A program made the translations under genes and the position numbers. A model generated the notes under the pieces. The model was not told where the DNA came from and made no database searches. It worked only from the letters and a program-made list of their open reading frames with translations. A DNA stretch of 64,000 bases from Octopus vulgaris (taxonomy: Eukaryota): contig OX597821.1 in the NCBI GenBank assembly GCA_951406725.2, positions 12,710,001-12,774,000 of the forward strand. The letters are read 5' to 3'. Shown here one piece after another: positions 1-64,000 of the stretch (position 1 is the first letter of the stretch; each line of letters opens with the position of its first letter).

Positions 1-2006
1 TGTTTTCACACGTGTGTACTTGTGTGTGTGTGTGTCTGGTTGTAAACGCGTGTACTTGCGTTAACATTTTGTAACTTAAATTTGCCTTACTCAAAGTCTC
101 ACCAACGTGCAAACGTATCTGATATTTCAAATATTGTCGAGTCATGTGCCGAAGAAGCAAACGGATTTAACATTGGTTTTATGGGGCACATCAGATGCAA
201 TAGATATGCGTTGATACATTTGCTTTCATGAGAAATATTCCACTGGAATTTAATTAAAGATTCAGCGTAAGTTATGACACGGTGCTATTACCTAATAACT
301 TGAAAATAGATAATACTGAACCCGTTGATTAGAGCAGTATGAAATCTAAATACCTTTAAATGATAAAACGTGCCTCTTTAATTTATGCTAATTCATAGAG
401 ACACAAATTCTGCAGTTCCATGCTAAAAGCAAAAAATATGGAATCTTGTTAAGGATGCTTCACGCTACATGAGCAACATTTTCTTTTCGTTATCAAGTCT
501 TTGGATACAACGTACCAAAGTAATGCGCGTTTGCTATCCCTTGGCCTAAAGAAATAGCTGTACGCAGCGAACATTCTATTGAAGATCTTTAGAGCGATTC
601 TTGTGTAATTCCTCGGAATAATATGATGTGAAGTGAGCATCGCCTTAGGAACTGCAGCGTTGAAATATCAGTCTCCTCATTTGGCAGTTGAATTTTTATG
701 CATGGTATAAGGATTATGTGTGTATGCACAGCATCAACTAGTGTTAATGTTTTGCCCATAAAAATGAGTCCACATTTTGTATGTTAATTAGTTACTAAAT
801 TTGAAAAGATGTAGAATTTGGTGATGTGTGATACGTTCCAAAACTCTCAGTGTTTTGGTGGTATATGTGAGAAACGAGGAAACTTTGTGGTGCGTGCTAA
901 CAAAGATACTCCGTTCTTAATATTTGTTATAAAATGCATTCAGTTCTAGACATTTGATCATTAATGGTTAGGATTAACTTAAGTTGAATTTTTTTTCCCC
1001 GACTGGCCGCTTATATTTCTACCATTGTTTTAACGATAACTGCGTTGCACGCTTTCTTCCTGTATTCTCACAAATATGGTCGCACGACTTTAAAACACAG
1101 GGAATAGCTACACTAACAAAATTGACAAGTTTCTCTCTCTTTTTCTTTCTTTCTTTCTTCCTATTTCTCTCTCTCTTCCTCTCTTGCTCTCTAAGGAGTT
1201 TGTGAATCGGTGATCAAACTGAGATATCAAAACATTTCGATATATTTGTTATTATTGATTAACTCATCCAACTTAAATTAGATCTGTTGTTAATAATGTC
1301 ATAGACTCAGTACCCGTCTTGCTGAGTGGGCCCACTGAGTGGTTGGTCAAGGGGATCAATTATGTGTGGTCTCAATTATGATCTATGCGTGAGGTGGCTT
1401 ACTCTCAATAAATAAATGCTATAGAACACCGTGGATTGATTTGCTTGGAAGCCTACAATGCTATTCGGACGGCCCTACATGGACAGCAGTAAATGCCAGA
1501 GAAAATGTCTTTTCGTACAGACGAACAATGCTGAAACTCATCGAAATTCTATTATAGATTGACGAAATACCGCAAGTACACCACGGGATGCCATTACCAC
1601 ATCACGTAACTTCGACTTAGCCTACTGCCACCGATGATCCGTGATACGGTAAAATAACCTTATACAGTAATACTCGCCTTCTATATACTGACAAAATTTT
1701 GTCAAATGAAAATACAGTTTCGATGGTTTTTAGCCTGTGTTTTATGCACGAACGAAAAGGCTTACAGCAATATAAGACCTTATAAACAACATATCTAAGT
1801 TAATCTAAATGTGGTAAATAATATTCGTTACAAAATCTGCTTCTGCGTCTAATAGCGTATTTGTTATTGTTATGTTATTTTATTTTCTAGTTACATTGCA
1901 TATCTAGTTACACTGAATATCTCTACGAACAGCGAAGTTCTAATACAAAATATCAAATGCTACCATATGCATTCCCATTCTGTTTGTACATATACACATA
2001 TGTATA

Positions 2007-2300
2007 GGTGCAGGAGTGGTTTAGCCTCGGGTCGACCAAAGATTTGGTAGACGGAAACTGAAAGAAGCCCGTCGTATATATGTATATATATGTGTGTCAG
2101 TGTTTGTCCCCCTAGCATTGCTTGACAACCGATGCTGGTGTGTTTATGTCCCCGTCACTTAGCGGTTCGGTAAAAGAGACTGATAGAATAAGTACTGGGA
2201 TTACAAAAAAGAATAAGTCCCGGGGTTGAGTTGCTCGATTAAAGGCGGTGCTCCAGCATGGCCGCAGTCAAATGACTGAAACAAGTAAAAGAGAAAGAGA
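2007..2300 (+). mobile_element. SINE family A (tRNA-like head, LINE-like tail), internally deleted copy; second copy of the 3' tail at ~2384-2430
   Basis: Matches 33735-34135 (gatttggtagacggaaactgaaagaagcccg ... ggcggtgctccagcatggccgcagtcaaatgactgaaacaagtaaaagag) but lacks most of the head. Confidence 0.85.
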
Positions 2301-2316
2301 AATATATAAACATATG

Positions 2317-2350
<34 letters not shown>

Positions 2351-3313
2351 GATGTATCTGTGTATGTATGTATATGTGTGTGTATGGCCGCAGTCAAAAT
2401 GACAGAAACAAGTAAAATAATAAAAGAATAAATGAATATATATATATAATCACTTGGCGTTTCATTAAATAATAAGTTGATGTGCATATAATAAATGCAC
2501 AAAGAAACAGAAAGCAGACACAGATGGACACCAAATCCTCAGTTATTGGCCAGAAAGGGAAGTGCAATTTCACGAAATTTCGTTTGACCCTCTGGCACAG
2601 AAGAACTGAATATTAAAGCAGTTATAAAACTATAAATAATAACGTGCTAAGTGCAGGCTCGGAAAATATAATTTAGATTTTTTTTTTTTAAATAAAGAAA
2701 ACGAATGTTATCTCAAGCCCTCATGTATATTACTTCATATATTTGTCTCCCCTCTATTTCTGATTTGATTCTTTCTGTGAAGAATTTGTGATAGGAGATA
2801 CGGTGCAGGTTTTCTACAACAGGTACAATCTTGTAACTCCTAACTGCTGATGAAAATGATGCAATAGTAAACAAATAATAGCAAACATTTTCTTATCTAC
2901 TCTTTTATTTTATTACTCCACCGAATTTTATTTGTAGTATTTTTGAGTTCCTTATGCATACCTCACACATATATGACGCCTAAGAGCGACATTGGAAAAC
3001 GGAAATAAACAAAAGTGCTTGAAAAGAACACTACTTGGTTTGAAAACATATCTACGTACGTGTGTATGTATGTATCTATCAATCTATCTATCTATCTACC
3101 TATCTATCTAGATATCTACCTATCCATCTGCCTGTCTATAATAATATGGGGTAAAATTAATTAATCAATTAATAATTAATATTTTTATCAAGAAGTCCGG
3201 TATGTTAAAATAACCATTATCGGTAACCTTGTTTTGTATGTATGTATGTCTGTATGTATGTATGTATATATGTATGTATGTATGTATCTATCTATCTATC
3301 TCTCTATCTCTCT

Positions 3314-3388
<75 letters not shown>

Positions 3389-3500
3389 GTATATATATAT
3401 ATGATATATATATATATATATACAGATAAAGGATGAAGTATAATTAATTTAATAAAATCAACAAATTTTACCAAGTAGTATTTCGGTATGGAAAAGGACC

Positions 3501-3588
3501 AATAGTAGCCAGAGGACTGCCATCTCCTTTTACTACAAAAAGAGACATTTTTGTAGTAAAAGGAGATGGCAGACCTCTGGCTGTTATT
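3501..3588. repeat. Near-perfect hairpin, ~41-bp arms, 6-nt loop
   Basis: agccagaggactgccatctccttttactacaaaaa-gagaca-tttttgtagtaaaaggagatggcagacctctggct, inside a (TA)n-flanked island 3421-3640. Confidence 0.9.
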
Positions 3589-3639
3589 TCTAATACTTTC
3601 GGTATGTGGTCTAGCAACTTGCTGCAAAGACACTCATTG

Positions 3640-3668
<29 letters not shown>

Positions 3669-3673
<5 letters not shown>

Positions 3674-3901
3674 CTTTACTACCCACAAGGGGCTAAACAC
3701 AGAGAGGACAAACAAGGACAGACAAAGGGATTAAGTCGATTACATCGACCCCAGTGCGTAACTGGTACTTAATTTATCGACCCCGAAAGGATGAAAGGCA
3801 AAGTCGACCTCGGCGGAATTTGAACTCAGAACGTAACGGCAGACGAAATACAGTTACGCATTTCTCCCGGCGTGCTAACGTTTCTGCCAGCTCGCCGCCT
3901 T
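3669..3901 (-). mobile_element. SINE family B, full length
   Basis: Reverse complement of aaggcggcgagctggcagaaacgttagc...gagttcaaattccgccgaggtcgactttgcctttcatcc...gtagtaaagaaata; near-identical to 14639, 53015 and 56343. Confidence 0.9.
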
Positions 3902-3909
3902 TATATATT

Positions 3910-3945
<36 letters not shown>

Positions 3946-4219
3946 CATGTGTGTGTGTGTGTGTGTGTGTGTGTTGTATTAGTGTGACTACGATATGACA
4001 TGACACATGTTTATATAGGTATATTATTCATAGTTTCTGATACCTCATAAACCTAATCATTTGATGACAGGGAAATAATTAATCATTAATGGATGGTGTT
4101 TTTTTTCTCTCTTTTTGTTATGTTTTCATTCAATATTCACTTATGTAGATTCTCTTTTATGTTCTTTTATTTACCTTTCTGACCAGCATAAGTACGTATA
4201 TAGGTTGACAAATATATAC

Positions 4220-4252
<33 letters not shown>

Positions 4253-4431
4253 TGTATGTATGTATGTATGTATGTATGTATGCATGTATGTATGTGTATT
4301 TTTCTGTGTACGCGGGTGTACGAATGTATATGTACATACATGTATATACATACTTAATGTGCACACACGCACACGCACATCTTTTATATGAATGTGTGTA
4401 TGTTTAAGTTACAGGTATACGATAAATTACA

Positions 4432-5318
4432 CGAGGTCTGATGAATAACTATCCAGACTATTACCATAGTAACGAAGCTAAAGTACGCAGAGTAACGCTG
4501 CTTGGAAAAGATTAACCTTGAGCTCCACTGCGCATGCACACTAAATATTGATGTTCTAGTTCACTTCCGCTGTTTACAGCAGTTCTTGGAATAAAGAAGT
4601 GTAGCGTGTGATCGTCGCATTGTCCATGAAAATGTCATGGCGATAAATGTTCAGCGGCCAAAACAAAGTTGCAGAAAGTGTATGGAGAGGAGTGTTTGAG
4701 GCGCACACAAGTGTACGATTGGTTCAGACGTTTCCAAGATGGCCGAAAAATGTCGATATTGACGAACGTTCTGAGAGACCCGCAACCAGCAGAATTGAGA
4801 AAAACATCTCAGAAGTGCGTGAAGCTTTGAGGAGAAATCGTTGAATCACCATCCATGAGTTATCGGAGGATGTACAGACTAGTTACGGTTCAGTTAAGTC
4901 CATTATATTTGATGTTTTGGGTATGAGACGCGTGTCTGTCGACTTTGCCCCAAAACAGCTTTCGGCTGGCCAAAACGACAGTCGGGTTTCAGTTGCACAA
5001 TATATTATTGATAGTGTGGAGAACAAGGAAAGCTTTTTGAAAACTTTGCGTAGATGTCTGAGTAGGTATCACCAAGCTGTTAGCAAAATTTGGTGCTGAT
5101 TCTCTGCTCAAATTACACTGTAATAGTCAATGAGGCGATCACACGTTACACACCTTCCTTCCAAGCACTGTTGTAAACAGCGGAAGTGAGCTAGAACGTC
5201 AAAACTTAATACGCATACACAGCAGTATTCACGGTCAATCTTTGCTAAGCAGCTTTACTTTCCGTGCTTTAGCTTCATTACTGCGGCAATAGTCTGGATA
5301 CTTATTGCTCAGACCACT
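4432..5318 (+). mobile_element. Mariner deletion derivative with long (~160 bp) imperfect terminal inverted repeats
   Basis: cgaggtctgatgaataactatccagact...cacttccgctgtttacagcag mirrored by ctgttgtaaacagcggaagtg...agtctggatacttattgctcagacc; internal HTH remnants VYDWFRRFQDG / DERSERPATS / LGMRRVSVDFAPKQLS. Confidence 0.85.
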
Positions 5319-5450
5319 ATTTCATTGTTCCTGTTAAAAATTTAGCAAATAGCCAAAATATTCTCATCTATTTTATTTTTATTTCGATGGAAAAAAATAT
5401 ATGGGCATGCATATATAATTGCTTTGCTTCTTACTTCTCCATGAATGGAT

Positions 5451-5630
5451 GGAAGCACTCCGTCGGTTACGACGACGAGGGTTCCGGTTGATCTGATCAA
5501 CGGAACAGCCTGCTCGTGAAGCTTTAGGTGTTTTCGCTCAATAAACACTAACATCGCCCGGTCTGGGAATCGAAACCACGAACCTATGACCGCGAGTCCG
5601 CTGCCCTAACCACATGGCCATTGCGCCTCC
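5451..5630 (-). mobile_element. SINE family D (tail 1), internally deleted, 11-bp TSD
   Basis: Head and tail match 50271-50653; ~200 bp missing at ctcgtg microhomology; TSD tctccatgaat at 5436-5446 and 5631-5641. Confidence 0.85.
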
Positions 5631-6496
5631 TCTCCATGAATATGAGAACAGTCGAAACCAAAAACTGAAGTAATGATCTTCACAACCTAGACGCGCTCAT
5701 TCTCACTAGATATTCTGTTGGTGGTTTCTTTCAGTATATTTAGCAGCGTCTGAAAGCATGGCTTCAGGGCGAACCTGTGAAGGTAGATTCAGTATTAGAA
5801 CCACTTAGACAATCACACTAGTTACAGAGATCACCAGAGTGAATTTACCTGAGCAGCAGTATAAGTCTATTTATAAATATTTATTAATAGCTTATGAGCA
5901 ATCAGCTACAGAAACTACATTATGATACATATTTTGACTTTTAGATCGAATAACTGTAATAGCGATCGTGGCAACGATGCTACGTCAAGTCAGTTTACTT
6001 CGCAACACAGACTTTCGTTCTGTTAATACAGATATAACATTGCAACATTCGGTAAATTATATTCGTATTTATTTTGTATTTTGTGTAGGTATTACCCTTT
6101 ATCATCTACTGTGGATGTCTTGATAGAATAGACTGAACTAGTTTACTAGATATAATCAAAGAGTACGTTGTGGACATGATTGATAGTTTCTCAGAATGTT
6201 GACATAACTTATCTATGGAATTATTTTGCTATTTACAAGGCAGCTCTCAAGTACCAGTCGAAATCAAAAGCAAAATGCAGTATATATATATATATTTAAA
6301 TAAAAAGGGTGAAAAATTGAATATTAATTTGATTAATATCAATTTAAAACCAGTGGCCTAGCATTTTGAAAAGTCTGAAGATTCAGAAAAGTTATATTAC
6401 ATATATATATATATATATCAGAGGGATGTCCACTATGTGGACACCCATCATGCTAGATGTAGACCCCATATGGTCTCACCACTAAGAAAAGATTGT

Positions 6497-6584
6497 TCTC
6501 AAGAAAATTCAGCAAACGCCAGAACGTAAGCGACAAATTTGTCTTGCTCGCTTACGTTCTGGCGTTTGCTGAATTTTCTTGAGA
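6497..6584. repeat. Perfect 37-bp inverted repeat with 14-nt spacer
   Basis: tctcaagaaaattcagcaaacgccagaacgtaagcga / tcgcttacgttctggcgtttgctgaattttcttgaga. Confidence 0.95.
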
Positions 6585-6774
6585 TCAGATCCAAAGAACC
6601 CAATATTTGTCTTTTAATTAAATTTTGTTCAAACTACCAGTATTTCTTTGCTACATTATATATGCTATCAGGTGAATGAAGATTTACTGCTCCTCACAAG
6701 TTTTAATACAAAACTACAGAATACAGAATATATCATAAATTTTAAAAATTACAAAAATACAGAATTACAGCTCT

Positions 6775-8449
6775 TTAGCAGTGAATGCAGACAACATTGG
6801 AATGTTCTTGGTAAACCTTGATATTACAAATCTTACATGTAGTACGTGTTTTCCTATCTTTTTTTTTTTTTTGGTGGGGAGTCACACAAAGAACATCTTT
6901 TTTCTTTGGTTGAGGAATCTCAAATGAGGTTGAAGATCATCTTTACTTGTTTATTTGAGAAATGTTAACGGAACTAGAAAAGTGATTGTTATGTTCTTGT
7001 TTAGTTCCTTTCCTAACTAAATCAGGCACTGTCTTCTTTTATCCTTGAAATTTTGCAAGTGAAGCTGTTTAGCAACAATGGAAGCATTCACTGCACGTAT
7101 ATAAATCATGTTGTAGAATATAACCATAGGCCATCTTTGAGTCATTCTTTTGCAAGTGAATGTCCTTACCTTCATATGTTTTGTTGTAACATGTATTAAC
7201 TTCAGGTTTCTTTTCAGCACTTTTTGAATCAATTGAAGGCTGAGAGTGCATTGTACTCATGAGTGTGACTACAAAATTTTTCTTGGGACAATAAGATAGG
7301 ATCATAGAATCCTTTTGAAATCCAAATATTGTGCTGTTGGTTTCTCTTTCTTTTCTATTTTTAAAAGCACTTGGAAGTTCAACTTTGTGCTTTTTAATTC
7401 TTCCATCTGAAGTAGTTTTCTTGCTTAGCAGCTTTCTAGCAAATCCTAGACATGTTAAAACAATTATCACAAGTTATATTGTGACCAGTATTTTCAAGTT
7501 CTTTTACTAGGTCTTAAACAACTCTGGATCCTTGATTTCTCTCTCTTTCTCTCTTTTACTGGGTCTTTTCTAGTGTAGATTTGCATTTTCCAGGCGAAAG
7601 ATGTTTCACTGTCGCATATTGCCCAAATTTAATTCTATATTTCTCTGGTTTTGAAGGAATATATACCCAGAATGGGCAGCGTCCTCTGAATGAAACTAAT
7701 TGTTCCTCAACTGTCATTCATGAACTTGGAAATATCCATCTTGCTAATTCTGAGTCCATATTTCAAATACTTCTCTTAAGGGCTCCAATTTATCATCACT
7801 TCTCTTTTTTCTTCTCGCACTAGCATCATCAAATCGCAATACCTCTAAAATCTGTTGAAACTTGCCCCGGCCCATAATTTTGTTCAATACTGGGCGACCA
7901 CCTTTTTGACTCTATAACTGTGTGGCATTTTCATGTTTAGATCCATAAACATCTATAAGAATAATCATTCCAATAAATTTCTTTAGTTCAGATTGATCAA
8001 TGTCCTTCCATTTATCTTTGTAAACAATCTGATCTTCAATATTTGTCCATTTACGAATTACTTCAAGAAGAATCTGGCGCATAAAGATAGTAAAACATAT
8101 TTCATGGCTATCGCAAGACCTTTTGTTAAAGCAAGATGGTCCACATTCTTCGCGCACAATATTGCAAGATGAAGTTCTTACTGCTGCTTGGGTAAGAGGA
8201 ATAGAATGCCAAATTTCTACTCTGTCTCTAGAAATATATTGCTCATTCATATTGGGTAGCTTGCAGATAATTGTTTTTGTGTATCTTCATCATCTGATGA
8301 CAGAGACCTAAACTGTCCAGCACACAATCGCTTTCACCATCATCTTCAGAGCAATAGAAGCAATCACTACCATCTTCTTCCCATTCGTCATTTAATTCTA
8401 ATCGCCTTTTTGGTTTATGGTCTTCACTCAACTTTTCACGTCTAGGCAT
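6775..8449 (-). pseudogene. Decayed piggyBac transposase (DDE_Tnp_1_7 type), frameshifted
   Basis: Acidic N-terminus; WKDIDQSELKKFIGMIIL; MTVEEQLVSFRGRCPFWVYIPSKPEKYRIKF; STIFGFQKDSMILSYCPKKNFVVTLMSTMH..KKPEVNTCYNKT; C-terminal Cys-rich RCSLC..KTRTTCKIC..EHSNVVCIHC-stop. Confidence 0.9.
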
Positions 8450-9081
8450 ATTGGAAAGCACAACTGAACTATATGAAACTTGATAGCAGATATTGCAGAT
8501 ATTGCAGATATTGCTCTCTCACACATATATACTCTCCTGTAAGACGGTGCGATATATTGCAAGACTTACGTCATCATATAGAAATATTGAATCACCCTGT
8601 AACCTAGCAGATTGAAAGTGATGTAATACCACACAATTTTACAAGAATATTTTCTTAATTTTTCCTGTTTTATCTAAACTTCAGCAAATAAATTGAATAC
8701 AATGTTATCTATTTTGTATCTGATAAATATCTAGGAAAATAATATTTGATACTGCTTTGAAACTGCGTTTAGAATGACAGGAGTAGTGTCTGAATTTAAT
8801 TCGAGTGTCCAATGGACCTAGACTGCAATTAATGTATAAAGTGAAATTTTCTAGCTTTTATTAACATACGGAAAATTTCCCATTTCACAAATAAAAGAGT
8901 CAAGGAAAAACAAGTCACGAGATCAGCAGAATCCAATAATATGAACAGTGGGAAAAAGCAACTGGAAAAACCGAAATATGTCATTGGACACATTGGTAGA
9001 CAGAAGGTTTATACCGACAGTTAATATATATTCTCACTTAACCGTGGACATTCTGTTAGAAACAACCTTTATTGCGTTAGA

Positions 9082-9652
9082 TATGAGGTAGTATCAAAAT
9101 GTTCCCGGACTAGTTCTGTAGCCCGCCAACAGGTGGTAACACCCCTTTTGCGTTAAACTTCCGTAGTCTGCTACATATATTGAGCATTCTTCAGCAAGCT
9201 TACGACAACGAGGCAATGGGTCGTACGCGTTGTTTCGAGTGGCTCAGGCACTTCAAAGACGATGAGTGGTCTGGAAGACCTACCACGAGCTTCATCCCTG
9301 GAATTGTTGTATTGTACATCGAGAATTCGCTCCCCGGGACCAGACCGCCAATCGAGATTTCTTTTTCGATGTTTTGAAGCTTTTTATGGAGGACATTAGA
9401 CGACAAAGTTCCTCACTCGTTAGTTTCTTGCCAAAAATAACAGCGTTGTCTAGATCCAGAACGGATGGCAGTAGTTCCTCGACTGGCTTATGGAAAATTA
9501 CTTCCAGGTCGGATTCCAAAAGTGACAGGAACACTGGAACCGGTCTATCGCTGCTCAAGGTGCCTATTTCGAAGGCGATGATAATAAAACTTAGGTAAAT
9601 AATGTATATTTTATTAAACACTAGCCTGGAAACCTTTCGATACTATCTCGTA
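9082..9652 (+). mobile_element. Mariner deletion derivative, TA target duplication
   Basis: TIRs tatgaggtagtatcaaaatgttcccggacta / tagcctggaaacctttcgatactatctcgta; LSILQQAYDNEAMGRTRCFEWLRHFK; same family as 52326-53444. Confidence 0.85.
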
Positions 9653-9805
9653 CCATGAAAGAAACTTCATATTGGGTTTTGGTGCAGAATACACGCTTGT
9701 TTGTATCGTAAACACTAGCCTGGGAACCTTTCGATACTATCTCGTACCATGAGAGAAACTTCATATTGGGTTTTGATGCAGAATACACGCTTGTTTGTAT
9801 CGTAA
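9616..9805 (+). repeat. ~95-bp tandem duplication spanning the mariner right TIR and its flank
   Basis: aacactagcctgg..tactatctcgtaccatga..ttgtttgtatcgtaa occurs twice with few differences. Confidence 0.9.
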
Positions 9806-10187
9806 GCGTGGGGATAAATCCTCACCAATTCAATCGCGGAGACCACCAAATCACGTTATTTCAACCTTCTTTGGTCTCATTTGTAATGGGCGCTCGTCCG
9901 CTACAGATAGAAGATACTCATCTATCCGCTAACTATATATAGAAAAGTAGTGCTTGAACAGACATTGATGTCGTGATTAGCCAATGAGCTTGTTAAGATA
10001 TATATAGTAGTGACAGTAGCAATACTAAGACCGTGAAGTAATATTTATTCCCCCTTAAACATGGATGTTCTGTTTGAACAAACTTTACTGCGGTAGATGC
10101 CATGAGATAAACTCTCGTGTCGGCTTTTTGGTGCAGAATTCACGCTTGTGGAAATCAATGTTACCTCTCGGTATTAATAAGGCTTCT

Positions 10188-10189
<2 letters not shown>

Positions 10190-10266
<77 letters not shown>

Positions 10267-10398
10267 CTTAACAACTGACCAATCACCTATTCTGCACCAA
10301 AACCTACTTGTGTGTTTTGAGGTTTACTGCAATAGATACCATAAAAGAAACACACAAGTAGGTTTTGGTGCAGAACAGGTGATTGGTCAGTTGTTAAG

Positions 10399-10482
<84 letters not shown>

Positions 10483-10566
10483 ATATCTTAACAACTGACC
10501 AATCACCTGTTCTACACACAAGTAGGTTTGGTGCAGAACAGGTGATTGGTCAGTTGTTAAGATATA

Positions 10567-10621
<55 letters not shown>

Positions 10622-10745
10622 ATATCTTAACAACTGACCAATCACCTGTTCTGCACCAAAACCTACCTGTGTGTTTCTTTTATGGTATATATTGCAGTAA
10701 AGCTTCTTCCAACAGAACAGCCACGGTCAAGTGGGAATAAATAAT
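10190..10745. repeat. Fold-back array: five alternating-orientation arms separated by (TA)n tracts or short spacers
   Basis: tcttaacaactgaccaatcacct.. forward at ~10266, 10486 and 10625; reverse complement ending at ~10399 and 10562. Confidence 0.9.
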
Positions 10746-11641
10746 GCAGTATATGCATGATATTCATGTTATTCCAAAATAATTGACGAATATCGTAAAA
10801 TAATTCCATCAATTTTCTTTAGACGATTCATAAGAGCGGCGGTTATTTAGCCTTCTGAGCTCCAGATGAACCAAAGAATTGTCCTGAATGAGTTAATTGA
10901 GTATTCCTACAGGAAACATTATAAATAGCAGCGATTTTTTCCGTTTCTAAACAGAAACGTAGTTTGAGACACGTACTGAACAATGTTTTTTGAGTTCTGA
11001 GTCCAAATACTGACCAATAATGTATGTTCGGCAGCCTGTATACTTCATAAATATTTAAAATTGTTGATTCGATATGGTTTTGCTGCTTGTGTATTTATCA
11101 CTGATTTTGCTCACTACATCATATGATAAACACAGGTCAGTATGTCAAATTTGGAAAGGCATTATCACATTATTCATTTTCACTAAAATACACAATTTGT
11201 TTTTGGACTAAGACAATATTTTATTTCTGTAAATGCATTGATGTATGCGTGTATGTACGTGTACGTTTTTGTTTTTGTTTTTGTTTGCTTATTAGTGTGT
11301 GAGTGTGTGTGTATGCCTGTACGTGTGCGTATGTGTGTGTTTGTGGCTGTGTGTGCCTGCGTTTCCTCACGTATATGTGGGGATAGATGTGTGCGAGGTG
11401 TGTAACTACGCCAATCGTGATGTTTCTCTTATAAATATTAAAGTAACATTATATACAGTTTGGTAAAAAGCAAATCTTTCCCCCACTAATTCCAGACTAT
11501 ATTAGATACTCTAGAAAGGGAATTGGTTAGGACAGAAACAACTATACCTGCAGATTACATCTTCCACTGCGTTGATTTCTAGTAAAGCTGCAAAATTTAT
11601 GGCCCACAAGATATTCCTTTATTTTTCTGTATTTCACGAAA

Positions 11642-12034
11642 TCTTTATATATAAAAGTGAAGCTGTGTGTCTGTCTTTACGATTTAGATTCCTAACTACT
11701 CCCACATTTTGCGGTGCAGTGTAACCAAAAGCGGGTATCTTATAGACGTGATTTATATCGAGCCCTTTTGTGTATTAGGACGCGTCTACGATGAGTCTAC
11801 GATTTAAAAAAAAAATTAGCATCATTTTTTCCCATTTTTAATGCATTTTTGCTATTATATAAGGGAAGTAACTCTCTAAAAATGTATTATTAAATCTCAG
11901 AACGTAAAAAGCTACAGTAACCCCCCCCCTTTGTGGTTAGCCATATTGAGATGGCTATTATACTTTACATCTCTAAAAATGCTTATATAGCTATTTCCCT
12001 TACAAACCCGAGCAACGCCGGGCGATACTGCTAG
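11642..12034 (+). mobile_element. Non-autonomous Helitron (393 bp)
   Basis: A|TCtttatatataaaa 5' end, subterminal hairpin cccgagcaacgccggg (12007-12022), 3' CTAG|T, no TSD. Confidence 0.85.
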
Positions 12035-12372
12035 TAGTTTTATAAATTTATTCATTTCACCAATGGATATACGCATAGAGGATTTTTATGCCAATTTTAA
12101 CACATGATATTATGCTTTGTATGAGCTTCATGATTGGAGCAGAAAGGAAATATGGACCACATTTTATGAAAACCACTGAAACATTAATTATCTATTGAAA
12201 ATGTATGAGTATGTATTCTTAATTATGTGACTTCAAATGATATCGCAGGTTCGAATGGGAATCGCAATATCGCATCATTTAGTTTTATAGAGAGACAATT
12301 CATTGTGAAAGATATTCCTTCATACACACAAAAACGTTCACATATATATTTACAAACACATATATGTATGTA

Positions 12373-12421
<49 letters not shown>

Positions 12422-12423
12422 CA

Positions 12424-12495
<72 letters not shown>

Positions 12496-12849
12496 AGAAA
12501 GAAAGATAGATAGATAGATGTGTGTTTGTGGAGACGGTGCGTATCTGTGCAGAAATCTACTCAAGACATCACAGTGTTATAATTTATAGTTTTAATTTTC
12601 AGTTAACTTATATTTCTAGTCGAAGTAATAATGAAATTGATTTTCGGTCCAACGAAAAATACTTATTTATCGATAAATTATTTATTTCAAATCAGTCTGT
12701 TGATTACTTTTGCAAGCAATATTTTTAAAGTGTAAATTAAAACTATATATTATTAATGGAAAACACTTCCTAAATGAACTCATACATTCATACCTACGTC
12801 GCTACTTATATTTGTATGCACACACAAGTATTCACAAACACATAAACAC

Positions 12850-12930
<81 letters not shown>

Positions 12931-12943
12931 CTTGTTGTGATAA

Positions 12944-14325
12944 ATGTCTGACTTGGCTCTGGATATCTTTTCAAAGGAAGTTGCAGATGACTTTGTAAGT
13001 CGAGGATTTATAATTTTAAATGAATTTGAACACTTATTTTCATTATTACATTTGTATGAATATGAGCAGCAACACATTACTGCAGTATATAAGATGCCGG
13101 GAAACCAAAACCGAGAGGCAAACCACAGTGCCAAGGAGATCCACGCTCTCGATTCAGAGGAGGAATTTGTACAGTCTCTTGAGACCGGACGTTGTTGGCT
13201 TCACCTGCTGCCTGCAAATGTATAAGAGAATAGGAGATATTTGGACAGGAAAACTGTCCAGAAAATGTTAATGTGTTCACGGGGAAGAGACTGTGGCAGA
13301 CAATCTAGCCACATACTGAGGCTTTATTTAAACAATTTGCAGATACACCTATGGAGTAGCACAGCCAAAACAATTTTTGCATCTAATGCATGAATGTGGA
13401 ACACGTGTATTATCTGTTAAGCGCTCTGTGTACTAGAAGATGAGCATAAACATGGTTCTAGTGCATAAGTAATGTTTGCTGCTTTTAATGGTTAAACTGG
13501 CTGCAGTATGTTCAAGCGTTTCCGAATTTCTTTATCCCGAAGTTCGACCTAAGAAACACTGGAGACTGGCAGAAGCTCAAGTTGTCTCCATGAAAGCTTC
13601 AAGCAAAGATACATGCTCCTTGTCATTCTTTATACTGTCTATATTTGGAATGATATGAGTTGAATTAAAGAGAGATACAGTAAGATATGAATCACACCAC
13701 TAATAACTAGCAGTTGCAAAGCTTTACGGGAGTCTTCGCTTAAGAAACAGACTCAGCCAGTCACTCTCAGTAAGAAAACAGTACAACTCTTCTTGTAAAC
13801 GTTTCATGAAGTTGTAAATTCCAATAACAAAATAACAGTTGTAATTTTCCAACCAATCCGTTAATGAGGTCTAAATACACAGCACAGTCATTTAAGAATA
13901 TCTTTAAGATATGGTGATCCTTGTTATGAAAACCAATGTTCGGCGTCCAATCGCTAAATTTACAGTACGAACATGGTCTCGCAATGTTAAGTCTTCTCAC
14001 AGACAGGGTGCAGTATATGCTAGGAATATCACATTGGCAACATGACTCAGTTCTTATATATTTGAATCAACTAAGAGAGATTTACACCGAATCAAACAAC
14101 AAATTCCCTTTTACTTGTGAAAAGTTATCTAGATAAGTTTCGTAGCTATCAGAGATGCGGAGTGAAACGTTGGAAATATGCAGATCCGCATTCAGACAAA
14201 ATGTATTCCCATCAGACAATAGAAATCAGGAATACTGAAAGAGAACGACTTGTTTAGCTAGTCATAGAAAACAATACATATACTATGAAACATTTGACAC
14301 GCTTGCTTCCTGCACATACGTGACG
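12944..14325 (+). pseudogene. Decayed coding-like island of unknown origin
   Basis: Microsatellite-free ~1.4 kb stretch starting at an ATG, with successive plus-strand open segments in shifting frames (12944, 13476, 13936, ~14110); no family recognised. Confidence 0.3.
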
Positions 14326-14638
14326 TTAATCCTACCAATGCCAATAGATTAATAACTAAAGAACCTTCAAATATATATCCTATGCAAGGCAATTAATAAT
14401 ACTACTTTGTTCGAACAAAGCAACGTATCACCGTAACATATAGCAAGTTTAATCTGTAACAAAGCCAGACGTGTTCTTCAGATCTTTTCATTCTGTGTAG
14501 AAAGCAGTTTCCACTCGAAATATCGGATTATCAATGGTTTTAATGTAAAACATAGATCTTTGATCTAATTTATGTTCAATTCTCCACCAACTGCATTGCA
14601 AAAGATTTGTAAGTCCTTGTCAATAGTATTCTGCGATT

Positions 14639-14872
14639 AAGGCGGCGAGCTGGCAGAAACGTTAGCACGTCGGGCGAAATGCGTAGCCGTGTTTCGTCTG
14701 CCTTTACGTTCTGAGTTCAAATTCCGCCGAGGTCGACTTTGCCTTTCATCCCTTCGGGGTCGATAAATTAAGTAGCAGTTACGCACTGGGCTCGATGTAA
14801 TCGACTTTATACCTTTGTCTGTCCTTGTTTGTCCCCTCTATGTTCAGCCCCTTGTGAGTAATAAAGAAATAA
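14639..14872 (+). mobile_element. SINE family B, full length
   Basis: Near-identical to 3669-3901 and 56343-56575. Confidence 0.9.
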
Positions 14873-14955
14873 ATAATAACCTGCGATGTCTCGAGCATAC
14901 TAGGAAACAGACATGCGCACAACGCGCACGCACACACACAGAAACACACTCACGC

Positions 14956-14990
<35 letters not shown>

Positions 14991-15030
14991 GAAACACACA
15001 CACACACATATATATATATACACATTCTAT

Positions 15031-15417
15031 TCCTAAGCACTCCGTCGGTTACGACGACGAGGGTTTCGGTTGATCCGAATCAACGGAACAGCCTGCTCGT
15101 GAAATTAACGTGTAAGTGGCTGAGCACTCCACAGATACGCGTACCCTTAACGTAGTTCTCGGGGATATTCAGCGTGACACAGTGAGTGACAAGGCCGGCC
15201 CTTTGAAATACAACAGGTACAACAGAAACAGGAAGTAAGAGTGAGAGAAAGTTGTGGTGAAAGAGTAAGCAGGGATCACCACCTCCTGCCGGAGCCTCGT
15301 GGAGCTTTTTAGGTGTTTTCGCTCAATAAACACTCACAACGCCCGGTCTGGGAATCGAAACCGCAATCCTATGACCGCGAGTCCGCTGCCCAAACCACTG
15401 GGCCATTGCGCCTCCAC
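15031..15417 (-). mobile_element. SINE family D (tRNA-Arg-like head) with tail 1, full length
   Basis: A-box TGGCCCAGTGG, B-box GTTTCGATTCC; tail shared with family C (gtcgtcgtaaccgacggagtgc). Confidence 0.9.
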
Positions 15418-15436
15418 TATATACACATATATATAT

Positions 15437-16315
15437 ATTGGGTCATCCCATAAATAATGCGTTTTTTTTAATTATACGAACTAAATTTTGGAGGGGACGG
15501 GATAAACTACCTGCATGAACTTGCTATAAAAACAAGTAGTAATTTTACCTTCGTTTTTATTCTTAATGCAAGCGTTGAAGAGAGAAGTTCGATTTTAACC
15601 GTTATTTTTTCAAACTTACAACAAAAGTGACAAAGGAGCATATTCGGCATATTTTGCTTTATGAGTTCAATAAAGGCAACAACGCAACAGAAAGTGCGAG
15701 GAATATTAATGCGGTATATGGGGATCGGACAATACGTGCAAGCCAGTGTCAAGCGTCGTCCTGGAAGATCTGCAGTGCTTTACGAGGAGGTCCTGCAAGG
15801 ATTGGTGGAACAAAATCCCATCGTGAATTTGAAGAACTAGCAAAGAGGCTTGGGACGTGGTCAATCAATCATTCGGCGACACCAGCGCGAGAAGAAAGAC
15901 AACCATTTTTGATTTCAAGACGGAAGGTGTTCTTCTATCATGCCACATACAGTGAGCATGACGTTCCAAAGGCTGGAGCAGTTTTACTGGAAAACGATAC
16001 TCTATCCATCATATTTACCGGACATTCTGATTCTCCTTTATTCTTTTGTTTTCAAAATCATTTGGACGTATAAACATGAATTCTGCACACGAGGTCAAAA
16101 CTGTACTGGGGAGTATTTTTCGCCACATCAAGTGAATTTTGGAAGAGAGATCTTGCAAGTCTACCAGATAGATGGAAGAGCATTGTAGAAAATGAAGGAA
16201 AGTATACTTTAGATTAAGAAAGAACTTTGTTTATCTTAATTTTTGAAAAATAAATTGTCTAATGGTTCATGAGCTTGAGCATGCAAGTACGTTTTATTTC
16301 ATGTACGCCTAATCT
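15437..16315 (+). mobile_element. Decayed mariner (Mos1-like N-terminal HTH)
   Basis: Left end tattgggtcatcccataaataatgcg; KEHIRHILLYEFNKGNNATESARNINAVYG; degenerate YSPDL (PSYLPDI); C-terminus LPDRWKSIVENEGKY; right TIR only weakly visible. Confidence 0.8.
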
Positions 16316-16324
16316 AATTTTTTT

Positions 16325-16652
16325 TTATTTATGCGCCCTTTTCAAGCCTAGCCAGGCTCATGGGCCCGATTTTCCGGTTTCAGTGGCGTATGTGTTATCC
16401 CCAGTTGGACGGTACACCAGTCCATCGTTACCCAAGATGGTACGCCAGAGTTACCCAAGAAACAGGAAGAACGAGTGAAAGAAAGTTGGGACGAAAGAGT
16501 AAAACAGGGGTCGCCACCATCCCCTGTCGGAGCCTCGTGGAGCTTTAGGTGTTTTCGTTCAATAAACACACATACTGCCCGGTCTGGGAATCGAAACCAC
16601 GATATTCCGACCACGAGTCCACTGTCCTAACCACTGGGCCATTGTGCCTCCA
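16325..16652 (-). mobile_element. SINE family D head with tail 2
   Basis: Head as at 15417; tail gatggactggtgtaccgtccaactgggg..gaaaccggaaaatcgggcccatgagcctggctagg. Confidence 0.8.
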
Positions 16653-17064
16653 TCTTATTCTAATTAATCACAACTAATTCGTGATTCTTTTCTCCCACAG
16701 TATTCTAATCAACATATGATTTATGATAATGCTCAGTTGTAACTATGGTTACATTTTCATAATCGATTCGCAAAACTCTCGCAACACATTTGATGGCAAA
16801 TTTGACATTACAGTGCTAAACATACACAATAGACGCCTTCTCTAAAACATCATTTTACTTCCGGAAAGAAAATTGTTCAGTTAATGTTTAGGTTTTCTGG
16901 CGCGAATTAATATCTTGGTCGGCAATTTCACGTAACTTTTCTTTGCTACATGATAACATCTGTCTTCAACAATCTTTGTCGCCGTTTCAGTCTCTTCCGC
17001 TTTGTTTTTCTCTCTATACCACTCATTTGGGTTTTAGATACGTCTGCCGCCACTTCCCTCTTTC

Positions 17065-17098
<34 letters not shown>

Positions 17099-17133
17099 CT
17101 CTCTCTCTGCCTCAATCTCTCTCTCTACCTCAA

Positions 17134-17173
<40 letters not shown>

Positions 17174-18802
17174 CCTTACACACACACACACACACACACA
17201 CTGAGTTTTTCTCTCTGTGCATTGTTTTATTATTCTCACCACCTTGTTCTCCCTTCCGGCGTTACTATTTGATTTTGCTCAACAATCTCTTTTTCCCATT
17301 GTTTGTGACAACGTATCCATATATAGAGGAGTATGCACGTAAAAATCGCAACATATGCATACACACTCACACAGTAACACACATCCAAATACATTCAGAA
17401 TACACTTTATTACTTTTCTCCATTTTTCGTGTAGCACCGGTACAAGACTCTCCTCGTGGTTTCTTTATCCCTCCATTTCGATTTTCATCATAATTCTTTT
17501 TTTTTTCTTCTTTAAGCTTCCATTTTCTATATTCCAAATTTTCTTTCAAATTCATTTCCATTCCTACTTGCCTCTTTTTTCTTGACATATTACATCTCTT
17601 CTTTTCGTTTCTTTTCTTGCTATTTCTTCCAGTTACTTTCTCCTCCTCTCTCATTTAATTTTTCTCTCTCTACTTTTCTTACTTTTTAACTCTAGTTTGT
17701 GCCTAGCACATCTTCCTATCTATTCTCTATGATTTAAACTCATCTATTCTTTTCTATAACTTCTTTGACCTACTTTATTTCCACGCATTCTATCTCCTAA
17801 CTTGCAGATTCATTTTATCTATATCTCACTCATTTTCTATTCTATTCAGGCTCATCATTTTCATTCTACCAATTTTTTCATCTTCCATCTTTTACATTTT
17901 GCTGCAACTATCTTCCAATTCGTTCTTTCATTTTGCCTCTCATTTCCATTTATTCCTCTTTATTGTGAGAGAATTTGCTTTCAAACAGAATATGTTACAA
18001 TAGTAGTTTACCTTCCCTGATTAGGTCTCAATTTGCTTTTATTTTTGGTATCGTTGTTCTTTTTTCATTGGCACCATCGGTAGAGACTCGGAAAAAATGT
18101 TTTCCTGTACATTCGCTATCTCCCTAAGTTCTAAGTTCAAAACCCTCCTAAGTCAACTTTGCCATTCATCTTTCCAGTTTCAATAAAATAAAATACATTT
18201 TAAGAGCTGTGATCGAACTGATCAACTTATCTCCTCCACCTTATCATAAACATTATCTCTCAGGCAGTAGATTAAGAGATTTGTGCAGCACTTCTATTTC
18301 ATCTTCCCTCTTGTTCATTGTTCCAGTATTATAACACACGATGGCAATTGCTGATGTGTTGATCTCATTTATTAAATCTATTGAATAGGGTTTGGACTTC
18401 CATAGAAGCTTTAATATTTTACAATACATTCTTTTTCATTCTCTCTTTTATTTCTCTATGCGTAATATCATCGAGTTACAGCTACTTTTGTTTCGTCACA
18501 AGACATCAGTGATTGAGCAATTTTATGATCCACGACATTCCAGCAGTGATCAAACCGCAGATGGTTTTATTGATTATAATCTACCCACGATCCCTGCATA
18601 CAGAGGGGTCTAATATAAGGAAAGTTTCATTATAAATATTTGTGTATTAAACTGGTAGGTCGTCCGGGGTGACTTAACTAACATCTACAAGCCTTCTCAG
18701 AAAAGATGATTACTGAACATACTGTTGGATAAAAGAAAATGGAACCTGTCAAATAACGAACGATATTCAGAAAGAGAACGGCTGACCAAAATTATATGTA
18801 TT

Positions 18803-19015
18803 CATGGCAGTCAGCTGGAAGAATCGTGAGAACGCCGAGCAAAATTTTTAGCAGTATTTCGTCTGTTTTCAAGTTCTGAGTGCAAATACCTCCGAGGTCG
18901 ACTTTGCCTTCAGCCCTTCAGGGTTAATAAAATACGTATCAGTTGAATATTGGAGTACATGTAACCGACTTACCACTTACCAAAATTGCTAGCCCTGTGA
19001 CAAAAGTCGAAACCC
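18803..19015 (+). mobile_element. Older diverged family-B-related SINE (similar relics near 18075, 34745, 40451, 49778, 53766, 61225)
   Basis: ggcagtcagctggaagaatcg..ttctgagtgcaaatacctccgaggtcgactttgccttc. Confidence 0.7.
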
Positions 19016-19019
19016 GTAT

Positions 19020-19240
19020 TACGAGGGGGTGCGGAAAAGTTCTGGCTTTGGGTAAAAGAAAATACAGGGGAATCAGCTATTTACGATTTTTATTCCATTT
19101 ATTCCCCTCCCATATTCACATACTAACTGCAGCGGTCCGTCAGTTGTTCTAAGCCTTGAAAAAGAACTTGGAAGATTGGGTCTCCAGCCAGCCCTTTCGC
19201 AACACCCTTAAAACCAGGAATTTTTCAGCACGCTCTCGTA
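19020..19240. mobile_element. Mariner-type MITE with TA TSD
   Basis: TA|cgagggggtgcggaaaagttctggcttt ... aaaaccaggaatttttcagcacgctctcg|TA. Confidence 0.85.
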
Positions 19241-20096
19241 TGTGTGTACTAAAGGTTATCATGCATGAGCTGCCGTGATTTTCAGTGAGTTGCACGGAAT
19301 CCCCACCATCAGCAGTCAAGTTACAACAGTTAGAAGAATATTACCACAGGGGAACGCCTGACGCAAGGCACAGAGCGATACATAAACTACCATGGGCCTA
19401 CTCCACTGCATCCCTAATATATAACCCATCGTCTCTGCTGCCTTGGCAATTGTTTAGTGAGTCGAGATGTGGCTGATGGTCCGGCAACAACCTTTCTCAT
19501 CAGAAGACAATTTCAGTATAAATCTCAGTCCAGACTTTTCAAACATCAAACTGTAACTTCCATTGCTGTGGATTTAGTAACATGCATAACTATGCATTGA
19601 ACGAGTTATATATTTGAAAACAGCCTCGTATCTTAGTTCATATACACAGCATGATCTACCGTCATTAAGAGTGTCGGTGTATGTTAGGTGGATTTGGGGT
19701 TAATTTCCAAGAGTAGAGACAATAAATTTGGATTATTTAATTTTCAAATTCTTCGTTTCCAAAATATCTACCGCATTATTGTTGTAAGACACCAGGCTGT
19801 GAATTGAGAAGAAATTGAAAGCTAATTTTAGAGATTAAGAGCTACTTTGGTTGTTCTTATTGTAGTTCTCGTCGGCAAAGATAACGGTATCGGTGAGGAT
19901 TTTCATGTTGGCAGCAGCAGCGGTGGTGACAGCTGCTGCACTGGCAGTAGCTATGGTGGTGGTGATAGCACTTATATTTCTTGCAGTTGTGTGTTTACTG
20001 TATGGAACTGATGTTGATGTAACTAGTTTTAAAAATGGAACACTAAAGAAAAATATATGCGTGTACATGTGTGTATTTGTGGGTGTGGGTGTTTGC

Positions 20097-20142
<46 letters not shown>

Positions 20143-20146
<4 letters not shown>

Positions 20147-20835
20147 GATTAAACGCCACGCATTTCCAAGTAAGTTATATCTTAATATTATCGATGTCTT
20201 CCTGTTGTTTTTCTTCCCTTCGTTTTCTCTCTCTTCTTATCTCTTCTTCTCTCCCTTTCGTTTTCCTCTATCATCCTTGTTTTCCCCTCTCCTTCCCCCT
20301 TATCTGTTTGTCCCTCTCTCTCTCCCTCACTCTTCTGCCTTTGGTCTTTCGTGGCACGCATATTACCGTCGGCCACTTTCTTCTAACTTGAATGTCTTTG
20401 TTTCTCTCTGATGAGTCACAGGGATTGGAAGCATTCTTGCCTGTCTCCTGTCAGAGCTTGTTCACCACGTTCACCAACTCAACTCGTATAGGCTTAGCAG
20501 CCTTTCCAGTCTGTTTTCACTGTCTTGTTTTTGTTACTAACTATGACCCTCCGCATAATCCCAAATTTTATTTAATTTGATTTGCGGGAGTAACTGTTAT
20601 ATCGAAAACGTATCTTGTTGTGAAATGCTCGAAATACGAAGTAGTAAAACAGCCAACAACTGATGAAGAATCGTTTTTTCTTGTTCTTTGTCTTGTTTTC
20701 CGTTTGTTTCTTTTGTTGTTCGCTAAAAATGTTCGTATTGCATGTTGTCGTGATTCGTATTTCAGATGGTTTTCGTATTTTATATTCATTTTATGTTGTT
20801 TACCTTCCGTGCTGTCCTGTGCTGATATATGGATG
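20143..20835 (+). mobile_element. (TA)n-flanked non-coding element, family H1 copy 1 (carries permuted hammerhead)
   Basis: Collinear with 58632-59310 (+) and 24382-24955 (-): pyrimidine tract, gtttttgttac..tgaccctc..aatcccaaat, 3' gtcctgt. Confidence 0.75.
20609..20671 (+). ncRNA. Putative non-circularly permuted hammerhead ribozyme, core intact
   Basis: cgtat-C-ttgttg tgaaat gctc-GAA-atacg (15 nt) caacaa-CTGATGA-agaat; stem III cgtat/atacg, stem I ttgttg/caacaa, cleavage triplet AUC. Confidence 0.7.
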
Positions 20836-21266
20836 TACATATATATGTGTATGTTATGTATGAGCATATATATATATATATGTGTGTGTTGCTACAATGT
20901 GTACAAATTACACGGAAAAATAAATAAATAGTTAACGGAGCAAAATTTCACTAAGTGCCAAGTATGTTACAGCCTACTTATGAAGTTAGAAATTCCAGGG
21001 TTCGGTGAAATGCTTTTGTATTACATAGATAAATTAATAAATGGAGTTAAACGCATGTGTTATTCAAATCTTTATATAATTCAGAGATGTGTCGAAGAAA
21101 ACATTGCTATTAGTCTTGAGGGAATAATACCATTCTTTTCTTCGGAACATATGTCGAAAGTATAAAGATTTGAATAACATCGCGATTAAATCCAGTTCTT
21201 AATTCATTTTGTGTAGAGGCGGTACCATGGCCAATGAGATACATGCGAGGCGTGGTTTTTGCTAGT

Positions 21267-21299
<33 letters not shown>

Positions 21300-21355
21300 T
21301 AAATAACACACATATATACATTATAAGTAATATATGTGTACATATATATATATAC

Positions 21356-21403
<48 letters not shown>

Positions 21404-21487
21404 AGGTCCCGGGTTGATTCGGGGTTAACCGCAGTAAGTAAGGTACTCAATACATAGCAGAGTAAAATTAATTTATTATATAGAAGG

Positions 21488-21538
21488 AGCTTCTACAGGA
21501 CTAGTACTGTTTCATTCAAGAGAAATCTTCAGGAAGCT
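21488..21538 (-). ncRNA. Type I hammerhead ribozyme with near-palindromic stem III (Penelope-type)
   Basis: agcttc-CTGAAGA-tttctcttgaat-GAAA-cagtactagtcctg-TA-gaagct. Confidence 0.75.
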
Positions 21539-21981
21539 ATTTAACAAGAATTGTATTAGCATTTATACATTTAGGCAGGTTTAAAGGAGTGGTGGTGGGG
21601 GACTTTTTTGGGGGTAGGCATAGCGCAAAATATCATACTTGGGGGAGTGGTCAAGGAGTCAGTGGTAAGTTAGATGAAAGAATAGATAAATAAAAAAATA
21701 GATAAATAAAAAAATAAAAAATAAAAAAATAAAAAAATAAAATAAAATAAAAATGAGAAATAAAAATAAAAAGATAAAATAAAAGAATAAAAAAATAAAA
21801 AATATAAATATAAAAAATATATATAAAAAAAATATATATATAAAAAATATATATATAAATAAAAAATATATATATAAAAAAAAGGGGGGATAGAGTTATA
21901 GGTAAATAAGGAGATTCTCACTTATACCTATACACACATTTATACCTATCTACACACACATACACACATACACATATATAT

Positions 21982-22034
<53 letters not shown>

Positions 22035-22394
22035 CCTACACATACACACATACATACATACAAATTTACATATACATATATATATATATACAATCCAATA
22101 CAGGCCCATTCCCTAATTTTAATTTTATTATCTTCATTTATTACTTTTGTTATCTTTGATCGCTAGGGCTAAGAATCCTGGCAGTGGCTGCCTGTCCATT
22201 TGTCTGTCTACTAGAAGGCAAGTACTCATTCCCGCACGCACACTCATTAGCACGTACATTCACCCATTCGTACACTCATACACATACACGTGCGCACGCG
22301 TTATATTCATACATACAAACATCTACATACGTTCACGTATATACACATACGTACTCGTACCTACAGATTCGTGTCTACACTTTAGGAGGCTAGT

Positions 22395-22511
22395 CTATAC
22401 ATATACACCAATAAATATACATATACACCAATAAATATACATATATATATATATATATACCCGCACATACATACACACACACACATATATACTCCTACAT
22501 ACAGATACATA

Positions 22512-22563
<52 letters not shown>

Positions 22564-22750
22564 CATACACCTACACACATACATATACACACACATACAT
22601 ACACATATATATACATACACAAACATATATACACACACATATATATACATACACACATACACACATACATACGTATACATACATACATACATCCATACAA
22701 CCATACTTACATGCATTTATACGCATACACACACCCATCTATATATATTC

Positions 22751-22781
<31 letters not shown>

Positions 22782-23061
22782 CTCACACATACATATACAA
22801 ATCTACGCACACACATACATACATACACGTATACGCATACACACACATACACATATACATGCGTACCCATACTCGTGCACACACGCACGCGCATCCATAT
22901 ATATACACACACACACATATATATATACACGTGTGCAAGCATACATACATACTCATACGCGCACACATACTTACAAATACATATATGCACACACTTACAC
23001 ACATATATATACATACACATATACATGCATACATACATATATGCATACATACACACACGCA

Positions 23062-23103
<42 letters not shown>

Positions 23104-23210
23104 TATATATATATATATACATATACATACATACATATATACACATACACATACATATACATACATAGACATACATACACATACATACACATACACATAC
23201 GTACACACAT
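22395..23210. repeat. Compound (TA/CA/CATA) microsatellite field
   Basis: Direct reading; source of many spurious H/T/Y/I ORFs. Confidence 0.9.
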
Positions 23211-23211
23211 A

Positions 23212-23348
23212 GGAAAGATGCATCATTGCTCATGTCAATGCCCAGGTCACGCACTGATTTTGACTCAGGGATTGCAATTCTTCCTGGGCCAGTGTATCCA
23301 GTCTCACGTCAACCTGCATTAAACTGCATGTTGTTGTCCTCAGCCCAC

Positions 23349-23351
<3 letters not shown>
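23212..23351 (-). repeat. Inverted duplicate of the 5' end of the adjacent LINE fragment
   Basis: Reverse complement of 23408-23586 apart from a 38-nt and a 1-nt deletion; (TA)28 between the arms. Confidence 0.95.
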
Positions 23352-23407
<56 letters not shown>

Positions 23408-23410
<3 letters not shown>

Positions 23411-24314
23411 GTGGGCTGAGGACAACAACATGCAGTTTAATGCAGGTAAGTTCCAGGCCCTGCGCTACTGGCACACAAAGTTAAATGACGTGAAGACTGG
23501 ATACACTGGCCCAGGAAGAATTGCAATCCCTGAGTCAAAATCAGTGCGTGACCTGGGCATTGACATGAGCAATGATGCATCTTTCCAAATGCATATTTCT
23601 AATCTGGTGATAAAATGCAGACGGCTAGCTGGATGGATTCTCCGAACTTTCAGAACAAGAGAGAAGGAGACACTGATGGTCCTATGGAAAACATTCGTCC
23701 TTAGCCGCTTGGACTACTGCTCCCAACTTTGGTCACCACACAATATAAAACAAACAGCAGAACTCGAAGCAACTCAGAGAAGCTACACAAAGAAAATCGT
23801 CTCAATGCAAAATGTCAGCTACTGGGAAAGACTGAAGGTATTAAACCTCTTCTCCCTGGAACGGAGGCGGAAGAGATATGCAGTGATATACATCTGGAAA
23901 ATCCTGGAGGGTCTTGTCCCAAACTTTGGCATTCAAAGTCACTCCAACCGCAGAACGGGGCGCCGCTGCGTGGTGCCAATGATTCCAACATCACCATCAA
24001 AATACAGGTCCAGATACTGCAACAGCTTGGGTTTCAGAGGACTACAGATCTTTAACATCCTCCCTAAATGCCTGAGAGACTTACATGGTGTGGATGTGGG
24101 TTTCTTTAAAACTAAGCTGGATCTCTTCTTGTTGGGAGTCCCAGATGAACCTACCTCACGACAGGAGACACGGATGCGGGCAGCAGCATCGAACTCCCTT
24201 GTTGATCAAGTGCCACGTATCAGAGGTGGATTCACAAACTAGTGTAGCTCATTCAGCGGTGGTGCCCCAGCATGGCCGCGACCTTCGGGCTAAAACATTT
24301 TTAAGGATTTAAGG

Positions 24315-24318
<4 letters not shown>
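23408..24318 (+). mobile_element. 5'-truncated CR1-group LINE: ORF2 C-terminus (open to stop at 24242) plus 3' UTR
   Basis: WAEDNNMQFNAGKFQAL, VRDLGI, WKTFVLSRLDYCSQLWSP, ELEATQRSYTK, SYWERLKVLNLFSLERRR; tail (TTAAGGAT)2; (TA)n on both sides. Confidence 0.9.
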
Positions 24319-24381
<63 letters not shown>

Positions 24382-24385
<4 letters not shown>

Positions 24386-24952
24386 TATATGGGTACAGGA
24401 CGTCACAACGCGTAAAAACCACGAAATACGCAGGCAAATATGGGTATGCGAAGAACGAGAGAAACAAATGTTAAACAAAACAAGTAACATAAATAACGAC
24501 CCTTCATCATTTGTCGGCTCTCCTTCTACTCCTCATTTCGAGCAATTAACGACAATATGAGGCTTCGAAAGGCAGCTGCTCCCGCGAAGCAAAATAAGAT
24601 TTGGGATTTGCTGAGGGTCAAACTTGGTTACAAAAACAGGACAGGAGAGACATACAACAAACCAAGTGAAAGCCGACATGGAGGGCCGTTAAGCCAGACG
24701 AGGGAAGGCAGTGAAAGCTGGAGAAATATTGTATTTGACAAGGGAAATGATAGAAGAGGAGACAGATAAGAATGGGTCTGGTCTGTAAGACAAACTGTAA
24801 GAAAAGAAAGTTGATCACGCGAGGAAAAGAAGGATGGGCGATGGTCACATGTGAGCAGCGATAGAAAGTAAAGGAGAAAGAGAGAGAGAGAGACAGATAG
24901 AAAACAATAAAGGGGAGAAAAAAGAATTATAGAAAGGATGATAGGTAAACAA

Positions 24953-24955
<3 letters not shown>
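24382..24955 (-). mobile_element. Family H1 copy 2
   Basis: Reverse-strand homolog of 20143-20835; (TA)n on both sides. Confidence 0.7.
24499..24562 (-). ncRNA. Permuted hammerhead, copy 2 (C3 changed to A)
   Basis: cctcat-A-ttgtcg ttaatt gctc-GAA-atgagg (14 nt) cgacaa-aTGATGA-agggt; compensatory changes in stems I and III relative to copy 1. Confidence 0.65.
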
Positions 24956-25014
<59 letters not shown>

Positions 25015-25524
25015 ATATCTACAAATACACATACACACATGCATATACATGAATCAGTTCTGTTGCAAGCAAGCGACTTTTAGACTATTTCTCGTCAACA
25101 TATTAAGTACCAGTAATATAATGGGCTATATCCAACCGTCTGTACACTCCCCATCCCAGTAAATATCCAAATATCTTACGGTATTCCAATATCAGTTACC
25201 CCACACCTCGACTTCAACCCCTTCATCGTCATTCTCGACTTCTGCATTATCATGTCGGATTAAAAGCAAAATCTAAGAGAATAATGTCTAACAAATGAAC
25301 AAACAAACGAAAATAGAATGGAAGCGTAAAAATAACACAGGAAGAAAGAGAAAATCACGCATCAACAACAAAAACAACTCCAATACAAATATTATAATAT
25401 TATAATGTGGGAGTATTTTGCCATACACAAGGAAATTGAAATGCCTTTACTTTCACTCAAATTTGGCTGGGTTGTGTTGGACACTTGATGTACTTTGTTT
25501 TAGTGTTTTCCTTTAGGTGTTTTA

Positions 25525-25525
25525 C

Positions 25526-25582
<57 letters not shown>

Positions 25583-25641
25583 CATTATTATTTTTATTAT
25601 TTTTATTATTATTATTATTATTTTTATTATAATTATTATTA

Positions 25642-25676
<35 letters not shown>

Positions 25677-25714
25677 GTTGTTGTTATTATTATTATTATC
25701 ATTATTATTATTAC

Positions 25715-25750
<36 letters not shown>

Positions 25751-25773
25751 CATTATTATTATTATTATTATTA

Positions 25774-25804
<31 letters not shown>

Positions 25805-25836
25805 CATATTATTATTATTATTATCATTATTATTAT
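25525..25836. repeat. (TAT)n trinucleotide tract, with opposed (AAC)n(AAT)n tract at ~26058-26170
   Basis: Direct reading. Confidence 0.95.
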
Positions 25837-26096
25837 TTTGGTTCTCTTCTGCTTTTCGAATTTCTATCATTATTTTAGTAAAATGGAACTTTCACAGATC
25901 ACTAGATCGGGCTGCAGGAAAAAATAAATAAAATATGTGGGGGGAAAAAAGATGGGGAAATGAGAAAACAAAATATTCAGCATAAAAGAAAAGTAATAAA
26001 CAGCATAAAACATCATAAAATAAACTGAAAATAATCGCAACAGCAACAACAAAAGGGAACAACAACAACAACAACAACAACAATAATAATAATAAC

Positions 26097-26173
<77 letters not shown>

Positions 26174-26984
26174 CTAACAAATGTCGTCCCCCCGTTTTTT
26201 TTATTTTCCATAAAATAGAAAATAATGAAAACAAACGAGAAAAGAAGAGACGGGTGTGTACATGGATGGGTGGGGGTGAAATTGAGGAGGAGATAAAAAA
26301 AAAGACAGAAATACCGTCGCCACTTTTCAGTTACCAAATATTCCTGCCTTGTAATTTCTCAACCATTTATTCCTTGAATGCTTTTATTCTCTTGCTATTG
26401 CTGTTTGTCATTAGCTGACGGATGGTTGTCGGTTGTTGATGTTGTTGTTAATGTTAGCAATGGTATCGGCGGCGATGATAAAGGGAGCGGTGGCAAGCGG
26501 TGGCCGCGGCGGCTGCGATGCTGGTATTAGTGATGGAGTTTTTGATGTTGTACTTTGTGGTAGGTAGTGGTGGGAGTGGACGAGTGTTCTTGTTGTTCAT
26601 ATTACTGGTGTTGTTGTTGTTATTGTCGTCGTTGTTGTTGTTGTTGCTGTTATTAGTGGTTGTGGTGGTGTTGGTGGTCGTGGTACCGGTGATGATGATG
26701 GCTGAGATGGTTTTGTTGGTGGTGCTTATTAGCGGGCGATGATGATATCGATGAGAATAATGAAGACTGTGATGATGATGATGATGATGATGATAAGCAT
26801 GATGATGATGATTGCTTAGTGGCGAGTGTAGGAAGTCATGGTGGTGTAGGTGTAAGTGTTAGCTTTGGCGGCAACGATATTGGGTATGTAGATTATGGTG
26901 ATTAGTGCTGGTGTGTGACTAGCCGTGATGGCACACGCACTCTTATCGCAGCCATGGCACTGGAGGTGGTATGTATATGTGCTA

Positions 26985-27361
26985 GTCTTTTAGTCTTTAA
27001 TTTGTTTCAGTAATTTGACTGCGGCCATGCTGGAACAGCGACTTTAGTTGAACAATCGACCCCAGGACTTATTCTTTGAAAGCATATTACTTATTCTATC
27101 GGTCTTTTTCGCCGAACCGCTAGGTTAAGGGGACGTAAACGCACCAAAATATATTGTTACGCGATGGTAGGGACACAAACACAGACACAAAAACGTATAC
27201 ACACACATATATGTATGTATATATGACGGGTTTCTTTCAGTTTTTGTCTACCAAATGCATTCATAAGACTTTGGTCGACCCGAGGCTATAGTAGAAGACA
27301 CTGAACCCGGAACCATGCGGTTGGTAAGCAAGCTACTTACCACACAACCATTTTTGTGCCT
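26985..27361 (-). mobile_element. SINE family A
   Basis: Reverse complement of the 33735-34135 type, small internal deletion. Confidence 0.85.
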
Positions 27362-29849
27362 TTGTATAATGGTTGTAGTTATACATTCTGCCGCTGTATT
27401 GTGCTTGCGCGGATGGTGGAATTGTTGTTTGTGTTAGATAGATAACGATAGCTTGAGTGGCGGTATTAGTGTTGTGGTAGGAGTCAAAGAGAGAATGGAT
27501 GTAGTTTAGTTGATGTAGCAGCACACCATAGCTGCTGCTGGAGATTAGCAAATTTACTGTTGACGTTTGGCCCCAGGTCAACCATGAACGAGCATACCTA
27601 CAATCAAGCTCATTTGATCATAAACCCATTTTGCCTCTTATGGACTCTGAAGAGAACTGAAATAAACAAAGGAAATGCATTGCACCACACAGAAGCTGCT
27701 GGAGATGTTCAGAGCTATTGCAGATCTAGTCTTTCTCATTCACGAAATGAGCCGCACCCCACTTAATTTTGCTCAGATTGCTTTCAATTTTGATGTATCG
27801 ATGCAACTCTAAATTTTGACTACTATCAACCAATTACTTTATCTCGTAAATTAAAGAATCTGATGTTATTTTGAATTAAATTTGGGAAATTTGAGTAATT
27901 TTAGCCAATCAACAGAAAGCGTGGCATTAGCAGCCTGTTACCACGACAACTGCATGCTGTGTTGTTGTTCACCGTTGTCAGTGCTGCGGTTGTCTATGTT
28001 AATTTTTCACACTTGATTCTTCAAACCACGAGATGCTTTTCACTCGCGTGTTTTGTATTAATTTTTCTCTGTGTTAGTATATTACATATTTTTCTGTGCT
28101 TCTGTGTGTTAGTATTTTTCTGTACTTTTTCTGTGTATTAGTATTTTTACAATTTTTTTCATTTCTTTATATTTTGGGGACTCATTGACTCAGCTGGATT
28201 TATGATTCGACTAGGTTAATAAAAAGTTTAATTATGCGTATTTCTTAAACCGTTAGATACACATTTCAATAGAATAACCGAAATTAATCCACGTAGCAGG
28301 AACTGAGAGTGATATCGTGGAGCTGTGGGTTGACATTATTTTTGACTTCTGCATGCAAAAACGTACAAGATGCAGGTATACTTTTCCTTGGGACAAATTC
28401 TTTGTTGACCAGTGTTATTCTTATCGTAGTTTACAAATCCAAGATTGAAAACGTTACCAAACTTTGGAGTTTTAGAGACAGACGCATCCTTTTCACACAC
28501 ATACACACACCATGAAGAGACAAAAGGAACAGTAAGATGATATATGTTGATTTTATTAGGTATTTCTGTTTATTTAGAAACCTACAATGAACAGGTCATA
28601 CGCTAAACTACGAATTTCACAGAGTACAACCTTAAAGTTGACGCCGCTCCGCTAAATGCAGAAAGTTTCTGTCTCGCTATTGGCTATAAATACACAATTT
28701 TAAAACTTTTAAACCTCTGTAACCTTTTTCACCAATTTTTTTCTCCACAACATCATCCCTTCAAAGCAATGAGACTGGAATCTACATTCTTATAACCCAT
28801 TTTCAGATTTTTTTTTTTACTTCCTTTTAAAAAAATGCATATTTTGTGAATGAAAAAAACTAAATCCGCTATAACAAGTGCTCCTTCTGATTTCATCGCA
28901 ATATCGGAAATCCTTCGTTATGATGAACAGGCTCACGGCATTTTGCCCCCTAGCCTTCATACTTTACCAGGACTGTATTAGTTTTCGCCTACGGAAGGGT
29001 TTCACCAGCGATTCCTAATCAACCACAGCCAACTTGAACTAGCTTCAGATGCTATGCTTATTTCCTTTGTGGTTTTCTTCAGTTCGAAACCAATATCCTG
29101 CAACAAACAGCACACCAGACCAAGTGGAGGGCCACAGCAGCTTACTTCAAGAAAGAATAAAACTGTGTATTATCTCTTGACAAGTGCTTCGTCGACGAAA
29201 TCACGCGACCATATTATCAAACTTATCCAATTTGTCTTTCAGAAAATAAAGTGTTTCTTTAATGATTTGCCGCTATTTCTGTCAGTCGGACAACTACAGA
29301 TAGGCTCCTTCCTTGATTTGAGGGATGGCCATTTAGATGAGGATACTCATGCTGATGATGCTAAAGATTGGTAAAGGAGTATTGTATATGCTACTGTTGA
29401 TATCACAACTGGAGTTGATGCGGTTGCGTCTATTGTTTTAGTTGATGAAGTTGTTTAACCTGAGGTCAACTCTGAATGGTCAGATTTATCACCAATGGCA
29501 TATCAGCCGTGGTTATCATGACTTACTTATTCATACATTTATGTATTTCTCATGTTCAATGTCTTTAGGAGTGCGTTATCCCAATTGGCTTTCATTTCTC
29601 TCTCGAAAGGTAATAGCGCATAATTAGAGATTTTGCTGCTATTTCTAGCAGATCGAATGGCTACGTAGAAGCCAAGATGGAGGTGGTGTGGTTGCGATGG
29701 TATCACTGAGATGCTAATGATAGCGAAAATTGAGCATGATGTTGAGGGAGATGTGTAATGATGCTGACATTATTCTGGTGGCTCAATTACTGTTAGGTCT
29801 GAAGGGTTTTGGCGATTCTGAAATATGGTTATTGCTCCGTTGGTATTCG

Positions 29850-30390
29850 TAGATGGTGGTAAATGTGGTGGTGGTGGTAGTGGTGGTGGTGTGTTTAGTG
29901 ATGGGATTGGTAGTGATGATTTTTGACGGTGGTGGTGTTGGTCGGTGGCGTCAGTGACGGTGATGGCGGCCGCTGCTAGCTGTAGTGGTGATGGCTGTTC
30001 TTGGTGTTGTGGTTGTTGTTGGTGGTGGTGGTGGTGCTGCTGCTGCTTCTGCTGCTACTGCTGGTAGTAGTGCAGGTGCTGGCACTGCTGGCGCTCCTGG
30101 CGGTGGTGGCAGTGGTTGCAGCGGCGGAAGATGGTGATGGTGGTGGTGGTGGTGGTGATAATCTTGCTGGTGCTAGTGGTGCCGGTGGTTGGGGCCCGGT
30201 AGTGAATGAGGAGACGATGATGCCGACGGTGGTAGTAATTGGTGTCAGGGGAGATGGTACGCACTTGCGGTGGTGGTTGCAGTGTATTTCTTATTGCTGA
30301 CGAGGTGGGCGTTATTGTTGCCGGTTGCAGCCTCATGCTTAATATTGGTGGCAACGGTGATGCTAACTCTTTGTGTTTGTGTTGATGCTT
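29850..30390. repeat. Degenerate (GGT/GTT/GCT)n low-complexity tract (similar at 26430-26830)
   Basis: Direct reading. Confidence 0.8.
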
Positions 30391-31234
30391 GTGATAAATC
30401 AAAGATTAGTAAGAAATCAATGTCCAAACAACCTGTTGTGCACACGTGAAGGAAAGTTTAGCGGCTTTTCGATCGACAGAGAATAAATTTTACCATTTCT
30501 TTTATTCTTTATTTCCTTTCACTTTTTGCCTGAAAACTGTTCACGTATTTGCAATGAGTCCTTCCACGTGATCACATATAGAAACAAACACAGATACATA
30601 CATACATACAAACACGCACACAGTTATTGGTAAATAAATGCATCCATAGTGAAACAAAACAATATACACATGCATATAAACTACAAATGTGCAAAAATAT
30701 TTCGTTCAGGGACATGTTTTGGTCTAAACTTAAGTCAAATAATAAAGTGATATTCATACCCAGGATTATATCAGTTGACGTTATTACACATTATAAAAAA
30801 CTATATGGTAAAACTCGCCTTCGTAAATATATATACGAACATCTGTATACGTGGAAAATTAGCACTTCTGTCTCTTTGTATAGCTACGTTTTTTTTTTCT
30901 GTGTGTGTACGTATGTGTGTGCTTGAGTTTGTTTTTGTCCAGTGATAGAAAAAAATTACGGCGGTTGCACGACTATAAACACAGTATGGTGTAGAAGCGT
31001 AGGTGAAAATTAGAAAATAGGTGGTAAATTATGTTAATATATTTTGCTGTTTGCACGAAACAAATGGTTCGATTACCATTTGATTATTATTATTCGTACC
31101 TCTATGTTTACAAATATTTTCTTTCATTCGTTAACTAGATGTGTAGATAAATAGATAAATAGGTAGACAGATAAATAGATAAAGTAACAGACAGGTAGAC
31201 AGACATAAATAATTGTGTGTGTGTGTGTGAGTGA

Positions 31235-31271
<37 letters not shown>

Positions 31272-31399
31272 AGTGAGTGTGTGTGTGTGTGTGTGTGTGT
31301 AATGGCTGCAACTCAATTCCAGGCAATACCATAGCTCGTCTGTGCACTTAAACATAAACAATATACATGTGCCTTTTGAGGCCTCTTACTGAAATACGT

Positions 31400-31710
31400 T
31401 GGTTACAACGATACAGGTTCCGGTTGATCCGACCAACGGAACAGCCTGATCATAAAATTAACGTGCAAATGTCTGGTCATCAAGAAACACGTGTACCTTT
31501 AACATAGTCCTCAGGGAAAAATCAGCGTGACACAGAGAGTAACAAGGTTGGTCCTGTGAAATTCAGATACTACTCATTTTTGCCAGCTTAGTTGGCTGCA
31601 GGAACGCAAAATATAATGCCTTGCTCAAGGACAAAGCGTGTTGCCAGGAATTGAACTCATGACATACAATTGTCAGCTGAAAGCCCTAACCACTAAATTA
31701 CACGCATTCG
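31400..31710 (-). mobile_element. SINE family C, diverged
   Basis: Reverse-strand homolog of 62328-62650. Confidence 0.75.
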
Positions 31711-31714
31711 CTCA

Positions 31715-31747
<33 letters not shown>

Positions 31748-31750
<3 letters not shown>

Positions 31751-32449
31751 GGATGTGTTATGAACTATTCTGCACATACAAAAACAGCCATACCCACAAT
31801 CCAACATACCTCCATCATCAGCTGCCCCACGGATATCACTATGGTTTCGACACCTGGGGAGTACCATTCAATCCGGCGGTGTCAACAGCGCTAAAATAAG
31901 TATTGCTTAGGAACAAACATACCTTAGATATCACCAAATCCATTCAATCTTAATTCTAGGAAGGATTAAACAATAATATTATGAATTAAACTATAACTAA
32001 TAAACACATTTACCCTATGTACTACAATATCAGTAAATAAATTCAATAAGTAAGCCTATAACTAACTCCTAAATTATATAACTATATAGCGACCAATCCT
32101 TTAACTTCATACAGACAATATTCTTACCAATCTTCCATAGTTATTAATATAAAAGTAAAAACTTTATATTCTGTTCTCTCCAGTATATAAAAGTATATTG
32201 TGAATATAAGGCGAATATTATGACTCAACGACTGAAAAGTATTCGCTTTATTCGATATCATAATATTTCTAATCAAGCGAGATTATGTCTCTGAAACCAA
32301 GTAAGTGAGATATTGAAAGTTATGGACAATGCAACGTTGGAGTTGATCTCGTTTTCCAGGGATCTGCAAGCAACGACGAACATGCTTTGACCGAATCAGA
32401 ACGGCAGACAACATCGATCATGCGTCGGCCGAATCCCATCTGGTTGTGA
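31748..32449 (-). mobile_element. (TA)n-flanked non-coding element, family H2 (carries permuted hammerhead)
   Basis: ~700-bp island bounded by (TA)n on both sides, no ORF; single copy in the window, so element status is inferred. Confidence 0.45.
31809..31867 (-). ncRNA. Putative non-circularly permuted hammerhead, second family, core intact
   Basis: atggt-A-ctcccca ggtgtc-GAA-accat agtgatatccg tggggcag-CTGATGA-tggagg; stem III atggt/accat, stem I ct.cccca/tgggg(c)ag, cleavage triplet GUA. Confidence 0.65.
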
Positions 32450-33734
32450 TATATATATATATATATATATAGTATGTAGAAAGGCCGACGATTGATATTC
32501 ATCTCGTGCTTAGATTTTGGTTACCTGAAGCTTTCCAGCCCACTTACCGAAACATTTATTTGTTCATCTTACTTTTGCTACACTATATAAGCAACAGAAT
32601 GAATCATTGATCTTATTTTCGTGTGCTACACTTCAAAGTATTCTAAAAAAACCTGCACGCGATTTTGTATAATTTTACGTATAACATTTAGTTACAAATA
32701 CTTTTGGTCACTACAAGTTGCACAAATTAAAATGTAAACGAAAGGAAATGACTCATATTGACGAAAACAAGATCTTTGTCACAAAAGTTGATATTTCTGA
32801 AACGAAATAATTTCCCAGAAATTAGCAAGTAATGGTACTCTACAGAAATGATTTATAGTATACGACTTAATCAAAATGCTGTGCTTGTAGGGAAGTTGTA
32901 ATAACAAAAGGAAATTGTAGAGGTTATCACAACGCTATAACCCTTGCGGCTATATATATTGCTGACTGTTACTAGCAGTCTTGTTTACAGCAGAGAAATT
33001 GGTTGGATCTTTATGCTCTCACTGGGAATATATTTCGATCTCGTCAGGAAACGGATGTTTATCCACGTGCGTATAAAACTGTTCCAGAATTTTATATCTT
33101 TATATATATATATTTATATGATTGGTCATGCATAGAGGAACATGACTAGGATGTAATCAAAACAAAATGTTTTCAATGAATCACGTGGTCCTAGCTATTA
33201 AAATTTCTCACTTAATGCTAAGACCCGTGCTAGATCGTGCATATGAAAATGTGTTTCCACTATATTTTGTGTAATGCTATTATACTTTCCCATGGAGTGT
33301 TTAGTCCTTACCGTTATTTCATCAGTGAGGAAACTTCAGAAATTCTAGGATATTACGGAAGCGATTTCTCGCATTCAGCATGGATACAAATTGAGAAAAT
33401 CTTTGCGAATAGTTCTATAAATATCTACTATTTTTTCCATTTTCTCTAATCTTTTGAATGAAAGCAGGCGAAAGCATTGTAATGTTGCTAAGATCAGTTT
33501 GCAAACTGGTTTGAACTCCCTATTGCACTGGGTGTTAGACCACCTAAAGGAAATCCCCTCCACATCAAATCATACCAACCGGCAAACACATAGTTTCTAA
33601 GTTAAGTATATGTAGTCGTTTTTATTACACTGGTGCTGCTTCTATTTTATATTTGAAATGTTGTCAAACGTAAGCATTGTTAGGACATACCTGTACATAG
33701 TTTTCACACAATATTTGTAAAAATTGCATATATA

Positions 33735-33888
33735 GGCGCAGGAGTGGCTGTAAGGTAAGTAGCTTCTTTACCAACCACATGGTTCCGGGTTCAGTTCCAC
33801 TGCATGTCACCTTTGGCAAGTGTCTTCTACTATAGCCTTGTGAGTGGATTTGGTAGACGGAAACTGAAAGAAGCCCGTCGTATATATG

Positions 33889-33921
<33 letters not shown>

Positions 33922-34135
33922 TTGTGTGTCCGTGTTTGTCCCCCCTAGCATTGCTTGACAACCGATGCTGGTGTGTTTATGTCCCCGTCACTTAGCTGTT
34001 CTGCAAAAGAGACCGATAGAATAAGTACTGGGCTTACAAAGAATAAGTGCCGGGCTCGAGTTGCTCGATTAAAGGCGGTGCTCCAGCATGGCCGCAGTCA
34101 AATGACTGAAACAAGTAAAAGAGTAAAAAGAGTAA
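33735..34135 (+). mobile_element. SINE family A, near full length
   Basis: tRNA-like head (tggctgtaagg..gggttcagttcc), central (TA)(TG) tract, tail ggcggtgctccagcatggccgc..(GTAAAAGA)n; degenerate relatives near 36985 and 57580. Confidence 0.9.
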
Positions 34136-35427
34136 TAGTTTTTAGATAAAAAAAGAAACACTCCTCGATTGATGCATATAAGTCGTGGAGTGGCGTGGCC
34201 GTAAGATTCACTTCCGGTTCGTTTTGGGCACGTGATTTTGATGCGCCACAGAGAATGGCATCGATGCTCATCGTTCCTGAATGTGAGTTAGGATAAGCTG
34301 TTTCGTCTGTTCATGGTTTCAGGTGTTTCAACACCTGGCGCTTTGAGTTGCTTCCACCTCGCTAGTGTCAGCCGGCCGGCAAATATACATGTGTCAATGT
34401 GTGTGTGTGTGTGCGTGTGCGTGCGTTTGCGTGCGTGCGTGTGCATGAGTGTGTGTGTATGTGTCTGTATATGTGTATGCGAGTTTTATTTCCATTCTCA
34501 CATCCAAGGACAAAATTAACCAATGAATTCACAGTGAGTGGCAAGATAAAGCAAAATCGTTTCTTCTTACGGTAAAACAGTGTGCCGTATAACGAATACG
34601 TATTTTCAACGTAAGTAACAAGGACTGGGCGGAACACATTTATTGAAGCAAATCTTTAATACATAACATAATAAAACTTCTCTTGTCATTGTGAGACACT
34701 GTTTATATAGCAATTTCAGATTGGCGGAAGAATCTATAAATACGGCCCTAGTGTATGACTAATATCGACCAGTACATGGTTGTGAGTAAAGAAAATAAGC
34801 ACTGCAAGGCTTGAACTCAGAATATAACGGTCAGGATTAAATCCTGTAACGCATTTTTTCCGATATCGGAACGACTCTCCCATCCACCGCGGTATTAATT
34901 TTGGTGTAGTTGTTATCTACGAAAACACCTTCGGTTTGTTTGATTTTTATGTATCTCTGCCCAAGATATATTGGCGAAATTTATTGGAAAGCTATTTTGA
35001 GAATAGATCTTCCTTGGAATGAACACTGATTCATTGGATGTTACGCAGGAAGTTATCGTCTCAAGCCTGCTTTAAATTTTCAACTTCATGAATTCTTTAC
35101 CTATACATACCAGAAAGACATGGTTTTGATTTTGATTCATATTTTGAATAATGGAGACATTTACAGTTGGAATGATGGCCGTATCGTATGACATTCCTTG
35201 CGTTTGTTAATAGGCAGGTCTCTTTACATATAAATTACGTATACGCATTTAGGACTTTGAAGCATGCAAAATAGGGTTCAGTCATCTAAAATAATATACG
35301 ACATTGCATTTCATAGTTCCCTGTCTTTTCAACACAATGCACATTATATGTACATTCATACTCTAAAAATATACATACGTATATCCATGTAAATATATGC
35401 ATATACATACATATATATATACATACC

Positions 35428-35460
<33 letters not shown>

Positions 35461-35574
35461 GGTGGGGGGAGAGTGTATGTGTGTGCCTATCCGCATTAGA
35501 AAGTGATAAATACGAGTAGTTGATGACGGCATTTAGAGTCAACGCAGTGCATATATATATCCATGTATGTATGT

Positions 35575-35655
<81 letters not shown>

Positions 35656-36383
35656 TGTATATGCGTGCTAATGGTATCATGTCAGACGATACATTTAATA
35701 GTTGCCAACACCGTTGCAGAGGTAGGTAAGATCACGGATATGGATGCTCTATAACAATATCGATTAAAGAATATTACAAGCTATATTTCACTCATGAACA
35801 TCATATCGGAAGAGTGGCTTTTTACCAGTGAACATATTAAACTGATTGGTTATGAAATGAGATGTAGCAGAGGAATTCTTCGTCATGCCAGCTGGTGAAA
35901 ATAGAAAGTCACTTCAATTTTGATGCAGCTTCACAAAGGATCTTTAGGTGCAAAAATCTCTTGCCACATTCATTACTATTATTGCGTTCCATTTTTCCAT
36001 CTCATGTGGCTGAATGTGACGGTATGTGCGAGCGTGTATGCGCGTGGATGGTAATAGATACGAATGAGTGCTGGAAAACACGCAGTCTATCGTAAAATGG
36101 GAGTGCATCGTTGTATATTATTCGTGATTGTATGAGTATTCACACAAATACGTGCACGCATACCTTTCTCCATATGTATACATATATATATATACGCAAA
36201 CATATATATATATATATGCATGTATGTATATATGCATATGTATATGTACACACACACACACACACACACAAACATATATATATATATATATACGTATATA
36301 GATATATATGTATATATAAGCATATACGCACACATACTCAAACACACACACATATATATCTATGTCTAAATATCTATCTATCA

Positions 36384-36421
<38 letters not shown>

Positions 36422-36456
36422 ATATATATATATCTATCTATATATATATATATATA

Positions 36457-36718
36457 TCACGTGAGGTGATCATGTGACCGACCAGACCATCAGATGTTGC
36501 TTCACATCGCCGGTCACAATGCGTTCGCATTGTTTTACCCTCGAATGACGCCACCCCGCTGGCTAAGCGAGCAGGCCAACAGAAGAAAGAATGGAAGAAA
36601 GTATGGTGAAAGAGCGTCGTGGAGCTTTTAGGTGTTTTCACTCAATAAACACTCACAACGCCCGGTCTGGGAATCGAAACCGCGAGTCCTCTGCCCTAAC
36701 CACTGGGCCATTGCGCCT

Positions 36719-36721
<3 letters not shown>
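36457..36721 (-). mobile_element. SINE family D head with tail 3; inverted 50-bp tail copy at 36806-36856
   Basis: Homologous to 58268-58572; tail ends ggtcacatgatcacctcacgtga(TA)n. Confidence 0.85.
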
Positions 36722-36809
<88 letters not shown>

Positions 36810-36848
36810 GACCAGCGATGTGAAGCAACATCTGATGGTCTGGTCGGT

Positions 36849-36933
<85 letters not shown>

Positions 36934-38278
36934 TTTAGACATAGATATATATATATACATATCTAAACATACTCACACACACATATGGTGAAAGTATTTT
37001 TCTGCCTACCTTTGTATCCATCTATGCTTGACAAACAGTGTTGGTGAGTTTAGCTCCAGTAAACTAGCAATTCAACAAAAATAACCGATGGAATAAATAC
37101 CTGGCTTATAGAACTAAATACCTGGCTTATTTATTCTACTAAAATTAGGTGAAGACGGTGCTCCAGCCTACTTTCAATCTACTGACTAAAACACGTAAGG
37201 CAAAAGGAATACATATATATGATGTATGCGGTTGTGATAACTCCAATCCATCAGATTCCCAGTTTGCCGTTAGCTGCGAATACTCTATAATCAGTGTAGA
37301 ACAAAATCTCGGGCTGCTCTTTGGCAACTCAAGATGACGGTGAAATGTTGAAGACGTAAAATTTGCGGAAATTCCAGTGTCTTTGAAAGCAGGATGGCAG
37401 CAGAGAATGAATTGCAAGGCATAAAAAGTACTTGTCTTTGGATTTCTTCCCATTTTGCACGACAAATTGCAGTGTTACGACTTTTGGTCCGGAAAACTCT
37501 TCGTTTTGATTGGCACTGCAGTTGTTTATAGTGCCTGCGATGAGAAGTTAACAATTGAAGATCATACCATGACTCGCATTAATTTCAGAGAGTTATCCGA
37601 CATCCCACGTAGCGTGATCCGACAAGGAACGTATTCTGCTGGTGTCTTGGCTCTGGTTCATTGTTCATGATGACTATTGAATAAATAGATCAAGCCAGAT
37701 CAAAGAGACAACACGCTGCGTATAATTTGTAGAGAGTATGGCACAAATAAGCAGAAGAAATTATCCAACAGATAAAATATTCCATTCATTTATGCATTCT
37801 CCGTTAGCGAAGAATGCGTAAATGAGGGGAAGTTTACTAGTATTCGGTATCCCTAATTTAAACAGAAGTTTAAGTTTGGCTGACATCAAGAGCTGAAATT
37901 AAAATTAAGAAATGAAAACTTTCGAAGTTACAGTCGGAAACTCAACATATTGTCAAAATTAGAGTCTAGTTATTTGTTAAACAATGGAGTCGACAGCTAC
38001 AAACAATGGCAATATTCCAGGAATAATAATCTTAAGAAATAAGATATAACTGAAGAAGAGTTTGATGGTCCGTCAGAAAATATATTAGCGATAGCTTTAG
38101 TGCTAATACGGAGAGGTAACATTTATTCCCAATTAAACGTGGATGTTCCGTTAGAAGAAACTATACTGCGGCAGATACCATGAAAGAAACACTAATATAG
38201 ATTTTTGGCGAAGAATGCACGCTTGTTTATTTAGATTGCTAGCGGGGACAGAAATCCACACCAACTCCAGCGCCGAAA

Positions 38279-38325
38279 CCACCGGATTACGTAATTTCGA
38301 TCTTCCATGAACTCATCGGTGATGG
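38279..38325 (-). ncRNA. Hammerhead-like motif with CCGAUGA core and palindromic stem III
   Basis: ccatca-CCGATGA-gttcatggaagatc-GAAA-ttacgtaa-TC-cggtgg. Confidence 0.45.
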
Positions 38326-38797
38326 ATGCACGACCGCTAGAGAAAGCAACAACGCATCTCCTCGCCAGCGATACATAGAAAACCTGAATCTGAACAGGTA
38401 TTGGGCTCGCTTCCAGCCAGCCAACCCGTCGAAAAAATATATATTATCGCCAGAGTCAGCACTAATACCTAGAGGCAACATTTATTCCCAGCTAAACCTG
38501 GATACTCCGCTAGAACAAACTTTACTTTGACTGACACCAAGAGAGAAATACCCACAAAGGCTTTTGGTGCAGAATGCACGTTTGTTTATTTCGCCAGCAG
38601 GAAGACGAAATTCCAGGTGGGAATAAAATCTTGCCTCTCGATAATAGCGCTAATACATATATTTTTACCTCTCTCGGTAATACACATCTTTTGATAGGCT
38701 GGCTGGTTGATCACAACGTCAGGTCCTCCTCAGAAACGGGTTATCTATATATCACTGACGGGGAGATGAGTTGCTGCTATCTCTAGCGGCCAAGTGT

Positions 38798-38844
38798 CCA
38801 TCACCGATGAGGTCGGGGAAGATGGAAATCACGTAATCTGGTGG
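38798..38844 (+). ncRNA. Hammerhead-like motif with CCGAUGA core, second copy
   Basis: ccatca-CCGATGA-ggtcggggaagatg-GAAA-tcacgtaa-TC-tggtgg; third decayed copy at 9843-9889 (-). Confidence 0.45.
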
Positions 38845-40671
38845 TCTCGGCGTTGGATTTGTGAGGATTTGTCTCCCCGCTGGCAAACAAGCGTACATTC
38901 TGCACCAAAGATCTATATGTGTGCCACACCAAAATTCGTGTTATCCACGTTTAGCTGGGAATAAATGTTTAGCAGATATTTATAAATCAACCAGTATTGT
39001 ATACTATAGTAAAAATATGACATCAATAATTACAACATTAAAGGATAAATGTAATCTGGAATCTCTAAAGAAGAAACAGCTGCTGAATATAAGCAATTTT
39101 CGAAAAATCAACACAATATGGAACACAAATTTGTAAGATCATATCGTTGTAACAATGATATTTAATATTTCAAATTAGTAAAAATTCATTTTTAGAACGA
39201 TATATTTTTAAATAAATTGAATAACTTGCTAATAATTTATCTAATAAATTATATAAATTATAATCGTTATTATATTAATACTTTCAGCGAACGCTTTAAA
39301 TTATTCATTATCAAATACTTATTGAATGATTCTATGTTTATTTATAAATAGAACGTAAATAATCGACTGAAATGGAAATAGTATACTTACCTAGTATTAA
39401 ATAGAACAAATAAATAAACTCATACGCACAGCCACCATTTTATATATCTGTGCGCGCGCATGTGTGTGTGTGGATGTCTGTCTGTCTATGAATGTATGTA
39501 TATATATATTTTTTCTATATATGCACAGGTGATTATAGAAATACTAGAATAATTATTATGATCATTGTTCCGATTATACTTCCTTCCATACATACATACG
39601 TATATATATATATATATATATAAATATAAATATGTATATATACATATATATGCATGTATGTATATGTGCATTTATATAGGGCGATTTTCTTTTTTGTTTC
39701 TATCTCTCTTTATCTGACCTCTCGCTTTCTCTCTCCCTCTTTCTCTGACTTTATCTCTCTTTCTTTCTGTAAACACTCACACATGTATATACATATATAG
39801 AAATACACAAACACAACCACAAACACACACACACACACACAAACACAACACACACATCACATACTATTGTACGTAATTGACTAATGGTCCTATGTTTGTT
39901 TTAAAAATCAGGTTAGAATTTCATTTTCCTTTTAATGCTTTCATGAAAAGTATATCACTGAATTCGCAAAAATAATAATAAAAAAAACCCACTTATTATC
40001 CTATTTGAATTGGCGGAGAGAAAAACATTTCACCAGTTAGCAAGTGAATTATTACTAACTGTATGTTCAACGAAGTAATCAATAGAGACTCGTATGCAAA
40101 ACTCTTTCGAAAAGTTGCATTATATATACTTTTCAATTACATTTGTATCTAATTGAATCTATGATATTTCCTATAAAAATTAAAACACTGTTTTATTTAT
40201 AAATAACCACTAATTTTATAACTTTCACGTTTATAATTCATATGTACGCTTTTGAATATTGTAATATTGCTACTGTTCGAAAGGCCGTTACATCGAGATA
40301 ACATTTAAGTGCACATCTGTGAGTGGCGTGGGAAAGGTGGTGCATATGAAACTATGTAGGTATATGGATTGAAACAGAGAGAGGGAGAGGGAGAGGGATG
40401 GAGAGACAGAGATAGAAATAGAGAGACCCACTCACATATATCTATGTGTGAGGCAGAATCGGTAACACACCAGGCAAAATGCTTTGCAACATTTCGCCCA
40501 ACTTTACGCTCTTAGTTCAAATTCCACCGAGGTCGACTTTGGAGTTCATCCTTGTGGGGTTCATAAAATAAGAACCAATTATACACTGAGGTCGATGTAA
40601 TCAACTAGTCCCATGCTTAGAAATTGCTCACATTGTGCCCTGAAATTTCAAACCTATATATATATATATAT

Positions 40672-40866
40672 CATAATAGATCGTTAGCTCCTACACGCAT
40701 TTTTTTCTCTCCTTGTTTTTTTTTTCTGTGTATCTTTCTGTCGAAGAGCGTAGGTTCGAAACGTAAAAGACATTTTATATTTCTATTCCTGGGCGCTATA
40801 CTAATACATTTGTTTGTTTGTACTCCACCTGCCTTCGTCTTTTGTTTATTTTCGTAAACTTTCCCG

Positions 40867-40868
<2 letters not shown>
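40672..40868 (+). mobile_element. ~200-bp (TA)n-flanked element resembling a Penelope pLTR fragment
   Basis: Bounded by (TA)n on both sides; contains the minimal hammerhead at 40733-40770. Confidence 0.55.
40733..40770 (+). ncRNA. Minimal type I hammerhead variant (CUGUCGA core)
   Basis: tcttt-CTGTCGA-a-gagc-gtag-gttc-GAAACGTA-aaaga. Confidence 0.55.
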
Positions 40869-40899
<31 letters not shown>

Positions 40900-40902
<3 letters not shown>

Positions 40903-41110
40903 TTTACTCTTTTACTTGTTTCAATCATTTGACTGTGGCCATGCTGGAGCACCGACTATAGTCGAGCAAATCGACGCCAGAACATATTCTTTAGATGCCT
41001 AGTACTTATTCTACCGGTCTCTTCTGCCGAAACGCTAAGTTACAGGAACGTAAACACATTACCATCGGTTATCAGGCGATGTTGGGGGGACAAAGACAGA
41101 CACACAAACA
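40900..41110 (-). mobile_element. SINE family A, 3' half
   Basis: cttttactcttttacttgtttc..catgctggagcacc.. Confidence 0.85.
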
Positions 41111-41116
41111 CACACA

Positions 41117-41213
<97 letters not shown>

Positions 41214-41310
41214 TAATAATATCAGGGTAATAAATATTATAGAAATGTTTACTACCTGTGGCTTAGCTTGTAGAAAAATTAGTCAATAGACTATATATAC
41301 TTCATATAAA

Positions 41311-41628
41311 TACAGTGTACATTTAAACAAATAAGAGATATCCATCATAGGATTCTCTTCACGATAGAAGAAACCGCTAAAGTCCAAACTACTATTAGGG
41401 ATTAAAACTCGAAGGGAATGAAAAATAAAAACATTTACCATCTATCTCAGTCAGTTCAGTCAGATATCATCATTCTACTTCCGTTCCAGGAGATAGATGG
41501 TAAATGTTTTCATTTTTCATTCCCTTCGAGTTTTTAATCGCTAATAGTGGTTTGGACTTTAGCTGTTCCTTCTAGCGTGAAAGGAATCCTACGATGGATA
41601 CCTCTTATGTGTTTGAATGTACACTGTA
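41311..41628. mobile_element. Tc1-type fold-back MITE, ~138-bp TIRs and 41-bp spacer
   Basis: TA|CAGTGtacatt...catctatctc / gagatagatg...aatgtaCACTG|TA; about a dozen arm mismatches. Confidence 0.75.
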
Positions 41629-41689
41629 TATATATATATATATACATATATACAAGATTGATCGATCGATAGATAGATAGACAGATAGA

Positions 41690-42060
41690 TAGATACATAC
41701 ATATATGCATACATACATACATACATACATGCATGCATACATACATACATACATACATACATAAATACATACATACATACATACATACATACATGTATGC
41801 ATGCATGCATGCATACATACATACATACATACATACATTCATGCATACATACATACATACATACATACATACATACATACATGCATACATACATACATGC
41901 ATGCATACATACATACATACATACATGCATGCATGCATGCATGCATACATACATACATACATACATACATACATACATGCATGCATGCATGCATACATAC
42001 ATACATACATACATACATACATACATGCATACATACATACATGCATGCATACATACATAT
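41690..42060. repeat. (CATA)n/(CATG)n tetranucleotide array
   Basis: Direct reading. Confidence 0.95.
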
Positions 42061-42853
42061 TGGTAAATATACTGATAAGATGAGAGAGAGAAAAAAATGG
42101 AATGAGAGAGAAAAGAACTCAGAAATTGTGAAACATAGGGAGAGAGACATACATGCATACATATATACATATGTGCGCGTGCATGTGTGCTTGAAGGTGC
42201 ACGTCAATTTCAGCATGTATGATAAGAGGGGGGAGAGTGACTACGCACCTGATAACACTCTTCTTTTGCATACATATTCGCAGAAGTAGAATGATGAAAA
42301 TTGACTGAACATATTTTCACTTTCCATCTAACAATGCAATCAATTTTAATACACCCCCCACATACACACACACACGGATACACACACACGCGCACACGCA
42401 CACACACATACATACACAATATGTGTATGAAATGGCATTGGCGTTCGCTTTCCTACTCCCACAACTATGCTAATGCCTAATTCTAAATTCCTTTCCTCTT
42501 CCTCCCATCTCACTTTTTCTCTCTTTATCCATCTTTTGACTCGTTTCCCTATTTCCACTAAAACGCATACATGTATGAAAATGTATTGGCCTGACGTGAA
42601 TAAATGTGCGCTCGTTTGGGTATGTGTAGGCGTCTGCAGGCGTGCATGTGCATGTGTGTGTGTGTGTGTGCTTGTGTGTGTGTGTGTGTGTGCATGTGTT
42701 TGTGTGTGAATAGGTATAGTGAGATTGAGAGATAGATTGATACTCACACACCCACATCCATATATATGTATACAGCTACAAAATAGTCAATAGCACGACG
42801 GTATATATACACATGTGCATATGTGTAGCGTATGTATACAATTATATATATAT

Positions 42854-42904
<51 letters not shown>

Positions 42905-43160
42905 ATTGTTGATATCACTAGAATTCAAAAACTTCCGTGATAACGGGAAATCATTCATTTTTGAAATAGTCAATGTCTGTTTAAACTCTTTCTACCCAAA
43001 GAGGTTTCTCAACCCAATATATACAGACGGTTATTTATAAATTTACATGTGTGCTTCGAGATATACTATTCCAAATTACACACATATACACAAAAATACA
43101 CATACACATATGTACATAAATACACACACACACGCACATATATATACATCCTGTATATAT

Positions 43161-43205
<45 letters not shown>

Positions 43206-43979
43206 TTACATTATGTTTACACGGACATCTATACACAAACATATATATATATAATATATAATATATCATATATATATATATATATATACTTAAATTTGTG
43301 TTTACACTGACATCTATACACATATATATATAATATATAATTTATAATATATCATATATATATATATATATATATATATTATGTGTGTGTGTGTGTCTAT
43401 GTATGTACATATTATGTATCTATGTAGGTATCTATATGTATGTGTATATGTATTGAGTATGTATGCGATATGCCTGTGTATGTGGATACATATATCAGTA
43501 TCCCTCCTTTCACTGCGGTTTACCATATGCATTTAATGGCATATCTCTGATTATTAGCTTCAATATAAGCTCCACATTTTAGGTATTATCCCTGCTTCTT
43601 AGAAGAATGCTCATTTATCTTTCTGATCCTGTATATTTTATTGACAGGTGTGGTTAAAACTAGGATTGTAGGGCAATCTCAATATTTTTTTGGCGGGGGG
43701 ATGTATGATGTCTTTACATTCTTCTTTTTTTTATATTCTATGTCAACATCTTATCTTTTTATTTTAGTGGATGTAAAAAGCATTTTGACACTTCCTAGCT
43801 ATATACAGATAAGCGTAACGTAAAGTCTATGTATTTCTTTGTATTCATTTCTAACTGTTTTTCTCTTACATTTTTTTACATAAGTACGTACACGTACACA
43901 CAAAAACACGCACACTCACGCACATATACATATGTACTCACATATACATAAATACACGCATGCATATATACTCACATAC

Positions 43980-44042
<63 letters not shown>

Positions 44043-44657
44043 TCTAATTATATGTATGTATATATAGATATGGTTATCGATACAGAGATAGAGAAAAAGA
44101 AATATACATATATATATTTACATATATATATATATATATACATGAATGTAGATATATTATTGCATGTGTTTTTGTATATATATATATATACTCACACACA
44201 TACATACACAGGTATGGATATATATATATATATATATATTCACACACACATATGTATATATATATATATATATATATATGCATACATAGATAAACGTGTA
44301 TTAACATCATCATATATACATACATATGTCTGTATAATACTCTGTGTGTAGTATATATACATACTTAGTGTGCCATATATACCAAAGAAGTTAAATTTCT
44401 ATAGCATTTTATACATTTCTGAATATCGTGTGTATAAGTACATGCATTTGGCAATGTAAGAAACACGTGTGTGTAGGTGACGAATATATTATAGCCTTGA
44501 TATTTTCAATCAATATTTATGATCCCTAATTATAGGCTCCTGAACTAGAAGAACGACGCCCACGTTTATATAAACCAAACGTATCTACCTATACATTTTA
44601 CCGAAGATATTGATATGCACATATTCCTTTATGCATATTTATACCACTTGTGTATGC

Positions 44658-44702
<45 letters not shown>

Positions 44703-44945
44703 CATACATACATACATGTAGATATATACATATGTACATATGAATATAAATGTATAAAGGACAGTTTTTTAGCTTGTTAAAAAGAATAACAGATATAGGC
44801 ATAAATATCTGTACATGTGTGTCAACATCTCTTCTCTCATTCACTTTTCTCTCTGCATTTATATTGTAATGTAACATGGTGAAATATACATACATATCCA
44901 CACAAATACAAACATGCGTCCATTAATATATATATATATAGAGAG

Positions 44946-45002
<57 letters not shown>

Positions 45003-45016
45003 TTTACATTTATATG

Positions 45017-45017
45017 C

Positions 45018-45059
<42 letters not shown>

Positions 45060-45082
45060 ATATATATGTATATAAATATAAA

Positions 45083-45127
<45 letters not shown>

Positions 45128-45202
45128 ATATATATGTATATAAATATAAAAGTTTATATATATATATATATATATATCCATATATATGTATATAAATATA
45201 AA

Positions 45203-45233
<31 letters not shown>

Positions 45234-45235
45234 GT
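45017..45235. repeat. Compound minisatellite: three copies of tccatatatatgtatataaatataaaagttt, each separated by (TA)n of variable length
   Basis: Units start near 45057, 45125 and 45177. Confidence 0.9.
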
Positions 45236-48200
45236 CTGCATATATACAGATATATGTATATGTATTTTTGTACATATATGAGTGTGTATGTATTCATACG
45301 TGTTTACATATATATGTATATACACACAACACACGACTACACATGTGTGCATTATATATGTGCGTGTGAGAGGGAGCAGATATATAGGCCCGTATTTATT
45401 TTATTGAAAGAAAAGCAGTTAAATCCACTAATATATTTTAACGCTACAGTATTTTTATTCTTATTCATATTGTTTATTAGAATTCTCAGTATTATAGACT
45501 GGAATTGAAATATACGACGTGTACCAATTATTCCAAGAGCTCTACAATTGAGTTGGCAGACCCACCATCATAAAACCTGATTTGGAATTACCATATTCTG
45601 ACTTATATTGCTTCCATTATCTTTAATACTTTCTGTAAAGTAAAAGTTACTTTAAATTATCAACTAGATGTTATATATATTTACAGTTATTATCTTCACA
45701 ACTGGAATATTTTCCTAACTGATATTAGCTCCTTGCTGCGTGTGTGTGGTGGGTATGTGAGCTTACATGTGTGTGTTCGTGCGCGCACGGGAGCTTGCAT
45801 TCAATGTTACTGCGTATATTCAGCTGAAATAAAATTTCATTTCCCTCAGGTTTCACATAAGTAACGGTTACATTCATAATAATATAATCGATGTGGTAAA
45901 AAAGAAAAAAAAATGATTAAATACTTCTATATATTTAGTGATAGTAAGAAAGCTACTTTCATGACTGATTCGTGAACCACAAAATTTATTGAATATTAAT
46001 TCGCTTATGAGAATAACATATTGACAATCATCCCCGAATATTCCTTAAAAGATAAATTATGTTTGTTCTTTTGCTATTATTTTTTCTATTATAAATAATA
46101 TTTGCGTCACTAGCATAGGATATATATTTACCAATGCATGTTCTGTTTATTAATTTCTACTATATAAATCAATTTTTTCTACATATGTATATATATCTCA
46201 CGTAGCAGAAATTCTATGCGGTTGGTCATGATGCTTAAATACCTTACTTTGTTTTCTAATTTTAGATGAGAATATCACACACCTACAACTTTAAAAATAC
46301 AGTGTGGTTCGGCAAGTATATTCACTACAGAAAAAGCAGCACGATTGATATAAAAGCGATGGGTTTTAAATAATCGCAGATCAAGCACTGACGCCATGTC
46401 ACAAGAGCTGATTCTGACATCATGGAGTATCTTCAAAATGTATGAGGAGATAATGCTATCCTAATAGCATTCTGCTTTATCGAATGAGTACATAGAATGA
46501 TGAGATAGTTTGAAGTACCTGATAGTAAATAAACAACTGAAACAATACTTTTCTTTTTCTCTTTTCTTAGTCTGAAAAAAAAAAGCAGCATCGAGTCGAT
46601 CAAATCTAAAACAAAACACTATGTTTATAAATCTCGATATCGTAAGTTCAGTTCACCAATTCAGTCTGTTTGTTCCACTTCATTGCCCTCTGATTCACGA
46701 GAGAATCGTAGAAATAGTGTACTAAAATATACATTCCATCACATCTTGTCAGAAATGACTATCAGTAAAATAATGTGGTTTCATCACCAAACGAAACAAC
46801 TCGAGACTACGGACCTTATCCAGCCATCTTGTTTATGGTTCTACCATTAGGCTTACTGCAGGTGGCTCTTATTGTAGAGTCTGTCCTGCAATTCTTTCCT
46901 TGGTCATTCTCACCGCAAAATTAAACAAACGGACAAGCATAGGAGGGAACCGTTAAAAGTGGCAACTATCATCATTGTTTCTTTTTACTACAAACATCCC
47001 AATATAATGAATGAACAAAAGCCAAATAGCAACAAAAATTGCTACTATTATAGCACTTACGGGATGGTCCAAGTTTTAATTAATTAAGCTAGATAAATGG
47101 GATACAAAAATACTTCGCAACGAATACAAATCTGTATCATCGTTTAAGAAATGAAACAAAACCCTGGCCTCAGTTATTCGTTACTCACAAAGCCAAGAAC
47201 AGATAATTTCTAATCTTTAGCTGCGGTTTTCATATAAAATCTGATTTTCATGATTACGAAAGTATTCTTATCTGTTTTAGCAAGTGGGATGCAGATACAA
47301 GCTTATTGGACTCCATTAGCCCAATTTACATAATTACCAAAATTTAGCAAAGGCAAATATCGAAGGACAAATATTTTCCCTTAAGCGTGAAATTGAATTT
47401 CCAATGAAAATAATTCTTAATAGCTTTAGTTTCTCCTATTAAGAAATAGACTTCAATTCTTAAGGATATTTTTGACGATTGTTATACAATAGCTGTCTAA
47501 ATGTATGATACTGGCTCTAGAAGTATTTTACTTAGGTCAAGGTTTAAAACAATATATGTGATGTATGTGACTTCTAAATTGTGTAGTTTGGAAGAGAGGC
47601 AGAAGAGTAGAATTCAAAAGGAGTAATAGTAGAATCTGAGAAAGAGAAATCTAAATTAAAGGCTCTGGAATTTTAATATACGAAGGACTATGTTTCACCG
47701 AATACTGTTTTGAGTTCTACAAAGAAATTATTTTTGTGATATTCAAGAGAATAAAATCCTTCAAATAGTTCTCTGTCGCAAAATCACATTAAACAAAATT
47801 GCTCAATAAAGTTTTCAAAGCGGAACAATTTTACTTACATTTAAGTGTAAAATTTCATGTGAAATTAATCCACCAGTGACCCTTAAATATTTCAAATGAC
47901 CTAAAATACTCTAATCGAGCAGATTTTGTAGGTCGGCGTTCGTCATTTACAAGCACGTATCTGTGTAGTCGTGAGTAATATTTTTTTAAGAAGAAGCGTA
48001 GTTACCCGAGCATGAAATTCTTGTCACTGTACACCAATGACGTTTTCCTAAGATAATGCTGTTGCTTGACAGCCGATACAGCTTTGCACCAGTCTCATGG
48101 CAGGCATTGCTATCTGAACGCAGAGAGTGAGCGCAGATGCTATAAGGTATTTTGCCTAACTCTCTAACGCTTCTGAAAATCCATCAGCCTAGAGATTTTA

Positions 48201-48338
48201 ATGCTACTTTATATCTTACAAGATAAAAGATAAAGTAATTTACGTTCATTCTAAGATAGAAGAATTCAGGAAAAAAATCAGGAATAAAGTTCAGCTATTG
48301 ACTATATTACACATTTCTGTGATTAAATGATTTTAACT

Positions 48339-48725
48339 TTTTTACTCTTTTACTTGTTTCAGTCATTTGACTGCAGCCATGCTTGAGCACCGCCTTTTAG
48401 TCGAACAAATCTATCCCAGGACTTATTCTTTGGAAGCCTAGTACTTATTCTATCGGTCTTTCTTGCCAAACCGCTAAGTGGCGAGAACGTAAGCACATCA
48501 GCATCGGTTGTCAAGCGATGTTGGGGGGACAAACACAGACACAAAAACACACACACATATACATATATAGGACGGGCTTCTTTCCGTTTCCGTCATCCAA
48601 ATTCACTCACAAGGCTTTGGTGGGCCCGAGGCTATAGCAGAAGACACTTGCCCAAGATGCCACGCAGTGGGACTGAACCCGTAACCATGTGGTTCGTAAG
48701 TAAACCACTTACCAGTCCTGCGCCT
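48339..48725 (-). mobile_element. SINE family A, full length
   Basis: Reverse complement of the 33735-34135 type. Confidence 0.9.
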
Positions 48726-50270
48726 AGTGATTACTCAACGTTGGATGCCCTATTTTGGGAGGGTGTTTTCTGAAAAAGCTTTTGTCCATTGTCCACGAGG
48801 TCATTGTTGCCGGACAAATCGGATTCACTCAAACTGTTGTAAGTCATTAGCTGCAGAAGCTGCACAGGATGGGGTGAGGATCTTAGAATGCCCATTTAAT
48901 GATGAATTGAGATTGGCCTGGTGGTTATTGGTGAGTATGAAGGAATTGAACAGTATACGGGTACGAAGAGAAGTATCTGTGTTTGGAGCAAGACAGGCAG
49001 TTGCAAGGATCACAGGCAATTGTACGGCTAGAAGTGACTGCCTGAGATTACAGTTGGTTTGTAGGTCACAGGTCTGAATATATAAGTGAAGTACTTTATG
49101 CCAGTAAGCCGAGTGTCCTTTCTTTGGATGCTAATGGGCGTGACTGATATAGGAACATAACTGTATATATCACATCTAATAAATGTGATCGTTTACGAAT
49201 CGTTGAAGCTGAATGGTTCCGCAGATGAAGGCCATGTCTGTTATGTTGATGATATTTTCCCCCGAAAAGATCCTCAGTTATGGCGAAGCCTAACATTTAA
49301 ATACATCGTGAGCATATGCAATCATGCTGTACATTTGTAAATGGGGATTTGTGAGGCAATCATTCTTTCTTGATACGTGCAGTGATTGTTTTTTTTTTCT
49401 CTAGAAGGACGCGACATAAGTATGATCTATTATCGCATGTTCTTGTAATATCTTTGGAGTCAGTGTGGTTATAGTTTGGGATAGCACATGGATAACTCTT
49501 TGGTGAAGAATTTAAAGATGTGTAACGTATCATTAGCTTAGAAGAGTGCGTTGCTGGATGCCTCAGAAGAGTTTTTACTGTATAGGATGTACAGAAGTAG
49601 GGGACAGAACCGAAACCTGTGGGACTACAGATTCAACAGATTGTGATCCATAGAATATTGCACCGCTAGACGTCTCGTTTGTAATATTTAATACGAGTTC
49701 CAAGATACAAAAGACGGTTAAAGTCATCCGGTGGGGTGAGAAGTGTACAATTGGTTAATGATATTTTATGCCAAATATAAGGTGGTGAGCTGGCAGAATC
49801 GTTTCCACGCAGGCAAGATGCTTTTCGTCCGACTTTATGCCGATAAAATGAGCTTTCAACCCTACCCTGAAATAGCTGGAATTTTGACAAAATTTGAAAC
49901 CATTGTTTTATGTCAAATTAATGCAATATGTTGAGATAATTCCAAACAGATTCATTTTTAACAGTAAAGTCATATTTTGTATATACCTGCATGATAGCTT
50001 GACATGCAACTAAACCTGTTTTGCCGTTTATTTAGAACGGTTTTGTACCGACTTCTATCTTACGTTATTTAACTAATCCAGACATTTAACATTTAACTTT
50101 AATGGTAAGAGCCACATTAGTTTTTAACGGCTGAATTACTGCTATTCCAGTCACCATGGGAAGAATGGAGAAAGTTTCTCTCCAATAGAAAATTAGTAAA
50201 CAAGCAACATAGTCATTTCAGAACATCATATTAAACACTGGTAAAAGTAATTGCATTGTTGAATTTTAAG

Positions 50271-50653
50271 GAAGCACTCCGTCGGTTACGGCGACGAGGA
50301 TTCTGGGTTGATCCGAATCAACGGAACAGCCTGCTTGTGAAATTAACGTGTAAGTGGCTGAGCACTCCACAGTCACGTGTACCCTTAACGTAGTTCTCGG
50401 GGATATTCAGCGTGACACAGAGAGTGACAAGGCCGGCCCTCTGAAATACAAGTACAACAGAAACAGGAATTAAGAGTGAGAGAAAGTTGTGATGAAAGAG
50501 TACAGCAGGGATCACCACCATCCCCTGCCGGAGCCTCTTGGAGCTTTTAGGTGTTTTCGCTCAATAAACACTCACAACGCCCGGTCTGGGAATCGAAACC
50601 GTGATCCTATGACCACGAGTCCGCTGCCCTAACCATTGGGCCATTGCGCCTCC
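50271..50653 (-). mobile_element. SINE family D with tail 1, 12-bp TSD
   Basis: TSD cattgttgaatt at 50254-50265 and 50654-50665. Confidence 0.9.
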
Positions 50654-52325
50654 CATTGTTGAATTAACAAGTATATCAATGCTCCTATTTTACACACGCG
50701 CGCGCGCATCAGTATGTAAGTCTTACCTCTAATGATAACATAAATTGATAATGAGGATAGAATTGAATAGATTACTTTAAAAATGTATCCTAATTTCTTC
50801 CCGACGCTGAAGAGCATTGCGCTACAATCTGGCCATGGATCCTGACGTTTAAACTTCAAGACAAAACCTTTCCTTATCGTTTAGTTAGTGGGGGGAAAGG
50901 GTCGTCCTCATATCTTTTTTACAACCTCATACACTGGTGGATATAATTAAGGATTGTAGCTGCTAATCCGATTTCAAGCCCCGCTTCCAAGATAGATGCC
51001 CAGAGGTGGTGTTGAACCGGGCGATGGATTAAATCTACCTCCCAAATTCTAAACGGTGGGACTTGAAAACAGAACACAAGGAGCAGGGTAAACACTGAAA
51101 GTCATTTCGAATGTTCTTCTAACGTCTCTGCCAATTTTCCCTCAAGAAAGGTTTAGCCGATCCAAGGTTTAGTGTCTAATTCACTGTTTATACAAATTCG
51201 CACTTTAAATTTTAATTTCCTATTTGAAATCAGTTCATTTGGTTGATTAAAGTTCTTGGGAGTGGAATGCATATCTCATCTTCTGATGTTCTCTCCCCAT
51301 CAAGGAATGTAAATCTTATGCCGATGTAGGAAAAAATTATAGTTTTATTGTTGGTGACATTTTCGCATTTATTCATTATCAGTCTTCATTGTACATTTAT
51401 AGAGAATTTGTGAGAAATATTCTCCTAAACAACCCGACTTATTCTTTTCTGACAAGGCCTGTGTTCTGAAAAACTAAAAAATATTTCTATAGGCTTTTGA
51501 CCTTTGTTCTCAACTCTATTTTGGTTAAAGTTTTTTAACGTTTTCAAAAAAGAAAAGGAAAAACATTTCCTTTTGACCTGGGTAGTTTAATATTATCCTG
51601 GAATAAAAGTGTCGAGAAAGTTAGACGATATCTAATTGTCTCCTATTATTCTTTGAATAACGTTTGTTGATAAAAGGTCAAACTAAAAGAAAAGAATTCA
51701 CAGACTAAGTAGTATAACATTTAGAACGTAATAGTAAGAATTAAAAAAAAATTAAAGTAGAAACAAAAAAGAAAAACAGCTTTGGTAATACAATTATAAA
51801 AATAAAGGTAACTGAACGAGGGAATCTGATGCTTTATAAACAATACATGATCATTACATTGTTTGACGATTAAGTAGAGACTAATGTCCATATAGATATT
51901 ATATCCCTTTGTTAGTTGAATCGGTGCCCAAGTTCGTATCTCCTTACGAGCATTGTAAAACGCAAAATACAATTGAACTCAAGACTAGAGTAAATTTTAA
52001 GCTCTGTCGTGCAGCCTCGGATTCCTTTGGTAGTTTAGATGATTACAATGCAATATGTATCTTGTAAAATTTCCAGTGACCATGGCATCCATTCTCAGAT
52101 TTAAAAGAACTGCCCAAATAAGCAATGCAATCCATCCGGTGGATTGGAACTCAGGTAATTATCAGTTAATGATACATTGAGTTATCCACTTGTATCCCAA
52201 GCATCGGTGCCTATCATAAACATTGAGAGTGTAAGGTTTTGTAAGTCTACATGCTAGAGATGACAGTTTAATAACGTTAATACCACCAGTATCTATCTTA
52301 AAGAAGGAGGGGTTACATTTTATGA

Positions 52326-53444
52326 TACGAGGTCGTACCAAAAATATCGCACCAGGGATAGTTCTATAGCGCGCCAACAGATGGAAGCATACGGATGCAT
52401 GTGCAGTGAGAGCTAGTAGTGATCTTCATGAGGCTGTCCACCCAGGGACATTGTTCTGTTTACTTCGCAAATTGTGAAATTTGTGTTTTTGTGATCACGT
52501 GTATGCTGTAACCTGAATTATGTCATGGGCAGGAGCAAAAAGCCAACGTCAAATTTTGCGTTAAACTTGGGATGTCTGCTACAGTGATATTAAGCATGCT
52601 TCCACAATTTATGGTGACGAGGAAATGGGTCATACATAATGTTTCGAGTGGTACGGGCCCTTTCGAAGCAGAAGGTGGTTCCTGGATGACGATAAGTAAT
52701 CTGGAAGACATGCTACACGCGTCATTCTCGGAAATGTATTATTGTGCATCAAGAATTTGTACCCAGAGCCAGGCTATCAATCGAGTTCTACTTCGACGTT
52801 TTAAAGCGTTTGAGGGACGAAATTCGGCGAAAGCGACCGGATTTATGAAGCGCAAACAACCAGACTCTTCAACAAGATCTTCTCACTCATAAGTGTTTGC
52901 TAAAACAATATTGTATCGCTTTTGCACCCTCCCTATTCGCCAGATTTAGTACATGCGGACTTTCGTCTCTTGTCCAAGATGAAAGTGCAGCTCAACGGTT
53001 ACTATTTTAACACCAAGGTGGTGAGCTGGCAGAAATGTTAGCATGTCAGGTGAAATGCTTAGCGGTATTTCGTCTGTCTTTACGTTCTGAGTTCAAATTC
53101 CGCTGAGGTCGACTTTGCCTTTCATCCTTTCGGGGTCGATAAATTAAGTACCAGTTATGCACTGGAGTCGATGTAATTGACTTAATACCTATGTCTGTCC
53201 TTGTTTGTCCCCTCTATGTTTAGTCCCTTGTGGGTAATAAAGAAATAGGTTACTATTTTAACACCATTTTCGAGAACCAGCGCGAATCGCAGAAGATCTT
53301 CGACTCACCGGAATCCATAAGGCCGGATTCCATTAGTGGTAGGAACGCTGGAACTAGTTACTAGGAGATAATGTTAATTCTTTGGCAAATAAGTTATTTC
53401 TTACTAAACGTAAGTGGTCCGGAATGTTTTAATGCCAACTCGTG
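52326..53444 (+). mobile_element. Decayed mariner interrupted by a SINE
   Basis: tacgaggtcgtaccaaaaat ... gttttaatgccaactcgt; EQKANVKFCVKLGMSATVILSML; LHPPYSPDL. Confidence 0.85.
53015..53247 (+). mobile_element. SINE family B nested in the mariner, 19-bp TSD
   Basis: ggttactattttaacacca at 52997-53015 and 53248-53266. Confidence 0.9.
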
Positions 53445-56342
53445 TAGTGCTCGGAATTCTGTCTGATTAAATAAACAGCTGATCGTACTTGGAAGGATTT
53501 GCGCCATGAATCAGCTCGATTCGATCTGATGCATGATGAAAGCAACGGCAACAACAGCTGCAACAAGCTCAACTAAACAGCAAATCGATAACAAGAAAAT
53601 GAAGAATAACAACAGTAGCAACAACATGGCTAAACCTACCACTCTTATTGATACCAAAACCTACTTGCCGGTTTGGAGAGGCCAATTTTAGGCTTCCAGG
53701 AAATAAGAACAGTGACAGGGTAACTTACATGAACTGTCTTCATGCGGCAATATTCCCATTTGGCTTAGGGCAGCGATTTGGCAGAAACGTTAGCAGGCCG
53801 GGCAAAATGCTTAGCAATATTTCGACCGTCTTTACGTTTTGAGCTCAAATTCCGCCGAGGTTGACTTTGTTTTTCATCCTTCAGCGATCGAAGATATCAG
53901 TACGAGTTAAACGCTAGATTTGATGTAATCTCCTGTACCCCTCCTATGAAATTGCTGGCTAAAATTCAGAATCACTGATTTCCTCACGTTAAAGCAATTC
54001 ACTTGAATAAGTAGTGACTCGATTCGTAGTAGATCAAAATGACAGCCAACCTTACTAATATCGGCAAGCCTGCGCAGACAGTGGGCACAGATGTCCTTCT
54101 AGAGCAGCCAATTAAAAAAAAAAATTTGCTCTAATTTTACTATTTTCAACGTAAAGTAACATCTAGTAAAGCCAATTTCCTTTATTCATTCTTTTTTTTT
54201 TCTAAACTGCTTTAAATTCATATCTCGTACTTTGTTTTTATTGACCACGTAAGGACTTTAATCGGGATATACGACGTAGAGTTTGAAACCTGACGATTAA
54301 TGCAATGATAAAATATCCCAGCTCCTTGTGCCTGCGGTTGTATCCATTCCGCGAAGGGAGCATTCAAATTGAGAAATGGAGCAGATTGAACCACCCACTT
54401 GATAGTTGTGAGAAATTTACAAACAATTGTGAAACCACAAATAAAATGACAATGTAATTCTCCATATTTTCCATCATCTCCCATTCTTTTGTGCTTAGTT
54501 TATGGTTTTATCATACGTCACATACTGTTTTACTCGCTTTTTCATTTCTGTAGATTTATTATTATTCCTTATTCTGCCATATGATCATTCCAAAAGGAAA
54601 AAAAAAGCGGGAGTAGAAACGAAAGAAAACTAATTTCGACGCCGTAACTCACGTGCGAATTTTTTTGCTATAATTCAGAACTTCACTCGTTTATCAAATA
54701 TTGTTTTGGCAGTTTTCTACGCCAATTCTAGTAAAATTCTATATGGGTTCAGCTGTCATACGTAAGATAAAAATTACAGCAAAAATCGTCTTGGCACAAT
54801 TGGAAATCGTATTTCTAAGCAAGAATAGAAATATTGGTTTCAAATTTTGGCACAAGGCCAGAAATTACGCGGAAGGAACTAAGTTGATTGGATCGATCCC
54901 AGTGTTCAACTGGTACTTATTTCATCGAAGGACGAAAGGAAAAGTCTATTCTGTTAGGTCGCTGCTTTAATCTGAGGAAATCATTGAATTGATGAATATA
55001 GCATAATCACTAATATGAAACTTAAACTTTTAAGATTAAACTTTGATTTTGAAACCATTCCTACAGTCTCCAACAGAGTGAATACGGATTGTGATAGATG
55101 GGTGAAGCGTATATATATTTCATGAAACTAATGCTTTACTTAACTGAGGAGGTTTTATATATTTCTAAACGATACATAAATCAGAAGAGATCTTTGTGTC
55201 ATTTTCAACTAGAATGAAATTGGGATTCGAAACCCAATCCTTGGAATGACACACAACGAGGTTAATGCAAATCAGAGGAAGTGCTGAAACTAGCAATTTA
55301 ACTGTAGTTGCCATAAGATAATTGTTCTCTTCCATAATTTTTGTATTTCTAAATAGAGGAACGAATGCTATAATATTTATTAGTTATACTGTCACCGTGA
55401 AATGCTCTGGATATCAAGTAACATAATTATACACTATGTCAATGTTTATTGCCTTAGATACACGCATTAGGAATAAATAAATATATGAAGAGTCAGTTAA
55501 TGTGTGACCTTTTATAATATGCAACACTAGTGAAGCGTTGCTACCAAAATAGGGTTTTCGTTCTCTATTCCTGAATAAAATAATAGCATAGTTGATGAAT
55601 ATATTTCTACACAACGCTTGTGAATCACAGCGAACATATTCAAAGATCTTAATTAACTAACAATAAGGACGAAACGAGAAATAGTGAAACTGGTTCCGAT
55701 ATCAGAACTCATCTGTAGCTGTTTTGTATACAACCAAATTAGCATTGTATAATTTGTCAGAGGTCCTGTGCATAGTTGCAGTGTTTTGATTATAAATATA
55801 TATATACAACACTAGCAGCATTAGAAATTACCAAAACGAGGAAGCGTTTCCCGACAAATTTTCTCAACCAATCCCTCCCAGATTTATTGATTCAAAGTCG
55901 TAAAAGTACATATAGCTATATGAACAAATAAGGGAGAAACCTTCCAAAATAGCTTTGTGTGGGTATACATATAATTGTATAAGCATATAAAAAGAACCAC
56001 ACACACACAAACCTATATGTGAATATGTGATGTAATTAATATATTGCCTAGTAAAGCGCCACATTCTTTGCCTTGATAAGAGTTCATAATTGTCCGGTAT
56101 CTTCCAATAGTTTAGAACCCCTCACGGGTGCTAAAGGATATGAATGTTATTCCTTACACTTTTGGTAAAAATCAAATGGCTTTCTGCACAATTTCCATAT
56201 CCTAAAATCCACTCCGAAACTATCGCGCAGAAAAGAATTACAAGTGTACAAGTGTAACTGGTGTAGTGAGAAATTACACTTTATGAAGCAATGTTCATTT
56301 ATCAGGTACAGCTATGTCTACAACAGTATTCATACACATATG

Positions 56343-56575
56343 AAGGCGGCGAGCTGGCAGAAAGGTTAGCACGTCGGGCGAAATGCGTCGCCGTATTTCG
56401 TCTGCCGTTATGTTCTGAGTTCAAATTTCGCCGAGGTCGACTTTACCTTTCATACTTCCGGGGTCGATAAATTAAGTACCAGTCACGCACTGGGGTCGTT
56501 CTAATCGACTTAATCCGTTTGTCTGTCCTTGTTTGTCCGCTCAGTGTTTAGCCCCTTGTGGGTAGTAAAGAAATA
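56343..56575 (+). mobile_element. SINE family B, 16-bp TSD
   Basis: agtattcatacacata at 56325-56340 and 56576-56591. Confidence 0.9.
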
Positions 56576-56923
56576 AGTATTCATACACATACAAACTACA
56601 CACACGTACGCGCCTACATATACATATAAATATAAAAGAGACGTGCGTGTGTGTGTAGACCATAACAAGTCGTGAGATGTAAAAGGTGAATATATTTAAC
56701 TACCTGAAATTCGATAAGGTCACCAAACTTCTGATATTTATGGTCTATATACAGCTCACGAAACAATTTCATTGACCGATTGCCCTGGATTTCACCTACA
56801 TAGAACTCCGCATTATAATACTATCTTTTGGATTATTATACGGTATGTTAGTGGGGTGCAGGAGTGGGATTCCTGTAATTGCTAAATTATTTCATGAATC
56901 TATACTGCACTACAAATATATAC

Positions 56924-56989
<66 letters not shown>

Positions 56990-57124
56990 ATAGGTAGATA
57001 GATAGATAGATAGAGATAGAGATATATGAGTGTATGTGTGTCTATACATATATATACTTATCTATATATATGTGCATGTATATGTGTACATGTATGTATA
57101 TAAAAACAAACTGGTGTATGTATG

Positions 57125-57178
<54 letters not shown>

Positions 57179-57485
57179 TAAATTTAAATACAAGTTAAAA
57201 TAATAACCTTAAAATAACCATCCAATGAATTACTGGTTTGTTACCTATTATTTTGTTGTGAATAGTATCATTCCTAAAATAATAGGTTTAAGTATAAATC
57301 TTGGTTTACTGATATTCAAATTAAAATCCCCAAAATTGATAAGTAGGCTTATTATAATTTTATAAATCGAAAAGTAGGCATATTATAATATTATAAATCG
57401 AAACAGCTGTAAGTGAACCTGTTGAATATTTTTACAGTTGATGAATTCTATTAACGCTATTTCTTCATTTTCTGGATTTTAAATT

Positions 57486-57555
<70 letters not shown>

Positions 57556-57788
57556 TAATGTATATATTTAGGTATGTCTTTCTGTCTGTGTTATTTTTCT
57601 AACAGCGCTTGGCAACTGACATTGACATGCTGAAATTTAGCTTTTTCTACGAACAAAGCCGACAGAATTCATACCAGAAAAAAACCTGGGAGCGATTCGC
57701 CTAACTAAAATTCTTCAACACTGACCTCCACAAAGGCATGGTCGCAGTGGAACCATTGGAACAAGTAAAATATTGAAGATAAAAGATC

Positions 57789-57875
<87 letters not shown>

Positions 57876-58226
57876 TGTATGTATGTATGTATATGTGTAT
57901 GTATAGATCTATATATGTCTATATATGTATATATATATATGAGTGTGTGTGTGTGGATGAAATTACATGAACTAAAAAAGCTCTGGGAAATATTTCATAT
58001 ATAGTATTTTCTCGGGGACTTCATATTACTCTGTCGTCTCCCCCGCTCCCTGCAGTTTATATTCTTGTGAAATACATGTAATGGTTTGTATCACATATAC
58101 ACACATTTTGACACATAAACACAAGCATACAATCTACAGTAATGTATACATGTATACACTCACATTTATGAGTATATGTGTTTGAGTGCATATAAGTGTA
58201 CGTGATATCGTGTATACACATATGCA

Positions 58227-58263
<37 letters not shown>

Positions 58264-58267
58264 GTGT

Positions 58268-58572
58268 GGAGGCGCAATGGCCCAGTGATTAGGGCAGCGG
58301 ACTCGCGGTCGTAGGTTCGCTGTTTCGATTCCCAGACCGGGCGTTGTGTGTGTTTATTGAGCGAAAACACCTGAAAGCTCCACGACGCTCCGACAGGGGG
58401 CGGTGATCCCTGCTGTACTCTTTCACCACTCTTTCTCTCACTCTTTCGTCTGTTGGCCTGCTCGCTTAGCCAGCGGGGTGGCGTCATTCGAAGGCTAAAA
58501 CAATGCGAACGCATTGTGACCACCGATGTGTAACAACATCTGATGGTCTCGTCGGTCATATGATCACGTGAT
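58268..58572 (+). mobile_element. SINE family D head with tail 3
   Basis: ggaggcgcaatggcccagtg..gtttcgattccc head; tail ttgtgaccaccgatgtg..gatcacgtga(TA)n. Confidence 0.85.
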
Positions 58573-58631
58573 ATATATACGTATGTATATACGTATGTAT
58601 ATATGAATATATATATTATTTATATTATTAT

Positions 58632-59310
58632 ATGCTTGAACGACACGCATTCATTTCCACGTAAGTTTTATCTTAACAGTTCTGATGCGACATTTTCAAT
58701 TCTATTCTATTATTCTATTACTTTTTCGTTTTCTCTCTTCTTCTCTCTAATTGTTTTTATGTGTCCTTCTCTCCCTCTCGTTTTTCTTTCTTATCCTTTC
58801 TCTAATATTTTCTCTTTCGCCGTTCTCTGTCTGTCACTCTCTCTCTCTCCCTCACTCATCCGTTTTTGTTCTCTCGTGGCTCCCACGTCACCATCGGTCA
58901 TTTTTCTTTCTTACCTTATCTTGTGTTTCTCTCTTTCCTCCTGATACAGCTGGAAGAACCAGACGTATTCTTGTCTGTCTTCTTCTCAAGGTTGCTTCAT
59001 TTAAGCTTAGCAGCCCTTCCCGTTTATTTTCCCTGTCCTGTTTTTGTTACCAATTTTGACCCTCTGCAAAATCCCAAATTTTATTTTATGTGCTTTGCGA
59101 GGGCAACTGCATTATCGCATGCGTATCTTGTGAAATGCTCTAAATGCGGATTAGAAAAAAAGCCAACTGATGAAGGGTCGTCCTTTATTTTCCAATTGTT
59201 TACTTCGTTGTTCCCCAAAAAGTTCATATTCCATATATTCGTATTTATTATTCCATATTATCGTATATTTTGTTGTTTACGTTCTGTGACGTCCTGTGTC
59301 CGCATATGCA
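58632..59310 (+). mobile_element. Family H1 copy 3
   Basis: Collinear with 20143-20835; TA-rich flanks. Confidence 0.75.
59122..59178 (+). ncRNA. Permuted hammerhead, copy 3 (G12 changed to U, stem I shortened on both strands)
   Basis: cgtat-C-ttg tgaaat gctc-tAA-atgcg (15 nt) caa-CTGATGA-agggt. Confidence 0.6.
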
Positions 59311-59376
59311 TATGTATATACATACAGATGTAAGTATGTACATATACGTATGTATATATGCATATATATATACATA

Positions 59377-59434
<58 letters not shown>

Positions 59435-59483
59435 TATATATATACAGACAGACAGACAGATAGATAGACAGATATATAGATAT

Positions 59484-59543
<60 letters not shown>

Positions 59544-60520
59544 GGAACGTAATCGTTGATTTAACAACAGCGACATCAATATTTATTGAGCTGGCTGTTG
59601 ATGTTGTTGCTTTTATTGCTCATGTTGTTCCCTGTCTGTATAATCAAATGTCCTTGTTGCTAAGAACTTTATTACAATAATTTATATTTCAATGATTTAT
59701 AGCCATGCTTGTTTTTAGTGTCGTTGTTACTGATTATTACTGATGATGAGGTTCCGATGATGGTGATGTTAGTGATGATCATTTTTGTAGTTGTTATTAT
59801 TATGGTGATGATGTTGAGCGGCGGAAGATGGTGGGACAACAAAAGGTTGTATAAATGACTGAGTGAGTCTATTGATTTTGTTACCATAACACTTATGAAA
59901 TAATTCTTTTCATCACATTTGGTTCTCTATATAACACTATTTCAATGACAGCACTCGCATATAAGCCGACATATGTACAGACGCAGTTTTGCATATGAAA
60001 GAGTATGGGTATAAATATATATGTATGTGTGCGTACATATATGTTTACGCATGTGTACGTATGAATACACATCGCTTTGGTATAATAATTGTCGAGCTAA
60101 CCACATTTTATAACGAACATCGGTCTTATATGCACATATATGTGCATATATATGTGTGTGTATGCGTGTAGATAGGTGCATATGCATATATGCATATACG
60201 TGTTTGTATGTATGTGTGTGCGTGTTCGTGTGTATAGTATGTTATACTTAGAGGCTGAGACATTTTATGTTGTGACTGAGGGTTTGAATCATCAGACAAT
60301 CATCAGACAAAAGTAGGATTGAACAGTAAAATTGTTTACAAATGTTTGGAAATACTACAGTGGTAATTATTTAATAACTTCTCCAATAAAAACTTAAAAT
60401 TGATCAGACTAGGATTTATCTTTGAAGAAAATGACTGGAAACTGTTGGATGAATATGATTCACCATTAACAAAAGCATATAGGTGAACACCAAATACGAG
60501 AACTTGTTTTTACTCGTAGT

Positions 60521-61015
60521 AAAGGCGGTGAACTGGCAGAATGGTTTACAAATCACACAAAATGCTTTGCAGCATTTCCTCTATCTTTACACCCCGGGAT
60601 CAAATGCTGCCGAGGTTGACTTCGTCTTGCATCCATTTGCTGTCGATGAAAATAAGTGCCAGTTGAATACTGCGTTCGATGTCATCGACTTATCTCTCCC
60701 CCCCCATATCCCAGGCCTTCTCGAGTTTCCCCGCTTTCCTTGGTGTATAGGTTCCCCACCTGGACAGGAGGACGCCGGTCCGTCGCAGGTGAGCTGCAAG
60801 ATGCAAGAGGAAAGAGTGAAAGAAAGTTGTGGCGAAAGAGTCAGCAGACGTTTCGCCATTACCTTCTGCCGAAGCCGCGCGGAGTTTAGGTGTTTCGTTC
60901 ATAAACACACACATGGCCCGGTCTCAGATTCGAACTCGCGATCCCTCGACCGCAAATCTGCTGCTCTAACCACTAGGCCATGTGCCTCCACTGTACCTGT
61001 AGTAGAAAAGATTAT
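60521..61015. mobile_element. Old family-B-related SINE (+) interrupted by a family-D-head SINE with tail 4 (60720-60991, -)
   Basis: Host reads ..caggcctt| and resumes as gtacctgtagtagaaaagatt; insert head ggaggcacatggcctagtgg..gagttcgaatc on the minus strand. Confidence 0.7.
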
Positions 61016-61504
61016 TACTGGTAGTATTAATGGTTTTGAACTCAATCGATTCAGGAGTGGTTTTATTGTGTTCTTCAAGCGTGTAGATTCAAGTATAACT
61101 CTGGATACCAACTATATTTGTGTCAGCCAATTAAGATATACAATACAGCACTTTTGTTTTTGTTTGCTTCACTGCAAGCTTAATGAGAGGTTACATGATA
61201 TTAATAATATTAATAAGAATCCCATGGCGGCAAGCTAGCAGAGTCTTTACCGAAATGCTTAGAGGTATTTCGCCACGTCTTTACGTTCTAAGTTCAAGTT
61301 CCACCGAAATCGACTTTATTTTTCATCGTTTCAGTGTCTACAAGATAAGTTCCATTTGCACATTGGGCTCGACGTAATCGACTTACACCCTCTCGCCAAA
61401 TTTCATGCTTTCTGCCTATAGTAGAAAGGATACTGATAAATATTCTAATCACCCAACTTATATAATTAAAGATTTACTTGCTCATCCGATGAATCAGTCT
61501 CATT

Positions 61505-61557
61505 CTATTAATAGTACACATTTAAATGTGTACTATTAATAGTACACATTTAAATGT
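61505..61557. repeat. Overlapping perfect palindromes (38 and 40 bp)
   Basis: ctattaatagtacacatttaaatgtgtactattaatagtacacatttaaatgt. Confidence 0.95.
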
Positions 61558-61723
61558 TGTGTAATCTGTGGTCAGATTTGTTATCTTGCCGGTGAAATAA
61601 CCAGGGAAGTCTTGTCGCATTAGAACTAGAAATGTCTTGTGGCTTACTTCAACCCTTTGGATTTAAAAACTAATATTGCTTTCTTAAATTTAGAATTTTG
61701 TCATTTTTTGATATGATATACAT

Positions 61724-61898
61724 ACTCTTTTACTCGTTTGTTCTTTTACTTGAATCAGTAATTTGACTGCGGCCATACTGGAGCACCGCCTTTAGTCGAG
61801 CAAATCGACCCCAGAACTTATTCGTTGGAACCCTAGTACTTATTCTATCGGACTCTTTTACGGAACCGCTAAGTTACGGGGACGTAAACACAGGCACA

Positions 61899-61976
<78 letters not shown>

Positions 61977-62139
61977 TACGATGAGCTTCTTTCAGTTTAT
62001 GTCTACCAAATCCACTCACAAGGCATGTCGGACCGAGGTTATAGTAGAAACACTTGCGCAAGGTGCCACGCTGTGGGATTGAACCCGGAACCATGTGGCT
62101 GGTAAGCAAGCTACTTACCACACAGCTACTCCTACGCCT
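61724..62139 (-). mobile_element. SINE family A
   Basis: Reverse complement of the 33735-34135 type, with internal deletion. Confidence 0.85.
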
Positions 62140-62327
62140 ACATATTATATAATATCTAACATAAACTCGAAAGTTAGCTATCCATTCCCTAAGAACTTGC
62201 CCTCGTTTGTTACCCAGCAAAATATTAGCAGACGCAGTAGATCAAAAGGGTTTGATGACAAACTTATATGTAACAATAATGAGGTCATTAACTGTTGCCT
62301 TATTCGCAATTGCCTAATTAAGGGAAG

Positions 62328-62650
62328 TGAAGGTGCGTGGCTTAGTGGATAGGGCATTCGGCTCACGATTGTAAGGTCGTGAGTTCGATTCCAGGCGACG
62401 CGTTGTGTCCTTGAGCAAGACACTTTATTTCATGTTGCTCCAGACCACTCAGCTGGCAAAAATGAGTTGTACCTGTATTTCAAAGGGCCGGTCTTGTCAC
62501 ACTGTGTGTCACGATGAATCTCCCTGGGAACTACGTTAAGGGTACACGTGTCTGTGGAGTGCTCAGCTACTTGCACGGTAATTTCACGAGCAGGCTCTTC
62601 CGTTGATCGTATCAGCTGGGACCCTCGTCGTCGTAACCGACGGAGTGCTC
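62328..62650 (+). mobile_element. SINE family C (tRNA-Arg-like head, CORE-like middle, tail 1)
   Basis: A-box TGGCTTAGTGG, B-box GAGTTCGATTCC, gtgtccttgagcaagacactttatt; 3' half shared with family D tail 1. Confidence 0.85.
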
Positions 62651-64000
62651 CTATCCTAATTAAGGGAATGACTACGGGACTAAGGTCCAGGTTGATAATG
62701 GATCTACATGAAAACTTACACGATTTGCCATGGCGAAAATTATGCATAAACTTTCGTATGATCTCAGCAAAGAAAGTTTGAAATGAAATTGATAAGTGAA
62801 AATAAAAATTCACCGCTCTGTTCAGTTTCATTTTTAAACTACTTGACCAAGAAACAGTATCGGAAAAGGACTTCTGAAAGATGGCACGTTTCATTACTAG
62901 AACCTTCTACGATAGGAGGGGAAAGTGGTAGAAGTAGTAATAGTAGAGGTGGTGTTGGTGGTGGTGGTGGTAGAAGAAAATAAAGAGCAGATGTAGAAGA
63001 TGATGACTGTGACGTAGTGACAACGACCACGACCACGACGACAGCGATGACGATAATGATGATGCACAAAAACAAAAACAAAAACAAAAACAAAAACAAA
63101 AAAAAATAACACAACTGCGCCAATGTCAGATGTTCGGAAGTAGGCAGTATAACAAGCTGTTATTATGAGCCAGCTGTATAAATCATGAAATCAATCACAG
63201 ATCTCCTATAAGAAAAACAAAATTACCAAATACTGGAAGAAGGATGAAAGCAAACGTCTGCTCCGATGGGATTTGAGATTTGAGCTCATATCCAAGGGAA
63301 AAGAAACTAAATATTACCGAGCCTTTAGTATTCATTTTTTTGGCATCCATTTTCTTTTCTTATGTGTTCCTGAGTTTCTTTTGATTCGGAAATCATTTGT
63401 ATGTTCTTTTTGGGCTGTTGCATCTTTTACCGTTGTTGTTTTTGTTGTCATTATTATTGTTGTTGATGTTGTTTTTGTTGTAGTCTTGTTAGGCCTATAC
63501 ACATCAACAGTTAATCCACAATCAATCCCGGCATTCCCTCGTGTTGCACAATGGCTTGAATCAGGAATGTAACTGGTTGATTAGATTCTTCTTTCGTCTT
63601 TCTTCTTTCTTCTTTCCTCTTTCTTGCGTTGTTGTTAGTTAGTTAGTTATTGTATTTCCATGCTAGTGTTGTAATATTACTGATCCATTTCAAAAGGCTA
63701 ATAGAACTACACAAGTACACAAACACACAAACGAACACAGAATGACACACAGACAGACGTTCTCATATTAAGGTGAATTATTTGAAGTCGTGTCAAGATG
63801 CTTTGCAGCGTGTTGTTGGTGTAGTATCAATATGAAAATTTAGATTGTTCCGAGTGGAATTGCATATAAACGGATTCTTCAATTTACTCTCAGAACTACC
63901 ATTAACTACTGCTTCAACAGCAACAGTCGCAACAACAACATCAGCAATAACGAACAGTACACTAACAAGACAAAAGAGTGAATTCAATGAAACAATACCT

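Follow-up and report, generated by a model that had tools for sequence, protein, structure and literature searches.

A 64-kb window of Octopus vulgaris DNA (the whole stretch analysed here) probably holds a set of islands, I1 to I7, that derive from Penelope-like elements (PLEs) and lie in (TA)n repeats, with I2 and I5 carrying ordinary hammerhead ribozymes and I4 and the family of I1, I3 and I7 a rearranged one. The rearranged fold in I1, I3, I4 and I7 is supported by sequence comparison; we found no description of its layout in the literature, and it would be new for elements reported to lack hammerheads. All seven stretches named in the original prediction are present where it placed them, but the single class into which it gathered them is too broad, as they comprise five families and three ribozyme formats. 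I1, I3 (on the minus strand) and I7 proved mutually homologous when compared within the window, and every island is a single unit there, with no tandem or inverted pseudo-LTR arrangement in the 64 kb. The idea that each carries a hammerhead core or relic held for I2 and I5, where the motif is ordinary, and for I1, I3, I4 and I7, where it is rearranged, and was not borne out for I6. The word relic undersold those four, whose cores appear to be parts of the rearranged fold and not remains of an ordinary hammerhead.

Coding content was assessed by a Pfam search of the whole window, for which 256 frames running from stop to stop were taken that had 55 aa or more and were not of low complexity. Only a Mariner HTH and a piggyBac-type DDE domain scored above the curated cut-off, both outside the islands. 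No Pfam family was found in any island and no RT or GIY-YIG domain in any of the 256 frames, in agreement with the earlier statements that the islands lack ORFs and that no PLE RT or GIY-YIG is visible, but both are weak negatives, and the same scan also missed a LINE tail at 23169-24242. I7 has a low-complexity, stop-free frame of 168 codons. Rfam gave no ribozyme match in I2, I3 or I4 at E values up to 10, and no ribozyme among the 150 matches listed out of 329 for the whole window.

By sequence identity to the consensus 3' end, I4 is a copy of a Naiad PLE. Its Naiad part (31748 to 32185, minus strand, the 5' boundary being approximate) is a 5'-truncated 3' UTR of an Octopus Naiad, collinear by eye with the 3' end of Naiad_Ovul and Naiad_Obim over about 420 nt, with about 11 differences, counted by eye, in the last 170 nt. 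Its 3' end lies on (TA)16. The ORF with N-terminal GIY-YIG, CxC and RT seen in the published Naiad consensus is absent from this truncated copy, so that the predicted non-autonomous PLE element is a PLE as expected, but is the truncated tail of an autonomous family and not a separate element. The remainder of the island as first delimited (32186 to 32449, no strand assigned) is by eye not Naiad_Ovul sequence; it ends on (TA)11, and neither a second copy in the window nor an Rfam match of note was found for it. In Craig et al. (2021; PMC8557442), Naiads are reported to be without canonical hammerheads, and Naiad_Ovul and Naiad_Obim are marked “HHR_half_core” and listed with a (TA)n preference.

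The ordinary descriptors for type I, II and III folds reject I1, I3, I4 and I7 because GAAA stands 5' of CUGAUGA in these islands. All three core helices nevertheless form in each of them, in a pseudoknotted order, and CUGANGA, GAAA and the NUH with stems I and III are present in the order S-G-C. The blocks run from the 5' strand of stem II through the cleavage block and the GAAA block to stem I with CUGAUGA, and A9 is separated from stem II by two inserted extra helices, P1 and P2. In full, the 5' half consists of a P1 strand, hairpin P2, the stem II 5' strand, P3, stem III with the NUH, and stem I; after a linker of 1-5 nt, the 3' half consists of the stem II 3' strand with GAAA and stem III, P3, stem I with CUGAUGA, and P1. 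The upstream strand offers a stem II of 5-6 bp in all four islands, whereas the strand right after CUGANGA offers 2 bp in I1 and I4 and 4 weak bp in I3 and I7. The core words are intact in I1 and I4, with one core change each in I3 and I7. In I4 the putative ribozyme occupies 31805 to 31904 (minus strand) and has an intact core, with stem II at 31883-31878/31854-31849, a predicted GUA triplet ending at 31862, stem I at 31861-31856/31827-31822, GAAA at 31848 and CUGAUGA at 31821; stem I has one mismatch in the window copy and none in the published consensus.

The second bearer of this layout is an ORF-less high-copy family of about 690 bp, of which I1 (20143 to 20835, plus strand, flanked by (TA)20 and (TA)4) is an apparently full-length member, with relatives in thousands of copies judged from contig depth. 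I3 (24383 to 24955, minus strand) is a 5'-truncated copy that lies between (TA)32 and (TA)28 and adjoins the LINE tail, and I7 (58632 to 59310, plus strand), a third copy, has degenerate TA-rich flanks; I1 and I7 share their 5' start (25 nt at 92%). The rearranged hammerhead of I1 (20544 to 20673, plus strand) has an intact core and two mismatches in P1 (20544-20550/20667-20673), which is followed by hairpin P2, stem II (20588-20592/20626-20630), stem III (20609-20613/20634-20638) and stem I (20615-20620/20654-20659), with an AUC cleavage triplet ending at 20614 (the predicted site), GAAA at 20631 and CUGAUGA at 20660. That of I3 (24497 to 24620, minus strand; triplet AUA ending at 24556) has stems I, II and III of 6-7, 6 and 6 bp and a P1 of 7 bp; its C3 is changed to A, while most related contigs keep C (56,800 of 59,044 depth at 24510 in run X1). 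The decayed version in I7 (59057 to 59180, plus strand; triplet AUC ending at 59127) has G12 changed to U and has lost three bases from each stem I strand. The covariance model built from I1, I3 and I7 detected no other copy, nor did it detect I4 or I6. Short-word searches of the supplement of PMC8557442 matched the family to no consensus there, and pattern scans returned one chance 21-mer in metagenomes and nothing in viral contigs. What the family has in common with Naiads is only the ribozyme layout and the TA flanks, without an ORF, and since no RT is linked to it, its Naiad parentage can only be presumed. Other readings of its core were dropped: SECIS by eye, there being no quartet; box C/D, for which the Rfam matches were weak (E 0.2-5); and twister and HDV-like folds, whose defining motifs are by eye absent.

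The comparison with published Naiad sequences was made by eye. Seven parts laid out in the same way, though built from helices of unrelated sequence, recur in the Naiad tails of cnidarians and a crustacean, the genera being Clytia, Acropora (three near-identical records), Morbakka (a record assigned from file order) and Eulimnadia. Two nematode Naiads have an unsplit CSG order. The layout does not fit Naiad_Esco, the end of Naiad-2_Skow or two further supplement records, and the Beroe record has a stem I of 2 bp only.

Could the helices be a product of chance or of overfitting by eye, the islands being decayed repeats between ubiquitous TA tracts (79 in 64 kb)? The sequence is AT-rich, G-U pairs were allowed, and the permuted descriptor was written after these sequences had been viewed, which makes its shuffle counts optimistic. 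In its relaxed form it matches shuffled whole windows 1.29 times on average and reaches the observed four matches in 4/100 of them, and one evident chance match occurs at 30530. However, in its strict form I1 is the only match in the window, a result equalled in 2/100 shuffled windows. The permuted descriptor passes four of the seven islands (I1, I3, I4 and I7), as against 1/300, 0/300, 5/300 and 1/300 shuffles of these islands, respectively, and 3/120 viral control loci with both core words in the same order. Pairing in I1, I3 and I7 reaches 90% of 90 cells, compared with 29-51% when the strands are slid, and 16 of 500 shuffles were as high. For stems I to III the pairing is 100% in these three diverged copies, with four pairs changed on both sides, a thin covariation base of three copies, and the I7 deletion is two-sided, removing three bases from both stem I strands. 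Identity between copies is 77-82% in the core vs 61-69% in the flanking parts; the core is also the deepest-covered part in contigs of four runs, whose majority letters restore C3 and one P1 pair. Depth was read on I1, I2 and I3, with no pile-up of ends listed, and a higher depth of I2 in run X19, whose RNA origin is a guess, was set aside. Minimum-energy folding, which excludes pseudoknots, did not recover the rearranged fold (z-scores -1.4 to 0.4), RNAalifold gave a different structure, and a conserved core base is changed in each of I3, I5 and I7. Given the double changes, the two-sided deletion and the recurrence of the layout in four other genera, we regard chance as very improbable.

Two further readings accept the helices. 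I1, I3 and I7 might be plain type SGC ribozymes, a type that has been validated (PMC10085705), with stem II formed by the strand after CUGAUGA and the upstream pairing an off-state or precursor conformer. In I3 and I7 that strand can indeed form a 4-bp stem II, albeit with two G-U pairs, but the post-core stem is just 2 bp in I1 and I4 and is by eye absent from the Clytia, Acropora, Morbakka and Eulimnadia tails, in which an upstream stem of 5-6 bp stands directly before GAAA. In each of the three copies the upstream stem likewise has 5-6 bp, with every position paired, and we consider the plain SGC arrangement improbable. Somewhat less improbable, though still unlikely, is that the fold is real and non-catalytic, a hammerhead-derived binding or priming signal for a PLE protein. 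The core region is conserved and covarying, PLE minimal hammerheads are poor cleavers in vitro (PMC4209133), and there is no link from A9 to stem II, an arrangement never seen in known alignments. The copies also run 114-221 nt past the predicted cut, so the copied template must have been uncut or still held together; ordinary PLE copies, however, likewise pass their hammerhead (by 94 nt in I2 and 103 nt in I5). Against a purely structural role, CUGANGA, GAAA, the A15.1-U16.1 pair and a cleavable NUH (AUC, AUA, GUA, UUC) are kept across families despite unrelated helices, which is more than binding alone would need. On balance, the rearranged hammerhead is likely to cleave, at an NUH 114-221 nt before the element 3' end.

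That PLE tails lie in TA repeats is already known. A run of (TA)4 or more lies no further than 10 bp from ten of the 14 island ends, as against 3/42 ends in two SINE-like families, whose copies were delimited by BLAST, and 2.1% of positions drawn at random, although the first figure carries ascertainment bias because the islands were chosen for TA contact. The predicted enrichment at termini is thus seen with that bias, and the flanks claimed for every island stand except at the I2 end at 21670, which adjoins an A-rich tract, at both I7 ends, which adjoin degenerate TA-rich DNA, and at the 5' end of the Naiad part of I4, which stops near 32185 at (TA)3 only. PLE origin and (TA)n targeting were borne out, and for I4 were already in print in PMC8557442, where its family is listed as (TA)n-preferring and the Naiad target preference is therefore known. 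The suggestion that the elements generate (TA)n and add to the microsatellite load found no support, as island ends touch only 10 of the 79 tracts of at least 6 units (396 of 2269 bp). In one case only, an inverted repeat is centred on a TA tract.

I2 (21400 to 21670, minus strand) is a short PLE-tail-like element, high in copy number by contig depth, with its 3' end on (TA)21 and its 5' side on a T-rich tract. It holds a complete type I hammerhead (21488 to 21538, minus strand; predicted GUA ending at 21494) with stems I to III of 6, 3 and 4 bp and a full core, the one full type I motif that the ordinary descriptor finds in the window, a match that 1% of 200 shuffled windows also give. Its minimum-energy fold is a three-way junction, but with a z-score of 0.26. 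The format is that listed for Hydra-clade PLEs in File S2 of PMC8557442, from which I2 differs in its longer loop III, and I2 is not Hydra-1_Obim. I5 (40672 to 40868, plus strand) is a 197-bp element between (TA)8 and (TA)16 with a minimal type I hammerhead such as PLEs carry (40733 to 40770, plus strand; predicted GUA ending at 40765); loop III is absent, stems I and II and a palindromic stem III are present, and the ordinary descriptor, allowing one core change, found such a motif in 0/200 shuffled windows. That change is A6 to U; an A6C hammerhead variant has low activity (PMC3088659). I6 (57180 to 57487, plus strand), an AT-rich island between (TA)10 and (TA)32, has GAAA ahead of a word resembling CUGAUGA, and 31 nt of it are duplicated internally. 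Its core-like words give no consistent hammerhead fold, and loose parses have stems of 3-5 bp and two core changes.

We propose that several PLE families gave rise to the islands, each of which would be a 3' end, a solo pseudo-LTR or a short non-autonomous derivative, and that a PLE reverse transcriptase with its GIY-YIG endonuclease copied them into existing (TA)n tracts. Sequence identity demonstrates such copying for I4; for the other islands we infer it. I2 and I5 would carry ordinary PLE type I hammerheads, and I4 and the I1/I3/I7 family the rearranged pseudoknotted one, whose chain is open at the junction of A9 with stem II. A cut at the predicted NUH would divide transcripts of tandem or read-through origin, a role suggested for the hammerheads of other PLEs. 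We see about an even chance that Naiads and their short derivatives, which together would be some of the commonest invertebrate repeats, carry active split-core hammerheads as a seventh natural wiring, opened within the catalytic core by a conserved insert of two helices, with the unsplit CSG order in nematodes. If these RNAs cleave, both the view that Naiads are without canonical hammerheads and the view that the three blocks cannot be split would change, standard descriptors and Rfam would be overlooking a large set of animal ribozymes, and the role of PLE ribozymes could be put to the test in a clade believed to lack them. The thousands of Octopus copies would then make non-circular hammerheads common in animals and not metagenomic rarities.

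Several known systems bear on this proposal. I2 and I5 are ordinary examples of the PLE pseudo-LTR hammerheads of Cervera and de la Pena (2014; PMC4209133), I5 being, apart from A6U, a dimer-type example of their minimal hammerhead (min-HHR). The same work describes single dispersed motifs as truncated PLEs and an unpaired base as usual at the junction of A9 and stem II. Animal non-LTR retrozymes (bioRxiv 10.64898/2026.07.22.740005) are, like the islands, ORF-less, hammerhead-bearing and from PLE pseudo-LTRs, but are defined as tandem repeats of which two or more successive units bear a type I motif, whereas the islands stand singly in the window. Naiad_Ovul and Naiad_Obim share with I4 the 5' truncation, the (TA)n preference and survival as cephalopod remnants only; the consulted part of PMC8557442 gives their half cores without any fold, whereas here the half cores would join into a full rearranged one. 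In the part of Eckert et al. (2023; PMC10085705) drawn upon, types SGC and CSG come from metatranscriptomes, metagenomes and one bacterium, with no animal genome or retroelement, and both orders are self-cleaving in vitro, the linker from I to II being short and a helix connecting the two stems. They resemble the islands in their cyclic S-G-C order, pseudoknot, short stem I-II linker and extra helix, but their block C (CUGAnGA with its stem II strand) is there assumed to be indivisible, whereas in the islands it appears to be split by two helices.

Four of the seven ORF-less islands in the window carry a predicted rearranged hammerhead, a novel version of this known ribozyme, whose cleavage is likewise a prediction; the element class, as framed in the original prediction, is known biology. 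The islands exist in the sequence as described (I1, 20143-20835; I2, 21400-21670; I3, 24382-24955; I4, 31748-32449; I5, 40672-40868; I6, 57180-57490; I7, 58632-59310), and our evidence comes from the window, contigs from four sequencing runs and the literature. A family search of the translated window gave no protein family match in the islands, a weak negative. Penelope-like elements (PLEs) combine GIY-YIG nicking and target-primed copying with a (TA)n bias. The PLE origin proposed for the islands is borne out for I4, whose minus strand, from about 32185 to 31748, is collinear by eye with the published 3' end of Naiad_Ovul; so close a match to Octopus consensus sequences indicates an Octopus genome. 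In the portions of PMC8557442 covered here, Naiads are PLEs with a (TA)n bias, 5' truncation and remnants in cephalopods, lacking a canonical hammerhead, some with a "core" or "half core"; the entry for Naiad_Ovul there gives a (TA)n preference and a half core. The remaining 260 bp of I4 (32186-32449) are something other than Naiad_Ovul sequence; they meet the truncated end of the Naiad part at a short TATATA, and (TA)11 bounds their other side.

Rather than one class, the islands form five families, with I1, I3 and I7 as a single family of about 690 bp with a CT-rich body; I1 and I7 share a 5' start and I3 is truncated. Contig depth over the core of this family was 82,352 in run X1 and 371,854 in run X2, whereas locus-specific contigs have depths of about 14 and 55; this suggests, as a rough figure, thousands of copies. 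Core identity among the copies is 77-82%, versus 61-69% for the parts before and after it. No reverse transcriptase linked to the family lies in the window, and its parentage is quite probably Naiad-type.

The word GAAA, or a one-letter variant, precedes CUGAUGA in I1, I3, I4, I6 and I7, the reverse of the type I order. Taken by itself, this order often arises by chance (12 occurrences versus 10.4 in shuffles). The fuller layout was worked out by reading Naiad tails in the covered parts of the PMC8557442 supplement. In stem II an upstream strand pairs with the bases immediately 5' of GAAA; stem III is formed by the bases 3' of GAAA and an upstream strand whose last bases are the cleavage triplet NUH; and in stem I the bases 3' of NUH pair with those immediately 5' of CUGAUGA. 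Helix P1 joins the bases 3' of CUGAUGA to a far-upstream strand, P2 is a hairpin that follows this strand and leads into that of stem II, and P3 links stem I to stem II at their outer sides. A strict descriptor matched I1 alone in the window and matched in 2 of 100 shuffled windows; with one change allowed it matched I1, I3, I4 and a chance site at 30530, against a shuffled mean of 1.29, with 4 of 100 as high. Tested singly, I1, I3, I4 and I7 pass (their own shuffles passing 1, 0, 5 and 1 times in 300) and I2, I5 and I6 fail. Among 120 viral loci chosen for having both core words in the rearranged order there are 3 passes, of which two come from one and the same stretch. Stems I, II and III pair fully in the I1/I3/I7 alignment, with four pairs changed on both sides and three bases absent from each strand of stem I in I7; pairing is 90% versus 29-51% in slid controls, and as high a score arises in 16 of 500 shuffles, figures that, like the descriptor counts, flatter the fold because both were derived from these same sequences. 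Energy folding without pseudoknots did not recover the fold, and a model built from the I1/I3/I7 family did not reach I4.

Ordinary PLE tails are the best reading of I2 and I5. A descriptor for type I, II and III hammerheads found a complete type I hammerhead on the minus strand of I2 (core at 21532) and, in I5, a minimal motif that has A6U (core at 40738), such matches arising in 1% and 0%, respectively, of 200 shuffled windows. The I2 sequence is predicted to fold as a three-way junction no more stable than its shuffles, in the format listed for Hydra-clade PLEs in the covered part of File S2 of PMC8557442. The I5 motif fits the minimal, dimer-type PLE motif described in the part of PMC4209133 covered; A6 changes lower hammerhead activity, according to the portion of PMC3088659 available. 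The proposal that each island carries a hammerhead core or relic fits these two and the four rearranged cases, and I6 fails the descriptors; I6 also has a 31-nt tandem duplication (57342-57403) doubling the word before GAAA. By contig depth (21493-21669), the I2 family has many copies in runs X2 and X4, with a depth about equal to that of the neighbouring LINE, and relative to the LINE is about fifty times lower in X1 (ratio about 0.02). X1 shares an organism code with X2; this gap may be a copy-number difference or filtering.

The window is repeat-rich, with several SINE-like families, transposon relics and 79 (TA)n tracts of at least 6 units in its 64 kb. The expected TA adjacency is found at most island termini: 10 of 14 ends lie within 10 bp of (TA)4 or longer, versus 3 of 42 for two SINE-like families and 2.1% of random positions, a contrast inflated because the islands were picked on TA contact. 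For the three homology-defined copies, I1, I3 and I7, 4 of 6 ends lie that close to (TA)4 or longer and all 6 within 15 bp of (TA)3. The further idea that the elements generate (TA)n is not upheld; we see no sign that they make the microsatellite load, since just 10 of the 79 tracts adjoin island ends. A SINE-like family (33728-34140, 61727-62145, 48324-48713 and 26983-27367), whose long copies all contain an internal TA/CA microsatellite, is a more direct microsatellite carrier than PLE tails. Other features include remnants of a transposase of the piggyBac type (DDE_Tnp_1_7) and of two Mariner HTH domains (7072-7911, 4630-4827 and 15579-16070). An inverted duplication (23212-23586) centred on (TA)28 forms the 5' end of a truncated LINE whose frame is 23169-24242; since its left arm lacks about 40 bp found in the right, it is not simply an artefact of reads. 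A U4 snRNA match over the Rfam gathering score (21205-21352; 51.5 versus 46 bits) has its U4 5' part running into an (AAT)n tract, resembling a retroposed fragment.

The elements may have inserted into existing TA tracts. Judged from sequence, the rearranged hammerhead probably cleaves, and cleavage would serve to process RNA that is tandem or read-through. Since the cut is spanned by P1, P3 and stems II and III, its products would remain paired, and being held together could permit religation or copying across the cut site. The candidate ribozyme lies in a group of elements described as having none, and testing it would cost little. O. vulgaris has 31 recently active PLE families according to PMC13282606, the covered part of which does not treat ribozymes, so the genus does have partners in trans; a PLE protein cuts AT-rich DNA and primes reverse transcription (PMC11167929, in the part covered).

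Naiad 3' ends were inspected by eye for a minority of the 54 families in the PMC8557442 supplement (30 of the 62 occurrences of one core word, the first occurrences of six words and some whole parts). Within this material the split layout, built from unrelated helix sequences, stands out clearly in one Clytia record, three Acropora records, one Morbakka record, Naiad_EuTe and two Octopus records, and is weak in a Beroe record. Naiad_Esco, the Naiad-2_Skow end and two records of part 16 do not fit it, and no core is visible in the Omin, Adux, Skow-1 and Ppla records. In two nematode records the order is the unsplit C-S-G and the joining helix is the same; by eye these tails (parts 14 and 15) seem to contain type-CSG hammerheads in full, a form that two metagenomic sequences have so far represented. 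In the mostly open-access literature covered, we found no description of a permuted hammerhead in Naiads or an animal genome; the parts of PMC13725137 and PMC10162972 covered give variants with extra helices passing mention or none. Animal retrozymes, as described in the portion of the retrozyme preprint available, are tandem units, unlike the islands here. The closest likeness is to the non-circularly permuted types SGC and CSG of PMC10085705, which share the block order, linker and joining helix of the rearranged fold but differ in that the latter splits one block, C.

Follow-up and report, generated by a model that had tools for sequence, protein, structure and literature searches.

Does the hammerhead-like motif at positions 31809-31867 (minus strand) of the octopus window, i.e. 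the 64 000 nt stretch of Octopus vulgaris contig OX597821.1 analysed here, belong to a self-cleaving RNA, and if so, which strand serves as its stem II? A sequence-only reading of this DNA had described the motif as a second permuted hammerhead, apparently unrelated to a first family termed H1, and had proposed that an upstream GACACC might compete with its fold. Our analysis points to another role for GACACC: as modelled from its pairings, the locus is quite probably a decayed Naiad retroelement 3' end; the hammerhead in it is likely self-cleaving, with blocks in the order S, G, C and a core predicted to be opened between A9 and G10.1.

The motif and its carrier element

The letters and coordinates of the motif proved correct when the sequence was re-read, as did the claim of an intact core, i.e. 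the window copy has CUGAUGA, GAAA and the letters of a UH triplet, where H stands for A, C or U (Table 1). The strand order, UH followed by GAAA and CUGANGA, is also as claimed, is common to H1 and equals the published type-SGC order. Stems I and III flank the predicted cut site together with A15.1-U16.1, and a predicted cut 3' of A31862 agrees with hammerhead numbering. The window copy has lost one pair of stem I: the previously described 7 bp stem with a single bulge goes back to a base change in this copy. Most copies have a plain 6 bp stem I, and the missing G-C pair is present in 25 of 30 loci.

Table 1. Coordinates of the motif, its carrier and related copies in the window
Feature	Position	Strand	Remark
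5'-truncated copy, 3' untranslated end of Naiad Penelope-like retroelement (by sequence)	31748-32182	-	about 435 bp, ends approximate
(TA)16 at the 3' end of the element	31716-31747	n/a	(TA)n is the reported Naiad target
Helix X, 5' strand	31908-31910	-	here CUA, most copies CCA; sister subfamily with 7 bp
Hairpin Y	31884-31907	-	ends directly before G10.1; 8/9 bp in most copies, weakened here
Stem II, 5' strand (predicted)	31878-31883	-	GACACC, begins at G10.1; previously proposed as competing helix
Stem III distal extension, first strand	31871-31875	-	pairs with 31834-31830
Block S	31862-31867	-	stem III strand AUGGU 31867-31863, A17 31862; cut predicted 3' of A31862; basis: sequence
Stem I strand after the cut site	31856-31861	-	C at 31859 here, G in most copies
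Block G	31841-31854	-	stem II 3' strand GGUGUC 31854-31849, GAAA 31848-31845, stem III strand ACCAU 31845-31841
Stem III distal extension, second strand	31830-31834	-	
Stem I strand and core	31815-31827	-	GGGCAG; CUGAUGA 31821-31815
Helix X, 3' strand	31812-31814	-	UGG, directly after A9; first part of UGGAGG 31814-31809
H1 copy, X-Y-II-S-G-C-X layout	20543-20673	+	separate repeat family; basis: descriptor, duplex energies
H1-related copy	24478-24645	-	stem III changed yet paired; C3 lost (by eye)
H1-related copy	59002-59269	+	GAAA lost

A descriptor of the block order S, G, C plus stems I and III (hereafter S-G-C) gave three matches in the window. The sequence-only reading had proposed a genome-wide comparison with shuffled sequence; at the scale of the window, 40 dinucleotide shuffles yielded a mean of 0.3 and a maximum of three; when an upstream stem II, a helix X and a hairpin Y were added to the descriptor, the three window matches stood against a mean of 0.025 and a maximum of one in 40 shuffles. 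The third match (+54972; 54886-54985, plus strand) lies in an apparent common SINE-type repeat and is probably due to chance.

No hammerhead was found among the 150 of 241 Rfam matches listed for the whole window, nor in the element alone, whose single match was a chance CRISPR repeat, as expected from stems that cross in a pseudoknotted order. Elsewhere in the window, Rfam matched a U4 snRNA at 21205-21352 (plus strand; 51.5 bits, gathering score 46), and MITE-like short inverted repeats centred on (TA)n at 10190-10700, where they are in tandem, and at 23309-23450 are the source of spurious miRNA matches.

A 201-base query returned 1835 first-look candidates in the 2.8 Gb genome, and the 40 that were scored comprise the window plus 39 copies of 89-93 % identity; a tight exact pattern matched 208 times in the genome versus 0 times in a reversed control. 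The copies at 30 loci have ragged 5' ends, whereas on the 3' side all stop at one fixed point, next to (TA)n. Naiads are reported to target (TA)n (passages of Craig et al. 2021, PMC8557442).

Longer copies in the octopus genome reach upstream to the end of a reverse transcriptase (RT) frame, of which a 292-residue open stretch matches RVT_1 (E 2e-4, under the curated cut-off); the frame ends after the RT, and a DKVA/DKA-like motif is visible in the translation of locus L033. All six of the best homologs tested with this RT remnant have an N-terminal GIY-YIG domain, and five of the six a C-terminal RVT_1 match. The GIY-YIG evidence comes from these homologs, while the copies of the genome itself give the RT end joined to the 3' end. 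In the text searched of the PMC8557442 supplement, two 11-base motifs of the element occur solely where the Naiad_Obim and Naiad_Ovul consensuses end; the text around both agrees with the octopus copies (by eye, from a motif search rather than an alignment). These sequence comparisons place the motif in an octopus Naiad Penelope-like retroelement, at its 3' end.

The hammerhead-like order had been proposed to be widespread in this genome, and this holds at the level of first-look candidates, the 1835 of the window family being joined by 1918 for H1 (40 scored each). The motif and H1 had also been said to lack visible similarity and to have recurred independently. The first part stands for DNA, as within the window the element and H1 do not match at the DNA level; their architecture is nevertheless the same. 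Considering that both are (TA)n-tailed repeats with this architecture, shared ancestry is likelier than independent origin.

Stem II and the proposed opened core

The proposal that GACACC acts as a competing helix was not borne out: it is the sole good partner of the strand before GAAA. Its duplex with GGUGUC has an energy of -8.1 kcal/mol, versus +0.9 kcal/mol for UGGAGG, and consists of six Watson-Crick pairs, the first of which is a G-C pair (G10.1-C11.1) that the descriptor itself demanded. An upstream partner for the strand before GAAA is present in eight of eight independent families. At stem II positions 2-5, 32 of 32 positions are paired within families versus 113 of 224 across families, although the descriptor accounts for part of the former value. 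Between the strands after CUGANGA and before GAAA, pairing does not rise above the background (17 of 40 positions versus 111 of 280 across families). In this comparison, the descriptor took a poorer register for stems I and III of L093.

These data bear on the fold of the sequence-only reading, i.e. an ordinary type-SGC ribozyme with an intact block C, a vestigial stem II and GACACC in a competing or regulatory role. A canonical stem II of 4 bp with a 1 nt insertion is indeed possible in 15 of 30 H1 loci, and a viroid hammerhead reportedly tolerates a 1 nt insertion after A9. However, a canonical stem II of at least 4 bp is found in only one of 30 loci of the window family and in none of the six metagenome matches described below, its pairing across families is that of the background, and by duplex energy the upstream duplex beats it in nine of nine sequences. 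We therefore regard an ordinary type-SGC fold as very improbable.

When the S-G-C part was kept and the upstream 110 nt were shuffled, an equal Watson-Crick stem II arose in 0-11 of 300 trials for each of the nine sequences. This test depends on Watson-Crick pairing, since with G-U pairs allowed an equal stem II becomes common in the family of the window motif (74 of 300). The sequence-only reading had raised the point whether homologous copies conserve the pairings; in 30 copies, each of the six helices of the present model shows pairing in 91-97 % of cells, versus 28-52 % when the strands are slid.

The full layout starts with the 5' strand of helix X, hairpin Y and the 5' strand of stem II, followed by a stem III strand, UH and a stem I strand, then by the 3' strand of stem II, GAAA and a stem III strand, and ends with a stem I strand, CUGANGA and the 3' strand of helix X. 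Hairpin Y lies directly 5' of GACACC, and the 5' strand of helix X directly 5' of Y. Helix X is just 3 bp long in the family of the window motif and 6-7 bp in H1. The model predicts that GACACC is stem II itself and that the A9-G10.1 link is replaced by X and Y, giving a four-way junction; the removal of GACACC should therefore abolish the predicted cleavage and not improve it. The distal extension of stem III, similar forms of which were seen by eye in the metagenome matches, and X/Y may take the role of the helix that in type SGC links stems I and II at their free sides.

Covariation was not detected within the family of the window motif, where 129 of 500 shuffles reach the score of 30 close copies. 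Loose contig ends in four sequencing runs led to a sister subfamily (12 matches), in which helix X grows to 7 bp and Y carries two compensatory swaps. In a 17-row alignment of eight of the 12 sister loci and nine of the 30 family copies (L173 and L178, which are truncated, and L177 and L182, which are damaged upstream, were omitted), the covariation score was attained by two of 500 shuffles, in a control that ignores relatedness. Between families, the pairings change together while the core letters stay.

In hammerheads, the tandem pairs G12-A9 and A13-G8 carry stem II stacked upon them, and because of this stacking a break between A9 and G10.1 could act as a nick. In the proposed mechanism, stems I, II and III would cross as pseudoknots and thereby rebuild the normal hammerhead core. 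The core, through its tandem G-A pairs, would join helix X, hairpin Y and stem II in a four-way junction, with stem II stacked on the core and X on Y. Provided that X and Y keep the ends in place, the missing A9-G10.1 bond would behave like a nick within an otherwise continuous stack. During transcription, Y would fold first and keep its 3' strand off the stem I strand, and the core would close only once CUGAUGA and the 3' strand of X have been made, with the predicted cut about 115 nt before the end of the element.

Naiad-type loci beyond octopus and known hammerheads

Eighty metagenome loci were fetched by their Naiad-type RT alone, 70 of them with at least 300 nt of 3' flank. An S-G-C match was found in the 3' flank of six of the 80; the upstream stem II is present in all six, X and Y in their strict form in five, and the paired sequences of these layouts differ from the octopus ones. 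The controls gave no match in antisense and none on the coding side in 167 kb, with shuffle means of 0.21 and 0.01, and none of 200 shuffles reached six. An N-terminal GIY-YIG domain is present in two of the six ORFs of the motif-bearing loci. The remaining 74 of the 80 RT loci are without an S-G-C match; the opened-core motif is not universal among Naiad-type RT loci. Among viral contigs there were 23 pattern matches and no relatives.

As a separate observation, the Naiad-like sequences P0026, P0037, P0039, P0030 and L127:78-2843 have, C-terminal to the RT, a ubiquitin carboxyl-terminal hydrolase (UCH) domain (PF00443, with E values from 1e-18 to 1e-29). The domain order in P0026 and P0039 is GIY-YIG, RT, UCH, and in L127 a core-opened motif lies about 180 nt past the stop codon.

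In the part of the PMC8557442 supplement that was covered, i.e. the first 52 of 62 places with CTGATGA and the initial 10 with each of three further core spellings, the full layout was seen by eye in at least 10 Naiad consensus passages, including three from Acropora, two from octopus, one from Euprymna with an imperfect stem II, and four that could not be named. At least six passages of the same part contain an intact-core hammerhead of the order C-S-G (by eye). These lie at the 3' ends of the nematode elements Naiad-1/2/3_Nbra and Naiad_Hcon and of two unnamed passages, and an extra helix joins the sides of stems I and II. The layout was not seen in the last 500 nt of six other Naiad consensuses.

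A chance resemblance amplified by transposition would fit the lack of covariation among copies of the window family, as well as one window match out of three being probably fortuitous. It would leave unexplained why the layout recurs with other sequences behind related RT genes, in sense and on the 3' side only, and again in H1 and the sister subfamily, which makes it extremely improbable.

How does the proposed hammerhead relate to known ones? According to the passages used of Eckert et al. 2023 (PMC10085705), type-SGC hammerheads, i.e. HRIMA-1 and variants, cleave in vitro at 0.007-0.19 per min and stem almost only from metatranscriptomes, with none from the genome of a known organism. The octopus motif resembles them in the order S, G, C, in its full core, in the short linker from the stem I strand to the stem II strand and in its crossing stems. 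In type SGC, however, CUGAnGA runs straight into stem II, and block C is assumed to be unbreakable (PMC10085705, same passages), whereas in octopus the 5' strand of stem II lies upstream of all blocks, X and Y occupy A9-G10.1, and the motif sits in an animal genome, inside a retroelement. Since its block C is broken, with stem II not within 1-2 nt of CUGAnGA, the motif is by sequence not a member of type SGC as defined, although it is hammerhead-like in layout. The same passages state that in known hammerheads inserted bases between CUGAnGA and the stems number at most 1-2, so that no tested precedent for an opened core was found there. As far as they go, the type-SGC order is already published, and the opened core and the retroelement carrier are the new part.

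Type CSG, described from just two metagenome sequences, belongs to the same non-circular class, and joining its ends and opening it at A9-G10.1 gives the octopus order; unlike the octopus motif, its core is intact and it is without an X/Y junction (passages used of PMC10085705). Considering that the topology is that of the SGC/CSG/GCS class opened at a new point, and that nematode Naiads carry an intact CSG, the opened form and the nematode form are likely related.

For Naiads in general, we hold it to be fairly likely that these elements carry an active natural hammerhead in which a four-way junction restores a core interrupted at A9-G10.1. To the six block orders regarded as a complete set, this would add a seventh wiring, of which animal genomes would contain thousands of copies, with the intact-core CSG retained by nematode Naiads as a possible source. 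The passages compared of Craig et al. (PMC8557442) describe Naiads as being without canonical hammerheads, no fitting stem descriptor having been found. They flag the same element, Naiad_Ovul, as HHR_half_core, with the other half 35-50 nt away; the half-core is noted under the labels HHR_core and HHR_half_core, and no fold is proposed in these passages. Likewise, neither an opened-core hammerhead nor a Naiad ribozyme fold was found in the literature searched, chiefly non-subscription papers; the supplements of Eckert et al. could bear on novelty. A retrozyme preprint (10.64898/2026.07.22.740005), in the part considered, searched for type I motifs only.

Hammerheads of other Penelope-like elements similarly have their core near the element end, and processing and re-ligation of transcripts have been proposed for them (PMC4209133). 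By analogy, the likeliest role of the Naiad motif would be the processing of read-through or tandem transcripts near the element end to unit-length RNA, perhaps followed by re-ligation. Those hammerheads have the nested type I order, a short stem III and depend on dimers, whereas in the octopus motif stem III is long, and the stems are predicted to form pseudoknots and the core to be open.

Dimer cleavage, as proposed for the minimal Penelope hammerheads (PMC4209133), raises the alternative that the octopus core is assembled from two molecules or tandem repeats as a strand-swapped dimer, so that no pseudoknots form within one chain. Partial tandems are frequent in Naiads, yet Naiad_Ovul is listed without a pLTR (both in the passages compared of PMC8557442). 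Every helix closes within about 110 nt of a single copy, stem III is long and not palindromic, and an opened core would be needed even in the dimer, which is thus very unlikely.

If the opened-core hammerhead proves true, it would overturn the assumption that block C of the hammerhead tolerates no interruption, and would provide the first known organism and the first known mobile element for non-circular hammerheads. It would also explain the apparent absence from Naiads of a ribozyme found in other Penelope-like elements, and the opened core with its four-way junction would offer a new attachment place for hammerhead switches.

Decay of the copies and the predicted cut site

The core letters are intact in 23 of 30 copies, and in five of these 30 the core is whole, as are stems I to III. 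The window copy folds no better than its shuffles (z +1.07, in nested folding that leaves pseudoknots unscored), and in its nested optimum the Y strand is paired with the stem I strand and C3. Forcing X, Y and stem II costs about 8 kcal/mol in L005 and about 14 kcal/mol in the window copy, pseudoknots being uncredited. As a ribozyme, the window copy is likely weak or dead.

At 10 non-CpG core columns of 29 copies of the window family, three changes were found versus 15.6 expected, and the H1 core columns showed five versus 20.9. Every core change is private, and counting private changes by themselves shows no depletion (three versus 5.3; H1, five versus 5.5). The simplest reading of these sequences would be that the core was held fixed in the source elements and decayed neutrally after insertion; the result is a hint and not a probability, because shared variants count ancestry many times.

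Copying of cut RNA should make 5' ends accumulate at the predicted cut site, and the ends of the copies count against this. Among 91 copies taken from the 208 pattern matches, with a pattern downstream of the site (the window, known loci and rows of the sister subfamily, 9 of 100, being omitted), most span the predicted cut site, and their 5' ends show no excess there, with 3 of 91 within 2 nt and about 23 of 91 within 60 nt, as judged by eye since indels confused ungapped extension. Templates were therefore either uncut or re-ligated.

The same pattern could be read as a hammerhead-derived fold kept for its structure, i.e. a 3' element for recognition by the Naiad protein or for protection of the RNA end, with slow or absent cleavage: the predicted site lies within the copies, their fixed end is about 115 nt further on, and 5' ends do not pile up at the site. 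Metazoan Penelope hammerheads, too, cleave poorly in vitro, and other roles have been left possible for them (PMC4209133). However, the catalytic letters and the UH triplet are kept in distant families while every stem changes, canonical Penelope hammerheads likewise lie inside the terminal repeat, and the site would be regained on re-ligation. We thus consider a purely structural role unlikely, and favour a self-cleaving hammerhead with an opened core.

Two further copies, L183 and L272, share another upstream sequence that is joined at or near the predicted cut site, and possibly represent a deleted or chimeric subfamily.
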